Part shown: positions 1 through 52,344 of the stretch, one piece after another
How positions within the stretch are numbered: position 1 is the first letter of the stretch
How the letters are laid out: the number at the start of each line of letters is the position of its first letter
From: a virus
Lineage: Duplodnaviria; Caudoviricetes
Virus record (IMG/VR): IMGVR_UViG_3300038988_000082
Location: 1-52,344 of that record
Length of the DNA stretch: 52,344 nucleotides
Strand: one strand, 5' to 3'
Position numbers and translations under genes: made by a program
Notes under the pieces: generated by a model
Databases searched by the model: none
What the model was told of the DNA's origin: nothing
What the model saw: only the letters and a program-made list of their open reading frames with translations

Positions 1-2
1 TA

Positions 3-1199
3 AATGCCGTCAAGGACATGAAAAATGGGTGCATCCTTTGCGGTGGTGTGGGGAGCGGTAAATCAAGAACCGCTCTCGCATACTTTTATATTGAGCATGG
101 GGGAAAACTCGGCACTGGTAAATATGAGTACATGACTAAACAGCCTAAAGATTTATACATCATAACTACGGCACGAAAAAGAGATTCGTTAGAATGGGAA
201 GCCGAACTCCCTCAATTTCTTCTATCCAATCATCAAGAAGTTAATTATTATGGTAATAAAATTATTATTGATTCTTGGAATAATATTAGAAAGTATGCAG
301 AAGTTAAGGACGCTTTCTTTATATTTGATGAGCAAAGGGTAATCGGAAGTGGAGCTTGGGTAAAGTCTTTTCTAAAGATTGCAAAAAACAACAAATGGAT
401 ATTACTGTCGGCAACGCCTGGAGATACTTGGAATGATTATATTCCAGTCTTCGTTGCGAACGGCTTCTATAGAAACAAAACCGATTTTGTATTGCAACAT
501 GTAATTTATAAACGGTTTAGTAAATTTCCTCAAGTTGATAGGTATGTTAATACGAGACGACTAGTTCGACTGCGTGATAGCATTCTTGTCAATATGGAAT
601 TTGATCGTCATACAGTACCACATCATAAGGACGTTTATGTGGATTACGACGAACTCACGTATAAAAACGTTATGAAGAATAGGTGGGATATTTATAACAA
701 TTGCCCAATCGAGAACGCGGCAGGGTTATGTTATATTCTAAGGAAAATTGTTAATACGGATCCAACCAGAGCGGAAGAGGTATTACGACTTTTTGATAGG
801 CATCGGCGTTTAATTATATTCTATAATTTTGACTATGAATTAGATCTTCTAAAGGGGATAAATTATGGAGCAAACGTTGAAATTGCTGAATGGAATGGGC
901 ATAAACATCAGCCCTTACCAGAAGGGAATGATTGGGTATATCTTGTTCAATATACCGCTGGATGCGAAGCTTGGAACTGCATTAAGACGGATGCAATTGT
1001 GTTCTACTCTCAAAACTACTCGTATAAAGTTATGGTGCAGGCAGCGGGTCGAATTGACAGAATGACTACGCCATATACAGATTTATATTATTATCACCTT
1101 AAAAGCAGAGCAAGTATTGATCTTATGATAGCTAGAGCTTTAAGTGCTAAAAAGAATTTCAATGAACGAAAATTTATAGATGGAAGGAGTGCTGCATAA
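3..1199 (+). CDS. Superfamily 2 (SNF2/DEAD-like) helicase, probably N-terminally truncated by the window edge
   Basis: Walker A GGVGSGKS, motif II FIFDEQ, motif III LSATP, motif VI QAAGRIDR; frame is open upstream of ATG 18 (NAVKD-MKNG). Confidence 0.88.
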   Translation, partial: NAVKDMKNGCILCGGVGSGKSRTALAYFYIEHGGKLGTGKYEYMTKQPKDLYIITTARKRDSLEWEAELPQFLLSNHQEVNYYGNKIIIDSWNNIRKYAEVKDAFFIFDEQRVIGSGAWVKSFLKIAKNNKWILLSATPGDTWNDYIPVFVANGFYRNKTDFVLQHVIYKRFSKFPQVDRYVNTRRLVRLRDSILVNMEFDRHTVPHHKDVYVDYDELTYKNVMKNRWDIYNNCPIENAAGLCYILRKIVNTDPTRAEEVLRLFDRHRRLIIFYNFDYELDLLKGINYGANVEIAEWNGHKHQPLPEGNDWVYLVQYTAGCEAWNCIKTDAIVFYSQNYSYKVMVQAAGRIDRMTTPYTDLYYYHLKSRASIDLMIARALSAKKNFNERKFIDGRSAA

Positions 1200-1357
1200 T
1201 GGAAGGAAATCTGAAAGAGGTATATTTTGACCAGTACTGTCCTACTTGTGAAAATAAGGACAAACCGGAAGGCGATGATCCTTGCAATGAATGCTTGGAT
1301 ACGCCAGCAAACGTTGACTCGCACAAGCCCATCAACTATAAAGAGAAGGAGGGCTGA
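1199..1357 (+). CDS. Small Cys-rich (CxxC...CxxC) protein, 52 aa, not in ORF track
   Basis: TAATG overlap with helicase stop, GGAAGGAG RBS; MEGNLKEVYFDQYCPTCENKDKPEGDDPCNECLDTPANVDSHKPINYKEKEG. Confidence 0.75.
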   Translation: MEGNLKEVYFDQYCPTCENKDKPEGDDPCNECLDTPANVDSHKPINYKEKEG

Positions 1358-1358
1358 C

Positions 1359-1619
1359 ATGGCTACTGTTAAAGAAGTATCAGCAAATTTAAAGATAGCT
1401 CAAGAACTCTTTAAAGAGTCGGCCCCTCCAATTTCTCAATTGGCAAAAGATGCTTTAGATACTATCGAATCCCAACAGGCATTTATAGACCTAGTTGGAA
1501 CGTTGCCAAATTGTAATGACTGTTTTAATAAATTTTGTTGTATTAGGCCACAAATTGGAACTGTGGTACGTTATAATTGCGCATTTCATATGCCTGGCTT
1601 TACTTCTAAACTTAATTGA
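1359..1619 (+). CDS. Hypothetical protein with Cys-rich C-terminus
   Basis: AAGGAGG RBS before ATG 1359 (MATVKEV...). Confidence 0.7.
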   Translation: MATVKEVSANLKIAQELFKESAPPISQLAKDALDTIESQQAFIDLVGTLPNCNDCFNKFCCIRPQIGTVVRYNCAFHMPGFTSKLN

Positions 1620-1631
1620 AAGGAGAACAAG

Positions 1632-1844
1632 ATGGAGGACTGTGTTTTGGTAAGTTTTGTTGATCCGACGAATGGCGATATGCCCATATTGATTGTCGGT
1701 CGGCAAAAAAGCGAGGGAAATCTGGACATTATAAATGCTTTTCAAGGTAAAGAAGCTAAAGAAATTTATGAAAAGCTCACCTCTATATCTGGTTCCCCCG
1801 CAGCAGGTTTAAGACCCAAAGGCCTGGATAAATTCCAGCCATAA
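1632..1844 (+). CDS. Hypothetical protein
   Basis: GAAAGGAG RBS, 70 aa ORF. Confidence 0.75.
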   Translation: MEDCVLVSFVDPTNGDMPILIVGRQKSEGNLDIINAFQGKEAKEIYEKLTSISGSPAAGLRPKGLDKFQP

Positions 1845-1869
1845 TTAAAATAAAAGGAGAAAAGTAAAA

Positions 1870-2427
1870 ATGAGCGTAACCTATTTCGGAGTAGACATGT
1901 TGACCTTCAACCCCGTAGGATCTAAAGAGTCCTATAAAGGGAACCTGCTAAAGAAATGGTTCGAAATGCAGGCCGAGTCATCCAAGCGAGCTGAGCAAGC
2001 CCTGGAAACGTATTGGGGTGAAGAAGCAAAGAAAAACAAGACGTGCCCGTCCAATTACTCCTATTATTTTGTCAAAGAAACACCGGGTGCGGCGCGCTAC
2101 CAGCTCATAAGAGACCGGTCAAAATCTCCAGACAAAACTCAGGTCGGAGCAGCACATTCGCGGGCTTCCAGGGTAGCTACAGGAGCCATAGAAATGGCTG
2201 GCGGGGTAATGACCGCGTTAAGAATGAAACCGGAAGTCGTAGCGTGGATTCAGGAAAATCTCGACATGGATATTGCGAATGTGTACTTTAAAGCAATAGA
2301 TGACATGATAGACGCGACTAAACGTTTTGAAAAGGCCGAGGATGCTCTTATTCAGGCCTTTGATCAGATCGAGAAGGAAAAAGAGGTTCCTCTCGACTCG
2401 GTGATACCTAAGGGGCTTGAAATATAG
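1870..2427 (+). CDS. Hypothetical protein
   Basis: AAAGGAG RBS, 185 aa ORF. Confidence 0.75.
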   Translation: MSVTYFGVDMLTFNPVGSKESYKGNLLKKWFEMQAESSKRAEQALETYWGEEAKKNKTCPSNYSYYFVKETPGAARYQLIRDRSKSPDKTQVGAAHSRASRVATGAIEMAGGVMTALRMKPEVVAWIQENLDMDIANVYFKAIDDMIDATKRFEKAEDALIQAFDQIEKEKEVPLDSVIPKGLEI

Positions 2428-2461
2428 CCCCTACCTCTTTATTGTTAAAAGGAGACTAATT

Positions 2462-2770
2462 ATGGCAGACAATTATTTTGATATCAGAAAACCGGAGCAA
2501 CCAAAACCAACACTTGCCGACCTTACGGCCATTCCAGATCCTGCTTCAGATCAAGGAGCATTTTTTAATACTCTTATGACCGATATTAAAAAACAGATTG
2601 ACGAGGCCGCTACTAAACATGCCATGCAAAAAGTTTCAGAGTTTGCAAAAGAAGTAATGGCGCAAAAAGATGAGGCCGTGGCAAGAGTTATGAGAGCTAT
2701 TCGTGTTATTGTTAATGATGATGCAATTGACGGAAGAACTTTAAATATCAACATTCATTATCAGGAGTGA
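2462..2770 (+). CDS. Hypothetical protein
   Basis: AAAGGAG RBS before ATG 2462 (MADNYF...). Confidence 0.7.
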   Translation: MADNYFDIRKPEQPKPTLADLTAIPDPASDQGAFFNTLMTDIKKQIDEAATKHAMQKVSEFAKEVMAQKDEAVARVMRAIRVIVNDDAIDGRTLNINIHYQE

Positions 2771-2775
2771 TATTT

Positions 2776-2985
2776 ATGGCTAATATAGTAGACCGTGAAT
2801 TCTCGGAGCTAACGGACCAAATGATAATAGCTCATGAAGTTCAAGGCAAACCTCTGTCTACATTAGCTGCGATGCTCAACCGAAGCTTAAAATCGGTATT
2901 GGAGCGACGTGAATATCTTGTGCAGACGGGATACTATTATCAATATGCACAGGAAATTTATAATTATCAGAAAGATGCCGTCTAA
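2776..2985 (+). CDS. Hypothetical protein, possible HTH
   Basis: AGGAGTG RBS; GKPLSTLAAMLNRSLKSV resembles a helix-turn-helix. Confidence 0.6.
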   Translation: MANIVDREFSELTDQMIIAHEVQGKPLSTLAAMLNRSLKSVLERREYLVQTGYYYQYAQEIYNYQKDAV

Positions 2986-3232
2986 GTTGATGTATCTTGG
3001 ATATGGTGCGTACGATATTCTAATGAACGAGGCAGAACTAAGTGAATTAACCCGTCATCCGGAACTCGGTATGCTGTTTCACGGAATACCGGTGCTTCCT
3101 TTAAAGACTCTAGATGAGTTTGCGGTAACTTTTAAACTTCTGAAAGAACTTGATAAATCTGTTGCTATGGGCGAGGCGGCTATTCAAGGGTTTAAATTGG
3201 GATTGAAGGAAGGAGATAAAAATGCTGAGTGA
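2975..3232 (+). CDS. Hypothetical protein
   Basis: ORF overlapping both neighbours; start chosen at ATG 2975. Confidence 0.6.
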   Translation: MPSKLMYLGYGAYDILMNEAELSELTRHPELGMLFHGIPVLPLKTLDEFAVTFKLLKELDKSVAMGEAAIQGFKLGLKEGDKNAE

Positions 3233-3458
3233 ATTCTATGACTGGATAATTATGGCAGCGTTGCTCATTATAGCCTTTATCCTGGCGTTTGCTATATTTG
3301 AGCGAAAAAAGAAAATGGGGTATTGGGTTAAGCTTGGTACTCGAAACGAAGTATACACTTGTAACTTGTGTGATACAACTGTGTCAAACCGAACTCAGTT
3401 TTGCCCTGGTTGTGGTCACCCAATGAATGTCGGGAAGAGGAGAAACAGACATGCTTAA
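3222..3458 (+). CDS. Membrane-anchored zinc-ribbon protein
   Basis: N-terminal hydrophobic helix, CNLC...CPGCG; AAGGAG RBS. Confidence 0.7.
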   Translation: MLSEFYDWIIMAALLIIAFILAFAIFERKKKMGYWVKLGTRNEVYTCNLCDTTVSNRTQFCPGCGHPMNVGKRRNRHA

Positions 3459-3588
3459 AAAATGGCTTTTATGAGGCTTTATTAGCCTTGCAATCTTAAT
3501 CATTATATTAATGATTGCATATTTTATAAGAGCCATTATTATAATGAACTTCTTTCTCTTTATATTAAAGATTTTGGCTATGGCCTAG
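3451..3588 (+). pseudogene. Small hydrophobic ORF interrupted by in-frame TGA at codon 8
   Basis: GAGGAG RBS; MLKKWLL*GFISLAILIIILMIAYFIRAIIIMNFFLFILKILAMA* fills the gap between neighbouring genes. Confidence 0.5.
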
Positions 3589-3600
3589 AAAGGAAACAAA

Positions 3601-4257
3601 ATGGCTGAATTAAAGGATAGCGGTGAGAGAAGAGAATTCTCAACTGGAGCCGTAAGAGATATGGGCGAGGGTAAGGGGCGGTGCGATTTACTGCCCCTCG
3701 AAGTTATCGCCGAATGCTGCCCGCGCAATGGATATCAGGATGATGTGTTGCTCAACATTGAGCGATATATTCGGAGTGGTAATTTGATGAGTCTAAATAC
3801 TGCTTTGCAGGTGTTTAATATTCATCATTGGAACGACTATCCGACTATGATCCTTGAAGTATCGCATCAGTATGAGGACGGCATGCAGAAATATGGAGAA
3901 CGTAACTGGGAAAAAGGTATTAACCTCCATTGTTATATTGACTCGGCTGTGCGTCATTATCTAAAGTTTTTACGTGGTGATGACGACGAGCCACACGACA
4001 GGGCTTTCTGCTGGAACATATTGTGCGCGATATGGACTCATAAAAACAAACCTGAATTGATCGATCTGCCTTTTGCAATTTGTGAAACCGTGGTTTATGC
4101 TGATAATAAAGAGGCTGCTAAATTTTTTGGATATGACGGCATATCTGCAACTGGCGGTAAAAAATTTATGTGCCCTGATTGTGGCTATATTTCAGCGAAA
4201 CCTTCGGCGGCTTGCGCAGGGTGTGGCTCTCGAAAATGGAATCAACCGGTTAAGTAA
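3601..4257 (+). CDS. dATP/dGTP diphosphohydrolase-like (DUF5664-type) protein with C-terminal zinc ribbon
   Basis: DSGERREFSTGAVRD...KGRCDLLP, G..KYGERNWEKGI, DSAVRH...DEPH..A..WN pattern; C-terminal CPDC...CAGC. Confidence 0.72.
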   Translation: MAELKDSGERREFSTGAVRDMGEGKGRCDLLPLEVIAECCPRNGYQDDVLLNIERYIRSGNLMSLNTALQVFNIHHWNDYPTMILEVSHQYEDGMQKYGERNWEKGINLHCYIDSAVRHYLKFLRGDDDEPHDRAFCWNILCAIWTHKNKPELIDLPFAICETVVYADNKEAAKFFGYDGISATGGKKFMCPDCGYISAKPSAACAGCGSRKWNQPVK

Positions 4258-4278
4258 CAATATTAGGGGGTCTATATA

Positions 4279-4482
4279 ATGTCTAAATCTGGTGGTGACT
4301 TAAAGAAAAATGCTTCCGGTTATTCAGACCCTACGGCTTTCACAGCAATTACAAACGTTACAGAAGAAGAGAAGGCTAAATACTTGAGACGGTGCATATG
4401 TGATGCTTGCAATGTTGCTGGGTTTCGAATAGAAGGTCGTATTGTGTTGGTCCACAAGTATTCGGGAAACAAATACAAATAA
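4279..4482 (+). CDS. Hypothetical protein
   Basis: 67 aa ORF, GGGGG RBS, NASGYSDPTA motif. Confidence 0.7.
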   Translation: MSKSGGDLKKNASGYSDPTAFTAITNVTEEEKAKYLRRCICDACNVAGFRIEGRIVLVHKYSGNKYK

Positions 4483-4510
4483 TAGGTTATTGAAAGGAGA
4501 AAAGTAAAAA

Positions 4511-5302
4511 ATGAAAGCAAGTTGTTGTGATTCTTTAGAGAGAAAAGGTAGAGTCTATTGGTTTATTAGGAGGGTAATTCAATTTATCCGATATCTGCCG
4601 TGCAGGTTCAAAAAGTCAAATATGCAATCTTGGGCTGAGCGAGAGGTTGAAATTGCCTGCAACTACGAAAATCCCGATAGAAAAAAAGGCGAGTTCGATT
4701 ACGGATGCTGCTGTTATGAAAGCGCGCTGAAGGCCTTCAAGAGTCTTTGTGAAGATGGTCATAGCGGGTTTAGTATTAAGATGACCCAGCATATTTTGAA
4801 CCGCCTTCTGGACGGAAAACCCCTCACTCCTATCGAAGATACCCCGGATGTTTGGAATGACTGCATTGTCAAGCAAGACGACTATATTTGCTATCAGAAC
4901 AGCCGAATGAGCTCTTTGTTCAAGTACGTATATTCTGATGGGCGCATACGGTACAGTAACGTTGATCAGTATTACTGTATTGACATTAACAATCCCGACA
5001 GCGCGTACACAACTGGCCTTGTGTCAAGAATAATTGAGGAATTGTTCCCGATCACAATGCCTTACTATCCAGGCGGGCCGATTAAGGTCTATTGCGAGGA
5101 TTTCTTGACAGACCTGAAGAATGGTGATTACGACACCAAAGGCATATTTTATGCCATTAAGCCGGACGGCGAACGGGTCGAGATCAACCGGTTCTTCAAA
5201 GAGCCGGAAACATCTGGAAAGGGTAATTTCTTTGCACAATGGGACGAGATTACCAAAGAGGAATATGAGGCGAGGAAAGCCTCAAAAATAGAAAGGAGAT
5301 AA
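4511..5302 (+). CDS. Hypothetical phage protein
   Basis: Strong GAAAGGAG RBS; 263 aa (alternative start 4622). Confidence 0.8.
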   Translation: MKASCCDSLERKGRVYWFIRRVIQFIRYLPCRFKKSNMQSWAEREVEIACNYENPDRKKGEFDYGCCCYESALKAFKSLCEDGHSGFSIKMTQHILNRLLDGKPLTPIEDTPDVWNDCIVKQDDYICYQNSRMSSLFKYVYSDGRIRYSNVDQYYCIDINNPDSAYTTGLVSRIIEELFPITMPYYPGGPIKVYCEDFLTDLKNGDYDTKGIFYAIKPDGERVEINRFFKEPETSGKGNFFAQWDEITKEEYEARKASKIERR

Positions 5303-5304
5303 AA

Positions 5305-5559
5305 ATGGGAGATAGTGACAAATGCTGTGCAAAGAGTAAAGAACCGGGAATTCAGAAAAAGGCGAGTGATCTGCTTGGGATGGCAAATGACATTGAAAAT
5401 ATGACAACCATTCTGCATGATCGGCTGTATGGAGCAGTCCCGGATGAATGCTGTGACAAGGCAAATGAACCGACATCTCTTAATGATGTTTTATTTCGGT
5501 GCCTAAACCAGCTAAGCAAAGCCCGGCGTTCATTGCGTGATGCCCTTGACAGACTTTAA
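5305..5559 (+). CDS. Hypothetical protein
   Basis: GAAAGGAG RBS, 84 aa. Confidence 0.7.
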   Translation: MGDSDKCCAKSKEPGIQKKASDLLGMANDIENMTTILHDRLYGAVPDECCDKANEPTSLNDVLFRCLNQLSKARRSLRDALDRL

Positions 5560-5565
5560 ACCCCG

Positions 5566-5596
5566 AAAAGGCGTAGGTATAAGGCTTACGCCTTTT
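5566..5596 (+). terminator. Intrinsic terminator-like hairpin
   Basis: AAAAGGCGTA...TACGCCTTTT inverted repeat after stop codon. Confidence 0.65.
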
Positions 5597-5654
5597 ATGA
5601 GGAGAAGAGGTGAAAGTCTCAAGATCCTCACTATATTTGAAAAGGAGAATTGTC

Positions 5655-5891
5655 ATGGAACTTAAAAACGTTAGAACCGCACAAATCTTCAAAGATGAAC
5701 AGTGGGTAGACATTAAACCCATTGATATTAAGGCTGGTGACCGATTCAGGATGTTTGAACCTAATGGCACGCCAGTCATAGGGCCGCATGGAACTACCAG
5801 CTGGATCGCTTCAAAAGACGCGTTTGTCAATGATATTGGCATTGTGCAAGTAAACAATGTTGGTATCAAGTTTAAAGGAGAAGAGTTATAA
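5655..5891 (+). CDS. Hypothetical protein
   Basis: GAAAAGGAG RBS before ATG 5655 (MELKNV...). Confidence 0.7.
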   Translation: MELKNVRTAQIFKDEQWVDIKPIDIKAGDRFRMFEPNGTPVIGPHGTTSWIASKDAFVNDIGIVQVNNVGIKFKGEEL

Positions 5892-5900
5892 TTACCTTTC

Positions 5901-5925
5901 AGCGAAATAAACCACTTCCTTTATG
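5901..5925 (+). promoter_or_regulatory. Phage promoter-like motif, variant copy (AGCG-N6-ACC-N9-ATG)
   Basis: Same spacing as the CGCG-N6-ACA-N9-ATG family; intergenic. Confidence 0.55.
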
Positions 5926-5951
5926 AAGTAACAATTAAAGAGGTGTGAATT

Positions 5952-6104
5952 GTGACAATAATATTCGAAAAGGATAACAGCATGTCAAAAAACAAGAAAC
6001 GAGGAACAGGAGGATTAATCTTAGATTTGATTTTAGTATTTTGTACAAGTGGGGTATGGCTTGTCTGGATACTGATTCGATATTTAAGGAACGGTCACGG
6101 CTAA
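5952..6104 (+). CDS. Small membrane protein, not in ORF track (start GTG 5952 or ATG 5982)
   Basis: MSKNKKRGTGGLILDLILVFCTSGVWLVWILIRYLRNGHG; GAGGTG RBS before the GTG. Confidence 0.65.
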   Translation: MTIIFEKDNSMSKNKKRGTGGLILDLILVFCTSGVWLVWILIRYLRNGHG

Positions 6105-6136
6105 TTTAATTGAAAATTGAAAGGAAAATTAATAAA

Positions 6137-6622
6137 ATGAAGAAAATTTTAGGTTTAATGATGGTTGTATTGATACTATTATTAACGGCCTGCTCGATGC
6201 AGGCAGCACCTGTGAATCCGAATTACAAACCGGATGTGCAAACACCGGCACCTACAATGGAGCCGGAAACAGTTCAGGAAACGCCGACAGTGGCGCCTGT
6301 GAAGACTGAGGAATCAGTCGATCCCGATGTATTATATGCGGGAATGATTCCGGATCCTGCGGCTATATTTGCCAACGGAGACGTAACCATCACAGATAGT
6401 GATGGAGGAAAGGCTTATATATTTGAGGTGACCGGTTATAATACTGAAGAGTATGAAACCTACATATCTCAATGTAAAGAGATGGGGTTTACTGACGTAT
6501 CATTTGAAACCGACGAAGACTTTGGAGCATATTCTGAAGATGGTCGTTATTGGGTTCAATTAAGTATAGACAATGACAAGGATATTCTATACGTGATATG
6601 CCAAACGAGTAGAAACAAGTAG
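6137..6622 (+). CDS. Lipoprotein
   Basis: Signal peptide MKKILGLMMVVLILL followed by lipobox LTAC, a Pro/Thr/Glu linker and an acidic domain. Confidence 0.82.
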   Translation: MKKILGLMMVVLILLLTACSMQAAPVNPNYKPDVQTPAPTMEPETVQETPTVAPVKTEESVDPDVLYAGMIPDPAAIFANGDVTITDSDGGKAYIFEVTGYNTEEYETYISQCKEMGFTDVSFETDEDFGAYSEDGRYWVQLSIDNDKDILYVICQTSRNK

Positions 6623-6634
6623 GCTTATAAGACT

Positions 6635-6662
6635 GAGGCTAAAATAAGGCCTCTTTCTTTTC
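6635..6662 (+). terminator. Intrinsic terminator closing the lipoprotein cassette
   Basis: GAGGC-TAAAATAAG-GCCTC-TTTCTTTT. Confidence 0.7.
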
Positions 6663-6676
6663 TGGAAGGAGAGATT

Positions 6677-6931
6677 ATGGAACCAAAGCATACCTTTGTT
6701 TTCTTAGTAATGAATGCTCAGGTGCCTGGGGTCTTCATAGATGGCTGTAAAATGTCAGTAGTAGATTGTCAATACGGTTGGCATACCGCCGATGATAAAG
6801 GACCTGGAGAATCGACCGTTACTGTTAGTGGATATTTTCGAAGTTTACCTCCGGAATTAGTAGAAGCTGGTAGTCAAACTTTAAGATCTTTTAAATACAA
6901 TTTTATAACAAAGGAGTTAACTGAATTATGA
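6677..6931 (+). CDS. Hypothetical protein
   Basis: GGAAGGAG RBS, 84 aa. Confidence 0.7.
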   Translation: MEPKHTFVFLVMNAQVPGVFIDGCKMSVVDCQYGWHTADDKGPGESTVTVSGYFRSLPPELVEAGSQTLRSFKYNFITKELTEL

Positions 6932-7275
6932 GAATCCTTATATCAATGACTGAAAAAGAGATCAAACAATTAGGTAATGGCCAGCCTATATCTATTAGCT
7001 TCGCAAACGCCAATCTTTATAACCTAACAGAAATAGTCATCGAGCAAAGACCAAAAACGCCAAAAGTCATTCTTGAGGATTGCAAAATATGCGGCGCGGC
7101 AAAGTCGTTTAAAGTAGACAACCGGCTTGATGATATGGTACGAGGAAGCTGTAAGGATTGTGGATTTAGTGGGCTCATCTCCTCAGATCGTGTTATATTA
7201 GATCCGCATTTGAAAGATTCGGCGCTTGCTGATATGATAAGGGATAAATTATCGAAAGGGGAATTAAAATTGTGA
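6928..7275 (+). CDS. Hypothetical protein with zinc ribbon
   Basis: ATGA overlap; CKIC...CKDC. Confidence 0.7.
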   Translation: MRILISMTEKEIKQLGNGQPISISFANANLYNLTEIVIEQRPKTPKVILEDCKICGAAKSFKVDNRLDDMVRGSCKDCGFSGLISSDRVILDPHLKDSALADMIRDKLSKGELKL

Positions 7276-7805
7276 TAGAAGTAAATACAAGTCCATTTAT
7301 TGATAATTGCCAGGATTATACAAACTATATCATTGAGCATAAAAATAATGTGATTGCCGCGTTTGAACAAATACGACCAAAAATTGAAGCGATGCTTCCG
7401 AGTCTAATACCGGCCTTAGAAAAAATTATATCTGAACATGATAAATCCAAATGGTTGCCCGATGAGTATGATGCCTATGCGGACCATTTTTATCGTGGAA
7501 CCGGGACTCAAAAAGAATTTGATCGAGCGTGGCTTCTTCATATTCATAGAAATCCGCACCACTGGCAACATTGGTTGCTAAAAGAAGATAATGGAAATAC
7601 AAAGGCCCTGGATATGCCATTCATATACATTATAGAGATGATATGTGATTGGCATTCGTTTTCGGCTAAGAAGCCCGAATCTACCGCTTTCAACTGGTTT
7701 AAAGATAATAAATACAAAATGGTTTTGTCAGAGCAAACCGAGAATGACGTAACATATTTTGTGCAGTTTCTTAGAGACCCATTATTGAAAGGAGATAAAA
7801 AATGA
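7272..7805 (+). CDS. HD-like metal-dependent phosphohydrolase (DUF5662-type)
   Basis: HK..V, EHDKSK, WLLHIHRNPHHWQHW, DMP...EMICDW motif set. Confidence 0.7.
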   Translation: MIEVNTSPFIDNCQDYTNYIIEHKNNVIAAFEQIRPKIEAMLPSLIPALEKIISEHDKSKWLPDEYDAYADHFYRGTGTQKEFDRAWLLHIHRNPHHWQHWLLKEDNGNTKALDMPFIYIIEMICDWHSFSAKKPESTAFNWFKDNKYKMVLSEQTENDVTYFVQFLRDPLLKGDKK

Positions 7806-8842
7806 AGTGTTTTTACCATGCGGATGCTGATGGCCGGTGTGCTGGATTCTGGGTACTCGCAAAAGGCGTATTTGAAGGCGATGAGCTTGGTTATTTCATT
7901 GAAATCAACTATGGCAAGCCGTTTCCTCTAGACATCATCCAGCCAAATGAAGTGGTCTATATTGTAGACTATTCAATTGAACCGGAAGAAATGATTGAGC
8001 TGCTAAAAATCACTCAAAACGTGATATGGATTGACCACCACAAAACAGCCATTGAGAAGTATGCCGATTTTCCGTATCGTGTCAAAGGCCTCCGTAAGGA
8101 CGGCATTGCTGGGTGTATGCTCACATATTGTTTTCTAAATATTATGTGTGACAGCACTGGCGAGATTATTCGACCTTTTGATATGTGGATGACGGATTCT
8201 GCCCCAATGTTTACCAAGCTTATTGCAGATTGGGATGTGTGGAAGTTTGAGTTTGGAGATGATACGCGTAATTTCATCACAGCCTTCAATGCGTACGACT
8301 TTGCTCCTAATAGTAATAACTGGGAAAATTTTATTAACCGTGTTGATGAGGACCCGAATCGCAACATGTATAACGATCATTATACAATGGAACTTATTCA
8401 TCAAGGCGCAATAATGCGGTTATATCGTGATCATTGGGCAAAGGAATACTGTCGTACAAAAGGGTTTGAAGTTGAACTTGAGGGGTATAAGGCGTACGCT
8501 CTAAATCTCGGGCTCTGTAATAGCGAATATTTTAAGAGCATTGAGTACAAAGAGTACGATATTCTCATGCCTTTCTGCTTTGATGGAAAACTCTGGGTAT
8601 TCAGTTTATATTCAAAGACCATCGATGTATCTGAGATTGCAAAACGATATGGTGGCGGCGGTCATCGTGGCGCTGCTGGATTTCAGATGGATTATTTACC
8701 ATCGTTTGTTGACGAGCGTTTGACGCGTTATGAAAGGTTTTGCGGATTTGATTTAGCGTCTGGACCAGCTCCGGAATTTATGAAAAAAGAATTTATTATT
8801 CCCGTAAAAAATGACGAGGAATTGAAAAAACCTCAAGGTTAG
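7802..8842 (+). CDS. DHH/DHHA1 phosphoesterase (nanoRNase-like)
   Basis: YHADADG, IVDYS, WIDHHKT and GGGGHRGAAGF motifs. Confidence 0.88.
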   Translation: MKCFYHADADGRCAGFWVLAKGVFEGDELGYFIEINYGKPFPLDIIQPNEVVYIVDYSIEPEEMIELLKITQNVIWIDHHKTAIEKYADFPYRVKGLRKDGIAGCMLTYCFLNIMCDSTGEIIRPFDMWMTDSAPMFTKLIADWDVWKFEFGDDTRNFITAFNAYDFAPNSNNWENFINRVDEDPNRNMYNDHYTMELIHQGAIMRLYRDHWAKEYCRTKGFEVELEGYKAYALNLGLCNSEYFKSIEYKEYDILMPFCFDGKLWVFSLYSKTIDVSEIAKRYGGGGHRGAAGFQMDYLPSFVDERLTRYERFCGFDLASGPAPEFMKKEFIIPVKNDEELKKPQG

Positions 8843-8844
8843 GT

Positions 8845-9138
8845 CTGCCCATTTTGTGTTTAGAAAGTGGGCATATTTGGGTATTTTGCCCGGTTTTGTT
8901 TAAAGTAGTTGTGAGGACGGTGGTGATTTCTCATAAAAATTCACTCAAAACCGGGTTTTCTGCCCACTTTTATGGCCAAAAAGCCCACTTTTAAAAGTGA
9001 AAGTGGGCACGAAAAATGGCTTTAAATAGGGCAAAAACGGCATTTTAGCCCACTTGCCCACTTTATTTCTCAATTAATTGTGATAAAAAAATTAATAATA
9101 TATAATAGTATCTCAAAAAAAGTGGGTTTTTGGGCAGA
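8845..9138. repeat. Cluster of GCCCACTT/AAGTGGGC direct and inverted repeats with AT-rich tract; probable replication origin
   Basis: GCCCACTT at 8962, 8983, 9048, 9056; reverse copies at ~8865, 9001, ~9120; variants at 8847, 8888; AT-rich 9064-9120. Confidence 0.7.
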
Positions 9139-9172
9139 GACTATATTTTTATATCAAAAGGAGACTAAAACT

Positions 9173-9361
9173 ATGAAAAGATTTGTCCATTTTAACAGTA
9201 ATGGATTTGTCAAAGGATCTACAAAAATGTATGAAAAAGGTGAAGGGTGCTCTATTGGAGAAGTCATAGTCATTCTCTTAACAGGAGCAATTGCTTTATT
9301 TGGATTACTAAAGATTCACGAGATTTTGTCTCCGTGGTTATTTTATTTGAATATAAATTAA
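9173..9361 (+). CDS. Small membrane protein
   Basis: AAAGGAG RBS before ATG 9173; one hydrophobic helix. Confidence 0.6.
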   Translation: MKRFVHFNSNGFVKGSTKMYEKGEGCSIGEVIVILLTGAIALFGLLKIHEILSPWLFYLNIN

Positions 9362-9364
9362 TTA

Positions 9365-9389
9365 CGCGAAAAAAACAGCCCCTTTTATG
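9365..9389 (+). promoter_or_regulatory. Phage promoter-like motif CGCG-N6-ACA-N9-ATG
   Basis: CGCG AAAAAA ACA GCCCCTTTT ATG. Confidence 0.75.
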
Positions 9390-9442
9390 GAGAGAAGGAA
9401 GATTAAAAGACCGACTTTCGGATTATAATCCCTCTCTCTTTT
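9389..9442 (+). ncRNA. Short structured RNA or leader hairpin
   Basis: GAGAGAAGGA pairs with TCCCTCTCTC, inner CCGA-CTT-TCGG, followed by a T tract; begins at the end of the promoter motif. Confidence 0.4.
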
Positions 9443-9470
9443 ATTTTTGCTAAAAAGGGGGTTATGTAAC

Positions 9471-9791
9471 ATGCTAGAGAGTAAATTCAAGACTAAGTTG
9501 TGTAAGGAACTAAAAACCATGTTTCCTGGTTGCATGATCCTTCATGGAGATGCAAATAAGATTCAAGGAGTTCCTGACCTACTTATTCTCTATAAGAAAC
9601 GGTGGGCGTCGTTAGAAGGAAAACAATCCAAAGATGCTCCTGCTCAACCAAACCAACCGTACTATGTGGATAAGATGAACAAAATGTCATTTTCTCGGTT
9701 CATATATCCGGAGAATAAAAAGGAGGTATTAGATGAACTTCAACAAGCATTCAGACCTCGAAGGGCAGCACGCCTTCCTAGGGGCGAGTAA
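9471..9791 (+). CDS. VRR-NUC family nuclease (Holliday junction resolvase-like)
   Basis: MLESKF..., QGVPDLL, SLEGK, QPNQ pattern. Confidence 0.78.
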   Translation: MLESKFKTKLCKELKTMFPGCMILHGDANKIQGVPDLLILYKKRWASLEGKQSKDAPAQPNQPYYVDKMNKMSFSRFIYPENKKEVLDELQQAFRPRRAARLPRGE

Positions 9792-10290
9792 ATATCATTG
9801 GGTGAACTATGACGAAGCAAAAGTTATAGAATCATTTTCAAGGTTTATGGCTGCTCAAAGAGGCACCGAATTACATGCTTTTGCTGCTATTTGTATAAGA
9901 TTAGGTCAAAAGTTACCTAAGTGTAAAAAAACATTAAATATGTATGTCAATGATGCAATAGGGTTCAAGATGAGACCCGAGCAGATTCTATATTACTCGG
10001 ATAATTGTTTTGGAACTGCCGACACTATATCTTTTAGAAATGATCTTCTTCGTATTCACGATTTTAAGAGTGGTGTTACACCAACTAAAATGGAGCAGCT
10101 TAAAATATATGATGCTCTCTTTTGTTTGGAGTATCGTATCAAACCATCTGAAATTGATCATGAATTACGGATATATCAATCTGATGAGGTATTGTATCAT
10201 AAGCCGACACCAGATGAAATTATGGCAATTTGTGACAAAATTGTATTGTTTGATAAGATCATAACTAAGATTAGAGCAGAGGAGGAATGA
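9733..10290 (+). CDS. PD-(D/E)XK (Cas4/RecB-like) nuclease
   Basis: GTELH, FGTADTI, IHDFKSG and QLKIY motifs; AAGGAGG RBS. Confidence 0.75.
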   Translation: MNFNKHSDLEGQHAFLGASKYHWVNYDEAKVIESFSRFMAAQRGTELHAFAAICIRLGQKLPKCKKTLNMYVNDAIGFKMRPEQILYYSDNCFGTADTISFRNDLLRIHDFKSGVTPTKMEQLKIYDALFCLEYRIKPSEIDHELRIYQSDEVLYHKPTPDEIMAICDKIVLFDKIITKIRAEEE

Positions 10291-13019
10291 CCATGGATTT
10301 TATCGAGGACGACATTTTAGCCCATTATGGAATGAAGTATCGGTCTGGTCGATATCCTTGGGGTTCCGGAGATCATCCGTATCAACATAGTGGAGATTTT
10401 CTTAGCAGAGTTGAAGAACTCTCTAAAAATGGCATAAGCCAAGTTGAGTTGGCAAAACAAATGGGTATGACCACGACCGAGTTGCGCATGCAGCTTCGAG
10501 TCGCTAAGCACGAACGTAAGAACCTTGATGCCGATCGGGCGCAGTCTCTTAGAGATGATGGAAAGAGTTATAATAAGATAGCAAAAATTTTGGGGTACAA
10601 GAATGAGTCTTCTATTCGGTCTCTTTTAAATGAAAATTCGCAAGCTAACCGTAATAAGGCTAGAGTTACTGCGGATATTCTTAAAAATGAGATAGAGAAG
10701 AAGGGCATGCTCGATGTTGGCGTTGGCGTTGAAAGACAGCTTGGGGTTTCGCCTGGTGTTCTCCAGGAAGCTTTATTTATTCTTCGAACAGAAGGATATG
10801 AAGTGTATGGAATAGGCATTCAACAAGTGAATAACCCTGGAAAGCAATCAAATACCGCAGCTCTCTGTATGCCCGGAACCACATATAAACAAGCTTATGA
10901 AAAACTCAATGCTGGTGATCTTGAATCTGTCGGGGACTATCATTCTAGAGATGGTGGGAAGTCTTTTGATAAAAGAGAATACCCTTCAAGCATAGACTCA
11001 AGTCGTGTTGGCATTCGGTATGGCGATGAAGGCGGATCGTTAAAAGATGGTGTGATTGAAATAAGGCGTGGCGTACCAGATTTAGATTTAGGTAACTCTC
11101 ATTATGCACAAGTTCGTATATTGGTTGATGGAACCCATTATCTCAAAGGAATGGCTATGTATTCGGATGATATTCCTGATGGTGTGGATATTATGTTCAA
11201 TACCAATAAGAAAACCGGTACTCCTAAAACCGATGTCATGAAGCCTATAGGAAAGGATCCTGATAATCCGTTTGGAGCTTATATTAAAGCTGATGGTCAG
11301 AGTAAATATGATGACCCAAATGGAAAATATATTGATCCTGTTACTGGAAAGAAGCAGTCGCTTTCGGCTATTAATAAACTGAAAGAAGAAGGCGATTGGG
11401 ATTCAATGGCTCGAAACTTGTCTTCTCAGTTCTTATCTAAGCAGCCTATGAAGCTGATAAAGACTCAACTAGATTTGACATATGCCGATGCACAAGCAAC
11501 GTATGATGAAATAAAAAATCTAAATAATCCAACAGTTAAACGGAAAATGCTTATTGACTTTGCTGATGGGTGCGATGCAGCAGCCGTTCATTTGAAAGCG
11601 GCCTCACTCCCTCGTCAAAGAACACAAGTTATTTTACCAATAACCTCTATGAAGGAAAATGAAGTTTACGCTCCGAACTTTAAAGATGGAGAAACGGTAG
11701 CGTTAGTTCGATATCCTCATGGTGGAACATTTGAAATACCGGTGTTAACAGTTAATAATAAGAACAAGGGTGCTCAGAGTATTCTTGGTAAAAACATTAA
11801 GGATGCTATAGGCATCAATTCTAAGGTAGCTGAAAGGCTCTCTGGTGCCGACTTTGATGGGGATCAAGTAGCGGTTATACCAATTAATGATAAGGTTAGG
11901 ATTAAATCCACACCGCCTTTGAAGGCTCTTGTAGGGTTTAACGCTAAAGATCAATATGCTATTCCTGAGGGAAATCCCAAGAAGGTTCCAGTTATGACTA
12001 AGGCTAACACCCAGAAACAAATGGGTATGATTTCTAACCTTATAACAGACATGACCCTTAAGGGTGCCCCTGAAAGCGAGATAGCTAGAGCGGTTAAGCA
12101 TAGTATGGTCGTCATTGACGCAGCTAAGCATAAACTCGACTATAAGCAATCAGAGAAGGACAATGGTATTGCGGCACTTAAGAAGACCTATCAAGGGTAC
12201 ATTAAGGATGATGGTACAGAAGCCGGTGGTGCTTCAACCCTTCTTTCAAGAAGAAAGCAAACAATTGCTGTACCTGAACGACAAGGTAGTGGCCGAATTG
12301 ATAAGGAGACAGGTAAGGTGGTTTATAACACATCAGGTAGAACCTATGTGGATAAGACTGGAAAAAGAGTCCCCGCCACAACAAAAGTACATCTGATTAA
12401 TCAAGTAGACGATGTCCGGTCCTTGTCATCAGGAACACCCCAAGAAAACGCTTATGCTGATTATGCAAACAAAATGAAAGCGTTAGCCAATCAAGCTAGA
12501 AAAGAGTACATGACTACAGGTCGATTAGTGGCCTCTAGTAGTGCGAAGGAAACCTATAAGGCGGAGGTTGCTAAACTAAACGCCGACTTAAACATTGCGC
12601 TCATGAACGCCCCCCGTGAAAGGAAGGCTCAAGCCATAGCTAACTCCGTAGTAAAGGCAAAAAAACAAGATAACCCCGCTATGGATAAAGAGGAACAAAG
12701 AAAAGTTGGTCGTCAGGCACTGTATGATGCAAGGCATGCTGTTGGAGCCAGTGGTAAAGAAACACGCATCACCATTACCGATAGACAATGGGAAGCTATC
12801 CAGGCTGGAGCTATTACAGATACCAAGCTTACTCAGATCCTACGCTATACAGACCCTGATGTTATCAAGCAGCTAGCAACACCAAGAACAAGCACCCAAC
12901 TTTCTACAGCTAAAGCTAATAAGCTTAAGACTATGAAAGCATCCGGGTACTATACAAATGAAGAGATCGCCCAGTCTTTGGGTGTATCAGTATCAACAGT
13001 TAATAATTACAAGGGCTGA
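10287..13019 (+). CDS. Single-chain two-barrel (DPBB) RNA polymerase-like protein with terminal HTH domains
   Basis: Catalytic-loop motif LSGADFDGD (GADFDGD at 11844-11864), upstream VRYP (RYP at 11709), QVRI...LKG (11109-11150); two N-terminal HTH-like segments and a C-terminal TNEEIAQSLGVSVSTV. Confidence 0.8.
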   Translation: MTMDFIEDDILAHYGMKYRSGRYPWGSGDHPYQHSGDFLSRVEELSKNGISQVELAKQMGMTTTELRMQLRVAKHERKNLDADRAQSLRDDGKSYNKIAKILGYKNESSIRSLLNENSQANRNKARVTADILKNEIEKKGMLDVGVGVERQLGVSPGVLQEALFILRTEGYEVYGIGIQQVNNPGKQSNTAALCMPGTTYKQAYEKLNAGDLESVGDYHSRDGGKSFDKREYPSSIDSSRVGIRYGDEGGSLKDGVIEIRRGVPDLDLGNSHYAQVRILVDGTHYLKGMAMYSDDIPDGVDIMFNTNKKTGTPKTDVMKPIGKDPDNPFGAYIKADGQSKYDDPNGKYIDPVTGKKQSLSAINKLKEEGDWDSMARNLSSQFLSKQPMKLIKTQLDLTYADAQATYDEIKNLNNPTVKRKMLIDFADGCDAAAVHLKAASLPRQRTQVILPITSMKENEVYAPNFKDGETVALVRYPHGGTFEIPVLTVNNKNKGAQSILGKNIKDAIGINSKVAERLSGADFDGDQVAVIPINDKVRIKSTPPLKALVGFNAKDQYAIPEGNPKKVPVMTKANTQKQMGMISNLITDMTLKGAPESEIARAVKHSMVVIDAAKHKLDYKQSEKDNGIAALKKTYQGYIKDDGTEAGGASTLLSRRKQTIAVPERQGSGRIDKETGKVVYNTSGRTYVDKTGKRVPATTKVHLINQVDDVRSLSSGTPQENAYADYANKMKALANQARKEYMTTGRLVASSSAKETYKAEVAKLNADLNIALMNAPRERKAQAIANSVVKAKKQDNPAMDKEEQRKVGRQALYDARHAVGASGKETRITITDRQWEAIQAGAITDTKLTQILRYTDPDVIKQLATPRTSTQLSTAKANKLKTMKASGYYTNEEIAQSLGVSVSTVNNYKG

Positions 13020-13033
13020 AAGGAGGAATAGAT

Positions 13034-13291
13034 GTGGCTAAATGCGCATTATCAACTATTGATAATCCGTTTGATCCTTTTGATCAGTTTGACCAGTGGT
13101 ATAACTTTGATTTAGACCGGGGCTACAGTTCTTGTTCCTTCTTAGATCGAGTTGCAAGAACTTCTGATCAACTTTCAGAAGAAGAAAACGATGCAGAAAT
13201 TGAAAGAGCAATTGATGAAATTGTTAAGTATGACTTTCAAAACATCTACATCAAAGTAAAACAAAAGACAGAAGAATCAATTGATGTTTAA
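13034..13291 (+). CDS. Acidic hypothetical protein
   Basis: AGGAGG RBS, GTG start, 85 aa. Confidence 0.75.
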   Translation: MAKCALSTIDNPFDPFDQFDQWYNFDLDRGYSSCSFLDRVARTSDQLSEEENDAEIERAIDEIVKYDFQNIYIKVKQKTEESIDV

Positions 13292-13467
13292 TAAAACAAA
13301 GTTTAAAGACAATTAAATACTATAAAGTATAATTGTCACGGCGCAATAGCTTTTAATTCTAAGAAAGGACAAATGTAAGTATGAATAAATATTGTTTTTT
13401 AAATAATTTTGTTCAAAGTCTTACAGATCGTTCTCACTAATTACCATCATAAGTTATTAACGGGATA

Positions 13468-13548
13468 TAGGGGGGTCGCAAAAAAAAGCACCCCCTCCTG
13501 TCATCGCCGGCCCCCTAAAAAATTCCCCGGGGGTATATTTTTTAAAAA
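13468..13548. other. Candidate genome terminus / packaging (cos/pac) region
   Basis: Alternating G/C and A/T runs (GGGGGGTCGCAAAAAAAAGCACCCCCT...AAAAAATTCCCCGGGGG) in the largest intergenic gap, upstream of the packaging genes. Confidence 0.45.
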
Positions 13549-13564
13549 CAATCCACTATTCGTA

Positions 13565-13676
13565 TGACTTTTAAGCGGGCTTGGGGAGGGTTCGGGCGGT
13601 AGCATAAACAAAGCTTTTTACTTTTTCTCCTTTCAATAAAAGAGGCAGTCAACTTTCCAGGCCTGTTTAAAAGTTA
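13565..13676 (+). ncRNA. Long hairpin RNA with anti-RBS loop
   Basis: 24 contiguous pairs (13565-13588 with 13653-13676), 6 of them G-U; loop contains TTTTTACTTTTTCTCCTTTCAATAA. Confidence 0.6.
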
Positions 13677-13749
13677 AACAAAACTGTGGTCGAAGTATGT
13701 CAAAACTATACTAAAAGTTATTAGCAATAATTAATGAGGAGGGAAGAAC

Positions 13750-14328
13750 ATGTCAAAAAATCTAGATCAAATAGACCTCTTATATTTAATGAGTAAAATA
13801 AAATCTATGTTATACCCCGTAGGAACAATATATATGACAACAGAAAACATAAACCCTGCAGAAATGTTTGGCGGAACCTGGGTAGCATGGGGATCGGGCA
13901 GAGTTCCGGTCGGCGTGGATACTAGTCAAACCGAATTTAATACGGTTGAAAAAACCGGAGGGCATAAAGCCACAGAACAACATACCCATGTTCAGAATAG
14001 TCATACACATTCTCAGAATAGTCATAGTCATGGTGATAATTTTTCAGTTGCTACTGGAGGCGCACATACTCATAATGTTAAATGGAGGGACGGTGCTGCA
14101 TCTGGCAGTTTATATTTTTTACGCCGTGATGACCCGTCGGATAGTTATAACGGTACAAACGCCGCTGCGATGAGCGGAGGGTCTCATAGTCATACACTAA
14201 ACGGGTCGGTATCTTCTGCAACCGCCACAAATAATTCGACAACCGCCACAAATCAAGACTTTGGAACAGGTAATGCTGGCAACCTCCAACCGTTTATAAC
14301 TTGTTATATGTGGAAAAGGACAGCTTAA
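13750..14328 (+). CDS. Baseplate/tail-fibre-tip-like protein (T4 gp10/gp12 C-terminal-like) with HxH motifs
   Basis: YPVGTIY...NPAEMFGGTW...GRVPVGVD...TGG, repeated HTH/HSH tripeptides, NLQPFITCYMWKRTA. Confidence 0.75.
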   Translation: MSKNLDQIDLLYLMSKIKSMLYPVGTIYMTTENINPAEMFGGTWVAWGSGRVPVGVDTSQTEFNTVEKTGGHKATEQHTHVQNSHTHSQNSHSHGDNFSVATGGAHTHNVKWRDGAASGSLYFLRRDDPSDSYNGTNAAAMSGGSHSHTLNGSVSSATATNNSTTATNQDFGTGNAGNLQPFITCYMWKRTA

Positions 14329-14351
14329 AATTTCGAAAGGAGTCGGTAAAG

Positions 14352-14693
14352 ATGAAAAGAGTTAAAGCAACGGATCGTCCCGAATCTTCGCAAAAGATGA
14401 GACCAGCTTTGACTCCTGAAGCTGATGAAAATCAGTTGATATCACTAGCCACAAATCTCGCTAGAAAGCAACTGATGAATGGGACGGCCTCCTCACAAGT
14501 CATTACTCATTATTTGAAGCTTGGTTCAACTACCGCTAAGTATGAAAAAGAAGTGTTGATTAACCAAAACAAACTTCTTACAGCAAAGATCGAAGCACTA
14601 CAATCTCAGAAGAGAATTGAGGATCTTTATGCTAATGCTCTAGCAGCTATGAAAAAGTACAGCGGTAACGGGAGTGTTAACGATGAAGATTAG
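14352..14693 (+). CDS. Putative terminase small subunit / packaging-region protein
   Basis: Position at start of packaging module, helical protein; GAAAGGAG RBS. Confidence 0.5.
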   Translation: MKRVKATDRPESSQKMRPALTPEADENQLISLATNLARKQLMNGTASSQVITHYLKLGSTTAKYEKEVLINQNKLLTAKIEALQSQKRIEDLYANALAAMKKYSGNGSVNDED

Positions 14694-15099
14694 GACATAT
14701 TCTGAACTGAGAAGATTTCGAACATTTGAGGATCGTTATGAGTATCTTCGGCTTCAAGGAAAAGTTGGGGAGTCGACATTTGGATTTGATAGGATATTTA
14801 ATCAGATGTTCTACAAATCTGGGGAATGGTTGGCGCTTCGAGATGATGTAATCATAAGGGATAATGGTTGCGATCTTGGAATTAAAGGACGAGAGATTCA
14901 AAAGGGACTTTTTATTCATCATATGAATCCGATTTCAATTGAGGATATAAAGTCTCATAGTGATTGGCTCTTAAACCCTGATTTTTTGATCACTACAATC
15001 CTTTCGACCCATAACGCAATCCACTATGGAAACAAAGATCTACTGGTTCTCGATCCAATTGTGAGAACCAGAAATGATACATGCCCATGGAAACACTAA
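14683..15099 (+). CDS. HNH endonuclease (packaging-associated)
   Basis: W..LR..VIIRDNGCDLG...IHHMNP...LIT....THNAIH. Confidence 0.82.
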   Translation: MKIRTYSELRRFRTFEDRYEYLRLQGKVGESTFGFDRIFNQMFYKSGEWLALRDDVIIRDNGCDLGIKGREIQKGLFIHHMNPISIEDIKSHSDWLLNPDFLITTILSTHNAIHYGNKDLLVLDPIVRTRNDTCPWKH

Positions 15100-15115
15100 G
15101 AAGGAGGAAAGTATA

Positions 15116-15517
15116 ATGGAAAAGAAAAACATACCTGAAAACGTGAACGAAGAAATCAAGACCGGTGGCCTGGAGATACTCTCCGATAACGAGACACCTC
15201 CTGAAGAGCCGAAAGTGGTCGAACCGGAAGCCACTGTTCAGGAGGAGAAGTCGACCGAACCTGATGTACCTGAAACTCCCGAAGCGCCTGAAGAGCCGAA
15301 GCCTCCGACAATAGGCATCGTTGTCAATTGCCAGAAACTCAATGTCAGGAGATGTCCGAGAATCGACCCCAATCCTGCGAGCGTTGTTGCGGTATTGAAC
15401 GCGCTCACCGAAGTTGAGATCGACGCGAAGAAGTCAACAGATGACTTCTACAAAATCTTTACAGTCGTCGGAGTCGAAGGATTCTGCCTGAAGAAGTTCA
15501 TCGCTATCCGGCAGTAA
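15116..15517 (+). CDS. Protein with acidic Pro/Glu-rich N-terminus and SH3b-like C-terminal domain
   Basis: GIVVNCQKLNVRR.P...EGFCLKKFI; AAGGAGG RBS. Confidence 0.65.
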   Translation: MEKKNIPENVNEEIKTGGLEILSDNETPPEEPKVVEPEATVQEEKSTEPDVPETPEAPEEPKPPTIGIVVNCQKLNVRRCPRIDPNPASVVAVLNALTEVEIDAKKSTDDFYKIFTVVGVEGFCLKKFIAIRQ

Positions 15518-15527
15518 GGAGGACAAC

Positions 15528-15893
15528 ATGGCCGTTACAGAAAGCATCCTTGACTCTATCAAGGGGTTACTCGGTATTGCGGCGGACGATACTACGTTTG
15601 ATACTGATGTGATCACGCACATCAATACTGTAATGGCCGATTTGTATCAACTCGGTATTGGTCCGCCCGAAGGTTTCGCAATCCAAGATAATACTTCAAA
15701 ATGGAGTGACCTACTCGGAACCGACAAGCGGTTTGAATCTGTTAAGACTTATGTCTACATCGAAGTGAAGTTGGTCTTTGACCCTCCTCAAAGTTCGGCG
15801 TTGATAGAATCTCTTAAGAGAACTTCTGATAAGCTTGCGTTTCGAATTAGCATTACTCCAGAGATTACAGCACTCGATGGCGGGGAGGGATAG
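15528..15893 (+). CDS. Putative head-tail connector/adaptor
   Basis: SILDSIKGLLGI...FDTDVITHIN...LVFDPPQSS; size and context. Confidence 0.6.
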   Translation: MAVTESILDSIKGLLGIAADDTTFDTDVITHINTVMADLYQLGIGPPEGFAIQDNTSKWSDLLGTDKRFESVKTYVYIEVKLVFDPPQSSALIESLKRTSDKLAFRISITPEITALDGGEG

Positions 15894-15894
15894 T

Positions 15895-16347
15895 ATGTGG
15901 AAGTATAATGAACTCGCTCATCATGGCATTAAAGGCATGCGGTGGGGGATAAGGAGAACCAAAAAACAATTGGGAAATGCCGGCTCTTCTTCGCAGTCAA
16001 AGCCGAGGAAAGAAATTTCGGAAGAACAGAGCGATAAAGCAAAAAAGAGCGTGGCCAACGAAGCTGCAAGCGTCGCAAGGAACGCAAAAGAAATTCAAAG
16101 CGCAATTTCTAATATTCGGAAAGCTTCCAGAAAGGGTGAAGACCTGAGTAAGATTAGTGATTCCGAATTGAGAGAAAAAGTAAATCGGATGAACTTAGAG
16201 CAGCAATATTCTCGGCTCTCCCGGGATAAAACTTCCAAGGGAGAAACGTATGTCAGTAATGCATTAAGTATTGCTGGCAATGTATTGGCGGCCGGGGCGT
16301 CAGCTGTCACGATTGCCCTTGCAATAAAGACATTGAAAGGTGGTTGA
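15895..16347 (+). CDS. Basic head-associated protein (ELAHHGIKGMRWG motif)
   Basis: N-terminal LxHHG.KGM.WG.RR motif, Lys/Arg-rich. Confidence 0.7.
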   Translation: MWKYNELAHHGIKGMRWGIRRTKKQLGNAGSSSQSKPRKEISEEQSDKAKKSVANEAASVARNAKEIQSAISNIRKASRKGEDLSKISDSELREKVNRMNLEQQYSRLSRDKTSKGETYVSNALSIAGNVLAAGASAVTIALAIKTLKGG

Positions 16348-16351
16348 TCAT

Positions 16352-16837
16352 ATGTGGCAGTATAATCAAACTGGCGAACTGATGCATTATGGCGTTATGG
16401 GGATGAAGTGGGGCGTTCGTAGAGCACAATCCACGTTGGATTCAGCATCAAATTATTATAGAAAATCAGCCAAGAAAGCAAAAGATAAGGCTTCGACAGC
16501 CGATGCGTATGCTTATCTTAGAACCGACGCAAAAGGCCAAGTGCACGGTGGTTTAAATAAGAAACTAAACGTGTCAAATGCTCAGGCCAGATCTGAAAGA
16601 TTTAAAGAAAAAGCACAAAGAATGGAAAACGTTGCTCGTGGAATCGATAAGGCCAAAAAACTTATTGCTGGAATGGATACTAAACAGGCTTTAGCGACAC
16701 TTCGGAAAGAAAATAAAGTGTCTAAAGGAGAGGCTTTCTTATCTAGCTTCGGTATGGATAAGTCAACTCAATTGTACTTTGAAGCCGTTGATTATGCTAA
16801 TCGAATAACTCGAGAAGGTAGAAAGAAAGTCGATTAA
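16352..16837 (+). CDS. Basic head-associated protein (ELMHYGVMGMKWG motif)
   Basis: Same N-terminal motif as the upstream gene. Confidence 0.7.
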   Translation: MWQYNQTGELMHYGVMGMKWGVRRAQSTLDSASNYYRKSAKKAKDKASTADAYAYLRTDAKGQVHGGLNKKLNVSNAQARSERFKEKAQRMENVARGIDKAKKLIAGMDTKQALATLRKENKVSKGEAFLSSFGMDKSTQLYFEAVDYANRITREGRKKVD

Positions 16838-16849
16838 AGGAGGTCTATT

Positions 16850-18595
16850 ATGGCGCTATCGAATACAGCCGTTCCTAAATATTACGGCCAATTTCGAGAC
16901 GCCGTAATTAGAGGAGAGATCCCAGTATGCCGAGAGATTTCTATGGAGATGAATCGCATAGATGATCTCATAGCCAATCCGGGAATATACTATGATGATG
17001 AAGCAGTCGAAGGTTGGATAGCTTTCTGTGAAAATGAAATGACTCTTACTGACGGCGCAGATCTTCAATTGCTAGATTCATTTAAACTTTGGGGCGAAGA
17101 AATTTTTGGTTGGTATTATTTTGTCGAACGAAGCGTATACGAACCAAACGAAAGTGGTCGTGGTGGACATTACGTCCGCAAAACGGTTAAGCGAAGACTT
17201 GTAAACAAGCAGTATTTAATTGTTGGAAGAGGCGCGGCAAAATCACTCTACGATTCATGCATTCAAGCATACTTTGAGAATGTGGATACTTCCACAACTC
17301 ATCAAATCACAACTGCACCAACAATGAAGCAAGCCGAAGAAGTTCTCTCACCTATTCGTACTGCTATCACACGATCTCGTGGACCGCTTTTTCAGTTTCT
17401 TACAGAAGGCTCTTTGCAGAACACGACAGGTTCAAAGGCTAATCGTGTTAAGCTGGCCTCAACAAAGAAAGGTATCGAAAACTTTCTTACCGGATCTCTG
17501 ATAGAGATAAGACCTATGAGCATCCACAAGCTTCAGGGTCTTAGACCAAAGGTAGCGACAGTTGACGAGTGGCTTTCCGGAGATATCAGAGAGGATGTAA
17601 TAGGAGCCATTGAGCAAGGCGCCTCGAAGGTGGATGACTACTTGATCATTGCAACTAGTTCGGAAGGTACTGTCCGGAATGGTAGTGGTGATACAATCAA
17701 AATGGAGTTGTCAGACATCCTTAAGGGTGAATACCCAAATCCTCACGTGTCGATTTTCTGGTACAAACTTGATTCGGTTGATGAAGTAGCCGATCCAGAC
17801 ATGTGGCTTAAGGCTCAACCGAACCTTGGAAAGACCGTTAGCTATGAAACGTATCAACTGGATGTTGAAAGAGCTGAGAAAGCTCCTGCAGCCAGGAATG
17901 ATATTCTTGCAAAACGGTTTGGTATCCCAATGGAAGGGTATACCTATTACTTCACATATGAGGAAACGCTTCCACATCGCAAACGAGATTTCTGGAAGAT
18001 GCCATGTGCGCTAGGTGCAGACCTTTCACAAGGTGATGACTTTTGCTCATTTACTTTCTTGTTCCCATTACGTAGCGGGAGTTTCGGCGTAAAGACTCGA
18101 AATTATATTTCTGAGTCAACACTTATGAAATTACCAGCTGCGATGAGGATGAAGTATGATCAATTTATAGACGAAGGAAGTTTAATCGTTCTTGATGGAA
18201 CAGTATTAGATATGATGGTCGTTTATGAAGATCTGGATAAGCACATTACCGAGAGCGAATATGATGTCCGATGCTTTGGGTTTGACCCATATAACGCCAA
18301 GGAATTTGTCGCACGTTGGGAATCTGAAAATGGTCCATTTGGTATAGAGAAGGTTATCCAAGGAACAAAGACAGAATCTGTACCTTTAGGTGAACTCAAA
18401 AAGTTGGCCGAAGAACGGATGCTGATATTTGATGAGGAACTCATGGCCTTTACTATGGGAAACTGTATCACCATGGAAGATACCAACGGAAATAGGAAGC
18501 TCCTTAAGAGGCGGTATGAGCATAAAATTGATGCTGTAGCGGCTATGATGGACGCCTATATTGCATATAAACTCAATAAGGATGCTTTTGAATAA
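16850..18595 (+). CDS. terL: Terminase large subunit
   Basis: VGRGAAKS Walker A, ATVDEW Walker B, nuclease GADLS...FDPYN...KIDAVAA; precedes portal. Confidence 0.92.
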   Translation: MALSNTAVPKYYGQFRDAVIRGEIPVCREISMEMNRIDDLIANPGIYYDDEAVEGWIAFCENEMTLTDGADLQLLDSFKLWGEEIFGWYYFVERSVYEPNESGRGGHYVRKTVKRRLVNKQYLIVGRGAAKSLYDSCIQAYFENVDTSTTHQITTAPTMKQAEEVLSPIRTAITRSRGPLFQFLTEGSLQNTTGSKANRVKLASTKKGIENFLTGSLIEIRPMSIHKLQGLRPKVATVDEWLSGDIREDVIGAIEQGASKVDDYLIIATSSEGTVRNGSGDTIKMELSDILKGEYPNPHVSIFWYKLDSVDEVADPDMWLKAQPNLGKTVSYETYQLDVERAEKAPAARNDILAKRFGIPMEGYTYYFTYEETLPHRKRDFWKMPCALGADLSQGDDFCSFTFLFPLRSGSFGVKTRNYISESTLMKLPAAMRMKYDQFIDEGSLIVLDGTVLDMMVVYEDLDKHITESEYDVRCFGFDPYNAKEFVARWESENGPFGIEKVIQGTKTESVPLGELKKLAEERMLIFDEELMAFTMGNCITMEDTNGNRKLLKRRYEHKIDAVAAMMDAYIAYKLNKDAFE

Positions 18596-18610
18596 AAGGA
18601 GGATGAGTAG

Positions 18611-19888
18611 ATGGAGCAAGCAATTGGTTCCAGATTAAGGAGCGCTTGGAACGCGTTTTTTAATAAAGATCCGACCGGATACTACAATATGGATAAAGGG
18701 CCGGCGTATTCTTCTAGGCCTGATCGGCCTCGCTTTTCAGCTGGCAATGATCGTTCTATTGTTACTTCGGTTATGAACCGAATTGCTTTAGACGTCGCCG
18801 CTATTAGTATACGGCATGTTCTTCTGGATAAGAATGGTCGATTCCTGTCTACGGTTCCCTCTAAGCTAGACAACTGTCTCTCTTTAGAGGCAAATATCGA
18901 TCAGACAGGAAGAGCTTTTATTCAGGATTTAGTTATGTCGATGCTTGATGAAGGTGTTGTGGCCGCAGTTCCGGTTGATACCACTACAAATCCAGATGAA
19001 GGGGATTCTTGGGATATCGAAACCATGCGAACCGGAAAGATCGTAAGTTGGTATCCAAGACATATTCGGACTCGGGTATATAATGAACGATCTGGCCGAC
19101 AGGAAGAGATTACAATTCGAAAAGACATGACGGCGATTATTGAGAATCCTCTATATGCTGTCATGAACGAGCCAAGTTCTACTATGAAACGCCTTGTCAG
19201 GAAGTTAAATCTACTTGATGCGGTGGATGAACAAAGTAGTTCTGGAAAATTAGATCTTATAATTCAATTGCCATATATTATTAAAACAGAGGCTCGACGT
19301 CAACAAGCAAACAATCGACGTAAGGACATTGAGGATCAATTATCCGGTTCTAAGTATGGTATTGCCTATGCCGATGGTACAGAGCGTATCACGCAATTGA
19401 ACCGACCCGTCAACAACAACCTGATGGAAACCATTAAATATTTGACGAGTATGCTATATAGCCAGTTAGGTATTACTGAAAGCATTCTTGATGGTACAGC
19501 TGACGAAAAAACAATGCTCAATTACTTTAATCGAACAGTTGAACCGATTATATCGGCTATTGTTGATGAAATGAGACGGAAGTTCCTAACTAAGACTGCA
19601 AGAACTCAAATGAAGTCTATTATGTTCTTCAGAGATCCGTTCAAGCTTGTTCCTGTGAATAATATTGCGGAAATCGCTGATAAGTTTACTCGTAATGAGA
19701 TAATGTCTTCGAATGAGATTAGGCAGGTTATAGGGATGAAGCCGTCCAAAGATCCTAAAGCAGATGAATTGAGGAACAAGAACTTAAGCGCCCCTGCAGG
19801 GAAGGGAACGGGCAATGATGCTGACCCGACTGGCTTAGGCTCTAATGAAACGTTAAAGGAGGAAAGTCAAAATGGCGAAAAAGTATGA
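18611..19888 (+). CDS. Portal protein
   Basis: Between TerL and capsid, 425 aa, HK97-like end MSSNEIRQVIGM.P. Confidence 0.88.
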   Translation: MEQAIGSRLRSAWNAFFNKDPTGYYNMDKGPAYSSRPDRPRFSAGNDRSIVTSVMNRIALDVAAISIRHVLLDKNGRFLSTVPSKLDNCLSLEANIDQTGRAFIQDLVMSMLDEGVVAAVPVDTTTNPDEGDSWDIETMRTGKIVSWYPRHIRTRVYNERSGRQEEITIRKDMTAIIENPLYAVMNEPSSTMKRLVRKLNLLDAVDEQSSSGKLDLIIQLPYIIKTEARRQQANNRRKDIEDQLSGSKYGIAYADGTERITQLNRPVNNNLMETIKYLTSMLYSQLGITESILDGTADEKTMLNYFNRTVEPIISAIVDEMRRKFLTKTARTQMKSIMFFRDPFKLVPVNNIAEIADKFTRNEIMSSNEIRQVIGMKPSKDPKADELRNKNLSAPAGKGTGNDADPTGLGSNETLKEESQNGEKV

Positions 19889-21632
19889 TTTCAGTGGCTG
19901 GGCTACCCGAAATAATCTTAAATGTAGTGATGGTCGCACGATCATGAGAGACGCATTTAAGCATAATGATGGGCATACCGTCCCGCTGGTATGGAATCAC
20001 GACCATGCCGATCCATTCAACGTTCTTGGGCATGCACTTTTGGAGAATCGTCCGGAAGGTGTATATGCCTATTGTTCGTTTAATGACTCGGAGTCTGGCC
20101 GGCAAGGAAAGTTGCTCGTTGAACATGGCGACGTGGACTCTTTGTCTATTTATGCTAATAAACTCCAGCAACAGGGCGGAAACGTTCTGCATGGTGATAT
20201 TCGCGAGGTGAGTCTTGTCTTGGCCAGCGCAAATCCTGGGGCTTTTATCGACTCCATTATACGGCACGGCGATGAGGCAGACGACGAGGCGCTCATCTAC
20301 ACAGGTGAAGCGCTTGAGCTTGCTCATGCTGATAAACCCGATGAAAAGAAGAATAAACCAGATGATAAGAAAGAAGGGGAAGAAGGAATGGCAAAAGACG
20401 TAAAACATGCCGACTCCGAAGGCACAAAAACGATCCAGGAAGTTTTCGATTCCATGACCGAAGAGCAGAAGACGGTGGTGTACGCCTTAGTCGGGGAAGC
20501 CATCGCCGATAAAGAAGATTCCGTAGAACACAACGATACCAAAGGAGGAGATAATACTATGAAACACAATGTGTTTGACAACGACAGCCAGGATGATCAG
20601 AAGAACGAGAATGTGCTGAGCCATGCGGATTCTGAGGCGATTTTCGCCGACGTGAAGCGATACGGCAGCTTGAAAGAAAGCGCGCTGGCGCACGGCATCA
20701 CTAATATTGATTACCTGTTCCCGGATGCCAAGACCCTTCAGACGGCTCCGGATTTCATTCAGCGCCCTAATTCGTGGGTGCAGCAGTTCCTGGGTGACGT
20801 TCATCACACGCCGTTCTCCAGGATCAAGTCAATCCATGCCGACATCACAACGGAAGATGCCCGGGCAAAGGGTTACATCAAAGGCAATCAGAAGGTCGAT
20901 GAGGTCTTTGCATTGCTCAAGAGGACAACGACTCCGCAGACCGTGTACAAGAAACAGAAGCTGGATCGCGACGACGTAATTGACATCACGGATTTCGATG
21001 TGGTGGCTTGGCTCAAGACAGAGATGCGCATCATGCTTGACGAGGAAATTGCGCGCGCTGCATTGGTCGGCGACGGCCGGCTTGCTGCAAGTGACGACAA
21101 GATCGATCCGACTCACATCCGTCCTATCTGGACTGATGACGATCTGTACACGATCAAGACCCTCATCACAGTTTCTGAAGAAGCGACTCCGGATCAGAAA
21201 GCCAAAGCGTTTATCCGCGCGGCTGTCAAGGCCAGGAAGAACTACAAGGGTTCTGGCAATCCGAAACTGTACACGACGGAAGACGTCCTCACCGACTGCC
21301 TGTTGATGGAAGACAATACGGGCCGTATCATATACGACTCCGTCACCAAACTGGCTGCCACTCTTCGTGTAAGCGAGATTGTGACTGTTCCGGTTATGGA
21401 AGGTCTGACCAGAACGGTCGGTGTTGCGACTCATACCCTGTTGGGCATCATCGTCAACCCGATCGATTACAACATCGGTGCTGATAAGGGCGGCGCGGTC
21501 AACATGTTCGATGATTTCGACATCGACTACAATGCTCAGAAGTACCTGATCGAGACCCGTTGTTCTGGTGCTCTTACCAGACCGTTCTCGGCCATCGCGA
21601 TCGAGATGACGGAAGAAGCAGCCGCCGGTTAA
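19872..21632 (+). CDS. Prohead protease-scaffold-major capsid protein fusion (HK97 fold)
   Basis: N-terminal protease (VPLVWNHDH, SLSI, IREVSLV..ANP.A), acidic linker, capsid domain (LDEEIARAALVGDG). Confidence 0.88.
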   Translation: MAKKYDFSGWATRNNLKCSDGRTIMRDAFKHNDGHTVPLVWNHDHADPFNVLGHALLENRPEGVYAYCSFNDSESGRQGKLLVEHGDVDSLSIYANKLQQQGGNVLHGDIREVSLVLASANPGAFIDSIIRHGDEADDEALIYTGEALELAHADKPDEKKNKPDDKKEGEEGMAKDVKHADSEGTKTIQEVFDSMTEEQKTVVYALVGEAIADKEDSVEHNDTKGGDNTMKHNVFDNDSQDDQKNENVLSHADSEAIFADVKRYGSLKESALAHGITNIDYLFPDAKTLQTAPDFIQRPNSWVQQFLGDVHHTPFSRIKSIHADITTEDARAKGYIKGNQKVDEVFALLKRTTTPQTVYKKQKLDRDDVIDITDFDVVAWLKTEMRIMLDEEIARAALVGDGRLAASDDKIDPTHIRPIWTDDDLYTIKTLITVSEEATPDQKAKAFIRAAVKARKNYKGSGNPKLYTTEDVLTDCLLMEDNTGRIIYDSVTKLAATLRVSEIVTVPVMEGLTRTVGVATHTLLGIIVNPIDYNIGADKGGAVNMFDDFDIDYNAQKYLIETRCSGALTRPFSAIAIEMTEEAAAG

Positions 21633-21687
21633 TTCTTAAAACTTCAAAATGGAGTTATGCAGATGATTAGAAAGTGAGGTGAAATAA

Positions 21688-22050
21688 ATGGCAAAATTTC
21701 ACGGGGCTATTGGCTATGCCATACCGACCAAGACTTCTCCTGGTGTTTGGAAGGACGTTATTACTGAACGGAATTACTCCGGTGATTTAATTCAGGATAC
21801 ACGAAGACTCCAAGCAAGTGATACGGTAAATGATAATATTAACATCGCAAACAATATTAGCATTGTAGCCGATCCGTTTGCCAACCAAAACTTTCATTCT
21901 ATGCGATATGTAACCTATATGGGCGCTAAATGGAAGATTGAGAAGGTCGAAGTTCAGCGCCCAAGACTATTACTGACAATAGGGGGTGTATACAATGGCC
22001 AGCAGGCTTCAACTGCAAACTCTCCTGGAGAATCTTCTCCCGGCGTATAA
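21688..22050 (+). CDS. Head closure/stopper protein
   Basis: Position after capsid gene; beta-rich 120 aa. Confidence 0.65.
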   Translation: MAKFHGAIGYAIPTKTSPGVWKDVITERNYSGDLIQDTRRLQASDTVNDNINIANNISIVADPFANQNFHSMRYVTYMGAKWKIEKVEVQRPRLLLTIGGVYNGQQASTANSPGESSPGV

Positions 22051-22318
22051 GGAGGACGAGGACACTCATGTATATTTTCAACCTCCTGCGTCAGTAAACA
22101 TGTTATATCCCGCGATTAGGTACTCTCTCAAAGACATAGCCAATGAGCATGCCGATGATATAGCGTATATACAATCGCGGTGCTACGACGTAATGGTGAT
22201 TGATGAAGATCCTGACAGTTCAATAGTTACTTCGGTTGCTGCCATTCCAATGTGCAGTTTTGATCGACACTATACTGCGGATAATCTTAATCATTGGACA
22301 TTTATCCTATATTTTTAA
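21995..22318 (+). CDS. Tail terminator/completion protein
   Basis: VYFQPP...YPAIRY; directly before tail tube gene. Confidence 0.7.
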   Translation: MASRLQLQTLLENLLPAYKEDEDTHVYFQPPASVNMLYPAIRYSLKDIANEHADDIAYIQSRCYDVMVIDEDPDSSIVTSVAAIPMCSFDRHYTADNLNHWTFILYF

Positions 22319-22333
22319 AAGGAGGACAAAAAC

Positions 22334-23026
22334 ATGGCAAGAATTTTGTGGGACCAGGTCGGCGAACGCCTGTATGAAACTGGCGTATCCAAAGGGGTCC
22401 TTTACGTTCGCGATGCCCTTGGCGTTTATGGCGCAGGTGTTCCGTGGAACGGTCTGATTAGTGTTACGGAGAGTCCGTCGGGCGCGGAAGCATCTCCGGT
22501 ATATGCCGATAACATCAAATACCTCAATCTGTTGTCGACGGAAGAATTCGGCGCGACGGTTGAAGCATATACGTATCCGCCCGAGTTCGCAGCGTGCGAT
22601 GGTTCCGGCGAGTTGACCGAAGGTGTTATGATCGGGCAGCAGAGTCGCGGGGTCTTTGGCTTATGCTACAGAACGGAAATCGGCAACGATGTCGATGGCG
22701 TTTCGCACGGCTATAAGTTGCACCTGATTTACGGCGCCCAGGCCGCACCTTCCGAGAAGGGGTATGCCAGCATCAACGACAGCCCCGAAGCAATTACGTT
22801 CTCATGGGAACTGACGACCACGCCGGTCAACGTTACCGGATTCAAACCGACTGCTTCTCTCGTGATCGATTCGACGAAGGTCGGAACCACGCCAGAGCAT
22901 AGGGCTTTGATCATGGCGGCAGTGGAAGACGCTCTGTATGGCACGGCAGCGGCATCTTCGAGCCTTCCCTTGCCCGATGCGATTCTGGCACTTATCAACG
23001 CTGTTGAGCCGCCTCCCGAGGGCTGA
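22334..23026 (+). CDS. Major tail (tube) protein
   Basis: YETGVSKGVLY, WNGL, YADNIKY, GYKLHLIY, FSWELTTTP. Confidence 0.85.
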   Translation: MARILWDQVGERLYETGVSKGVLYVRDALGVYGAGVPWNGLISVTESPSGAEASPVYADNIKYLNLLSTEEFGATVEAYTYPPEFAACDGSGELTEGVMIGQQSRGVFGLCYRTEIGNDVDGVSHGYKLHLIYGAQAAPSEKGYASINDSPEAITFSWELTTTPVNVTGFKPTASLVIDSTKVGTTPEHRALIMAAVEDALYGTAAASSSLPLPDAILALINAVEPPPEG

Positions 23027-23057
23027 TAGCCCAATCATATTTTACACATTAAGCTCA

Positions 23058-23111
23058 AAAGGATAGGGGTCGTATTCAGTAAAGGCTGGCGGCCCCAGGT
23101 CCTTTATTTTT
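23058..23111 (+). terminator. Hairpin/terminator after major tail gene
   Basis: AAAGGA..GGGGTCG...CGGCCCC..TCCTTT followed by a T tract. Confidence 0.55.
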
Positions 23112-23128
23112 GAAAGGAGAAAAAAAAG

Positions 23129-23527
23129 ATGCTTAAAAAGACAATCAAGTATACCGATTATAACGGTACAAAACGTGAAGAGGACTTTTATTTCAACCTG
23201 TCCAAGGCAGAGATCTTGGAAATGGAGATGACGACAAGCGGCGGGCTCGCTGAAATGATCAAAGGCATTGTTGCCGCGCAGGATATTCCGGCAATAATAA
23301 AGATCTTCAAAGATCTGGTCCTGAAAGCGTATGGCATTAAGAGCCCGGATGGAAAACAGTTTGTTAAGAGTCAGGAAATCCGGGATGCGTTTGCCAGCAC
23401 TGAAGCATATTCCAATTTGTTTATGGAGCTGGCTACAGATGCGAATGCCGCGGCGGATTTTGTGAATGGAATAATTCCAGCAAACATGGGCGATAACAAG
23501 CCGACGATCGTTCCGCCCGCTACCTAA
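23129..23527 (+). CDS. Tail assembly chaperone
   Basis: Position after tail tube; YTDYNG...FYFNLSKAE. Confidence 0.75.
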   Translation: MLKKTIKYTDYNGTKREEDFYFNLSKAEILEMEMTTSGGLAEMIKGIVAAQDIPAIIKIFKDLVLKAYGIKSPDGKQFVKSQEIRDAFASTEAYSNLFMELATDANAAADFVNGIIPANMGDNKPTIVPPAT

Positions 23528-23552
23528 GATAAATGTAAAGAGGTGACAGAGA

Positions 23553-24095
23553 ATGCTCAAGATCACCGTTCCGGCTCAAGAATTATGGGATGAAGAGAAA
23601 CAAGAATTTCTATATTCAAGAGCCTATGAGTTGCAATTGGAGCATTCTCTGGTTTCCCTTTCAAAGTGGGAAGCCAAGTATGGAAGAGCGTTTCTTTCTA
23701 AAAAAGAAATGACGTTTGAAGAAACTCTATATTACATTAAGTGTATGACCATAACGCAGAATGTTAATGAAGAAGCTTATGAGCATTTAACAACTGCAAA
23801 TATTAGTCAAATTAATAAGTATATAGAGTCTCCAATGACTGCAACTTACTTTTCAGAACAAAAAGATGGTAAAAAGAATGGCGAAACAGTTACAGCCGAA
23901 CTCATCTATTACTGGATGATTGCGCTGAATATTCCGCTTGATTGCCAAAAATGGCATCTTAACCGTCTTCTTACTTTGATTCGAGTCTGTAATATTAAGA
24001 ATCAACCTCCGAAGAAGCGGAGTAGAAAAGAATTACTCGCCCGTAATGCCGCCTTAAATGAGGCGAGAAGAAAACAACTCGGAACACGAGGTTAA
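23553..24095 (+). CDS. Second tail assembly chaperone-like protein
   Basis: Position; own GAGGTG RBS; WHLNRLLTLI. Confidence 0.65.
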   Translation: MLKITVPAQELWDEEKQEFLYSRAYELQLEHSLVSLSKWEAKYGRAFLSKKEMTFEETLYYIKCMTITQNVNEEAYEHLTTANISQINKYIESPMTATYFSEQKDGKKNGETVTAELIYYWMIALNIPLDCQKWHLNRLLTLIRVCNIKNQPPKKRSRKELLARNAALNEARRKQLGTRG

Positions 24096-24115
24096 AGAGA
24101 AAGGAGGGAATAATT

Positions 24116-24628
24116 ATGTCAGCAACAGAGATTATTTTATTAATCATTGGTATTGCTGTAGCAACAGTCGTTTTGATCTGGTTTGCAATACCTACGTTTA
24201 TCAAGTTGGCTCAAAAGAAGGGCTGGAATATTTCGGCCATACTGCAGAAGATAACTTCTGGGGTGGATCAGGCAGATTTATTGACGGACGCTTTGGTAAA
24301 ACTAAGTATACCAGGCGCCACAATCTTTGATAAGATTGTTGACGTTACACGAGAAGCCGTTGGTTATGCAGAACAAATTATGAAGACCGGGCAAATAAGT
24401 CCCGAACAACGGTATGACGAGGCCAAACAGGCCATATTAGCAGGACTAAAACTTGCGGAAATACCAGAAGATAAAATTAATGATCCGGCCGTTCAGGAGG
24501 TTATTGAGATAGTTTTACAGTCTTCTGTTAATGGTTTAGGTCATAAACCCGAACTTACGGCCACTACAAATGTCATAAATTGCGACCCAACAGTCGCGGC
24601 AAAGGCCGCAACCGAACAGATGGAATAG
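24116..24628 (+). CDS. Holin-like membrane protein (LL-H-like)
   Basis: N-terminal TM helix, AVGYAEQ, IE...SSV pattern. Confidence 0.55.
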   Translation: MSATEIILLIIGIAVATVVLIWFAIPTFIKLAQKKGWNISAILQKITSGVDQADLLTDALVKLSIPGATIFDKIVDVTREAVGYAEQIMKTGQISPEQRYDEAKQAILAGLKLAEIPEDKINDPAVQEVIEIVLQSSVNGLGHKPELTATTNVINCDPTVAAKAATEQME

Positions 24629-24680
24629 TAAAGTAAAGCAGACGCAAGGGCAGACCAAATCTTCGAAAGGAGAATGTCAT

Positions 24681-25058
24681 ATGATAAGCTTTAAACAAAG
24701 TGGAGACTTCTCCAAGACTATACAGTTCCTTGGTAAGACACAAAAAGCACTCAGCCTTATGGATCTGAACAAGTTTGGTCAAGAAGGAGTGGCTGCTCTT
24801 GCATCCGCAACGCCAATAGATTCAAGTCGTACGGCTAATTCCTGGTACTATGAAATTACCAGGGGTCCTGGATCGGTAACCATTACTTGGTTAAACTCAA
24901 ATGTTCAAAATGGAGTTCCAATTGCAGTTATACTACAGTATGGGCATGGGACTCGAAATGGTGGGTATGTGGAGGGGAGAGATTATATCAATCCAGCTCT
25001 CAGACCCGTATTTGATAAGATTGCAGAATCTGCGTGGAAGGAGGTTACCAGAGTATGA
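24681..25058 (+). CDS. Neck/tail completion protein (HK97 gp10-like)
   Basis: TP.DS.RTANSW, QYGHGT, YINPAL. Confidence 0.7.
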   Translation: MISFKQSGDFSKTIQFLGKTQKALSLMDLNKFGQEGVAALASATPIDSSRTANSWYYEITRGPGSVTITWLNSNVQNGVPIAVILQYGHGTRNGGYVEGRDYINPALRPVFDKIAESAWKEVTRV

Positions 25059-28000
25059 GCAACACAATTGACCAAAAAGTTGTAGAGATGAAGTTTGACA
25101 ATAAACAGTTTGAAACTAATGTCCAGACTTCCCTATCGAGCATCGACAAATTAAAGAAAAGTTTAGATATGAAGGGTGTTTCTAAAGGACTGGAGGGAGT
25201 TAGCGAAGCTTCTAAAAAGATTGATATGACCGGTCTTGGAAATGCTGTCGAGACAGTAAAGGCTAGATTTTCAGCTTTAGAGGTAATGGCTGTAACCGCT
25301 CTGGTTAACATTACAAATTCGGCTATTAATGCCGGAAAACGAATGATTTCCTCGCTTACAATAGATCCGATTAAGACAGGTCTCAACGAATACGAGACAA
25401 AGCTTAATTCAATTCAAACAATACTTGCTAACACCCAAAAGGAAGGTACAAACCTTGCTACGGTTACCAAAGCATTGGATGAATTAAACACCTATTCAGA
25501 TAAGACAATTTATAACTTCCAGGAAATGGCTCAAAATATTGGTACCTTTACAGCAGCTGGTGTAGCGTTAGACACTTCAGTTGATGCTATTAAGGGTATC
25601 GCCAACCTGGCGGCTATTTCAGGCTCGAACGCTCAGCAGGCCTCTACGGCCATGTATCAACTCTCCCAGGCACTTGCTACTGGCACGGTCAAACTTATGG
25701 ACTGGAACTCGGTAGTTAATGCTGGTATGGGCGGTCAGGTATTTCAAGACTCGCTTATGGAGACGGCAAGAGTTCATGGTGTAGCCATTGATGATATAAT
25801 AAAGAAAAATGGGTCTTTTAGAGACTCATTACAGGAAGGATGGCTTACTTCTAGCATTCTTACTGAAACGTTGTCAAAATTTACTGGCGATCTTACTGCA
25901 GATCAGCTCAAATCCATGGGCTATACTGAAGAGCAGATTGCCGGAATTATTAAACTTGGGCAAACCGCAAGCGATGCTGCTACCAAGGTCAAGACTTTTT
26001 CTCAGTTGATCAATACTCTTCAGGAAGCTGCTCAATCAGGTTGGGCTCAGAGCTGGGAGATCATAATTGGTAACTTCGAGGAAGCCAAGGTCTTATTTAC
26101 CGATATCAATAACGTTATTGGTGGGTGGATTGGCGCTTCTGCGCAAGCTCGAAATGAAGTACTTCAGGGATGGAAAGATCTTGGCGGTCGCACAGCAGTT
26201 ATTGATGCTATCCGAAATATGTTTGAGGGTTTAATAGCCATTATCAAACCTGTTAAGGAAGCGTTTTCTGAGATATTTCCGCCCATGACCGCTGAACGAC
26301 TAGCTGCTTTAAGCGAAGGCCTTAAGCAGTTTACTGAAAAATTAAAACCAACTCAAAAGACAGTTGATAATCTAAAATCGGCGTTTAAAGGCCTATTTGC
26401 CTTTCTTGATATTATCAGGATGGCGTTTGTAGCCATATTTGATCTTATCAAACCTCTATTCAGTGGATTAGGAATGCTTTCTGGTGGTGTCTTAGGAGTG
26501 TCTGCCTCTTTTGGGGATTGGATGGTTAAGCTCCGTGATGCTATTAAAAATGGTGAGATATTTGGTAAAGTTGTTGAAGGCATTCATAACTTTGTCAAGG
26601 CTGTCGGAACAGCTATCAAAAAATTTATTGATAGTATTAAAGAGAAGTTTGACTTTGATGGGCTCAAAGCATTTCATACTTTTCTTGAAAATATGCATGA
26701 ACGTATGGCTCAGATTGGAGGAGCCGCTACAAGTATGGGCGAGTTAATCGTCAACACAATAGCCTATATTGGTGAAGCCATGGCTAATAGTAAGTTCTTA
26801 GTCGGTCTTCAGAAATTGTGGGAAGGAATCAAAGCTATTGGCAGTGCTATAGCAAAGTTCCTTGGCGACATATTTGGCGGACTCTTTGATAAGCTTGGAA
26901 ATGGTGATTTCAGTGGAGTATTTGATTTAATAAACAGCGCTGCCTTAACTACAATAACAGTTATGATTGCAAAATTCATAAAAGGATTTAAAGATGTTGT
27001 CGAGACTGTTGGTAGTATAAAAGACAGTGTTGTTGGAATATTAAATCAGGTAAAGGATTGCTTCAAAGCCTATCAGGAACAACTGAAAGCTGGAACTTTG
27101 CTAAAGATTGCTACGGCAATTGGTATATTAGCAGCTTCCATTTTAGTTATATCCTTGATCGATAGCGAAAAATTAGCCGGAGCTATTGCGGCGCTAAGTG
27201 TCTTATTTGTTGAACTGTTAACTGCTATGAATTTCTTTAGTAAAATAGATAAGACATCGAAGGGCACACTTAAAGCAACGGTCGCAATGACGGTAATGGC
27301 GGTATCTATTCTTATTCTAGCAACCGCTTTAAAGAAGATTGGAGAACTTGAATTTGGTCAACTAATGACTGGGTTAGTCGGGGTTGCAGGTTTAGCGGCT
27401 ATAATGGTGGCAACTGCAAAACTATTATCTAGTGAAGAGAAAACCATTCTCAAGGGCGCAACCCAAATGGTTATATTTGCCACGGCAATTCTAATCTTAG
27501 GTGAAGCATGCAAAAATCTTGCGGAACTTAGCTGGGAAGAATTAGCCAAAGGCGTATCCGGTGTTCTTGTTTTAGCAGGAATTATGGTAGCAACGGCTAA
27601 GTTGGTTGATGGAGAAGAAAAGGCAATCATTAAAGGCGCTGCTAATATGGTTATATTTGGCGCTGCACTTGCAATTCTTGCAGCGGTGTGTAAAAGTCTT
27701 GCTGAACTTAGTTGGGAAGAATTGGCTAAGGGCATGCTTGGCGTACTAGCCCTTGCTGGAACCATGGTAGCCGTAGCGAAACTCGTTTCTGGTGAATCTC
27801 AAGCCATGATTAAGGGCGCAACTCAAATGGTTATATTTGCTGCGGCTCTCGCGATTTTAGCAGCGGTATGCCAGGATTTAGCCGCCTTAAGTTGGGAAGA
27901 ATTATTAAAGGGTCTTGCTGGTGTTGCTGGCTTAATGGTAATTCTGGTTGCCGGCCTTAAGACAATGCCAAAAGATTTAACAAAAATGGGGGTTCAACTT

Positions 28001-31000
28001 CTTGTTGTTTCCGCAGCATTGTTGGTCATGTCAAAAGCTCTTAAAGAACTTGGCGACATGGGTTGGGAATCAATTGCAAAGGGCTTAATAGCTCTTGGCG
28101 GAGCAATGGCTATATTAGTTATAGGCCTGAACAAGATGGAAGGAACCGCAAAAGGGGCTGCGGCACTATTATTAGCGGCTGCTGCTCTTGGAATATTGGT
28201 TCCTGTTATGAGTATTTTAGGCGCAATGAGTTGGGAAGCAATTGCAAAGGGTCTTGTTGTTCTCGCTGGCGCCTTTACTGTTATGGGCGTAGCTGGTAAG
28301 CTTTTAGAACCATTAATCCCTGCAATATTAGGACTTAGTGGAGCATTTTCTCTTCTAGGTGTTGGCGTTGCATTGATAGGTGCTGGTTTACTAGCTATAG
28401 GACTTGGCATATCAGCACTTGTTGCAGCATTAGGAGCTTTGGTTGCTATTGGAGCTGCTGGTGCGGTTACAATTGTAGGAGCCTTAGGAATTATAGTTAG
28501 GGGCATTGCCGACCTTATCCCTTATATTCTAAAAAGAATAGGGGAAGGAATTTTAGAGCTCTGCAAGGTTATTGCGGACGGTGCCCCAGCTATAGCAGAG
28601 GCATTTAAGGCAGTAGTAACAGCTCTTGTTGATGTATTGGTGGAATCTATTCCTATGCTTGTAGAAGGCGTATTGGTAATGATAACATCAGTATTAACAT
28701 CACTTGTTGAGCATACCCCCGAGATAGTTGATAAGGTATTTCAATTCCTTATTGGCGTTCTTGAAGGAATAGCCAGGAATTTACCAGGCTTAATCAAAGC
28801 TGCGGTAGATGTGCTCATGTCATTCTTAACGGGATTTATTGATGCTTTGAAATCTATTGATCCTAACATCTTGATAGATGGTATTGCAGCAATAGGATTT
28901 ATGGCCGCGTTGATGGTTGCCTTAGCAGCTTTAGCTCTCTTGGCTCCAGCGGCGATTGTAGGCGTTTTAGCATTTGGTGCCGTTATAGCAGAATTGGCAT
29001 TAGTGTTAGCTGCAGTAGGTGCATTGGCCCAGATACCTGGATTAACTTGGCTTATTAACGAGGGTGGAAAGCTGTTAGGTGCTATTGGTAATGCTATAGG
29101 TTCACTTATTGGTGGAATAATTGGCGGAGCAATGGCCCAAATTTCAGCACAATTTCCACAAATCGGATCTGATCTTTCGCAGTTTATGATCAATGTCCAG
29201 CCTTTCCTTGATGGGGCTAAAAGTATTAATCCGTCTATGTTGGATGGGGTTAACGCGTTAGTTGGAACCATTATGCTTTTAACCGGAGCAAACATGCTTA
29301 ACGGAATTTCAAAATGGTTTACCGGAGGAGCCTCATTTGTAGACTTTGGTAAGGAATTAGTTGAGTTTGGTAAGAGCATGAGTCAGTATTCGGATACTGT
29401 AAAGAATGTAAAACCGGATATCGTTTCTGCTTCTGCAAATGCTGCAAGAGCCATGTCCGAAGTCGCAAACAACCTTCCAAAGAAAGGTGGGGTTGTAAGT
29501 TGGTTTGAAGGTGAAAACAGTTTATCTGTCTTTGCTGAAGAACTTGCGGCTTTCGGTCCGGTTATATCCGCATATTCCGATAGCGTTAAAAACGTTAAGC
29601 CCGATGTGGTTTCCGCATCTGCAAATGCTGCAAAGGCTATGTCCGAAATGGCTGAGAATCTACCGAAACGCGGTGGAGTTATAAGCTGGTTTGAAGGCGA
29701 GAATAGCTTGACAGATTTTGCGACGGAATTAGCCGCTTTCGGTCCAGTCATATCTGCATATTCTGATAGTGTTAAGAATGTCAAACCCGACGTTGTGCAA
29801 GCCTCGGCAAGTGCAGCATTGGCTATTGCTGAAATGGCTGATAAGTTGCCTAATCAAGGTGGCGTAGTTAGCTGGTTTGCTGGCGATAATACATTATCGA
29901 TGTTTGCAGAAGAAATGGCTAAATTTGGACCGGCTATGCAAGCATATTCTGACTCAGTTGCAAATGTAAAACCGGAGACAGTTACTGCCTCGGCAACAGC
30001 CGCACAAGCATTGGCCGAATTAGCAAACAACCTTCCAAATCAAGGAGGCGTTGTTAGCTGGTTTACTGGCGATAACAAATTAAGTGCCTTCGGTGATAAC
30101 CTTGTTGTCTTTGGCGACAGTATGAAGAAGTTCGGCGAGGCTGTTTCTGGAATTGAAGGCTATAGCGAGTCTATTACAGCTTCTGTAACAGCAGCGACGG
30201 CCCTTGCAGAGATGCAGGCTTCTCTTGAAAACATTGGAGGGGTTGTTAGCTGGTTTGCAGGAGAAAAAGACCTCGCAAGTTTCGGAGCAAGTTTAGTGCC
30301 ATTTGGCCAGGGGCTTAAAGATTATAGCATAGCAGTTAGTGGTTTCTTGGCTAATGAGGATGCTGTAACCGCTTCTGTAGCAGCTGCTGTTGCATTGGGT
30401 AGCATGTACTCATCGCTACCAAATGTCAAGGGGGTTGCTCAATGGTTTGCTGGTGCTCCAGATTTGAGCGGATTCGCAACTTCTTTACCTGATTTCGGTA
30501 AAGGAATGAAGTCCTATAGTGAGAGCGTTAACGGTTTCTTAGCCAATGCTGACGCAGTTACCGCTTCAGTTGATGCTGCCGTGGCTTTAGGAGGAATGTA
30601 TTCAGTCCTTCCAAAAGTTGGAGGTATAGCTAAATTCTTTGCTGGTGAGGTTGATCTTACCGGCTTTGCAACTGCTCTTCCTGAATTTGGTAAGGGTATG
30701 AAGGCCTATAGTGAGAGCGTTAACGGTTTCTTAGCCAATGCCGATGCCGTAACGGCTTCTGTTACTGCGGCTACTGCTCTAGGCGGTATGTATTCCTCTT
30801 TGCCAAATATTAAAGGTATAGCCCAGTGGTTTGCAGGTGCCCCAGACCTTACAGGGTTTGCAAGTGGGTTACCCACATTGGGCGAAAGCTTAAAGACCTA
30901 TAGTGAAAAGGTCGAGGGTATGTCCGATAACACGGCTTCCATTACGGCTTCCATCAATGCTGCAAAAGCAATTGCAGAAATGCAAGGTTCCCTTGAGCAG

Positions 31001-32380
31001 GTTGGCGGCGTCGTTGATTGGTTTACAGGACGGACGGACCTTGCAGATTTCGGTTCTAAACTTGCTTCTTTCGGAGAAAGTTTAGGTAGTTATTCCAATT
31101 TTATTAAGGATGTTGTACCGGAAAAGATCACCAGTGTATCTAGTTCTGCTACATCTCTTGCAGATATTGAGACTGCTGTTAAAGCAGCTGGTGATGGCGG
31201 TGCTATGAAGACGTTCGGAGTTAATCTGACCTGGTTCGGATCATATTTAAATAACTATTATAGTTGGATAAAAGATCTTGATACTGGGAAGATCTCTGCA
31301 GTCATTACTGAAACTAATAAACTCGTGGCGATGGTCAAGAGTATGCAAGGGTTGGAATCTATTGGCGCAGAGACCTTTGGTAAGGCTTTGAAAGCTATCG
31401 GCGAAGCAGGGGTTGATGGTTTTATTAAAGCATTTACCAATGCTAAATCTAAAGCTAATAAAGCTGGGTCCGACTTTATTGATTCATTTATCAATGGAGT
31501 AAACGGAAAACTTGGTACAGTTAACTCCACAATGAGCACGGTTGGTAAATCGACAATGACATATTTTGCGTCAGGCATTGCGGGTATGTGGACGACTGTA
31601 TCAAACACGTATCTAAACATTGTATCATCTTCTATTGCCGGAATGATTGGGAAGTATGCTGATTTCTACAATGCCGGTGTATATTTGATTGAGCGGTTTA
31701 AAGCCGGTGCTGATATTACAAAATCCGCTGTGGTGACAGCCTGTGTGGGCATTACCTCTGCAGCAGTTACGGGTATGAGAGGCGAGTATAACGACTTCTA
31801 TCAGGCCGGTAAGTATGCGGTTGACGGCTTTTGCGCCGCTATTACTAAATACACCTACCTTGCCGAGGCTCGGGCAAGAGCTATGGCTAGAGCTGCTGCT
31901 AATGCAGCAAAGAGGGAGCTCGATGAGCGTTCACCTTCTCGAGTTTTCTATGACATTGGTGACTTTGCTGGTGTAGCATTTGTTAACGCCTTAGCCTCAT
32001 ATGAAGACAAGTCTTATAAAGCCGGCGCCAATATGGCTAAATCGGCTAAATCTGGATTAAGCACCGCCATAGCAAATATTGTGGATATGGTCGACAACGG
32101 TATTGATACACAGCCGACTATAAGACCAGTCCTTGACTTGACAAATGTGGAAGCCGGTGCAAACCGCATTAGTTCTATATTTGGCCAGAGACAGGCGATC
32201 TCCATAAGCAATAGAATGAATAGCGCAATTGAAAACAAAGAACAAAGTGAAGGTGCAAATCCGAAGGGGGGAATTAACTTCACTCAGAACAACTATTCGC
32301 CAAAAGCCCTGTCGAGAATTGATATTTATCGGCAGACAAAGAATCAACTCTCGCAAGTGGAAAGGATGATAGAATCATGA
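25055..32380 (+). CDS. Tape measure protein (~2441 aa)
   Basis: Very long Ala/Gly/Leu-rich protein; N-terminal tape-measure domain, central hydrophobic region, periodic W/F repeats, C-terminal SPSRVF. Confidence 0.93.
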   Translation: MSNTIDQKVVEMKFDNKQFETNVQTSLSSIDKLKKSLDMKGVSKGLEGVSEASKKIDMTGLGNAVETVKARFSALEVMAVTALVNITNSAINAGKRMISSLTIDPIKTGLNEYETKLNSIQTILANTQKEGTNLATVTKALDELNTYSDKTIYNFQEMAQNIGTFTAAGVALDTSVDAIKGIANLAAISGSNAQQASTAMYQLSQALATGTVKLMDWNSVVNAGMGGQVFQDSLMETARVHGVAIDDIIKKNGSFRDSLQEGWLTSSILTETLSKFTGDLTADQLKSMGYTEEQIAGIIKLGQTASDAATKVKTFSQLINTLQEAAQSGWAQSWEIIIGNFEEAKVLFTDINNVIGGWIGASAQARNEVLQGWKDLGGRTAVIDAIRNMFEGLIAIIKPVKEAFSEIFPPMTAERLAALSEGLKQFTEKLKPTQKTVDNLKSAFKGLFAFLDIIRMAFVAIFDLIKPLFSGLGMLSGGVLGVSASFGDWMVKLRDAIKNGEIFGKVVEGIHNFVKAVGTAIKKFIDSIKEKFDFDGLKAFHTFLENMHERMAQIGGAATSMGELIVNTIAYIGEAMANSKFLVGLQKLWEGIKAIGSAIAKFLGDIFGGLFDKLGNGDFSGVFDLINSAALTTITVMIAKFIKGFKDVVETVGSIKDSVVGILNQVKDCFKAYQEQLKAGTLLKIATAIGILAASILVISLIDSEKLAGAIAALSVLFVELLTAMNFFSKIDKTSKGTLKATVAMTVMAVSILILATALKKIGELEFGQLMTGLVGVAGLAAIMVATAKLLSSEEKTILKGATQMVIFATAILILGEACKNLAELSWEELAKGVSGVLVLAGIMVATAKLVDGEEKAIIKGAANMVIFGAALAILAAVCKSLAELSWEELAKGMLGVLALAGTMVAVAKLVSGESQAMIKGATQMVIFAAALAILAAVCQDLAALSWEELLKGLAGVAGLMVILVAGLKTMPKDLTKMGVQLLVVSAALLVMSKALKELGDMGWESIAKGLIALGGAMAILVIGLNKMEGTAKGAAALLLAAAALGILVPVMSILGAMSWEAIAKGLVVLAGAFTVMGVAGKLLEPLIPAILGLSGAFSLLGVGVALIGAGLLAIGLGISALVAALGALVAIGAAGAVTIVGALGIIVRGIADLIPYILKRIGEGILELCKVIADGAPAIAEAFKAVVTALVDVLVESIPMLVEGVLVMITSVLTSLVEHTPEIVDKVFQFLIGVLEGIARNLPGLIKAAVDVLMSFLTGFIDALKSIDPNILIDGIAAIGFMAALMVALAALALLAPAAIVGVLAFGAVIAELALVLAAVGALAQIPGLTWLINEGGKLLGAIGNAIGSLIGGIIGGAMAQISAQFPQIGSDLSQFMINVQPFLDGAKSINPSMLDGVNALVGTIMLLTGANMLNGISKWFTGGASFVDFGKELVEFGKSMSQYSDTVKNVKPDIVSASANAARAMSEVANNLPKKGGVVSWFEGENSLSVFAEELAAFGPVISAYSDSVKNVKPDVVSASANAAKAMSEMAENLPKRGGVISWFEGENSLTDFATELAAFGPVISAYSDSVKNVKPDVVQASASAALAIAEMADKLPNQGGVVSWFAGDNTLSMFAEEMAKFGPAMQAYSDSVANVKPETVTASATAAQALAELANNLPNQGGVVSWFTGDNKLSAFGDNLVVFGDSMKKFGEAVSGIEGYSESITASVTAATALAEMQASLENIGGVVSWFAGEKDLASFGASLVPFGQGLKDYSIAVSGFLANEDAVTASVAAAVALGSMYSSLPNVKGVAQWFAGAPDLSGFATSLPDFGKGMKSYSESVNGFLANADAVTASVDAAVALGGMYSVLPKVGGIAKFFAGEVDLTGFATALPEFGKGMKAYSESVNGFLANADAVTASVTAATALGGMYSSLPNIKGIAQWFAGAPDLTGFASGLPTLGESLKTYSEKVEGMSDNTASITASINAAKAIAEMQGSLEQVGGVVDWFTGRTDLADFGSKLASFGESLGSYSNFIKDVVPEKITSVSSSATSLADIETAVKAAGDGGAMKTFGVNLTWFGSYLNNYYSWIKDLDTGKISAVITETNKLVAMVKSMQGLESIGAETFGKALKAIGEAGVDGFIKAFTNAKSKANKAGSDFIDSFINGVNGKLGTVNSTMSTVGKSTMTYFASGIAGMWTTVSNTYLNIVSSSIAGMIGKYADFYNAGVYLIERFKAGADITKSAVVTACVGITSAAVTGMRGEYNDFYQAGKYAVDGFCAAITKYTYLAEARARAMARAAANAAKRELDERSPSRVFYDIGDFAGVAFVNALASYEDKSYKAGANMAKSAKSGLSTAIANIVDMVDNGIDTQPTIRPVLDLTNVEAGANRISSIFGQRQAISISNRMNSAIENKEQSEGANPKGGINFTQNNYSPKALSRIDIYRQTKNQLSQVERMIES

Positions 32381-33312
32381 TTAAAACAGTTATGGTGGAA
32401 AACTATCTTGGCGATAAACTTGAGCTCGAATTAGCGTCGCCCGAGAAATCGGGCTTCGCTGTCGTAGCTATCAGCGGCTTGGGGCCGGGCGCAGCAACTG
32501 TTAATGTTTCAGAAATTCCTACGAATGATGGAGCACGATACAATTCTTCTCGGCGCCCAAGTCGTAATATTGTCTTAGGACTTATATTTCAATGGCAAGA
32601 GGGGCTAGTATCTGGTAAGAGACGAATTATTGGTACTATTGAAGACGCTAGAATCAAATCTTACAAGTATTTTCCCCTTAAAAAAAATGTTAAACTGACA
32701 ATAACGACTGATAATCGGAAAGCCGAGATAGAAGGATATGTTGAGTCTAATGACCCAACTATATTCAGCAAAGGAGAGGGGACTACAATTTCAATTATTT
32801 GTCCCGATCCAAACTTCTATTCTGTTGTTGATAATGGCGTACAGAGCACTATATTTAGTGCGCTTGAACCGGCATTTCAGTTTCCAATTGGGACTGAAGA
32901 TTACTTTGAAGTTGGAATCATATCTCCGAATCCTCAGAAATTGATTATTTATAATGGTGACGTTGAGTTCGGCATGAATATTATCATGACTGCTACTGGA
33001 ACAGCAAGTGGCGTTACCATTTACGATATGACTACTCTTGAGCGTATGGAGATTGACTCAGTTAAGCTCGAAGAGTTTACCGGAACGGGGATTATAGCTG
33101 GTGATAAAATTATCATATCTACCGTTAAAGGTAAAAAGGGTATGATCTTAGAACGCAGTGGAGAGACGTTCAATATTCTAAATTGTCTAACTGAAGAGTC
33201 GTCCTGGTTTACATTGAAGAAGGGGGATAATATATTTTCCTATACAGCGGATACAGGCAGCAACAATCTTCGATTTCAGATAGATAATAAAATTGTTTAT
33301 GAGGGGGTATAA
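32377..33312 (+). CDS. Distal tail protein (Dit)
   Basis: Follows TMP with ATGA overlap; CPDPNF, WFTLKKGDN. Confidence 0.78.
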   Translation: MIKTVMVENYLGDKLELELASPEKSGFAVVAISGLGPGAATVNVSEIPTNDGARYNSSRRPSRNIVLGLIFQWQEGLVSGKRRIIGTIEDARIKSYKYFPLKKNVKLTITTDNRKAEIEGYVESNDPTIFSKGEGTTISIICPDPNFYSVVDNGVQSTIFSALEPAFQFPIGTEDYFEVGIISPNPQKLIIYNGDVEFGMNIIMTATGTASGVTIYDMTTLERMEIDSVKLEEFTGTGIIAGDKIIISTVKGKKGMILERSGETFNILNCLTEESSWFTLKKGDNIFSYTADTGSNNLRFQIDNKIVYEGV

Positions 33313-33314
33313 TT

Positions 33315-34715
33315 ATGGACTTAAGAGTTCTTGATACCTCTTTTGAAGATCGTTTAGTTATGGATATTTACGAATCTGCAATTTGGGTTGACCGCTATGA
33401 TTTGTGTGGCGACTTTGAACTGCAGATTCCTATATCTGACTGGAGACCCGATTATATCATTCCAGATCATTATTTAGCCAACAAGAAGTCCGAACATCTT
33501 ATGATTATCGAGGGCATAAATATTAATTCTGATATTGAAGAAGGAACAAAAGTTATTGTCACTGGACAGTCCTTAGAGTCCATTCTCAAAAGAAGGATTA
33601 TCTGGAGTCAAACAACTCTTAGTGGAAATCTTCAACTTGGAATTAAGAAATTAATTGACGAAAATGCTATAAATCCTATGTATCCAGTAGTCAACCCAAA
33701 TCTTATTAGCTTGAGCCAAGAGTTTTGGGAGTCTGGAGAGTATGCATTAGCGATTGAGGTTCAGCCGTCAACAAGTTATGTGTTTAATACTAATTCGGAT
33801 TACCATTTCAGAATCAAGACATATGACGCTGCTGGTACCCCAGTTAGGGATCTTGGAGATATAGGAGCAAACTCTACGCAAGCGATGGGCGCTTCAGAAC
33901 ATTACGTCGGCGTGGCTATATTTGATCCGACTACCTCGACAATATATGAGCAAATTGCGTCAATTAAACCGTATATTGGGTTGGCTAATCCGCCGGCCCC
34001 TATACCATATCCCGAAAGAAAAATTCAAAACTTAGTTTTTGAAATGTCAACAGATCCGTTAATAACGGCATTGACTATTGAAGCACAATATACTGGCGAT
34101 AATCTATATGATGCAATTGTAAAGATTTGTCGGGCGAATAATATTGGCTTTAAGGTCACGTTGAATAGTTCTAACCAATTTGTGTTTAAACTTTATGCTG
34201 GAGCAGATCGGTCATATGCACAGACGACTAATCCATATGTTATATTTTCTCCAGACTTTGACAACTTACTCAATAGCAAGTATTTATATTCTAAAGCTCC
34301 GCTTAAGAATGTGACTCTTGTTGGCGGTGAGGGAGAAGGGTATGATAGGAGATTTACGACTGTTGGAGTAGCATCTGGATTGAATCGAAGAGAGATATTC
34401 ACCGATGCAAAAGATATTTCTTCTAATGTTGATGGCGTTACCCTTAGTGAAGCCGATTATTTGGCTCAACTTCAGCAAAGAGGAAAAGAGAAACTTGCTG
34501 AAAATGTCGAGGTTAAATACTTTGACGGAAGCATTGAATCTGATACCCAATTTCAGCTTGGAAGGGACTTCTTTCAAGGGGATATTGTTCAAGTAGCAGA
34601 CGATTATGGCAACCTTACAAAAGTACGGGTTGTAGAGGTTATAATGGCCGAAGATGAGTCTGGGGAATCAATATATCCTACTTGTCGGTCGGCTGAAGAA
34701 GTAGAGGAGGAATAA
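33315..34715 (+). CDS. Baseplate hub / Tal-like tail protein
   Basis: Follows Dit; GDFEL, VGGEGEG..R, RREIFTDA.D, DFFQGDIVQV. Confidence 0.75.
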   Translation: MDLRVLDTSFEDRLVMDIYESAIWVDRYDLCGDFELQIPISDWRPDYIIPDHYLANKKSEHLMIIEGININSDIEEGTKVIVTGQSLESILKRRIIWSQTTLSGNLQLGIKKLIDENAINPMYPVVNPNLISLSQEFWESGEYALAIEVQPSTSYVFNTNSDYHFRIKTYDAAGTPVRDLGDIGANSTQAMGASEHYVGVAIFDPTTSTIYEQIASIKPYIGLANPPAPIPYPERKIQNLVFEMSTDPLITALTIEAQYTGDNLYDAIVKICRANNIGFKVTLNSSNQFVFKLYAGADRSYAQTTNPYVIFSPDFDNLLNSKYLYSKAPLKNVTLVGGEGEGYDRRFTTVGVASGLNRREIFTDAKDISSNVDGVTLSEADYLAQLQQRGKEKLAENVEVKYFDGSIESDTQFQLGRDFFQGDIVQVADDYGNLTKVRVVEVIMAEDESGESIYPTCRSAEEVEEE

Positions 34716-34717
34716 TT

Positions 34718-35365
34718 ATGGCTGTAACAAGTGGGTTTTTTGACTCCTTTAATGGCGACAGACAGTATACTAATAATCAGTTAGCCGCCTTGTTTGACGG
34801 CGTGATTACGGATGGTGTATTTATCAATCTTGGCCAAGCATTACGGGTTACGGCCGGCTCTGGTAATACTATTTCGGTTGGAACTGGAAAAGCGTGGTTT
34901 AACTGGATATGGCTTATCAACGATTCAATACTGAATCTCGAATTAGATGCCGCGCACTTGGTGCTCAATCGGTATGACGCTATAATTGTTGAGGTTGATA
35001 AGACCGAAGCAGTTCGTAATGGTGTTATCAAATTTATTACCGGCACGCCTGCAAGTGAGCCGCAACTTCCTGTAATGGTCCATACAGAAGATATAAACCA
35101 GTATCCACTGGCTTATATTTATCGTGGGGCAGATACTGATGTTATTTTGCCGGCTAATATAACCGATAAGAGAGGAACGGCAGATTGCCCTTATGCAAGC
35201 GGAATTATGAACGTTTCTGGATCTATGGCATCTTTAGTAATAACAGAAGATATTGCCCCGAATACAATTAGAGTTGGGAATGTTATATATTATCCAAGTA
35301 CTGGCCCAACCCCTTCAACTGAGGGTGTTCCTGACGGGACTATGTTTGTAAAATATATACCGTAA
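34718..35365 (+). CDS. Upper baseplate / adaptor tail protein
   Basis: SGFFDS..GDR.Y, RYDAIIVEVD, YPLAYI, ITDKRG; C-terminal PDGTMFVKY. Confidence 0.7.
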   Translation: MAVTSGFFDSFNGDRQYTNNQLAALFDGVITDGVFINLGQALRVTAGSGNTISVGTGKAWFNWIWLINDSILNLELDAAHLVLNRYDAIIVEVDKTEAVRNGVIKFITGTPASEPQLPVMVHTEDINQYPLAYIYRGADTDVILPANITDKRGTADCPYASGIMNVSGSMASLVITEDIAPNTIRVGNVIYYPSTGPTPSTEGVPDGTMFVKYIP

Positions 35366-35378
35366 GGAGGTGATTTAA

Positions 35379-37193
35379 ATGGCTAAAATTACCGGATCGG
35401 CAACTGGTTCGAACGCCAGTAGAATTGCGGTATGGATCAATATTAACGAGACCCAGATCGATATTCCAAACAATCGTTCATATGTTGTTGCTGATGCCTA
35501 TACTCAAGTAAAGCCGGGCGAATCGTCTTCGACATACGATAATGATGCTCCATGGACTTTTAAAATCAATGGCAGTACCGTACAAACCGGAGAAGGTATA
35601 GATTACAGGAGTAGTAATCTAAATCATATTGGTCATTGGGCCGGTTGGATTACGCACGGTAGCGACGGTAAAGCAACCGTTACTACTAGTGTTAGTTTTT
35701 CAATAAGTTCCAGTTACGTTTCTGGTGGTAGTGCATCTGGATCATTAGTATTGACAGAACTTTGGTCTGCTATAACAGCACCAACGGGCGTTAATTTGAA
35801 CACAGTCACAGCTACTAGTATGAAACTCAGTTTTACTGCTGCTACTCCTGGCGTTAATAACCCCGTCGCACGATACGATGGTTATGTACAGTATAGTGAT
35901 AATGAAGGATCTACTTGGAGTAGTTATACTGGATGGGGCTTTGGTAGTATAAGCAGCGGTAAGGTAATTGATATTTCTTCACACCCTGGCGGAAGACTAT
36001 ATAAAGCCCATGTAACGAGCGTTGGAATAAAAGGCGATGCCCATGCTTCTTTGGATTCTGTAATGGTCAGAAAGCCATGGACTGTTCCAGGGGCACCAAC
36101 TAGTTTAAGCATGGCAATGCATTCAGCAGATCGCGCTATAAGATGCTCTTACGTCAAAGGAAGTGCCGGTTCAGACAACCCTATAACCGGGCACGAAGTA
36201 AGATATTCCGTTTCCGATAACGGAAGTACCTGGGATTCCGAAACAGTGGTTTCAGTCGGATCAAGTACTTTATACTACGATATTCCGTCATCAGTATTAG
36301 ATGATTATCCAACGGGAAAATATTTTAGATTTAGGGTCGGATCAAAATCTGAGCATGCTAGTACCGTATATTCAGGATACGTTACTATTCAGTATACTTC
36401 TCCTGGAACGCCTACAAATTTAGGGTTCAATCTCAATACTTTTGAGACTTCATTGAGATTATCCTGGTCTAAGGGTGCAAATGGAACAAATAATGCAATT
36501 ACAAGTCAAGATTTACAATATCGGACGTCTGATGATGGAGCTAATTGGTCTGCAGAGACCTCTGTAGCGCTTGGAGCAAATGATACGTACTATGATATTC
36601 CAGCCGCAACAATTGCAAGCTGGAGTCGTGGAAAATTTGTTCAATTCAGAGTTGGATCTGGTTCGGTGTATACAAGTACTGTATATTCAGGGTATTCTGG
36701 TACGGTTCGTAAGAACAGAATTCCAAATACTCCTACTGGGCAACCAACCACTGATAAGTTTGTCTATACACCTGGTGAGACAATTATTCTTTCATTTACG
36801 CCTCCTAATCCTAGAGATCCTGATACCGGGTTGACTGGTGATATCGTGGGCTATGAAGCTAAGATGCAAAGCCCAGACGGAGCAGATTATCAAAATGGAG
36901 CTATTGTTGGCACAAATGCTTCTGGGGCAGCAACTACAATCAATATACCGACAACTGGATGGTCTCCAGGTTTACGATGGAAGTTCCTTGTTCGTGGCTA
37001 TGACTCATACGGTGTACGGGGTAATTGGTCAGCAGCGTCAGAAATGGCAATGATGGGAATCCCGATGAAGGTTCCTATTGGAGGAGTACTAAAGACAGCA
37101 GCCGAGCACAAGGTGTTAATTGGTGGGACACTAAAACAGGTCTCCGATGTTAAAATATTGGTGAACGGCGTATTAAAAAATCTTACGGTTTAA
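35379..37193 (+). CDS. Receptor-binding/tail fibre protein with fibronectin-III-like repeats
   Basis: Ser/Thr/Gly-rich; repeated P..PT.L...W...Y..SD.G..W...Y.FRV units. Confidence 0.75.
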   Translation: MAKITGSATGSNASRIAVWININETQIDIPNNRSYVVADAYTQVKPGESSSTYDNDAPWTFKINGSTVQTGEGIDYRSSNLNHIGHWAGWITHGSDGKATVTTSVSFSISSSYVSGGSASGSLVLTELWSAITAPTGVNLNTVTATSMKLSFTAATPGVNNPVARYDGYVQYSDNEGSTWSSYTGWGFGSISSGKVIDISSHPGGRLYKAHVTSVGIKGDAHASLDSVMVRKPWTVPGAPTSLSMAMHSADRAIRCSYVKGSAGSDNPITGHEVRYSVSDNGSTWDSETVVSVGSSTLYYDIPSSVLDDYPTGKYFRFRVGSKSEHASTVYSGYVTIQYTSPGTPTNLGFNLNTFETSLRLSWSKGANGTNNAITSQDLQYRTSDDGANWSAETSVALGANDTYYDIPAATIASWSRGKFVQFRVGSGSVYTSTVYSGYSGTVRKNRIPNTPTGQPTTDKFVYTPGETIILSFTPPNPRDPDTGLTGDIVGYEAKMQSPDGADYQNGAIVGTNASGAATTINIPTTGWSPGLRWKFLVRGYDSYGVRGNWSAASEMAMMGIPMKVPIGGVLKTAAEHKVLIGGTLKQVSDVKILVNGVLKNLTV

Positions 37194-37206
37194 GGAGATT
37201 ATATTT

Positions 37207-37557
37207 ATGGATCCTGTAGTGCAAATATTTGTAACAATTGCTGGGGCATTCCTGGCATCAACTGGATTTTGGGCATATATGATGAAGAGAATGGACAAAA
37301 AAGATCTCAAGACGGAAATGCTCATAGGATTAGGGCATGACCGAATTATCAGTTTATGCTCCTTTTATCTTGATCGTGGTGATTGGATAACCAGAGATGA
37401 GTATGAAAATCTCGAATATCTCTATAAACCGTATGAAAAGATGGGCGGAAACGGAACTACAAAACGATTTATGGATGAGGTAAAGTGCCGATTAAGAATC
37501 GTCGGCTCTATAATCCCTCAACCAAATATTCCTTGTAAAGGAGAGAATAAATTATGA
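37207..37557 (+). CDS. Holin
   Basis: N-terminal TM helix, LGHDRI, Y..MGGNG; directly upstream of endolysin. Confidence 0.7.
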   Translation: MDPVVQIFVTIAGAFLASTGFWAYMMKRMDKKDLKTEMLIGLGHDRIISLCSFYLDRGDWITRDEYENLEYLYKPYEKMGGNGTTKRFMDEVKCRLRIVGSIIPQPNIPCKGENKL

Positions 37558-38624
37558 ATGGAAAAGTTCTGGATTTTGTGAAGTGGGGGCTTTCTCATGT
37601 TAAGAAGGCTTCTGCTCCGATCGGAGCGATACTCCCCGTTGGCCGTAACGATATTGGTGCCGCCGGTGAATGGGAGTACATTTACGGAACATCCGGCGAG
37701 AAATGTACACAAGCCATTCTCGACAGAAGTTTCAGGACGTACTATAGCAAAAACGGTCGTACAAAGGCCGAGTTTGACAGAGCAACAGCGGGTTGGCTTG
37801 CGAGAGGAGTTTATGTCTCGGACTGCCAGGGCATCGAAGATGCATACAGCCATGCGCAGACAAATGCAGACGGCAACTACAGAAATTTATGTACTGACAA
37901 AGGCCTGTGCTCTGCAATAAACCGTCCGTACGTACTTGGCGAGGCCGTGTTCAACGGTACAAATTCCAAGAAGACACACGTTGGCTGGGTATGCGGCTTT
38001 ATGTCAAACGGAGACGTTCTTGTCATGGAATGCCGAGGCCTGGACTATGGCTTTATCATCACGCAGATGAGCAAGCGGCCGTGGAAGTATCGTGGGCTCA
38101 TGACCAAGCGTTATGAGTATGACAAGACAGCTACTGCTCCGGCACCCCCGTCGTCTGGTTCTGGGTATGTCTTTACGCGTCAACTTCAAAATGGATGCGT
38201 TGGCAAGGACGTTAAAGAGCTTAAGAAGGCTCTCGTAGCAAAAGGCTATACCAATCTGGATGTAAACAATGATAGATTCCTTGGCGAAACTGAGGAGACC
38301 GTCAAAGCATTCCAGAAAGCAAATGGTCTGGACGTGGATGGCGTCGTCGGTCCTCAGACATATGGCGCGCTCGGGCTGAAGTACAACAAGAACGAGTTTA
38401 TATTTACTCGTGTGCTTGAGTACGGATGCAAAGGCGACGATGTTATCGAGTTCAAGAAAGTCCTGGTGGCAAAGGGGTATAAGAACCTCGATGTTACGAA
38501 CAACAGGTTCTTGGGCGAGACGCGCGATACTACAAAGAGTTATCAGCGTGAGAACGGTTTGACGATCGATGGCAGAGCGGGGTCGAAGACCTACGGGTCT
38601 CTTGGGGTCAAGTTCAAATTGTAG
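37554..38624 (+). CDS. Endolysin: Cys/His peptidase-like (NlpC/P60/CHAP-like) domain plus two peptidoglycan-binding repeats
   Basis: YIYG...SDCQG...HVGW; two G..G.DV..L...L..KGY...FQ..NGL..DG..G..T repeats. Confidence 0.82.
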   Translation: MNGKVLDFVKWGLSHVKKASAPIGAILPVGRNDIGAAGEWEYIYGTSGEKCTQAILDRSFRTYYSKNGRTKAEFDRATAGWLARGVYVSDCQGIEDAYSHAQTNADGNYRNLCTDKGLCSAINRPYVLGEAVFNGTNSKKTHVGWVCGFMSNGDVLVMECRGLDYGFIITQMSKRPWKYRGLMTKRYEYDKTATAPAPPSSGSGYVFTRQLQNGCVGKDVKELKKALVAKGYTNLDVNNDRFLGETEETVKAFQKANGLDVDGVVGPQTYGALGLKYNKNEFIFTRVLEYGCKGDDVIEFKKVLVAKGYKNLDVTNNRFLGETRDTTKSYQRENGLTIDGRAGSKTYGSLGVKFKL

Positions 38625-38643
38625 GGGTTATGCGAGTACGTAA

Positions 38644-38680
38644 GGGTGGGACGGTGTTATATTTTAGCATCGCCCCATTC
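38644..38680 (+). terminator. Hairpin at end of lysis module
   Basis: GGGTGGGACGGTGTTA / TAGCATCGCCCCATTC imperfect inverted repeat. Confidence 0.5.
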
Positions 38681-38727
38681 TGCTCGCAGTTATAACAATC
38701 AATCTTAAAATTTTCCCGGGTGGGTTT

Positions 38728-38752
38728 CGCGGAAAAAACAAAGTACTTTATG
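38728..38752 (+). promoter_or_regulatory. Phage promoter-like motif
   Basis: CGCG GAAAAA ACA AAGTACTTT ATG. Confidence 0.75.
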
Positions 38753-38791
38753 GAACCGAAAGGTTGCTATTATCTAAAAGAGGTTAGCAAG

Positions 38792-39028
38792 ATGGCTGGA
38801 TACAAAAAGGGGTCTAAGGCAATGGAGGATATGTTAGTAAGAAGGTTCGGCAATGATTTGAGAAAAATTTACGAAAAAGCTCCTCAAGCGGAGAAAGAAA
38901 TCGTAACTTTGGCCAAACACATTGGCGAAGTTCTTGACACTTATCTGGATACGCAGCAGAACGAAGAGATTGGCCTTGCAATATTTCTTATTGATAAGGA
39001 TAACAAAGTTACAGAGATCGAGCCTTAA
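38792..39028 (+). CDS. Hypothetical cassette protein
   Basis: AAGAGG RBS before ATG 38792; stop codon lies inside the repeat hairpin. Confidence 0.7.
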   Translation: MAGYKKGSKAMEDMLVRRFGNDLRKIYEKAPQAEKEIVTLAKHIGEVLDTYLDTQQNEEIGLAIFLIDKDNKVTEIEP

Positions 39029-39069
39029 CAAGGGCTCTTTCTTTCGCGAAAAAAACATGATGTATAATG
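39020..39069 (+). repeat. Cassette junction: terminator hairpin plus promoter motif
   Basis: GAGCCTTAACAAGGGCTCTTTCTTT then CGCG AAAAAA ACA TGATGTATA ATG. Confidence 0.8.
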
Positions 39070-39137
39070 AAGAATAGCTCAGATGGGAGAGCACTAGCAT
39101 AGTCTAGAGGTCAAGGGTTCAAGTCCCTTTTCTTTTT
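39068..39137 (+). tRNA. tRNA-like RNA with shortened anticodon arm (pseudo-tRNA or mimic)
   Basis: D arm TAGCTCAGATGGGAGAGCA, T arm AAGGG-TTCAAGT-CCCTT, acceptor GAAGAA/TTCTTT; anticodon arm CTAG-CATAGT-CTAG is 14 nt rather than 17; no CCA. Confidence 0.65.
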
Positions 39138-39158
39138 ATTTTTGAAAGGAGAATTATT

Positions 39159-39377
39159 ATGTTACTACTTGGAATCGGAATTGGTATTATTATCGGAGCA
39201 GTCGTAATGATATTTTTGTTACGGGAACGCCCAGTCGGTTTTCTTATGGTGAACAACCAAGATAAGGAAGAAGATCCCTATTTATTTTTAGAGTTAACAA
39301 GCGATGTCCAGACGGTCTGTAAGAAATCGTATATCAGGCTCAAAGTTAACAAAAAAGGTTATACTCCGCAAGAATAA
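39159..39377 (+). CDS. Small membrane protein
   Basis: GAAAGGAG RBS; N-terminal TM helix. Confidence 0.75.
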   Translation: MLLLGIGIGIIIGAVVMIFLLRERPVGFLMVNNQDKEEDPYLFLELTSDVQTVCKKSYIRLKVNKKGYTPQE

Positions 39378-39391
39378 CAACGTCTTTTATG
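39367..39391 (+). promoter_or_regulatory. Phage promoter-like motif
   Basis: CGCA AGAATA ACA ACGTCTTTT ATG. Confidence 0.7.
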
Positions 39392-39428
39392 GAACACATT
39401 AATTTATATTTTTGAGGAGGTTAAAAGA

Positions 39429-39821
39429 ATGAATGAGGAGCTGAAGAACTCGCTGGACAAGAGGATCGAACAGTGTCTAAAAAAGTTAGAAACTTTAGAA
39501 GAAGGTAGTGAAGCAAAAAAATCAGCAATTGGAGACCTCGATATACTTTACAAATTACATCTTGAGGAGATCAAGATTCAAATGGAAACGCTCGATAAAT
39601 TTGAGAAGAGGAGAATTGAAGAGGAGAATAATAAAAGCGTTGTAAAGGAACAATTAATAGATCGATATATCAAGGTTGGATTGGAAATTGTATTGGGAGT
39701 TAGCCAATTAATATTTTGTGCTATATACCTAAATAGAGGGTTTAAGTTTGAGGAAACTGGAACATTTACGTCAGCGACGAACAGAAAATGTCAGAGTTGG
39801 GTTAAACCAAACAGAAGATAA
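39429..39821 (+). CDS. Coiled-coil membrane protein
   Basis: GAGGAGG RBS; TM helix followed by FEETG. Confidence 0.75.
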   Translation: MNEELKNSLDKRIEQCLKKLETLEEGSEAKKSAIGDLDILYKLHLEEIKIQMETLDKFEKRRIEEENNKSVVKEQLIDRYIKVGLEIVLGVSQLIFCAIYLNRGFKFEETGTFTSATNRKCQSWVKPNRR

Positions 39822-39840
39822 GATTATATTGTTTAAGATG

Positions 39841-39903
39841 GGGGTACTGTGTTGGTCACACGGTATCTTCTTTCCTCTCGCGATAAAAACAGTTCCCTTT
39901 ATG
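39841..39903 (+). repeat. Cassette junction: hairpin plus promoter motif (CGCG at 39879)
   Basis: GGTACTGTG/CACGGTATC hairpin and T tract, then CGCG ATAAAA ACA GTTCCCTTT ATG. Confidence 0.7.
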
Positions 39904-39931
39904 GAAAATAATACTATTTTAATAAAGGAGA

Positions 39932-40294
39932 ATGGATATGGGTAAAACTATATTTGCGAATTTTAACAAGGAGAATTTGAACCAATCTAAGGAAAAGGTT
40001 GCTTCAAAATTTCAAAAGGCAAAAGAATGGGCTATTAGAAATAAAGAAGTCCTGATTGTGGTTGCACCGATTGTTGTTGGAGTCGTAGGCTTTGTAGGAA
40101 AAGCTGCGATAAAAAACATAAATTTGCGCAAGCAGGAATCAGTGAAAAACTTATATTGCTATGACCGGTCTTTAGGCCATTATTGGAGTTTGAAGAGAAA
40201 TCTGACAAATAGAGAATGGGTCGAAATTGACAAGAGAAAGAAGAACGGAGAAAGGTTAGCTGATATCTTATCAGAATTAAAGGTATTAAAGTAA
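39932..40294 (+). CDS. Membrane-anchored hypothetical protein
   Basis: AAAGGAG RBS; TM helix; YDRSLGHYW.L. Confidence 0.75.
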   Translation: MDMGKTIFANFNKENLNQSKEKVASKFQKAKEWAIRNKEVLIVVAPIVVGVVGFVGKAAIKNINLRKQESVKNLYCYDRSLGHYWSLKRNLTNREWVEIDKRKKNGERLADILSELKVLK

Positions 40295-40300
40295 AGAATT

Positions 40301-40356
40301 GAGCCGAACAAAGGCTCTTTTCTTTTTAATTCGCGGAAAAAACAAAGCACTTTATG
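40301..40356 (+). repeat. Cassette junction: terminator plus promoter motif (CGCG at 40332)
   Basis: GAGCCGAACAAAGGCTCTTTT then CGCG GAAAAA ACA AAGCACTTT ATG. Confidence 0.8.
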
Positions 40357-40375
40357 AAAGGAAGGTATAATATTT

Positions 40376-40522
40376 ATGAAAAAATCATCACTGGAAGTAA
40401 AATGGCAAATTTTTATTGGTCATGCCAAGAAGCGTGGTGCGACTGAGGACGAATTGAAAATTTTGGTTAAAGCGATGGATTTAATTAAAAAATATTCATC
40501 AATCTACGAGAAGGAGTACTAA
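40376..40522 (+). CDS. 48-aa cassette protein, not in ORF track
   Basis: GGAAGG RBS; MKKSSLEVKWQIFIGHAKKRGATEDELKILVKAMDLIKKYSSIYEKEY; stop inside hairpin. Confidence 0.7.
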   Translation: MKKSSLEVKWQIFIGHAKKRGATEDELKILVKAMDLIKKYSSIYEKEY

Positions 40523-40566
40523 CAAGGGCTCTTTCATTTTGCGCGAGATTAACATCTCCTATTGTG
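40514..40566 (+). repeat. Cassette junction: terminator plus promoter motif (CGCG at 40542)
   Basis: GAGTACTAACAAGGGCTCTTT then CGCG AGATTA ACA TCTCCTATT GTG. Confidence 0.78.
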
Positions 40567-40591
40567 AAAACAATTTATAGGAGGTAATGTT

Positions 40592-40825
40592 ATGAAAAAA
40601 AATACAGTAATAAAAATCATTAAAGGGTCAGTTATCATAGGAGGATTATGGTTGACATCTGAAGTGTGGTATCAAATAGGAAAAGGCAAAATGCTTGGTC
40701 TTATGCGAAAATATAACTTAGACGCAGTCGATGTGCTTAATATGTTAAATGAACCTAATACGAATGATTATAGAATTAAGCTCATAAAATGCGCTTCCGA
40801 TATGGCAAGAGGAATTGAGTCCTAA
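40592..40825 (+). CDS. Small membrane-associated cassette protein
   Basis: AGGAGG RBS; stop inside hairpin. Confidence 0.72.
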   Translation: MKKNTVIKIIKGSVIIGGLWLTSEVWYQIGKGKMLGLMRKYNLDAVDVLNMLNEPNTNDYRIKLIKCASDMARGIES

Positions 40826-40868
40826 CAAGGGCTCTTTCTTTTTCGCGTAAAAAACAAGGTCTATAATG
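40817..40868 (+). repeat. Cassette junction: terminator plus promoter motif (CGCG at 40844)
   Basis: GAGTCCTAACAAGGGCTCTTTCTTTTT then CGCG TAAAAA ACA AGGTCTATA ATG. Confidence 0.8.
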
Positions 40869-40901
40869 GAGTAAAATCTATATTTTGAAAGGATGTTAAT
40901 T

Positions 40902-41048
40902 ATGAACAAGAACCGGAAGAAAGCAATAGCATTTGCGAGTGCGGCAGCAGTAGCTGTAGGTATTCTAATATGCGGAGTGCAATATTCGGATCAGATCAAA
41001 GGTTTCGTAAGCATCGTAGTGAGCAAAATTAAGATTAAAGAGTCTTAA
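40902..41048 (+). CDS. 48-aa membrane cassette protein, not in ORF track
   Basis: GAAAGGA RBS; MNKNRKKAIAFASAAAVAVGILICGVQYSDQIKGFVSIVVSKIKIKES; stop inside hairpin. Confidence 0.7.
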   Translation: MNKNRKKAIAFASAAAVAVGILICGVQYSDQIKGFVSIVVSKIKIKES

Positions 41049-41150
41049 CAAGGGCTCTTTAGTTTCTCGCGATATTTGCTAAAGGTATCCAAAGAACGGA
41101 GCCAAGCAAAGGCTCTTTAGTTTCTCGCGATATTTACATGTTGTATTGTG
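41040..41150 (+). repeat. Two tandem cassette junctions (one empty) ending in a promoter motif at 41126
   Basis: GGCTCTTTAGTTTCTCGCGATATTT occurs at 41053 and 41111; second copy continues ACA TGTTGTATT GTG. Confidence 0.78.
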
Positions 41151-41218
41151 AGAGAAGGTTGTCCTAGAAATAGGATAAGATTAATAGCGCTGTGTAGCGG
41201 TTAATTGAACGTTCTCTC
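41150..41218 (+). ncRNA. Three-way-junction small RNA
   Basis: Closing stem GAGAGAAGGTT/AACGTTCTCTC; hairpins GTCCTA-GAAA-TAGGAT and ATTAAT..CGCT-GTGT-AGCG-GTTAAT. Confidence 0.55.
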
Positions 41219-41245
41219 TAAGTTTTGTTGAAAGGAGAAAAGTAT

Positions 41246-42043
41246 ATGGGAGGGCTTCTTGGTAAACTAAGTTTATATTTGAAGCGGCATTCACCAACTA
41301 TCTTAACTTGTGTCGGGGCGTTAGGAGTTGTCGGTACGGCTGTATTAGCCGTAAAGGCTACACCAAAGGCTATTCGAATGATTGAGGCAGCAGAAGTTGA
41401 GAAAAGCATACGGCTTGGGCAAGGTAGTGAAAGCACTGCTGGTAAGTTAACAAAGAAAGAGGTTGTGAAAACGGTTTGGAAATGCTATATTCCAGCTACT
41501 GCTGTGGGCTTAGGTACTATATTTTGCGTCCTTAGTGCACATATGCTCAACCAAAAGCGGCAGTCATCTATAATGAGCGCATATTTACTTGTAGACTCAG
41601 CTTATAAAGAATATAGGAGTAAAGTCAAAGAACTATATGGAGAAGAAGCAGACGTTCGGGTAGAAAAGGCTATAATGGAGGAGCGATACCAAAAATTCCG
41701 TGAAGAACATATGGAAACTAATCCTGCATACGGTGAGACTCAATTATTTTATGAAGAAAATCATCGGCATTTCTTTCATAGCACTAAAGAGCAGGTTTTA
41801 AATGCTGAACATCATATTAATGAGATTCTAAACATTACCGGTCATGCGAGTCTCAAAGAGTTTCATATTATGTTAGGACTAGACAGCCCAGATCAGGGCC
41901 TGGGATGGAATCTTGATTACGTTGATGATGGATTTTATGGTAATAGCTCTTGGATAGACTTTAGCCATGAGGATATTGTTCTTGAAGATGGTTTAGAATG
42001 TACCATTATAACCATTGAAACACCACTTAAGATGATCTACTAA
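41246..42043 (+). CDS. DUF6353-like protein, paralog 1
   Basis: HSPTILT.VG..G...TAVLAVKATP...KCYIP; GAAAGGAG RBS before ATG 41246. Confidence 0.75.
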   Translation: MGGLLGKLSLYLKRHSPTILTCVGALGVVGTAVLAVKATPKAIRMIEAAEVEKSIRLGQGSESTAGKLTKKEVVKTVWKCYIPATAVGLGTIFCVLSAHMLNQKRQSSIMSAYLLVDSAYKEYRSKVKELYGEEADVRVEKAIMEERYQKFREEHMETNPAYGETQLFYEENHRHFFHSTKEQVLNAEHHINEILNITGHASLKEFHIMLGLDSPDQGLGWNLDYVDDGFYGNSSWIDFSHEDIVLEDGLECTIITIETPLKMIY

Positions 42044-42047
42044 TTTT

Positions 42048-42072
42048 CGCGAGATTTACAATTTGTTTAATG
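42048..42072 (+). promoter_or_regulatory. Phage promoter-like motif
   Basis: CGCG AGATTT ACA ATTTGTTTA ATG. Confidence 0.72.
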
Positions 42073-42089
42073 AAAGGATGGTGACATTT

Positions 42090-42257
42090 ATGAAAAATCT
42101 TGATAAGAAATGGCTTGAGATTATTGGCGCAGCTATGACTGGACTGGGGATTATAGCGTCCCTGGTCGGAGGAGTGGTAGGCAAGAAATCGGCAAGTCTC
42201 GAAATGAAAGAGGAAGTTAGTAAGGAGGTCGCTAGACAACTTAAAGAGAAGCCTTAA
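42090..42257 (+). CDS. Small membrane cassette protein
   Basis: TM helix; stop inside AAGCCTTAACAAAGGCTTTCTTTT hairpin. Confidence 0.7.
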   Translation: MKNLDKKWLEIIGAAMTGLGIIASLVGGVVGKKSASLEMKEEVSKEVARQLKEKP

Positions 42258-42288
42258 CAAAGGCTTTCTTTTCGTTCTGGAGGGTGAA

Positions 42289-42600
42289 ATGAATATGGAA
42301 GAGCGCGAGAGTGTAGCGCAAGGAATTATGAAATATATTGATGAGTGTACTCTTGACTTGGTGCCTATATGGCCGCAGGATGCGTTTATGCACTATTCAT
42401 ATTCGCGGTGGACCGCAGAAGAGATGTTGGCTTATATCCTGGATTTTCCTTTTGACCCACCAATCGATGTGCTCGAGGATTTCATAATTAAGCTCACATA
42501 TTATTCGTGCGCTGCCAAAGATGAGAATGCACGTCTCTTATTTGCGACTGCGGCTGCTACAGCAGAGGATATAGTATCTTATATTTCACATACCTGTTAG
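42289..42600 (+). CDS. Hypothetical protein, paralog A
   Basis: GGAGGG RBS; PIWP...Y.RWTA.E shared with next gene. Confidence 0.72.
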   Translation: MNMEERESVAQGIMKYIDECTLDLVPIWPQDAFMHYSYSRWTAEEMLAYILDFPFDPPIDVLEDFIIKLTYYSCAAKDENARLLFATAAATAEDIVSYISHTC

Positions 42601-42612
42601 GGGCGGTGTGTA

Positions 42613-43008
42613 ATGTTAAGTAGAGAACAGGAGTTCGTGATTCGAGGAATTCGAAGTTATATTAGGCGATATTTTCCAAAGCCAGCACCAATATGGCCTA
42701 AACGAGAGTTTTTCTGTCGTGCATACGAGCGATGGACGGCTGATGAGCTGATCGAGTATATTGTAAATCATGTTGATTATTCGCCAATCTATGCTATGAA
42801 GGAATGTCTTAAAAAGTTTGACGATTTTGCATGTGCTGGTAGCAAGGACATAGACCATCGTTATATATTTTCAATAGCATACGATACTGCTCAAGATATT
42901 ATTGATTATGTGTCATATTTACTTGTAGACTCAGCTTATAAAGAATATAGGAGTGCAGACGTTCGGGTAGAAAAGGCTATGAAAGGAGTCAGAGATGAGC
43001 AAGTTTAG
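42613..43008 (+). CDS. Hypothetical protein, paralog B, with C-terminus copied from DUF6353-like paralog 1
   Basis: PIWP...YERWTADE; 42914-42980 matches 41580-41620 joined to 41648-41673. Confidence 0.72.
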   Translation: MLSREQEFVIRGIRSYIRRYFPKPAPIWPKREFFCRAYERWTADELIEYIVNHVDYSPIYAMKECLKKFDDFACAGSKDIDHRYIFSIAYDTAQDIIDYVSYLLVDSAYKEYRSADVRVEKAMKGVRDEQV

Positions 43009-43762
43009 TCTATCTAAAATCATCAGGAGTTTTAGGGGTACCCTGGTGAAGTACAGTCCGGAAATCTTGACCGGGCTCGGAATTGCAGGAATGGTAACTA
43101 CGGTTATCATGGCAGTAAAAGCGACCCCTAGAGCACTGGAAAAAATAGAGAATAAGAAAGACGAGGTTAACGATGACAATTTACGACCTCTCGAGCTTAT
43201 TCAGGCTACATGGAAGTGTTATATTCCGGCAGCAGTCACAGGGGCATTATCCATAGGGTGCTTCATAGGCGCTCAGTCTGTCAACGTACGGAGACAAGCG
43301 GCTTTGGCGACGGCATACACCCTATCAGAATCCGCTCTAAGAGAATATCAGGCAAAGGTTGTCGAGACAATCGGCGAGAAAAAGGAACAGGCTGTTCGTG
43401 ACTCCATCGACAAGGATAAGGTTGACAAAAATCCCATATCTGATAGAGAGATTCTCATAACTGAAAAAGGAAACACTTTGTGTTATGACTCCTTGTCCGG
43501 ACGGTATTTCAAGTCAGACATTGACAAGATTCGGCGTGCTGAGAACGAGATGAATCGGCGAATGATCAGCGATATGTATATTTCTTTGAATGATTTCTAT
43601 GATGAGATTGGGCTCAAGGGTACAAAGACCGGCTCCGAGCTTGGATGGAACATTGATAAAGGGTTTGTGGAGTTGAGGTTCAGCTCTCAACTTGCTGAGG
43701 ATGGGACACCATGCCTTGTCCTCAATTATACACTTTCACCGCGGTCGGATTATATGAGATAA
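42995..43762 (+). CDS. DUF6353-like protein, paralog 2
   Basis: YSPEILTGLGIAG...AVKATP...WKCYIP...SLNDFY..LGWN. Confidence 0.78.
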   Translation: MSKFSLSKIIRSFRGTLVKYSPEILTGLGIAGMVTTVIMAVKATPRALEKIENKKDEVNDDNLRPLELIQATWKCYIPAAVTGALSIGCFIGAQSVNVRRQAALATAYTLSESALREYQAKVVETIGEKKEQAVRDSIDKDKVDKNPISDREILITEKGNTLCYDSLSGRYFKSDIDKIRRAENEMNRRMISDMYISLNDFYDEIGLKGTKTGSELGWNIDKGFVELRFSSQLAEDGTPCLVLNYTLSPRSDYMR

Positions 43763-43769
43763 AACGGTA

Positions 43770-43794
43770 CGCGAAAAAAACACAGTACTTTATG
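43770..43794 (+). promoter_or_regulatory. Phage promoter-like motif
   Basis: CGCG AAAAAA ACA CAGTACTTT ATG. Confidence 0.75.
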
Positions 43795-43834
43795 GAAACC
43801 ATAAAACTTTTCTAAAAATGAAAGGAGAACTAAA

Positions 43835-44038
43835 ATGGATAACAATGAAAACATGGTAAACGAGGAAATCATGGAGGCTACGACAAAGGGCGGCTTCAAG
43901 AAATTTCTGGTAGTTGGCGGCATCGTCACAGGTATCGTGCTTGCAGGCTTTGGCCTGGTCAAGGGCGGTAAGTTGATCGCACGCAAAATCAAAGAGAAGA
44001 GAGAAGCGGACTCGGCGGAGGAGATCCAGGAAGACTGA
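43835..44038 (+). CDS. Small membrane protein
   Basis: GAAAGGAG RBS; single TM helix. Confidence 0.75.
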   Translation: MDNNENMVNEEIMEATTKGGFKKFLVVGGIVTGIVLAGFGLVKGGKLIARKIKEKREADSAEEIQED

Positions 44039-44092
44039 GTACATGACATTGGAATCATTGGGGAAACCCGAATAGAAGGGGTTTTAAGGAGT

Positions 44093-44125
44093 GAGGGGCA
44101 CTGACAACACAGTGTCTTCTCTTTC
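44093..44125 (+). terminator. Terminator-like hairpin
   Basis: GAGGGGCACTG-ACAACA-CAGTGTCTTCTC-TTTC. Confidence 0.6.
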
Positions 44126-44150
44126 TCCTTATATTTTAGGAGGGAACATA

Positions 44151-44348
44151 ATGAACACATATTCATATAAAGGGCCTGTGAAATCGTTTGGGACGTGTAT
44201 TGCGGATAAGTGGGAAGGCTCCACACGGGCCATTTCAGAAGCTAAGGCTAGATCTAACCTGGCCTATCAATATAAAAAGGGGCACAACCTTTCTGCGGAT
44301 GCGTATATTACGTTGCCGGGCAAGCTTGTCCTTGAGAAGGAGGAATAA
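44151..44348 (+). CDS. Hypothetical protein
   Basis: AGGAGGG RBS before ATG 44151 (MNTYSYKGPV...). Confidence 0.72.
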   Translation: MNTYSYKGPVKSFGTCIADKWEGSTRAISEAKARSNLAYQYKKGHNLSADAYITLPGKLVLEKEE

Positions 44349-44352
44349 AAGA

Positions 44353-44958
44353 GTGGATTACAAACCTAATTCGCACAGGTCAAAAGAAGAACCTGACGAA
44401 CAAGCCCCGGAAAAAAAAGTAGAAAAAGCCGTTGTCAGTAATGCCAGAGTGAAGAAAAAAGGTGAATTGAGAAAGTTTGCGGACGTCTTTATATCTGAGG
44501 ATGTCAAAAACGTCAAGTCGTACGTTATTCTTGGAGTGCTAGTGCCGGCAATAAAGAAAGCCATTTCAGATATCATTACCAATGGTATTGATATGATTCT
44601 TTATGGAGAGTCCGGGCGAACAAAAAGGAACTCAATGGCATCGAGAGTTTCTTATCGAAACTATTATGATCGGGATAAAGGTCGCACTGACTATTTGGCA
44701 CAGCGTACAAGAACGGGGTACAGTTATGACGATGTATATTTTGATACCCGTGGGGAAGCCGAAGAGGTGTTGTCCAGAATGGACGAACTCATATCTACGT
44801 ATGATATGGTAAGCGTCGCCGATTTGTACGACCTTGTCGGGGTGTCAAGCAATTATACTGACAACAACTACGGATGGACAAACCTGAAGAGCGCATCCGT
44901 TGAACGCGGCAGGGATGGATATTATCTTAAACTGCCGAAGATTATATCTTTGAAATAA
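44353..44958 (+). CDS. Hypothetical phage protein
   Basis: AAGGAGG RBS before GTG 44353; SVADLYDLVG...YGWT shares the C-terminal pattern of the DUF6353-like proteins. Confidence 0.75.
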   Translation: MDYKPNSHRSKEEPDEQAPEKKVEKAVVSNARVKKKGELRKFADVFISEDVKNVKSYVILGVLVPAIKKAISDIITNGIDMILYGESGRTKRNSMASRVSYRNYYDRDKGRTDYLAQRTRTGYSYDDVYFDTRGEAEEVLSRMDELISTYDMVSVADLYDLVGVSSNYTDNNYGWTNLKSASVERGRDGYYLKLPKIISLK

Positions 44959-45059
44959 GGAGATATTGCCATGGAATATATTAAATTGATTGCTATCTTT
45001 ATAGCAGGGATATCAGATTGTATTTCCAGAAGCGACAATTATAGATTTAGGAGGAAAAG

Positions 45060-46013
45060 TTGATGAAAAATAAGGAGTTCCTTGGTAAAGTGACCAAGGC
45101 TTTCAGTAAATTCGGGTTTACGTTGAAAAAGCATAGCCCGGAGATTCTTTTGGCATCGGGTATTGTCGGTGTAGTTACAGCGGCCGTGATGGCATGCAAA
45201 GCAACTACCAAGGTTGGCGACGTTATGGATACGGCCAAGAAGAATATCGATATTATTCACGAAACGACAGACAACGAGTCCAAAGAGCTGGTTCCGCAGG
45301 AAGTGCGGACAAAAGCCCTGGCAAAGGTATATTTGCAGACCGGTCTTAAGCTTGTAAAGCTGTATGGGCCTTCAGTTGCGGTGGGTGCGCTGTCCATCAC
45401 CGGAATTTTGGCATCGAATAATATCCTTCGCAAAAGGAACATGGCGCTTGCGGCGGCATATCTGGCCGTGGATAAAGGCTTCAAAGAATATCGGGCCCGG
45501 GTGGTTGATCGATTCGGCGAAACCGTTGATCATGAACTCAGATACGACATCAAGACGGAAACCGTCGAAAAGACAGAGATTGATCCGGAAACGGGAAAGA
45601 AAAAGAAGGTCAAGGAGACGGTTAAGGTCGCAAATCCGGATGCACCGGGAAGCGTGTATGCACGATATTTTGATCAGGACACGACACCGGCATGGGAAAA
45701 CAATTCAGAATATAATCTTATGTTCTGTAAGGCTCAGCAGAAGTTCGCAAATGATACGCTCCAGAGCAATGGTCATATATTCTTGAATGAGGTGTATGAC
45801 ATGCTCGGCTTGGAGAGATCTGTTGCGGGCAATGTCGTTGGTTGGACATTCGTCGAGAACGGAAAAAATCCTAATGGCGACAACTATGTCGATTTCGGCA
45901 TATTTGAGGTCAATAGACCCGATGGAAATGGTGGATTCGCGCCTACGATACTCCTTGACTTCAACGTTGACGGAGATATCTTGAATACGGGCGCCATATC
46001 CACTGATATTTGA
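45060..46013 (+). CDS. DUF6353-like protein, paralog 3
   Basis: HSPEILLASGIVG...ACKATT...FLNEVYDMLG...VGW...LDFNVDG. Confidence 0.78.
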   Translation: MMKNKEFLGKVTKAFSKFGFTLKKHSPEILLASGIVGVVTAAVMACKATTKVGDVMDTAKKNIDIIHETTDNESKELVPQEVRTKALAKVYLQTGLKLVKLYGPSVAVGALSITGILASNNILRKRNMALAAAYLAVDKGFKEYRARVVDRFGETVDHELRYDIKTETVEKTEIDPETGKKKKVKETVKVANPDAPGSVYARYFDQDTTPAWENNSEYNLMFCKAQQKFANDTLQSNGHIFLNEVYDMLGLERSVAGNVVGWTFVENGKNPNGDNYVDFGIFEVNRPDGNGGFAPTILLDFNVDGDILNTGAISTDI

Positions 46014-46027
46014 AAAGGAGAAAGAAA

Positions 46028-46672
46028 ATGAATACAAAAACAGTTGGATTTTTGGCTTTTATATTTGGCGCTGCTGCTGGGTCAATCGCGACCTGGCAGC
46101 TTGTAAAGAAACGTTACCAGCAGATTGCGGACGATGAGATCGAGTCTGTTAAGGAAGCGTTTACCAGAAGAGTCAACGAAATCGAGGAATTGGCCGATGA
46201 GCAGGTTCGCCATGTCCTCGGTAACTCTGAAGATTCCGATGAAATCGAGGCCGAAGGAAAAGCTGCTCAAGCCAGAAACAAGGCGGATATTGCCACGGTG
46301 GCATCTATCAGCCAGAAAAAGAAGTACACGGACTACTCTAAGTACTCCAATAAAGGAGATAAAGAAGTGGTCATGACCGACGAACCGGAAGAAGATGAGG
46401 ATGATAACGGTATCAGAATCATAACCCCCGATGAATTCGGGGAGATGGGTAATGAGAAAATCACACTCTTCTACTGGGCAGATGAGGTGCTCTCTTATGA
46501 AGACGGGGATATTCCGAAGAATATTTCCGACCTTGTAGGTGATGAGTTCCCGGATCATTTCGGCGAATACGAAGAAGACTCCGTATTTGTCAGGAACGAA
46601 GAAATCGGCGTGGATTACGAAATCCTGCTTGACACGAGGAAGTACTCAAAGGTATTCCCTAAAATAACCTGA
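46028..46672 (+). CDS. Membrane-anchored acidic hypothetical protein
   Basis: GAAAAGGAG RBS; N-terminal TM helix; FGEYEEDSVFVRN. Confidence 0.75.
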   Translation: MNTKTVGFLAFIFGAAAGSIATWQLVKKRYQQIADDEIESVKEAFTRRVNEIEELADEQVRHVLGNSEDSDEIEAEGKAAQARNKADIATVASISQKKKYTDYSKYSNKGDKEVVMTDEPEEDEDDNGIRIITPDEFGEMGNEKITLFYWADEVLSYEDGDIPKNISDLVGDEFPDHFGEYEEDSVFVRNEEIGVDYEILLDTRKYSKVFPKIT

Positions 46673-46688
46673 GAAGGGGCGAGTATAC

Positions 46689-47243
46689 GTGACAAAAAAC
46701 GAGTTGATGAATAAGTATTTTGAATGGATGTATCAGCTCGTTTGCGATGACAGACGGGTTCGGAGGTCCTCCTATCGTAAGCTGTTGCAGTATCTCCATG
46801 GTGTGGATTTTACCTACACTATTGGAATGGACGGCAATCGGTCGGAAGATGGCGTGGGCCTCCGATACCGATTCGGGTATGAGCGAGGGTATGCAGATCC
46901 GTTGATCGCAACGTGCTTGGATGATCGTGATTGTAGCGTTCTCGAAATGCTAATTGCCCTTGCAAATCGTTGTGAGGAGCATATCATGGATGATCCGGAT
47001 ATTGGTAACCGGACAGGGGAGTGGTTCTGGAACATGATTGAGAACCTTGACCTTATTTCGATGACCGATATTAGATTTGATAGACTCCATGTAGAAGACG
47101 TCATAAGACGCTTCTTAAATCGTCAATACGATCCGGACGGGCGTGGCGGACTGTTTACAATCGACAACTGTAGGCATGATCTGAGAAACGTTGAAATCTG
47201 GTATCAAATGTGCTGGTATTTGGATGGCCTTTTCTACGAATGA
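46689..47243 (+). CDS. Hypothetical phage protein
   Basis: GTG start; DGNR..DG..LR, CSVLEML, GGLF, EIWYQ. Confidence 0.78.
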   Translation: MTKNELMNKYFEWMYQLVCDDRRVRRSSYRKLLQYLHGVDFTYTIGMDGNRSEDGVGLRYRFGYERGYADPLIATCLDDRDCSVLEMLIALANRCEEHIMDDPDIGNRTGEWFWNMIENLDLISMTDIRFDRLHVEDVIRRFLNRQYDPDGRGGLFTIDNCRHDLRNVEIWYQMCWYLDGLFYE

Positions 47244-47277
47244 TGCCAGCGAGGCTAATTAAGAAAGGAGAATTACA

Positions 47278-47460
47278 ATGGCTGACATTATTGGTGGTCT
47301 TTTGAAAGGTCATATTAATCTTGAAAACAAGGTGTCGCGTCTGATTTGCGCGGCAACAATATATGTTATTATCCTGGAGTTTCGGAACCATAAGCAAAAG
47401 AAGGAACTCAAAGCCCTCCGTGACGAACTGAAGGAGTTAAAGCATGTAGAAGGAGAATAG
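47278..47460 (+). CDS. Small hypothetical protein
   Basis: GAAAGGAG RBS, 60 aa. Confidence 0.65.
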   Translation: MADIIGGLLKGHINLENKVSRLICAATIYVIILEFRNHKQKKELKALRDELKELKHVEGE

Positions 47461-47467
47461 GAATGCG

Positions 47468-50400
47468 ATGATCGATTTTTTAATGATTTCAACGCGAAGC
47501 ACAAAGCGCGGCGTAATCGAAATCTATCCGAAATTTATCATTAAGAAAAGCTCCGATCTCATGATTCGCGGAGGGGATTTTTATGCTATTTGGATAGAGG
47601 AACGGGGTTTATGGTCCACCGACGAGCAGGATGCTTTGCAGTTGATAGACCGTGAACTGGATAAATATGCAGAGGAAAACAAACGCGCTTTCGACGCAAA
47701 CGTTAAAGTCCTTCATATGTGGGATGCTGAATCTGGAATGATCGATTCCTGGCACAAATACTGCCAAAAACAGATGCGGGATTCCTTTCATATGCTCGAT
47801 GAAAAGCTTATATTCTCCAATACCAAAACCAACAAAAAGGATTACGCCAGCAAGAAATTGCCCTATCCACTTGAAGCTGGGGACCTGACGGCCTACGACA
47901 CGCTTATGTCAACTTTATATTCTGAAGAAGAAAGGCACAAGCTCGAATGGGCTATCGGGTCTATTGTGTCTGGAGAATCTAAGAAGCTTCAAAAGTTCAT
48001 AGTTTTGTATGGAGCAACCGGAACTGGTAAGTCTACAGTTCTCAATATTATTCAACAGCTATTTGAAGGCTATTATTCGGTGTTTGATGCTAAGGCTCTT
48101 GGTTCCGCCAATAGCTCATTTGCATTAGAGCCTTTCAAGGCTAACCCATTGGTAGCTATTCAGCATGATGGCGATTTGTCTAGAATTGAGGATAACACAA
48201 GGCTGAACAGTCTGGTTTCGCATGAGATGATGACTGTGAATGAAAAGTTTAAATCGGCATATGCTAATCAGTTTAAATGCTTCCTATTTATGGGAACAAA
48301 TAAACCGGTAAAAATTACCGATGCAAAATCCGGTCTTATTCGAAGGCTGATTGACGTATCTCCTTCCGGAAATAAAGTAGACCAAAAAGAATACCGAACA
48401 CTTGTGAAACAGATAGGTTTTAACCTAGGGGCCATTGCCCAGCATTGTTTAGAGGTATATTTGGATGACCCGAATCATTATGATGATTATATTCCGATTG
48501 GAATGCTTGGGGCTTCGAACGACTTCTATAACTTTGTAATTGACTCATATTACGTGTTCAAAAAAGAAGACGGGACTACATTAAAAGCGGCTTGGGAAAT
48601 GTATAAAACCTATTGTGAGGATGCTAAAGTGCAATTCCCATTTTCGCAACGCATATTTAAGGAGGAACTTAAAAACTATTTCCAGGACTACAAAGAACGT
48701 GTGAATATGGAAGATGGGTCACGGGTACGTAGTTTCTATAAAGGGTTTCGAACTGATAGATTTGAGGATGCTCTTGTCGGGAAGAAAAAAGAGACTGCAC
48801 GAGTTAGGTTAATTAAATTTGACTCGACAGAATCCATATTTGACAAGGAGTGCTCTGACTGTTTTGCTCAGTATGCTACTTCTAAAGAAACACCATCTAA
48901 AAAATGGTCAAATGTTACAACAAGACTTAGTGACCTTGACACATCCAGACTTCATTATGTAAAAGTCCCGGAAAATCATATTGTAATTGACTTCGATATT
49001 CCAGATGAGGATGGAAATAAAAGCCTTGAAAAGAATCTTGAAGCCGCAAGTAAATGGCCAGCAACTTATGCAGAGCTTAGTAAAAGTGGAATGGGGATTC
49101 ATCTTCATTATATTTATACAGGCGATGCAAATGAGTTGAGCCGTGTGTATGATGACCATATCGAAATTAAGATAGCTACTGGAGATGCATCATTGAGACG
49201 GAAATTGTCAAAGTGTAATGGTGTGCCAATAGCTAAGATTAGCTCTGGTTTACCGCTGAAAGGAGAGAAAAAGTTGGTTGATTTTAATGTGGTAAAGAGC
49301 GAAAGAGGGTTACGAGTCCAGATTAAGAGAAACCTTAATAAGGAATATCATCCTGGAACCAAACCCAGTATCGACTTTATCCATAAGATCCTTGAAGATG
49401 CATATGCAAGCGGGCTTATATATGATGTTACTGACATGAGAAATGCTGTTTTAGGCTTTGCCATGAATAGCACAAATCAAGCAGATTATTGTATTAAGCT
49501 TGTAAACAAAATGCATTTCAAGTCAGAAGATATATCAGCCGGAGCAAAAAATGATGATGCAAAAATAGTATTCTTCGACGTTGAGGTTTTTCCAAATCTG
49601 TTTTTGATTTGTTGGAAACTTGAAGGCGAAGGTAAGCAAATTGTAAAAATGTTTAACCCATCCCCTTCAGAAGTCGAAACCTTGATGAGATTTAAATTGG
49701 TTGGCTTCAACTGTCGTCGATACGATAATCATCTTGTATATGCTCGGTTGATGGGTTACACTGAAGAGCAACTCTATAACTTATCACAAAAAATAATTAA
49801 TGGTAGTACTAATTGTTTCTTTGGTGAAGCATACAACCTGTCCTATACGGATATTTATGACTTTTCTTCAAAGAAACAGTCTCTTAAGAAATTTGAGATT
49901 GACTTGAAGATTCACCATAAGGAACTCGGACTACCATGGGATCAACCCGTTCCGAGAGAACGTTGGGAAGAAGTTGGAGACTATTGCGCAAACGACGTAT
50001 TGGCGACGGAAGCCATATTTATTGATCGTCAACCAGACTTCTTGGCAAGGCAAATTCTAGCCGATTTAGCTGGAATGACAGTCAATGATACCACAAACAC
50101 TCTGACAACCAGAATTATATTTGGGACTAATCGTAAACCTCAAAACCAGTTTCACTATCGAAACTTGGCCGACCCAGTATTAGAACTTGATAAGGAAACC
50201 CGTGATTTCTTAACGGACGCGGCTCCAGCGATGATGGCTCAAAGACACGGTCCTGCAAAGAGCTTTCTTCCATATTTTCCTGGATACAAGTACGATGCTG
50301 GTAAATCTATTTATCGAGATGAGGAGATTGGAGAGGGGGGCTTAGTACGGGCTAAACCTGGTATGTACGGTGATGTAGCACTATTAGATGTTGTTTCAAT

Positions 50401-51475
50401 GCATCCGCATAGTGCTATATTAGAAGTCATATTTGGGGTTGAGTTCACAAGACGATTCAAAGAGATTGTTGATAGTCGAGTAAACATTAAACACAAAGCT
50501 TGGGATATTGTCAATAAAATGCTTGATGGAAAGCTGGCACTGTATATTCAGAGGGTAATCAATGGTGAATTAACGGCTAAGGACTTAGCCTTTGCCTTAA
50601 AGATTGCCATTAACTCCGTGTATGGTTTGACATCGGCAAGCTTCGAGAATCCTTTCCGAGATATTCGGAACAAGGATAATATCGTTGCAAAACGTGGCGC
50701 CTTATTTATGCTTGATCTCAAGTATGAAGTCGAGGCTCGAGGCTTTACGGTTGCTCATATTAAGACTGACTCTATAAAGATTCCAAACGCAACTCCGGAG
50801 ATTATACAGTTTGTTTCGGACTTTGGGGCTTTATATGGGTATGAGTTTGAGCATGAGGCGACATATGACAAGTTCTGTCTAGTGAATGATGCTGTATATA
50901 TTGCCAAGTATGCTACAAAAGAAAAGTGTATGGGCCTGTACGGCTATATTCCTGGCGAGAACGAGAAGCACCAAAGACAAATTGAGGATGTTGTAACTGG
51001 CGGTCCTGATTATGAGTCTGGTGAATGGACAGCTACAGGTACCCAGTTTGCAGTTCCTTATGTATTTAAGACTCTCTTCAGTAAGGAAGAAATCGTATTT
51101 GATGATATGTGCGAGACCAAGTCGGTGACATCTGCATTATATTTGGATATGAATGAAAACCTTGGTGAAGACGAACATAATTATCGGTTTATTGGAAAGG
51201 TTGGACAATTCTGTCCGATTAAAAAAGGGTTCGGCGGCGGGGTTCTTCTTCGTGAAAAGAATGGGAAATACTATGCTGCCGGTGGCTCAAAAGGATATAG
51301 ATGGCTCGAGTCTGAAATGGTGAAAGAACTTGGTAAAGAAGATGACATTGATAGAGCATATTATGAGGCTTTTGTTCAAGCCGCACGGGATGCTATATGG
51401 GAATATGGCGATGTCGAGTGGTTCACTTCAGATCAAGAGTATAGTCCAAATGACAATGGGATTCACCCGTTTTAA
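47468..51475 (+). CDS. SF3 (D5-like) helicase-primase-family B DNA polymerase fusion
   Basis: YGATGTGKST Walker A; primase-like VIDFD...SKSGMGIHLHY; Exo I FFDVEV, Exo II GFN..RYD, Exo III YCANDV; PolB motif A DVVSMHP, B KIAINSVYG, C HIKTDS. Confidence 0.88.
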   Translation: MIDFLMISTRSTKRGVIEIYPKFIIKKSSDLMIRGGDFYAIWIEERGLWSTDEQDALQLIDRELDKYAEENKRAFDANVKVLHMWDAESGMIDSWHKYCQKQMRDSFHMLDEKLIFSNTKTNKKDYASKKLPYPLEAGDLTAYDTLMSTLYSEEERHKLEWAIGSIVSGESKKLQKFIVLYGATGTGKSTVLNIIQQLFEGYYSVFDAKALGSANSSFALEPFKANPLVAIQHDGDLSRIEDNTRLNSLVSHEMMTVNEKFKSAYANQFKCFLFMGTNKPVKITDAKSGLIRRLIDVSPSGNKVDQKEYRTLVKQIGFNLGAIAQHCLEVYLDDPNHYDDYIPIGMLGASNDFYNFVIDSYYVFKKEDGTTLKAAWEMYKTYCEDAKVQFPFSQRIFKEELKNYFQDYKERVNMEDGSRVRSFYKGFRTDRFEDALVGKKKETARVRLIKFDSTESIFDKECSDCFAQYATSKETPSKKWSNVTTRLSDLDTSRLHYVKVPENHIVIDFDIPDEDGNKSLEKNLEAASKWPATYAELSKSGMGIHLHYIYTGDANELSRVYDDHIEIKIATGDASLRRKLSKCNGVPIAKISSGLPLKGEKKLVDFNVVKSERGLRVQIKRNLNKEYHPGTKPSIDFIHKILEDAYASGLIYDVTDMRNAVLGFAMNSTNQADYCIKLVNKMHFKSEDISAGAKNDDAKIVFFDVEVFPNLFLICWKLEGEGKQIVKMFNPSPSEVETLMRFKLVGFNCRRYDNHLVYARLMGYTEEQLYNLSQKIINGSTNCFFGEAYNLSYTDIYDFSSKKQSLKKFEIDLKIHHKELGLPWDQPVPRERWEEVGDYCANDVLATEAIFIDRQPDFLARQILADLAGMTVNDTTNTLTTRIIFGTNRKPQNQFHYRNLADPVLELDKETRDFLTDAAPAMMAQRHGPAKSFLPYFPGYKYDAGKSIYRDEEIGEGGLVRAKPGMYGDVALLDVVSMHPHSAILEVIFGVEFTRRFKEIVDSRVNIKHKAWDIVNKMLDGKLALYIQRVINGELTAKDLAFALKIAINSVYGLTSASFENPFRDIRNKDNIVAKRGALFMLDLKYEVEARGFTVAHIKTDSIKIPNATPEIIQFVSDFGALYGYEFEHEATYDKFCLVNDAVYIAKYATKEKCMGLYGYIPGENEKHQRQIEDVVTGGPDYESGEWTATGTQFAVPYVFKTLFSKEEIVFDDMCETKSVTSALYLDMNENLGEDEHNYRFIGKVGQFCPIKKGFGGGVLLREKNGKYYAAGGSKGYRWLESEMVKELGKEDDIDRAYYEAFVQAARDAIWEYGDVEWFTSDQEYSPNDNGIHPF

Positions 51476-51490
51476 GAAAGGAGAAACAAA

Positions 51491-51955
51491 ATGGCTTATC
51501 AACGTATACCAAAACTTAAAATTGAGGATGCTCGGATTATATTCCGAAACTTCTCAGGCAAAGAGGGCCCTTACAATAGGGCTGGAGATCGTAGCTTTAA
51601 TGTAATCATTGAAGACCCCGAACTCGCGGAAACGCTCGCGGCGGATGGCTGGAACATTAAAACCTTACCCAAAAGGGATGAGGATGAAACACCGAATCAT
51701 CGCCTTGAGGTGGCTGTGTCATACAAGAAAATCCCGCCGAACATTACGTTGGTTTCGGGGCATAAGAAAGTCCGCCTGGACGAAGAAGCGGTCAATGCTT
51801 TGGATTACGCCGACATCGAGTCGGTTGATCTGCTGATAAATCCTTCATATTGGGAAGTCAATGGCAAGACCGGAATCAAGGCATATCTGTACGAGATGTA
51901 TGTTGTCGTAAGACAGGACGAGTTCGCGGACAAGTACGCCGGTTATGACGAATGA
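51491..51955 (+). CDS. Single-stranded DNA-binding protein (putative)
   Basis: Follows the polymerase; IIFRNFSG...G.KAYL, acidic aromatic C-terminus. Confidence 0.65.
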   Translation: MAYQRIPKLKIEDARIIFRNFSGKEGPYNRAGDRSFNVIIEDPELAETLAADGWNIKTLPKRDEDETPNHRLEVAVSYKKIPPNITLVSGHKKVRLDEEAVNALDYADIESVDLLINPSYWEVNGKTGIKAYLYEMYVVVRQDEFADKYAGYDE

Positions 51956-51957
51956 TT

Positions 51958-51982
51958 CGCGACATTTTCTCTGCCCTTTATG
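51958..51982 (+). promoter_or_regulatory. Phage promoter-like motif, variant copy
   Basis: CGCG ACATTT TCT CTGCCCTTT ATG, same spacing as the other copies. Confidence 0.6.
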
Positions 51983-52012
51983 GAATCAACTAAAATTTGG
52001 AAGGGGATTAAA

Positions 52013-52300
52013 ATGAGAGAATCAAAAGTATTAGAAGGATTATCTGATGAAAATTTTAGCACTATCGAAAAGATGGTACAGAAGGCCGTAGACGGTAAAG
52101 AATCAGGGGATTGGTGGTTTGTTCCGAATTCACAAAAACGTGCTTTTATGGCACATATGGCAAAGGAATACAAGAAAACTATTCGCCAAGAATTCATTAC
52201 AGCTTTCGGCCCGATTGTACTTATCGGTGGCGTTGTGATTGGCAGCGGATATATCCTCTATAAGAGGATCAAAAATCGCAAGAAAAAAGATGTTGAATAA
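52013..52300 (+). CDS. Membrane-anchored cassette protein
   Basis: GAAGGGG RBS before ATG 52013; C-terminal TM helix with basic tail. Confidence 0.72.
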   Translation: MRESKVLEGLSDENFSTIEKMVQKAVDGKESGDWWFVPNSQKRAFMAHMAKEYKKTIRQEFITAFGPIVLIGGVVIGSGYILYKRIKNRKKKDVE

Positions 52301-52307
52301 AGGCTTT

Positions 52308-52344
52308 AGAGCCCTGGTTAGAAATAGCTGGGGCTCTTATCTTT
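52308..52344 (+). terminator. Intrinsic terminator
   Basis: AGAGCCCTGGTTA-GAAA-TAGCTGGGGCTCT-TATCTTT. Confidence 0.75.

Follow-up and report, generated by a model that had tools for sequence, protein, structure and literature searches.

The genome analysed here (the window, all 52,344 nucleotides of a complete phage record) carries a short sequence that recurs with fixed spacing between genes, which raises the question of whether the sequence is a promoter and, if so, which RNA polymerase starts there. We put the probability at roughly 65% that the motif is the so far undescribed promoter of the phage's own 910-aa polymerase, judging from the sequences compared below. We take this reading to be the most likely one because phages that are related but infect very different bacteria have the signal and the polymerase in common.

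The motif, originally described as CGCG-N6-ACA-N9-RTG, proved to be real, with 10 exact matches in the window compared to 0.09 expected from dinucleotide shuffles (0 of 100 shuffles reached 10). The exact matches, at 9365, 38728, 39045, 39879, 40332, 40542, 40844, 41126, 42048 and 43770, are all on the + strand, and the reversed pattern has no match in the window. Allowing one mismatch added a CGCA variant at 39367, together with two - strand matches in the window (26239 and 30393), in line with the chance level of 2.8. A weight matrix trained on 11 sites over positions -3 to +28 and applied to both strands of the entire window returned exactly the 13 + strand copies listed in the original prediction, at 20.6-40.5 bits, with a runner-up at 15.0 bits and nothing above 17 bits on the - strand. 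The two weakest sites, 5901 (AGCG...ACC) and 51958 (...TCT), carry two mismatches each and retain the remainder of the signal. Two partial copies did not hold up: the one at 38685 lacks the downstream box, and the one at 41068 is left over from the duplication in tandem of 58 bp at a terminator-promoter junction, a duplication that is absent from related phages. The predicted placement was confirmed, in that all 13 copies are located at ORF ends and none occurs at 13.7-38.6 kb, where the structural and lysis genes lie and the top score is 13.1 bits. The complete window consensus, TTCGCG-N6-ACA-N5-(T/C)(A/T)T(A/T)(A/G)T-G-(G/A)AA, is a 30-base signal and thus longer than the version first described, adding a T-rich stretch 5' of CGCG and G-(G/A)-A-A 3' of the box. 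Its information content spans motif frame -3 to +28, and the G after the box, hereafter the terminal G, is invariant. The box is mostly (C/T)TTTAT in the window clade and reads TATAAT in two copies (39045 and 40844), as had been noted.

The first copy, at 5901..5925 (28.4 bits; box CTTTAT, then G), lies between an upstream ORF (5610-5891) and a small downstream ORF. The second, at 9365..9389 (exact; 37.0 bits), stands at the head of an endonuclease-exonuclease-polymerase operon. From its terminal G at 9389 runs a leader hairpin (9389..9448, +; helix pairing nt 1-51; MFE -16.9 kcal/mol, z = -1.8), followed by UUUUAUUUUU. This hairpin looks like a promoter-proximal terminator or attenuator, and an analogous hairpin and U-run occurs in relatives L026, L027, L029, L033 and L034. 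The copy at 38728..38752 (exact; 40.5 bits) is the first past the lysis genes. The next, at 39045..39069 (exact; 36.9 bits), is preceded 7 nt upstream by an intrinsic-terminator-like hairpin, GAGCCTTAACAAGGGCTC plus a T-run (39020..39037, +), and leads into a tRNA-like gene with an irregular anticodon loop (39067..39138, +, with ends at 39067/8 and 39137/8; ARAGORN; Rfam tRNA, 44.7 bits), which starts at motif position 23-24 and has a T-run at its end. Further copies are at 39367..39391 (CGCA; 34.3 bits), 39879..39903 (exact; 36.9 bits), 40332..40356 (exact; 37.0 bits), 40542..40566 (exact; 33.8 bits; box TATTGT), 40844..40868 (exact; 37.8 bits), 41126..41150 (exact; 29.1 bits; box TATTGT), 42048..42072 (exact; 35.8 bits), 43770..43794 (exact; 36.3 bits) and, after an ssDNA-binding gene, 51958..51982 (TCT for ACA; 20.6 bits). 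Ribosome-binding sites directly follow the terminal G at 40332 (AAAGGAAGG) and at 42048 (AAAGGA), each with an SD offset of 3. The copy at 41126 is followed by a structured leader or small RNA (41150..41222, +; MFE -24.7 kcal/mol, z = -3.85), its stability being reached by none of 200 shuffles, whose closing helix extends from the terminal G to just before a U-rich tail, with a DUF6353 gene downstream. Comparable terminator-like hairpins lie at 39840-39870, 40301-40317, 40817-40834 and 41098-41116, and a terminator scan of the window gave 23 compared to 10.5 expected. A hairpin and U-run at unit ends is the classic signal of a host polymerase and counts against the phage-polymerase reading.

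One polymerase gene was found in the window. Its 910-aa product (10287..13019, +) is a predicted single-chain two-barrel RNA polymerase containing GADFDGD and matches phrog_4291 with E = 0. The motif D522-F-D-G-D526 is invariant in 35 sequences. Two HTH motifs lie near the N-terminus, and a C-terminal one resembles sigma region 4, residues 873-909 giving HTH and Sigma70_r4_2 matches. Sequence searches against solved structures found no match for the window polymerase, and its structural model (pLDDT 79) matched QDE-1 (E = 7e-10) as well as RDR2, P74 gp62 (E = 4.4e-6) and P23-45 gp96 (E = 3.5e-4). No T7-like polymerase was detected among the 30 window proteins scanned with Pfam and PHROGs. A 2021 preprint, where it treats this family, ties it to YonO-like enzymes and names it a putative polymerase (10.1101/842583); our literature search found no biochemistry on the family.

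The architecture cTCGC(G/A)-N5-TACA-N5-TATAAT-GAAA was present with the same spacing in 17/17 metagenomic relatives, at loci whose marker protein is 41-58% identical. The window and these relatives together hold 130 sites on the + strand, 119 of them unique, and 0 on the - strand. The polymerase is encoded in 12/17 of the relatives' records, the other five being fragments 30-71% complete. Faecalibacterium phage FP_oengus has 9 sites. Arthrobacter phage Kardesai has 11, of the form TCGCGTAAAT-TACA-N5-TATAAT-[GA]; ten of these lie at 24.4-31.3 kb past the structural genes and one at 53929 ahead of the polymerase operon, and none occurs in the structural region (1-24 kb). In Streptomyces phage Moozy the sites, of which there are at least 5, read TCGCA-N5-TAC(A/C)-N5-TATA(A/G)T-GAGACCCCTAC. 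The exception is Lactococcus phage P092, whose 5 sites show the core only (TACA-N5-TATAATG); its C-terminal HTH is kept and the CGCG box is missing. Each of these four phages encodes a polymerase of ~900 aa that is related to YonO and QDE-1 and has fused HTH domains. The position ahead of the polymerase operon holds a copy in FP_oengus (27684), in Kardesai and in 5/6 relatives with enough flank. FP_oengus is a prophage, and one metagenomic relative is classed as a provirus. Motif and polymerase are thus kept across phages of Firmicutes and Actinobacteria.

Co-occurrence of the motif with the DFDGD gene, as the original prediction would have it, extended to further phages. A stringent form of 19 bases, TCGCG-N5-TACA-N5-TATAATGAAA, matched 100 stretches in IMG/VR. 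Of the viral contigs with this form that had not already been examined, 30 are 40 kb or longer, and 29 of these encode the polymerase, among them 25/25 of those that are at least 90% complete; the background rate of the gene is 250/50,697 phage records (0.5%). This co-occurrence fits equally any other protein conserved in the phage lineage, and it does not separate relatedness from function. By our own estimate, which assumes uniform base composition, ~4 chance matches would be expected in the cellular genomes searched (bacteria and archaea; 596 Gb, 185,579 species), where 3 were found, and no polymerase orthologue was detected in the three matching genomes. The motif therefore does not appear to be a cellular promoter type.

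The features that follow the motif would place +1 at the terminal G. As predicted, three RNA structures in the window begin at or next to this base, namely the tRNA-like gene (39067/8) and the hairpins at 9389 and 41150 (z = -3.9 for the latter). Ten distinct tRNA or tRNA-like genes start at -2 to +8 from the terminal G, nine of these no later than +5, whereas the stretch from +9 to +60 holds no such start; one further tRNA-like gene, in FP_oengus, starts at +1. A ribosome-binding site starts 3-5 nt past the terminal G at 10/107 sites for which a binding site and a start codon were found, and in at least eight leaders the first base of the closing helix falls between -3 and +2 relative to the terminal G, with a U-run where the helix ends. 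With +1 at the terminal G, the TATAAT-like box would span -6 to -1, an arrangement that sigma-A geometry excludes. The start site of a sigma-70-type -10 hexamer lies roughly 6-9 nt downstream, and a start at that distance from the box would leave most if not all of the 11 tRNA-like genes without their 5' ends and cut the ribosome-binding site at 10/107 sites.

These positions bear directly on the alternative raised in the original prediction, that host sigma-A uses T(A/T)T(A/T)AT as a -10 element. In this case, TCGCG and TACA would bind a phage activator or a sigma-appropriating factor that replaces the -35, and the 910-aa protein would either be the factor in question or serve to transcribe other sequences. 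A +1 about 7 nt past the box would put CGCG near -30, like the MotA box of T4, but the leader helices start at the terminal G, and conservation does not stop at the box but takes in G(G/A)AA and, in Moozy, GAGACCCCTAC. The composition of the box points both ways. A perfect TATAAT is found at 81/119 unique sites of the window and 17 relatives, and position 2, where sigma-A depends on an A, is A at 101/119, whereas the prevailing window form departs from this, with A at position 2 in 4/13 window sites and 0/9 FP_oengus sites. Position 6 is an invariant T, and TGn occurs upstream of the box at some sites. As had been claimed, no TTGACA-like hexamer stands at sigma-A spacing in the window or FP_oengus; what stands there, 17 bp ahead of the box, is the T-rich terminator tail and the C of CGCG. 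Sigma-70-like sites were not enriched compared to shuffles (49 vs 40.9 and 31 vs 35.7). Intrinsic terminators bound the units, the polymerase operon is itself preceded by the motif, and temperate members must begin from host transcription, all of which would suit a host enzyme; against this, no MotA/AsiA-like or sigma-like gene was found among the 30 window proteins scanned. Use of the motif by host sigma-A with an activator is thereby weakened, and we consider it unlikely.

Less likely still is a dual use, in which sigma-A fires the motif weakly to make the first polymerase, for example at prophage induction, and the phage polymerase then takes over with its own start point. Such a scheme would explain how temperate members start up a polymerase operon that itself depends on the motif, which is otherwise circular, and it is consistent with a box that equals the sigma-A consensus in most relatives and with the hairpin terminator that always lies behind the polymerase-operon copy and could damp leakage. 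It is not required, however, since a separate sigma-A-like promoter, TTGTGA-17-TATAAT, lies in a repeat array 260 nt ahead of the 9365 copy and could account for the initial transcripts, and the boxes of the window clade make poor -10 elements.

It is very improbable that the motif has no promoter role and just happens to occupy intergenic positions, whether as a sequence that marks module boundaries or recombination points or as an array bound by a packaging or replication protein. In favour of this view, related phages in four metagenomic runs (contigs, probably DNA from relatives; no run recorded as RNA contains the phage) show breaks and new joints precisely at the borders of motifs or terminators, with one joint from 39044 to 43770 and loose ends at 40814-40844, and one terminator-promoter junction carries the 58-bp duplication. 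Against it, the strand bias is strict (130 vs 0), the placement is constant, with a terminator upstream and a ribosome-binding site, tRNA or structured RNA downstream, each small gene has its own copy, and recombination is an expected by-product at shared promoter/terminator cassettes identical in sequence.

The reading of the motif as a phage-specific promoter is supported by its strand specificity, its position at gene starts, its conservation with the DFDGD polymerase and the proxies for +1. We infer that the polymerase, rather than the host enzyme, initiates at the motif and, from gene content alone, that it does so at early or middle times. With the terminal G as +1, the TCGCG box would lie at about -25 to -21, followed by an A/T-rich spacer. 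Next would come (T/A)ACA at -15 to -12 and, beyond five bases that vary, the AT-rich element T(A/T)T(A/T)AT, which would occupy -6 to -1 and melt; G(G/A)AA would be the first transcribed bases. The TCGCG and (T/A)ACA boxes, which would be about one helical turn apart, may be read on duplex DNA by the fused HTH domains, in which case a single polypeptide would do the job of core plus sigma. Most units would be short, the promoter leading to a few small genes at most, or to a structured or tRNA-like RNA, and then to a hairpin and U-run, and the copy at 9365 would head the polymerase operon with the promoter-proximal hairpin terminator in between. Two further points sit less well with this reading. 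A motif that drives the polymerase's own operon, together with the existence of temperate members, implies that the first polymerase cannot always arrive with the virion and that some host-dependent expression must exist. Moreover, the lack of a copy in the 25-kb structural operon implies that the enzyme would not be the late-gene polymerase, unless it runs on from 9365 across joined ends.

A stronger version of this model, which we advance tentatively and at somewhat less than even odds, is a self-sufficient machine of ~900 aa, in which a two-barrel catalytic core is joined to HTH domains, one of them similar to sigma region 4. Without any host factor it would recognize a bipartite promoter on duplex DNA, open the box from -6 to -1 and initiate at a fixed G, and the hairpin before the polymerase operon would act as a switch to late expression across joined ends. 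If this version is true, one shared promoter grammar works in Actinobacteria and Firmicutes, and the tRNA-like and small structured RNAs are primary transcripts from +1.

The signal can be compared with several known systems. T4 middle promoters combine a sigma-70 -10 element with a MotA box at -30, MotA and AsiA replacing the -35. The window signal is similar in having a -10-like TATAAT without a -35 and a phage-specific box ~14 bp upstream. By contrast, its downstream features put +1 directly past the box, compared to ~7 nt further in T4, and it has TACA as an additional box and a start sequence that is conserved. T7, T3 and SP6 promoters are contiguous signals of 25-30 bp that run through +1. 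Their specificity elements lie upstream and are recognized in double-stranded form, a TATA-type box rich in A and T immediately precedes the +1 G, the start is purine-rich and conserved, and hairpin and U-run terminators end the units. On paper, the window signal would work in the same way on all these counts, being likewise contiguous through its proposed +1, with an AT-rich box directly before the +1 purine. However, the system lies outside the T7 family: the window polymerase is a two-barrel enzyme unrelated to the Pol-A right-hand fold, no T7-like polymerase was found among the 30 window proteins scanned, and upstream the signal is divided into two boxes whose gap varies, for which recognition by fused HTH domains is proposed.

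The enzyme itself resembles YonO of the Bacillus prophage SPbeta, a single-chain, DNA-dependent homologue of multi-subunit polymerases with a DxDGD loop. YonO has a single start site, from which it transcribes the late operon for structural and lysis genes, the promoter sequence being left undefined as far as the source describes it (PMC5467207). The window motif differs in being absent from the structural operon and in standing in many copies before small non-structural genes. In Thermus phage P23-45, the virion polymerase gp96 uses an AT-rich motif and the non-virion polymerase gp64 a GC-rich one, as assigned by ONT-cappable-seq and ChIP-seq, and the AT-rich motif, in that account, occurs only in relatives with a tape-measure-fused virion polymerase and is missing from relatives without one (PMC10770324). 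The window enzyme belongs to another family, with ~900 aa, three fused HTH motifs and a fold closest to QDE-1; it is encoded by the one polymerase gene found, and the hosts of the window's kin are Firmicutes and Actinobacteria. Start sites were measured in P23-45 and are inferred in the window, and the two systems are alike, by description rather than by motif logos, in pairing a single-chain two-barrel phage polymerase with its own conserved motif ahead of non-structural genes.

Thirteen copies of a fixed-spacing motif, CGCG-N6-ACA-N9-(A/G)TG, had been proposed as promoters for a phage RNA polymerase encoded in the window. Pattern searches gave 10 exact matches, all on the + strand, compared to 0.09 expected, and no match to the reversed pattern in the window; allowing one mismatch added the copy at 39367 and two - strand matches, the latter at chance level. 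A weight matrix covering positions -3 to +28 scored exactly the thirteen proposed sites at 20.6-40.5 bits and everything else at ≤15.0 bits, and it placed no site in the structural operon, in line with the earlier reading of the sequence. Neither of two proposed partial copies held up. The one at 41068 is part of a terminator-promoter junction duplicated over 58 bp (41053-41110); the duplication is absent from related-phage contigs of four metagenomic runs. The one at 38685 lacks the box. The core of the motif stood as described, but information content showed that the full signal is longer than claimed, comprising a T-rich run, CGCG, an A-rich N6, ACA, N5, (T/C)(A/T)T(A/T)(A/G)T, an invariant G, and (G/A)AA. 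At five sites, a hairpin and T-run ends ≤10 nt 5' of the motif, and a scan of the window found 23 terminators compared to 10.5 expected. Because the breaks and joints in related-phage contigs coincide exactly with the edges of motifs or terminators (joints 39044/43770 and 40814-40844), the common terminator-promoter cassettes seem to be recombination points for gene shuffling.

The window is a whole IMG/VR virus record (52,344 bases; linear; estimated completeness 85%), and all of its long ORFs are on the + strand. A helicase with an open 5' end (3-1199) is followed by small genes and a DHH phosphoesterase (to 8.8 kb), by endonuclease, exonuclease, 910-aa polymerase, and small conserved genes (9447-13291), by structural and lysis genes (13.7-38.6 kb, with the large terminase at 16850-18595), by a run of very small genes (38.7-44 kb), and by a block assigned to beyond 44 kb with three DUF6353 paralogues, a primase-polymerase, and an ssDNA-binding protein. 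The paralogues themselves (41225-42043, 42995-43762, and 45060-46013; Pfam E = 1e-62 to 5e-88) lie within 5 kb, two of the three directly 3' of motif copies. The primase-polymerase is a 1335-aa fusion (47468-51475; phrog_4210, with DUF5906) kept at the same relative position in phages FP_oengus, Kardesai, Moozy, and P092. A megablast search of window 38000-46000 against 50,697 phage records gave no matches.

The signal recurs in related phages. Each of 17 viral loci (41-58% identical), retrieved with a DUF6353 protein from the motif region, contained 3-14 matrix matches of ≥17 bits, and together with the window these gave 130 sites on the + strand and none on the - strand, 119 of them unique, with the family consensus cTCGC(G/A)-N5-TACA-N5-TATAAT-GAAA. 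The polymerase gene is present in the records of 12 of these 17 relatives, the other five being fragments that are 30-71% complete. Isolated phages from four host genera also carry the signal. In FP_oengus (Faecalibacterium), the 9 sites are of the window type, GACGCGAAAAAT(A/G)CA-N5-CTTTATGGAA. Kardesai, a complete Arthrobacter phage with the gene order of the window and the polymerase as the penultimate right-end gene, carries 11 sites that read TCGCGTAAAT-TACA-N5-TATAAT-[GA], of which 10 lie at 24.4-31.3 kb, each followed by a small gene, and the last (53929) lies 5' of the endonuclease-exonuclease-polymerase operon; its structural region (1-24 kb) has no motif site. The Kardesai phage region is ~45% G+C, and the Arthrobacter host is listed at 63.4% G+C in the accessible text of PMC5513430. 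The Arthrobacter phage motif was recovered only by a spaced pattern, not by k-mers, and the top strand-biased 8-mer, TGTAGGTA, was ruled out as a promoter, being mostly intragenic. In Moozy (Streptomyces; 61% G+C), at least 5 sites read TCGCA-N5-TAC(A/C)-N5-TATA(A/G)T-GAGACCCCTAC. Its signal (locus L150, 4743-8999) extends 11 nt beyond the box as GAGACCCCTAC, with 7 copies on the + strand and 1 on the - strand, suggesting that the initial transcribed sequence or a 5'-UTR element is conserved. P092 (Lactococcus) carries TTTTACA(C/T)ACCCTATAATG(A/G)A at 5 sites, without the CGCG box.

The premise that the phage encodes a two-barrel polymerase with HTH domains was borne out. Over its full length, the protein encoded at 10287-13019 matches phrog_4291, and it contains GADFDGD, with D522-F-D-G-D526 invariant in an alignment of 35 sequences. 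HTH matches, including Sigma70_r4_2, fall near residues 40-120 and 873-909, and many homologues have precomputed Sigma70_r4 matches. The AlphaFold model (pLDDT 79.2, pTM 0.69) matches QDE-1 (E = 7.4e-10) as well as plant RDR2, P74 gp62, P23-45 gp96, the crAss-like phi14:2 polymerase, and the largest subunits of cellular polymerases, and the sequence itself matches no PDB chain at E ≤ 1. Residues 1-35 (window 10287-10400) hold an invariant H-Y-G...S-G-R-Y-P-W-G-S-G that is disordered in the model (pLDDT < 50) and could act as a signal for docking or packaging. At least 8000 homologues were found at E ≤ 1e-20, and the gene is present in 250 of 50,697 phage isolate records, from Arthrobacter, Gordonia, Streptomyces, Lactococcus, Faecalibacterium, and other hosts, usually labelled only 'helix-turn-helix DNA-binding protein' or 'RNA-dependent RNA polymerase'. 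A 2021 preprint had already annotated this protein by HHpred as a putative polymerase and described it as a signature gene of this phage group; the word 'promoter' is absent from its accessible text (10.1101/842583).

A stringent 19-base form of the motif matched 100 stretches of IMG/VR. The test set consisted of all 30 contigs ≥40 kb long that were among the listed matches and not yet examined, shorter ones being left out, and the predicted co-occurrence with the DFDGD polymerase gene was found in 29 of the 30, and in 25 of 25 at ≥90% completeness. Bacterial and archaeal genomes (596 Gb) gave 3 matches compared to ~4 that we estimate by chance for uniform base composition; none of the three genomes encodes a polymerase orthologue, one having a weak 74-residue match on a different contig. 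Because the signal co-occurs with the polymerase and appears only at chance level in cellular genomes, it is a property of the phage lineage and not a cellular promoter type. The co-occurrence fits the polymerase and other lineage-specific proteins alike and does not separate them.

The start site was deduced from features 3' of the motif. ARAGORN found 10 distinct tRNA or tRNA-like genes ≤60 nt 3' of the motif in 143 loci, some overlapping, and these start at -2, 0, +1, +2, +3, +3, +4, +4, +5, and +8 from the terminal G, with none starting at +9 to +60; FP_oengus has one more tRNA-like gene, starting at +1. Genes placed at the promoter +1 are those at window 39067-39138, in relatives L055, L081, L096, L138, L009, L053, L061, L139, and L130, and at 2935-3006 of FP_oengus locus L046. 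Such genes end in a U-run in many phages of the family, and because they start at +1 and end in this way, their RNAs may be primary transcripts that need little processing. In several of these genes the anticodon loop is irregular (ARAGORN 'tRNA-???'), and two read as tRNA-Stop with anticodon tta. A ribosome-binding site starts 3-5 nt after the terminal G in 10 of the 107 unique sites with a binding site and start codon (12 others had none by the rule used), as in TATAATG-AAAAGGAGA followed by ATG. In at least 8 long leaders, a closing helix starts between -3 and +2 relative to the G and stops immediately 5' of a U-run; automatic folding was noisy and many 'leaders' were coding, so only clear cases were counted. 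No sequencing run was listed as an RNA source of the phage, and four wastewater runs labelled RNA-Seq (shares 0.07-0.10; relatives at 90-99% identity) were rejected as expression or 5'-end evidence, since they yielded contigs and were flagged as probably DNA. The tRNA starts, ribosome-binding sites, and leader helices all fit the predicted 5' end at or near the G. Sigma-70-type promoters start 6-9 nt after the -10 hexamer, and none of the three features is compatible with such a start. We conclude that the motif is very likely a promoter with +1 at the terminal G.

We favor the phage polymerase as the enzyme that reads this promoter, with a probability of roughly 0.65. The main rival holds that the host sigma-A polymerase uses the AT-rich box as a -10 element together with a phage activator. 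Across most relatives the box looks the part, being a perfect TATAAT in 81 of 119 unique sites, with A at position 2 in 101; yet in the window and FP_oengus it is mostly (C/T)TTTAT, with A at position 2 in only 4 of 13 and 0 of 9 sites, respectively. There is also no -35 element, and sigma-70-like sites are not in excess in the window. Transcription units ending in classic intrinsic terminators speak for the host enzyme, as do the motif at the head of the polymerase's own operon and the existence of temperate members, which together call for some host-dependent expression. ACA as a -35 element was ruled out by the lack of conservation 17 bp 3' of it, and TACAnn as a -10 element for a start at G by a final position without T. 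The HTH recognition helix, compared in C-terminal sequences, is nearly constant across CGCG, CGCA, GTCG, and box-less P092 phages, and its comparison with the box variants is uninformative.

The motif copy ahead of the polymerase operon (9365 in the window) is always followed from +1 by a hairpin and U-run of 25-60 nt (window 9389-9448; relatives L026, L027, L029, L033, and L034), a conserved feature that looks like a promoter-proximal terminator or attenuator and is reminiscent of lambda pR'-tR'. In three relatives this copy reads TATAAT-A-GA instead of TATAAT-G-AAA. A 280-bp stretch (8847-9127) immediately 5' of a small gene and of the 9365 promoter holds eight copies of the GCCCACTTT repeat in both orientations, five of them exact and three with a single mismatch; similar TTTGGCCAAAAACCCACTT repeats occupy the same syntenic place in FP_oengus (L046, 26905-27081), and the GCCCACTTT array could be a replication origin or operator array. 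Inside it, 260 nt 5' of the 9365 copy, a sigma-A-like TTGTGA-17-TATAAT (9078-9106) is a candidate source of host-dependent expression. The last right-end gene is separated from the first structural gene by 460 bp of non-coding DNA (13291-13750), at the place that genome ends occupy in isolated relatives. This stretch is probably the genome ends or cos region; it contains GC-rich hairpins (GGGGGGTCGC...ACCCCC, and CCCCC...GGGGG with a T-run) and a sigma-A-like AAGACA-16-TATAAT (13306-13333). That the structural operon has no motif copy also counts against the favored reading; this operon could be transcribed by run-on from 9365 over joined genome ends. No second conserved motif that could be a late promoter was found 5' of it.

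We found neither a promoter for this polymerase family nor an account of the motif in the full-text literature searched, which includes few subscription journals. The motif is probably a phage-polymerase promoter, of distinctive bipartite-plus-AT-box layout, for an uncharacterised and very widespread family. With a 30-bp signal and a predicted +1 in hand, the enzyme can be tested directly by run-off transcription, footprinting, or cryo-EM. A defined promoter would reveal how a two-barrel core recognizes promoters without a separate sigma, would permit annotation of transcription units in hundreds of phage genomes, and could supply both high- and low-G+C Gram-positive hosts with an orthogonal expression system.

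In the proposed layout, with G as +1, TCGCG would lie at about -25 to -21, (T/A)ACA one helical turn away at -15 to -12, and the AT-rich box at -6 to -1, and transcripts would start G(G/A)AA. On paper, this layout works like that of T7-class promoters, whose enzyme is unrelated to this polymerase. The YonO promoter is left undefined in the accessible text of PMC5467207. Among characterised systems, Thermus phage P23-45 comes closest: the accessible text describes two two-barrel polymerases, each with its own motif, as shown by start-site mapping, ChIP, and a comparison of relatives (PMC10770324).

What the first reader, a model, noticed from the sequence alone, without database searches (positions are those of the whole stretch)
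10287..20693. Shared L-x-H peptide links the RNAP, two basic head proteins and the capsid precursor: possible virion-packaged polymerase
Seen: the RNAP starts ...DDILAH-YGM...RYPWG (10314-10325); two head-region genes start ELAH-HGIKGMRWG (15910) and ELMH-YGVMGMKWG (16376). The protease-capsid precursor has ELAH-AD (20316), VLSH-AD (20613) and ALAH-GIT (20682), plus IRH-G, VKH-A and VEH-N, all in the linker between protease and capsid domains. Established: prohead proteases cut scaffold and internal proteins at one short consensus, and T4 internal proteins carry a cleaved N-terminal capsid-targeting peptide. Inference: LxH is the maturation site, and the RNAP is loaded into the head, processed and injected to transcribe the CGCG-ACA cassettes.
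Basis: inference. Interest (0 to 1): 0.8.

Follow-up and report, generated by a model that had tools for sequence, protein, structure and literature searches.

The report
Shared histidine tag on phage cargo
This uncultured tailed phage puts the same short, floppy peptide on the front of its own RNA polymerase and of two basic head-region proteins, and the tag's Leu-x-His opening also studs the spacer cut out of the capsid precursor, so the polymerase is probably carried inside the virus particle, though nobody has measured the cutting.

Summary
The 910-aa protein is a QDE-1/YonO-type two-barrel RNA polymerase. Its first 35 residues are its best-conserved part, yet they are predicted disordered.

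The opening of this leader (Φ-L-x-H-Y-G-x-K) matches Pfam DUF7211 by profile-profile comparison (95%, P 4e-8). DUF7211 starts the two basic proteins upstream of TerL.

In the protease-capsid fusion, all 7 spacer His have L/I/M/V two residues upstream and G/A/N just after. Across 46 homologues, 92% of 286 spacer His follow this rule (background 24%). H132 ends the protease fold, and H274 sits where mature HK97-type capsids begin.

New support: the depositors' record of Lactococcus phage 1706 labels both its DUF7211 protein (orf7) and its RNA polymerase homologue (orf75) "structural protein". Long DUF7211 proteins are polyprotein-like, with 2-5 tags separating acetyltransferase and deamidase-toxin modules.

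Weak point: the tag has an aromatic residue after His, which spacer sites almost never have. Cleavage of the tag is therefore unproven.

This scan reached the same reading before on other DNA (three notes). Verdict: real, and a new variant of known capsid-targeting and virion-polymerase systems. Loading is probable; trimming is open.

The parts
10287..13019 (+). 910-aa single-subunit two-barrel RNA polymerase (QDE-1/YonO type) with HTH domains at both ends
   Evidence: phrog_4291 E=0. A-D-F-D-G-D-Q is in the sequence, and D522 F523 D524 G525 D526 are invariant in 36 homologues. The AF2 model matches QDE-1 by Foldseek at E 1e-8 and phage P23-45-type gp64 RNAP at 7e-6. HTH hits at residues 873-909 and 40-119.
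10287..10391 (+). RNAP leader, residues 1-35: the DUF7211-like tag (I-L-A-H at 10314-10325) followed by the S-G-R-Y-P-W-G-S-G block
   Evidence: pLDDT is below 50 for residues 1-35. Even so, H13 G15 S20 G21 R22 Y23 G26 S27 G28 P31 Q33 are invariant in 36 homologues. hhalign against a DUF7211 alignment gives 95%, P 4e-8, over 13 columns. The Pfam HMM itself does not match it at E<=10.
15895..16347 (+). DUF7211 protein A (150 aa from the ATG at 15895; the start is uncertain, with alternatives TTG 15835 and ATG 15877). Basic, coiled-coil, with a hydrophobic C-terminal helix
   Evidence: PF23847 33.9 bits, cut-off 27. Motif at 15907-15963. pI 10.2.
16352..16837 (+). DUF7211 protein B (161 aa from the ATG at 16352; the ORF opens at GTG 16340). 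Basic
   Evidence: PF23847 45.1 bits. Motif at 16376-16432. pI 10.0.
19872..20267 (+). Prohead serine protease domain (S78, HK97 gp4-like), residues 1-132 of the fusion, ending in I-R-H132
   Evidence: Peptidase_S78 24.2 bits, cut-off 21. Folded at pLDDT 72-92 up to residue 132. H132 is invariant in 46 homologues.
20268..20693 (+). Acidic spacer (scaffold-like), residues 133-274. Φ-x-H sites at H152 (20325-20327), H179 (20406-20408), H220 (20529-20531), H232 (20565-20567), H251 (20622-20624) and H274 (20691-20693)
   Evidence: pI 4.4. Mostly pLDDT below 50, with helices at 188-215 and 251-273. All 7 of 7 His of residues 126-275 (these six plus H132) follow Φ-x-H|G/A/N. H274 is invariant, and H152 and H251 are at least 90% conserved, in 46 homologues.
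20694..21632 (+). HK97-fold major capsid domain, residues 275-586 (312 aa, 34.7 kDa if cut after H274)
   Evidence: Foldseek E about 1e-11 to HK97-type capsids. VIA-align Z 16-18. The first residues of processed capsids map to model residues 264-275: HK97 104, T5 164, D3 114, GTA 89-94.
15528..15893 (+). Connector protein (context: left border of the tag-gene slot)
   Evidence: Phage_connect_2 E 5e-35.
16850..18595 (+). Terminase large subunit (context)
   Evidence: TerL_nuclease and TerL_ATPase; phrog_9.
18611..19888 (+). Portal protein (context)
   Evidence: Phage_portal E 2e-16.
9363..9392 (+). Promoter-like element (TACGCG-A7-CA ... TTTATGGAG) heading the endonuclease-exonuclease-RNAP operon
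   Evidence: One of 10 matches in the window against 1.2 expected. A match lies about 0.9 to 4.4 kb upstream of the RNAP start (about 0.9 kb in most) in 49 of the 157 loci held, one match in each.

Best explanation
The window is a 1706/FP_oengus-like siphovirus. Its head is built from a protease-spacer-capsid fusion. I propose the following.

(1) The fused S78 protease cuts after His in Φ-x-H|small motifs. This frees the protease at H132, chops the acidic spacer into peptides of 12-41 residues, and leaves a 312-aa capsid protein starting at G275.

(2) A disordered N-terminal peptide, [DE]-x-Φ-L-x-H-[YH]-G-x-K..W-G (Pfam DUF7211, with a longer-looped variant on the RNAP), acts as a capsid-loading tag. 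It sits on a changeable set of basic proteins encoded between connector, TerL and portal, and on the phage's own two-barrel RNA polymerase.

(3) The tagged proteins are enclosed in the procapsid, possibly trimmed at the tag's His, and leave with the DNA.

(4) The injected polymerase then starts transcription at the conserved TTCGCG-A-rich-ACA...TATGG elements.

Shown: the shared tag, its disorder and conservation, the Φ-x-H rule of the spacer, and the domain boundaries. Supported by a relative's database record: the virion presence of a DUF7211 protein and of the RNAP homologue. Inferred: the cut specificity, loading by the tag, trimming of the tag, and which polymerase reads the elements.
For: Shared tag:
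- hhalign of 45 RNAP leaders against 32 DUF7211 segments gives 95%, P 4e-8.
- The leader is conserved in 39 distinct RNAP N-termini plus 5 variants, one of them cut off by a contig end. It is also conserved in 1706, ReqiPoco6 and Mudcat.
- RNAP residues 1-35 have pLDDT below 50 although they hold 11 invariant residues, as expected of a linear motif.
- In 21 DUF7211 proteins only M1, H12, G14, G17, M18, W20 and G21 are invariant; the rest is unrelated.

Head-module linkage:
- 68 of 68 further DUF7211 loci carry this TerL, and 56 of 68 carry this protease-capsid fusion.
- Each has 1-5 tag motifs, lying mostly in the connector-TerL-portal stretch.

Cut rule:
- 7 of 7 spacer His in the window follow it.
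- Of 286 spacer His in 46 homologues, 92% have hydrophobic P3 against a 24% background, and 85% have S/G/A/N at P1'.
- The full signature occurs at 6 of 8 conserved His columns in the fusion, against 1 of 8 in portal, TerL and the RNAP body.
- H132 ends the folded protease. H274 lies within about 10 residues of where the first modelled residues of processed capsids align.

Virion presence:
- The depositors' record EU081845.1 labels orf7 (two DUF7211 motifs) and orf75 'structural protein'.
- orf75 is 36% identical to the window RNAP at E 3e-164 over the full length, leader included.

Cargo-like architecture:
- 98 of the 120 listed long DUF7211 proteins have 2 or more motifs.
- In the ten I scanned, the modules include GNAT acetyltransferase, papain-fold Gln deamidase toxin and 2'-5' RNA ligase-like domains.

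Established knowledge (recalled, from no call): prohead proteases of this fold class use Φ-x-P1 sites (T4 gp21 L/I-x-E, herpesvirus V/L-x-A|S), and T4 loads IPI-III and Alt through a cleaved N-terminal targeting peptide.
Against: - The tag matches the spacer rule only at P3 and P1. P1' is aromatic in 226 of 227 DUF7211 motifs and in 0% small in RNAP leaders, whereas spacer sites have S/G/A/N.
- A conserved His with Leu two residues before it is a weak coincidence test for what is a single homologous motif.
- Most of the tag's conservation lies after the His (G-M-K-W-G, S-G-R-Y-P-W-G-S-G). This is unlike T4, where the targeting part is removed.
- The Pfam HMM does not match the RNAP leader at E<=10.
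- The 1706 label comes from a database record. I could not read the paper, so neither the method nor the observed size is known to me.
- The same record also labels orf62 and orf71 'structural', and these lack the tag.
- The RNAP operon carries the same promoter-like element as the small-gene cassettes. An early-made, non-virion enzyme is therefore not excluded.
- The counts over homologues are not phylogenetically independent.
- Motif sets were picked with regular expressions anchored on H-x-G.
Confidence: 0.55

Rival explanations
1. The tag is a loading or retention motif that is not cut after His. It binds the procapsid interior, the protease domain (as an uncleavable pseudo-substrate), the portal or the DNA, and stays on the mature cargo. 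Its Φ-x-H resemblance to the spacer sites is partial or coincidental.
For: - P1' is aromatic in 226 of 227 motifs, against S/G/A/N in 85% of spacer sites.
- Conservation is strongest after the His.
- The stretch before the His is only 5-18 residues from the nearest Met and is poorly conserved.
- Internal copies in polyprotein-like proteins could equally be repeated binding units.
Against: - P3 is Leu in 219 of 227 motifs and His is invariant. This is unexplained if the residues serve only binding.
- One motif per module in the 98 of 120 listed long proteins that carry two or more is what a polyprotein junction looks like.
Confidence: 0.25
2. The RNA polymerase is not a virion protein. It is made after infection from its own promoter, and the leader serves another shared purpose, such as contact with a host factor, with DNA or with the membrane. 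The 1706 'structural protein' label reflects carry-over in the virion preparation.
For: - The RNAP gene closes the replication module behind the same promoter-like element as the small-gene cassettes.
- The 1706 record also labels two untagged non-module ORFs 'structural'.
- No paper in the held library states virion association.
Against: - The leader is shared only with proteins of the head-assembly module.
- One of those proteins carries the same 'structural' label in 1706.
- The leader is disordered and detached from the enzyme fold.
- In linear relatives the RNAP gene is the next-to-last gene before the genome end, so in concatemers it lies directly upstream of the structural genes.
Confidence: 0.12
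3. The Φ-x-H|small-D/E repeats of the spacer are not cleavage sites. They are metal-binding or scaffold-contact motifs, and the protease cuts elsewhere.
For: - His followed by Asp or Glu two residues later in 48% of sites, within an acidic spacer, could bind metal.
- No cleavage has been measured.
Against: - The sites bracket both folded domains exactly.
- The implied fragments of 12-41 residues resemble the scaffold break-down known from other phages.
- A hydrophobic residue fixed at P3 is typical of this protease class (recalled knowledge), not of metal sites.
Confidence: 0.08

Closest known systems
Phage T4 capsid-targeting sequence on IPI-III and Alt, removed by prohead protease gp21 at L/I-x-E (recalled; no call)
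   Same: A short N-terminal peptide is shared by otherwise unrelated, mostly basic proteins and enzymes. It contains a Φ-x-P1 motif like those that riddle the scaffold. The cargo is injected with the DNA.
   Different: P1 would be His, not Glu. Most of the conserved tag lies after the putative cut and would stay on the cargo. The tag also recurs inside polyprotein-like proteins. The protease is fused to the capsid protein. Neither cutting nor loading has been measured.
Virion RNA polymerases: N4 vRNAP and crAss-like gp66 (recalled); P23-45 tape-measure-fused RNAP (PMC10770324, abstract seen in the listing)
   Same: A phage-encoded polymerase is carried in the particle to start transcription. 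crAss gp66 and the P23-45 enzymes are two-barrel polymerases like this one, and the model matches P23-45-type gp64 and gp96 structures.
   Different: This one is a free-standing 100-kDa protein of a 52-kb siphovirus. It carries a small removable-looking tag and is not part of a giant or tape-measure protein. Virion presence rests on one relative's database label.
Pfam PF23847 (DUF7211), function unknown
   Same: Proteins A and B are members above the cut-off.
   Different: The RNAP leader shares only the first half and has a 3-residue longer loop before W-G. No paper in the held library mentions the family (0 papers).
Fused protease-capsid genes of Arthrobacter cluster AM/AU phages and phage 1706 (PMC5513430, passages read; bioRxiv 10.1101/842583, passages read)
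   Same: Same gene family: 246 phage records match, 244 of them over at least 80% of the length. It co-occurs with the RNAP, which matches 250 records with near-identical host counts.
   Different: In the passages I read, those papers note the fusion and the polymerase motifs. They say nothing of cleavage sites, a shared leader or virion packaging.
MuF-domain polymorphic toxins of temperate phages and encapsulin cargo-loading peptides (both recalled; no call)
   Same: A conserved head-associated module or peptide is joined to swappable effector domains inside an HK97-fold shell. DUF7211 is likewise joined to GNAT and deamidase-toxin domains.
   Different: The sequence motif and its position differ, and there is no MuF domain here.

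Membership tests
Pfam PF23847 (DUF7211) | Match to the 25-position HMM above the 27-bit gathering score | tested here: met
   Protein A scores 33.9 bits and protein B 45.1 bits. The genome search gives 35.8 and 47.4 bits.
Pfam PF23847 (DUF7211), RNAP leader | Match to the HMM | tested here: not met
   There is no match at E<=10 in the window beyond the two proteins. Profile-profile similarity covers only the first 13 columns (95%, P 4e-8). The leader is therefore a related half-motif, not a member.
Two-barrel single-subunit RNA polymerases (QDE-1 / YonO / crAss gp66 type) | D-x-D-G-D metal-binding loop | tested here: met
   A-D-F-D-G-D at residues 521-526. D522, D524, G525 and D526 are invariant in 36 homologues.
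Two-barrel single-subunit RNA polymerases (QDE-1 / YonO / crAss gp66 type) | Double-psi beta-barrel polymerase fold | tested here: met
   AF2 model at pLDDT 78. Foldseek probability 1.0 and E 1e-8 to QDE-1, and 7e-6 to P23-45-type gp64 RNAP. TM-scores are low (0.25-0.31), as expected for multi-domain models. phrog_4291 E=0.
Two-barrel single-subunit RNA polymerases (QDE-1 / YonO / crAss gp66 type) | DNA-templated RNA synthesis | not testable with these tools
   Needs the purified protein.
T4-type capsid-targeting and processing system | One short N-terminal peptide on several unrelated proteins | tested here: met
   (His lies 5-18 residues after the nearest Met in the printed N-termini).
T4-type capsid-targeting and processing system | The peptide ends in the prohead protease's cleavage consensus | tested here: inconclusive
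   P3 and P1 match: P3 is Leu in 219 of 227 motifs and His is invariant. P1' does not match: it is aromatic, against S/G/A/N in spacer sites. The consensus itself is inferred, not measured.
T4-type capsid-targeting and processing system | Tagged proteins are present in virions | tested here: inconclusive
   The only evidence is a relative's record. 1706 orf7 and orf75 are labelled 'structural protein' by the depositors. The paper is not held.
T4-type capsid-targeting and processing system | Peptide removed by the protease; peptide sufficient for loading | not testable with these tools
   Needs N-terminomics and reporter-fusion experiments.
S78 prohead serine protease (HK97 gp4-like) | Match to Peptidase_S78 above the cut-off | tested here: met
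   24.2 bits against 21, over residues 22-131.
S78 prohead serine protease (HK97 gp4-like) | Conserved catalytic His and Ser | tested here: inconclusive
   H43, H45 and S92 are invariant, and H54 is at least 90% conserved, in 46 homologues. I did not map them onto a solved protease.
HK97-fold major capsid protein | HK97 fold | tested here: met
   Foldseek E about 1e-11. VIA-align Z 16.3, rmsd 5.8 over 264 residues to HK97 1ohg_A. Z 18.1, rmsd 5.9 over 278 residues to the GTA capsid.

The most novel reading that the evidence does not exclude
DUF7211 is a portable 'load-and-cut' address label of a very large siphovirus lineage. The lineage spans Lactococcus 1706, Faecalibacterium FP_oengus, hundreds of Arthrobacter, Gordonia and Streptomyces phages, and many gut phages. 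Any module that follows the tag would be enclosed in the head by docking to the capsid-fused protease, which has an unprecedented P1-His specificity. The module is released by cleavage and injected. The candidate modules are basic membrane-active proteins, acetyltransferases, deamidase toxins and the phage's own two-barrel RNA polymerase. The polymerase would make early transcription independent of the host enzyme. The virion cargo of thousands of phages could then be read from sequence alone.
Probability: 0.35. Interest if true: 0.8.

Novelty: new variant of a known kind. Interest (0 to 1): 0.68.

Why it matters
- It would give a function to a Pfam domain of unknown function.
- It would define a new cleavage specificity (after His) for HK97-type prohead proteases.
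- It would add a small siphovirus lineage with many cultured, harmless-host members to the few phages known to carry an RNA polymerase in the particle.
- Dairy phage 1706 and hundreds of student-isolated actinobacteriophages belong to the lineage, so every step is testable with standard methods.
- The tag could serve as a tool to load proteins into HK97-type shells.

Tried and rejected
- Complex prediction of the protease domain (residues 1-130) with the RNAP leader (1-45), each as an alignment: no answer. Score 0.02 against a mark of 0.32, and the controls were not run. This is evidence neither way.
- Sequence search of solved structures with the RNAP and with the fusion: 0 matches each.
- Papers not held: Summer 2011, tried by DOI and by PMC id; Garneau 2008, tried by PubMed id. 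The 1706 virion data could therefore not be read.
- Paper searches for DUF7211 (0 papers), for protease-capsid fusions, for virion RNAP with YonO, for phage 1706 structural proteins, for 1706 with ORF75 (only unrelated herpesvirus papers) and for oengus found no statement on cleavage sites or virion RNAP in this lineage.
- One search was badly framed and returned irrelevant papers.
- tblastn of protein B against phage records found only 2 weak hits over the motif.
- A single-sequence search for long relatives found no candidates. The alignment search worked.
- I asked whether DUF7211 occurs outside this lineage, which would allow a test of co-variation between the tag and the protease sites. 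The 68 loci returned all belong to the same TerL lineage, so that test could not be made.
- I considered the tag as part of the polymerase fold. I rejected this because residues 1-35 are disordered in the model.
- Earlier notes of this scan for this genome: none.
Full report
WHAT IS THERE

The window is a virus record of 52,344 bases, with nearly all genes on the + strand. The region of the finding reads as follows:
- RecB-like exonuclease, 9733-10290
- 910-aa polymerase, 10287-13019
- a small conserved ORF
- a non-coding gap
- tail-fibre-like gene
- phrog_4259
- HNH endonuclease
- SH3-like gene
- connector, 15528-15893
- two DUF7211 proteins, about 15895-16347 and 16352-16837
- TerL, 16850-18595
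- portal, 18611-19888
- a 586-aa protease-capsid fusion, 19872-21632
- tail genes

THE LINEAGE

The polymerase and the fusion each match about 250 phage records with almost the same host counts: Arthrobacter 95, Gordonia 55, Streptomyces 54, Lactococcus 13, Faecalibacterium 2, Rhodococcus 4. This is the Actinobacteria-Firmicutes 'supercluster' of bioRxiv 10.1101/842583. That preprint already noted the polymerase motifs (passages read).

OBSERVATION

L-x-H-[YH]-G occurs 4 times in six frames. Three of these are the three N-termini. 200 shuffles gave a mean of 0.9.

THE POLYMERASE

- It matches phrog_4291 at E=0.
- It carries A-D-F-D-G-D, which is invariant in 36 homologues.
- Its AF2 model (pLDDT 78) matches QDE-1 at E 1e-8 and the P23-45-type phage polymerases.
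- Residues 1-35 have pLDDT 29-39. Yet they hold 11 invariant positions (H13 G15 S20 G21 R22 Y23 G26 S27 G28 P31 Q33).
- A strongly conserved but unfolded N-terminus is the signature of a linear motif that works through a partner.
- The leader is kept in 39 distinct N-termini plus 5 variants from uncultured relatives. It is also kept in 1706, ReqiPoco6 and Mudcat.

THE SHARED TAG

- Proteins A and B are Pfam DUF7211 members.
- The Pfam HMM does not match the polymerase leader.
- A profile of 45 polymerase leaders nevertheless aligns to a profile of 32 DUF7211 segments at 95% probability, P 4e-8, over 13 columns: Φ-L-x-H-Y-G-V-K. Caveat: both sets were anchored on H-x-G by my regular expressions.
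- After that point DUF7211 continues G-M-K-W-G-V-R-R. The polymerase has a three-residue longer loop, R-R-S-G-R-Y-P-W-G-S-G.
- Among 21 DUF7211 proteins only M1, H12, G14, G17, M18, W20 and G21 are invariant. Everything after the tag differs.
- ReqiPoco6 has seven such genes.
- In 68 further loci found with the tag, 68 of 68 carry this TerL and 56 of 68 carry this fusion. The other 12 loci (4.4 to 13.8 kb) were not examined further.
- Each of these loci has 1-5 tag motifs, mostly in the connector-TerL-portal stretch.

THE SPACER

- The fusion model (pLDDT 75) has a folded protease up to residue 132. A largely disordered acidic stretch follows (133-274, pI 4.4), with two helical parts. An HK97-fold domain follows that.
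- All 7 His of residues 126-275 have L/I/M/V at P3 and G/A/N at P1'.
- In 46 homologues, H132 and H274 are invariant and H152 and H251 are at least 90% conserved. The surrounding sequence is poorly conserved.
- Of 286 spacer His, 92% have hydrophobic P3 (background 24%). 85% have S/G/A/N at P1', and 48% have D/E at P2'. These counts are not phylogenetically independent.
- As a control, the full signature marks 6 of 8 conserved His columns in the fusion. It marks only 1 of 8 in portal, TerL and the polymerase body.
- H132 is the last residue of the protease fold.
- The first modelled residues of processed capsids align to model residues 264-275: HK97 Ser104, T5 164, D3 114, GTA 89-94. A cut at H274|G275 therefore gives a capsid protein of normal size (312 aa).
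- Cutting at every Φ-x-H|small site in the spacer would give peptides of 12-41 residues, small enough to leave the shell.
- I conclude that Φ-x-H|small is very probably the protease's site. This is an inference from conservation and position, not a measurement.

DOES THE TAG CARRY THAT SITE?

Only in part.
- P3 is Leu in 219 of 227 DUF7211 motifs, and His is invariant.
- P1', however, is H/Y/F/W in 226 of 227. That class is essentially absent from spacer sites.
- Most of the tag's conservation lies after the His.
- Two further facts favour a junction role. Of the 120 listed long DUF7211 proteins, 98 hold 2 or more motifs, one before each module. Phage 1706 orf7 looks like the window's two genes joined, with a full motif kept between them.

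IS THE POLYMERASE IN THE PARTICLE?

- The depositors' record of phage 1706 (EU081845.1) labels eleven ORFs as structural: ten as 'structural protein' and orf13 as 'major structural protein'.
- These include orf7, the DUF7211 protein, and orf75.
- orf75 is the polymerase homologue: 36% identity, E 3e-164, full length, leader included.
- RefSeq later renamed it 'RNA-dependent RNA polymerase'.
- ReqiPoco6 gp106 carries the label by similarity only.
- I could not read the 1706 paper, so the method and the observed mass are unknown to me.
- orf62 and orf71, which are also labelled, lack the tag.
- In the passages and listings I saw, no held paper links this polymerase to the virion.

CARGO-LIKE CONTENT

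In the ten long DUF7211 proteins I scanned, the modules include GNAT acetyltransferases, a papain-fold glutamine-deamidase toxin domain and a 2'-5' RNA ligase-like domain. The window's own two proteins are basic (pI about 10), and one ends in a hydrophobic helix. This resembles injected phage cargo such as T4 Alt and the internal proteins (recalled).

PROMOTER-LIKE ELEMENT

- A TTCGCG-A-rich-ACA ... TTTATGG element occurs 10 times against 1.2 expected, always on the + strand.
- Most copies follow a terminator hairpin in front of small genes at 38.7-43.8 kb.
- Canonical sigma-70 sites are not enriched there: 9 found against 14.7 expected.
- One copy (9363) heads the endonuclease-exonuclease-polymerase operon.
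- A match lies upstream of the polymerase start, once each, in 49 of the 157 loci held: about 0.9 kb upstream in most, and up to 4.4 kb in a few.
- A lineage-wide element across phages of different hosts fits a phage-polymerase promoter. If so, the enzyme's own gene depends on it, which would call for an injected first copy. Which polymerase reads the element is untested.

VERDICT

- Observation: confirmed.
- Shared tag: shown.
- Φ-x-H as the spacer cut rule: strongly supported by sequence.
- Virion polymerase: probable, and for the first time backed by a relative's record.
- Trimming of the tag after His: open.

Three earlier notes of this scan reached the same reading on other genomes. They are not independent evidence. 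Here I add three things: the 1706 record, the P1' discrepancy, and the polyprotein and enzyme modules.

Noticed in passing
window 38683-43797, 45427 and 9363: A conserved promoter-like element (TTCGCG, A-rich stretch, ACA, then TTTATGG) occurs 10 times against 1.2 expected. Most copies sit just after an intrinsic-terminator hairpin in front of small genes. A match lies about 0.9 to 4.4 kb upstream of the polymerase start (about 0.9 kb in most) in 49 of the 157 loci held, one match in each.
   Followed up: partly
window 39067-39138: ARAGORN calls a tRNA-like gene with an undetermined anticodon ('tRNA-???', anticodon ta), directly behind one promoter-like element.
   Followed up: no
window about 13292-13749: At least 13 related contigs end 300-450 bp after the polymerase gene. 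ReqiPoco6 has an annotated 3' cos overhang 539 bp after its polymerase stop. The physical genome end probably lies in this non-coding gap, and the window is a permuted assembly.
   Followed up: partly
window 25034-32380: The 2448-aa tape measure gene holds tandem repeats of 186 nt (4 copies, 29387-30130), 192 nt (3 copies, 30335-30910) and 180-nt spaced units (27470-28270).
   Followed up: no
window 41225-42043, 42995-43762, 45060-46013: Three paralogues of phrog_2152 (unknown function) and two of phrog_10740 (42289-43008). There is also a perfect 41-nt repeat at 41580 and 42914.
   Followed up: no
L069:466-3216, L131:4257-7265, L117:1285-4359: Some polymerase leaders carry an extra, upstream half-copy of the tag in which the His is replaced (for example by S or N), ahead of the intact L-x-H-Y-G copy.
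   Followed up: no
proteins P0008, P0009, P0016, P0022, P0062, P0087: Long DUF7211 proteins from metagenomes are polyprotein-like, with 2-5 tags. They include GNAT acetyltransferase, papain-fold glutamine deamidase toxin and 2'-5' RNA ligase-like modules.
   Followed up: partly
L154:45052-45330 and L152:3659-4012 (phage 1706 orf62, orf71): Two small ORFs in the replication region of phage 1706 are labelled 'structural protein' by the depositors but have no DUF7211 tag.
   Followed up: partly

Follow-up and report, generated by a model that had tools for sequence, protein, structure and literature searches.

Immediately upstream of the packaging and structural genes of an uncultured phage lies a long inverted repeat (positions 13565-13676), which raises the question of whether it acts as DNA or as RNA, and on which target. 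The stretch analysed here, referred to as the window, is an entire IMG/VR virus record of 52,344 bp, estimated to be 85% complete, with all long reading frames on the + strand. The sequence-only reading of the locus had proposed a trans-acting small RNA, made at the onset of late transcription, that would shut off early or host translation by blocking GAAAGGAG-class ribosome-binding sites (RBSs), with a packaging-related RNA as an alternative.

Upstream of the repeat are genes for an exonuclease (9733-10290), a 910-aa YonO-like polymerase (phrog_4291, 10287-13019) and an 85-aa phrog_4303 protein (13034-13291). The first gene after it encodes a tail-collar-like protein (13750-14328, +; RBS GAGGAGGG at 13736-13743) and is followed by a phrog_4259 gene (14301-14693, +), an HNH endonuclease (14674-15099) and the large terminase, TerL (16850-18595), so the position first assigned to the hairpin, ahead of the packaging and structural genes, holds. 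The 910-aa protein shares 55.6% identity with the "putative RNA polymerase" of Faecalibacterium phage FP_oengus and about 36-50% with proteins of 250 phage records, mostly from Arthrobacter, Gordonia, Streptomyces and Lactococcus hosts. Proteins of this type are argued to be YonO/RdRP-like polymerases in the accessible part of the preprint that defines the Actinobacteria-Firmicutes supercluster (10.1101/842583). In three of four relatives (L019, FP_oengus and Mudcat) the gene directly 3' of the hairpin is phrog_4259, and in the fourth, Lactococcus phage P092, it is phrog_17502; the window is only partly alike, since its tail-collar-like gene lies between the hairpin and phrog_4259. An assignment of phrog_4259 as the small terminase is not established, the protein having no Pfam match and no PDB sequence match at E up to 1.

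Three further features of the window are recorded here. A tRNA gene at 39067-39138 (+; Rfam, 44.7 bits) is reported by ARAGORN as "(ta)", tRNA-???, with the anticodon unassigned. Clustered direct and inverted copies of GCCCACTTT that look like iterons or operator sites occupy 8846-9135, in the gap between the reading frames 7802-8842 and 9447-9791. In the tail region, a single reading frame of 2448 aa extends over 25034-32380 (+), and its position suggests a tape-measure or tail protein.

The hairpin and its family

Folding of 13565-13676 (+) with RNAfold gives one long hairpin with a minimum free energy (MFE) of -39.2 kcal/mol (z = -3.73; 1 of 200 shuffles as stable), against only -24.5 kcal/mol for the - strand. 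The basal helix, made by a 5' arm (13565-13588) and a 3' arm (13653-13676), comprises 24 pairs, 18 of them Watson-Crick and six G-U, with no A-C pair and no other mismatch; the original count, in which all six departures from a perfect inverted repeat were G-U pairs on the + strand, is thus reproduced. By length, the stem ranks second among the 12 inverted repeats of at least 18 nt, with arms within 200 nt, in the whole window. The interior (13589-13652, +) is U/C-rich, nearly devoid of GGAG and different between relatives. Within it, the MFE structure predicts a small sub-hairpin (13613-13646, with 13613-13619 pairing to 13640-13646) whose loop displays the motif described below. The hairpin is taken as more than a chance structure because both structure and motif recur in relatives.

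A blastn comparison of 13000-14400 with the phage collection found nothing, and blastn of 13292-13760 against 43 related loci detected only the cos block (see below) and not the hairpin. The hairpins of relatives were therefore found by structure. The 157 loci examined derive, among the matches listed, from a scan with the 85-aa protein, the FP_oengus locus and a cos-block pattern scan. The cos block is carried by 100 of the 157; 15 of these have fewer than 200 nt beyond the block, and the other 85 were analysed. A long hairpin occurs within 500 nt in 79 of the 85. For three of the six loci without a hairpin in the repeat scan (L107, L142 and L167), the covariance model described below found the element farther off, and in L045, L124 and L162 neither the repeat scan nor the model found one. 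After the addition of five named-phage hairpins and the removal of duplicates and six low scorers, the architecture is represented, among the matches listed, by at least 66 distinct sequences from related phages, with arms of 23-45 bp and widely different sequences. Five of 13 named phages carry a long hairpin with CTCCTT, Rainydai has a long hairpin without CTCCTT, and the other seven lack any long hairpin within their first 1 kb. Given these seven and L045, L124 and L162, the element is dispensable in some lineages. There is also a second kind of long hairpin, with arms of 27-28 bp that include G-U pairs and without CUCCUU, which adjoins the left genome end (Tatanka, L058:37-145; Giantsbane, L057:47-144; Rainydai, L050:46-133); in Tatanka and Giantsbane it lies 5' of the motif-bearing hairpin.

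The composition of the helices reveals the level at which they are maintained. Under symmetric scoring, with an equal penalty for G-U and A-C, the basal helices of the 66 elements contain 1756 Watson-Crick, 228 G-U, 31 A-C and 53 other pairs, and G-U pairs outnumber A-C pairs in 57 elements, are fewer in 2 and equal in 7. This asymmetry indicates an RNA read from the + strand and is not expected if the inverted repeat were maintained as a protein-binding DNA site or as a cruciform. For covariation, 24 of the 66 hairpins, picked by eye for alignable-looking arms (the other 42 being left out), were aligned with MAFFT by sequence only. RNAalifold finds 32 pairs in this alignment, 31 of them changed on both sides. 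The proportion of paired cells is 94.5%, compared with 73.1 +/- 0.9% in shuffles (0 of 500 reach the observed value) and 34-47% after a shift of the partners by 1-3 columns, and the covariation score is 0.766, compared with 0.333 in shuffles. The covariation check across relatives that had been suggested at the outset, run here with MAFFT and RNAalifold, therefore agrees with the G-U excess, and the early claim of selection at the RNA level on the + strand is borne out by both.

A covariance model (R1) built from the 24-hairpin alignment gives a single strong match in the window, at 13560-13681 (+) (63.4 bits, E 8.6e-12). At E up to 0.01 it matches 52 loci in a set of 100 and 37 in a set of 69; many of the loci missed are chance pattern matches or incomplete contigs. 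Where both strands are listed, the presumed gene-sense strand scores much higher (e.g., 111 vs. 44 bits). At E 0.01 the model does not reach FP_oengus, Mudcat, Giantsbane, Tatanka, P092 or CHPC971, whose elements are identified by repeat scan, folds and motif. Helix, strand and position are thus conserved at the RNA level, and the hairpin of the window is very likely a functional, structured + strand RNA element of the late leader.

Rfam 15 (4227 models, including phi29 pRNA, EAR, 6C and RsaE) yields no match at E up to 10 in 13300-13800, which leaves the packaging-RNA alternative without support. At gathering score the whole window contains only a tRNA, and the loci of 15 relatives give no match. 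Nothing on the element was found, by listing and abstract, in openly available full-text literature concerning hairpins with anti-SD sequence in phages, sRNA mimics of phage origin and leader elements cut by RNase III, and the terms "hairpin" and "stem-loop" are absent from the accessible part of the supercluster preprint (10.1101/842583). The hairpins appear to form an undescribed structured RNA family, shared across a large supercluster of phages with hosts in two bacterial phyla. Its location at the head of a long one-way operon of ~25 kb, and its occurrence in phages with a polymerase-like gene as described in that part of the preprint (10.1101/842583), would suit a signal to the transcription machinery, in which the RNA would modify the polymerase of the host or the YonO-like enzyme of the phage itself, either by processive antitermination like put RNA or EAR or as a recognition element for the phage enzyme. 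Such a role is improbable, as no Rfam family of this kind matches, many carriers of the polymerase gene are without the element, and the 16S-tail motif described below would go unexplained.

The cos junction and the late leader

The intergenic region also contains a block that is conserved as DNA. In the blastn search against the 43 related loci, 31 match, and within the intergenic region they do so solely over 13462-13560. The record of Arthrobacter phage Mudcat ends with ...CTGCATCGCCGGCCT and begins with CCCCAAAAAATCCCCGGGGG..., and its joined ends align base for base with 13495-13533 of the window. This alignment of physical ends places, by homology, the putative right end of the packaged DNA of the uncultured window phage at ~13513 and the left end at ~13514. 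The conserved block to the left of the inferred junction (13462-13513, +) includes a G6...C5 inverted repeat (13470-13495) and CATCGCCGGCCC (13502-13513), and the block to the right (13514-13560, +) reads CCTAAAAAATTCCCCGGGGG... In each of the 13 named records sampled, roughly the first 25 nt include an A/T run and, after it, a block resembling CCCCG...GGG or CCTCCGGGGG; the two Lactococcus records begin a few bases farther left and are least alike. In actinobacteriophage records the polymerase gene occupies the extreme right end.

The cos-flanking block as a whole (13462-13560), which carries the G6...C5 inverted repeat and a CCCCGGGGG palindrome, is conserved at the nucleotide level between Arthrobacter phages and the low-GC phage of the window, the proteins being only ~50% identical. 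Four contigs (L011, L018, L032 and L034) stop inside or just past the 5' hairpin arm, 121-141 nt after the start of the cos block, which could reflect an assembly break at the inverted repeat or a drop in coverage near a physical end.

In the window the hairpin begins 51 nt inside the inferred left cos end. In most gut-phage relatives, 10-60 nt separate the cos block from the start of the hairpin; in P092 and CHPC971 the hairpin starts within 40 nt of the first base of the record. In Mudcat, Giantsbane and Tatanka the element is 396-501 nt from the genome end, yet directly 5' of the first operon gene, so it follows the operon leader more than cos. Under a strict rule, a start codon with a Shine-Dalgarno (SD) sequence follows the hairpin in 56 of 66 elements, at a median distance of 53 nt (range 17-157). 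The short distance from the left end in P092, CHPC971 and the gut relatives implies that, unless an unusual promoter is present there, the leader would have to be transcribed across the joined cos, which would tie late expression to circularisation.

The proximity to cos invites a comparison with phage lambda, in which cosB sits between cos and the packaging genes. The hairpin occupies the same interval and in most gut-phage relatives lies within 10-60 nt of the cos block, as would suit a DNA-level packaging signal at which an inverted repeat binds terminase or HNH proteins beside the cos cut. This explanation is very improbable. The excess of G-U over A-C pairs has no counterpart at the DNA level, where conservation would be strand-symmetric; the arms of L019 differ as DNA at 6 of 30 positions, five of the six differences being G-U-compatible; and the element stays directly before the first operon gene in the three phages in which it is 400-500 nt from the end. 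A further DNA-level candidate is provided by phage N4, whose promoter is a template-strand DNA hairpin. It was rejected, as the wobble bias is on the non-template strand for rightward transcription.

The anti-SD motif and candidate targets

The loop of the window hairpin contains CTCCTTTC (13627-13634, +; CUCCUUUC in RNA), which is singled out as an anti-SD mimic by its invariance, its exposure and its match to the 16S tail. CUCCUUUC equals eight contiguous letters of the Gram-positive 16S rRNA 3' tail, which for B. subtilis is given as GAUCACCUCCUUUCU in the accessible text of PMC5732282. The motif is exact in 53 of the 66 elements, with near copies in the remainder, and invariant in all 24 aligned hairpins; the anti-SD loop of the sequence-only reading is therefore kept across the family. 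The probability that the motif is unpaired averages 0.76 (0.31 over the element as a whole). It is above 0.5 in 64 of the 66, in which the trait typical of anti-SD regulators, a single-stranded pyrimidine motif complementary to the SD sequence, is thus predicted. The small stems around the motif differ between relatives, and in many elements the motif forms the 3' side of a loop closed by a short stem of varying sequence. CTCC occurs 115 times in the interiors of the 66 elements (25.9 +/- 5.1 in shuffles), with at least two copies in 29 elements and at least three in 17, and GGAG occurs three times. The element thus seems to display an anti-SD mimic and to avoid SD-like sequence that could mask it. 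The two bases before the motif are T in 65% of elements, and an A follows it in 48%. The letter directly before it is usually U or A, rather than the C of the 16S tail, which is unlike selection for maximal SD pairing and counts against an SD-pairing reading.

On the - strand the same site reads TGAAAGGAGA and resembles an RBS. The annotation of Mudcat includes gp2 (L048:371-568, -), a leftward reading frame overlapping the hairpin in its 5' half, and assigns it exactly this RBS, complementary to the anti-SD motif and 7 nt from the ATG. A real RBS for a small leftward gene is nevertheless next to inconceivable and was ruled out: a start codon lies 4-12 nt after AAGGAG in only 25 of 66 elements, the frames run for 2-38 codons within the element (6 of the 25 continue past its edge without a stop), every other gene lies on the + strand, and the G-U bias marks the + strand. 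Mudcat gp2 is probably an annotation artefact of the motif.

Alternatively, the element may serve processing or stability only, as an RNase III site or a 5' protective hairpin, with the motif as a protein-binding or processing determinant that does not pair with SD sequences. The long helices are under RNA-level selection, the motif-less hairpins of Rainydai, Tatanka and Giantsbane indicate that a helix is valuable on its own, and 5'-end-dependent RNA decay by RNase J operates in both host phyla. This explanation is nonetheless quite unlikely to suffice, because it accounts neither for the exact 8-mer of the 16S tail, nor for its invariance across divergent stems, nor for the near-absence of GGAG from the interior.

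If the motif pairs with SD sequences, the question becomes which ones. The reverse complement of the loop (13615-13639) reads as originally written and matches 4487-4510, directly before the ATG at 4511, except for one A (BLAST: 96% identity, E 5.4e-5; 24 of 25 letters match). The gene at 4511-5302 (+) matches PF25185, the type I Thoeris inhibitor Tad3 (E 7.8e-34), and is a probable anti-defence gene; together with its initiation region (4487-5302, +), it is a candidate trans target in this genome only. With up to one mismatch, GAAAGGAGAAAA has 10 copies in the window, with about one expected, a number that none of 100 shuffles attains. Of these, nine lie on the + strand (1618, 1852, 4492, 5291, 7787, 23112, 41230, 49258 and 51476), mostly just 5' of a called start codon, and the sole - strand copy is the hairpin loop itself. 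Several partial matches to RBSs had been reported: those near 1852, 41228, 1616 and 23110 are recovered among these copies, and those near 39142 and 43819 are merely weaker matches. Separately, an initiation region of ~20 nt (TTGAAAGGAGAAAAGTA-like) is nearly common to several genes (1852-1872, 4487-4513, 23105-23131 and 41225-41248), as if it were a reused cassette.

The long match is not a property of the family. A search of the whole record of each of six relatives with its own element gave, as longest antisense matches, 14 nt, none, none, 17 nt, 18 nt and three of 14 nt. A counterpart of the 24/25 match to 4487-4510 is absent in all six, and in one relative the gene to which the 14-nt match belongs shows no relationship to that at 4511-5302 (protein comparison, E 0.82). 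A specific conserved target was ruled out on these grounds, none of the six relatives having a long match and the genes concerned not being orthologous. The proposed selective shut-off of early genes is likewise without sequence support. The strongest predicted loop duplexes in the window, at about -28 kcal/mol, involve the initiation regions of 41246, 23129 (in the late-gene region) and 4511, and the median energies of predicted loop-RBS pairing are alike for 45 early and 25 late genes (-14.6 and -15.1 kcal/mol, respectively; p = 0.53). An anti-SD mimic is complementary to nearly all RBSs, so complementarity does not identify its target, and the conserved property appears to be the anti-SD core of 8-10 nt, rather than a long or class-specific antisense match.

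These results bear directly on the trans-acting late small RNA of the sequence-only reading. In its favour are the conserved, exposed anti-SD motif, often in 2-4 copies, the complementarity of 24 of 25 loop positions to the initiation region of the Tad3-like gene, the three initiation regions near -28 kcal/mol, and the possibility that RNase III could release the RNA from its helix. Yet the pairing energies of early and late genes are the same, one of the three best sites (23129) is among the late genes, the extended match is missing in 6 of 6 relatives, and bulk titration of RBSs would also strike the phage's own late genes. Nor does the scan provide the RNA with a promoter or terminator of its own: terminator-like sites number 0, and promoter-like sites number 4 against 3.5 expected, none between cos and the hairpin, in a scan that is blind to the phage polymerase's own promoters. 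The scan thus does not define a separate small RNA, and the proposal as first formulated is unlikely.

Proposed mechanism and known systems

The best explanation of the observations as a whole, with about an even chance of being correct, is a structured late-leader RNA that combines a probable RNase III-type helix with an exposed anti-SD mimic pairing with RBSs. From the conserved features we infer that the element is transcribed, that RNase III cleaves it and that its motif pairs with SD sequences, as well as whether it acts in cis or in trans. Among the sequencing runs listed, none of RNA contains the stretch, and five from wastewater or sludge, which may be DNA, share 0.05-0.12 of its sampled words. 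The element would be made from the + strand as part of the late operon's untranslated leader, ahead of the packaging and structural genes, and its nearly perfect basal helix of 23-45 bp would be a natural substrate for RNase III. This enzyme needs roughly two turns of double-stranded RNA, and the helices reach such a length (24 bp for the window hairpin and 23-45 bp across all 66, with 94.5% of aligned cells paired), so excision of the element or trimming of the 5' end of the operon mRNA is likely. The interior would hold one to several copies of CUCCUUUC single-stranded, and pairing of the exposed motif with an SD sequence would lower ribosome loading. The likeliest target is the RBS of the first gene or genes on the same transcript, usually phrog_4259, just 5' of the HNH and terminase genes. 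Through such cis action, the genes next to HNH and terminase would be held down. Once excised, the element may also act in trans elsewhere, in the window for instance on the Tad3-like gene at 4511; the 24/25 match is the sole specific hint of this. We place cis action on the first operon genes slightly ahead of trans action after excision. Should the motif act on SD sites, it would offer phages a simple RNA route to setting the output of packaging genes or retuning translation. The members' hosts include the culturable and harmless Lactococcus lactis, Arthrobacter and Faecalibacterium prausnitzii, which makes the question directly testable.

Parts of the proposed mechanism resemble known systems. 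RNase III hairpins are found in phage polycistronic RNAs, such as the T7 R sites, the lambda N leader and SP82 early RNA, and in lambda N and T7 the processing alters translation of the next gene. Common to these and the present element is a long helix that heads an operon within a phage transcript; in contrast, they have no conserved anti-SD loop, and cleavage here is predicted. The C-rich loops of RsaE/RoxS, of the RNAIII hairpins and of actinobacterial 6C RNA pair with RBSs. Like the phage element, these RNAs present unpaired pyrimidine-rich motifs complementary to SD sequences, often several per RNA, but they are separate transcripts with their own promoter and terminator, and their motif is CCC or UCCC rather than the 8-mer of the 16S tail. 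In phage T4, the RegB endoribonuclease cuts GGAG in early RBSs and is selective for early genes. As a phage device that retunes translation by acting against SD sequences, it is a functional analogue of the mechanism first proposed for the hairpin; however, RegB is a protein nuclease and not an RNA, and its selectivity for early genes is not seen for the hairpin loop.

The ribosome itself offers another parallel. In pre-16S rRNA, the flanks form a long helix, or stalk, around an RNA with ...CUCCUUUC in its 3' part, a few tens of nucleotides before the 3' strand of the stalk, and in the window the motif similarly ends 18 nt before the 3' arm. The interior of the element is only 40-130 nt and has no further likeness to 16S rRNA, so the resemblance may be convergent. 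A bolder and rather doubtful proposal is that the element is a phage-made miniature mimic of the 16S 3' end, cut from the late leader by RNase III to give an abundant small RNA that reprogrammes late translation. Excision would then resemble the release of 16S rRNA from its precursor stalk, with a product that ends in, or displays, the anti-SD tail and either competes with ribosomes for SD sequences or soaks up proteins that read the 16S tail. Such a device would have been kept from Arthrobacter phages to phages of Lactococcus and gut Clostridia, and the leaders of individual accessory genes, in the window that of the Tad3-like anti-defence gene, would have become tuned to it.

A close likeness to the preferred reading, a late-leader RNA with an anti-SD mimic, is provided by the icaR mRNA of S. 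aureus. According to the accessible text of PMC3868564, an anti-SD motif (UCCCCUG) in its 3' UTR pairs with the SD sequence of the same mRNA and blocks the initiation complex, with the involvement of RNase III. Both RNAs carry a pyrimidine-rich anti-SD motif in an untranslated part of an mRNA. In icaR the motif lies in the 3' UTR; the phage motif is in the 5' leader, inside a closed long helix, and copies the 16S tail itself, and the element is phage-borne and conserved across two host phyla, its pairing being predicted. The principle therefore has precedents in the icaR 3' UTR, in small RNAs with C-rich loops and in phage RNase III sites, and the one invariant feature of this family is a copy of the sequence with which the ribosome docks onto mRNA.
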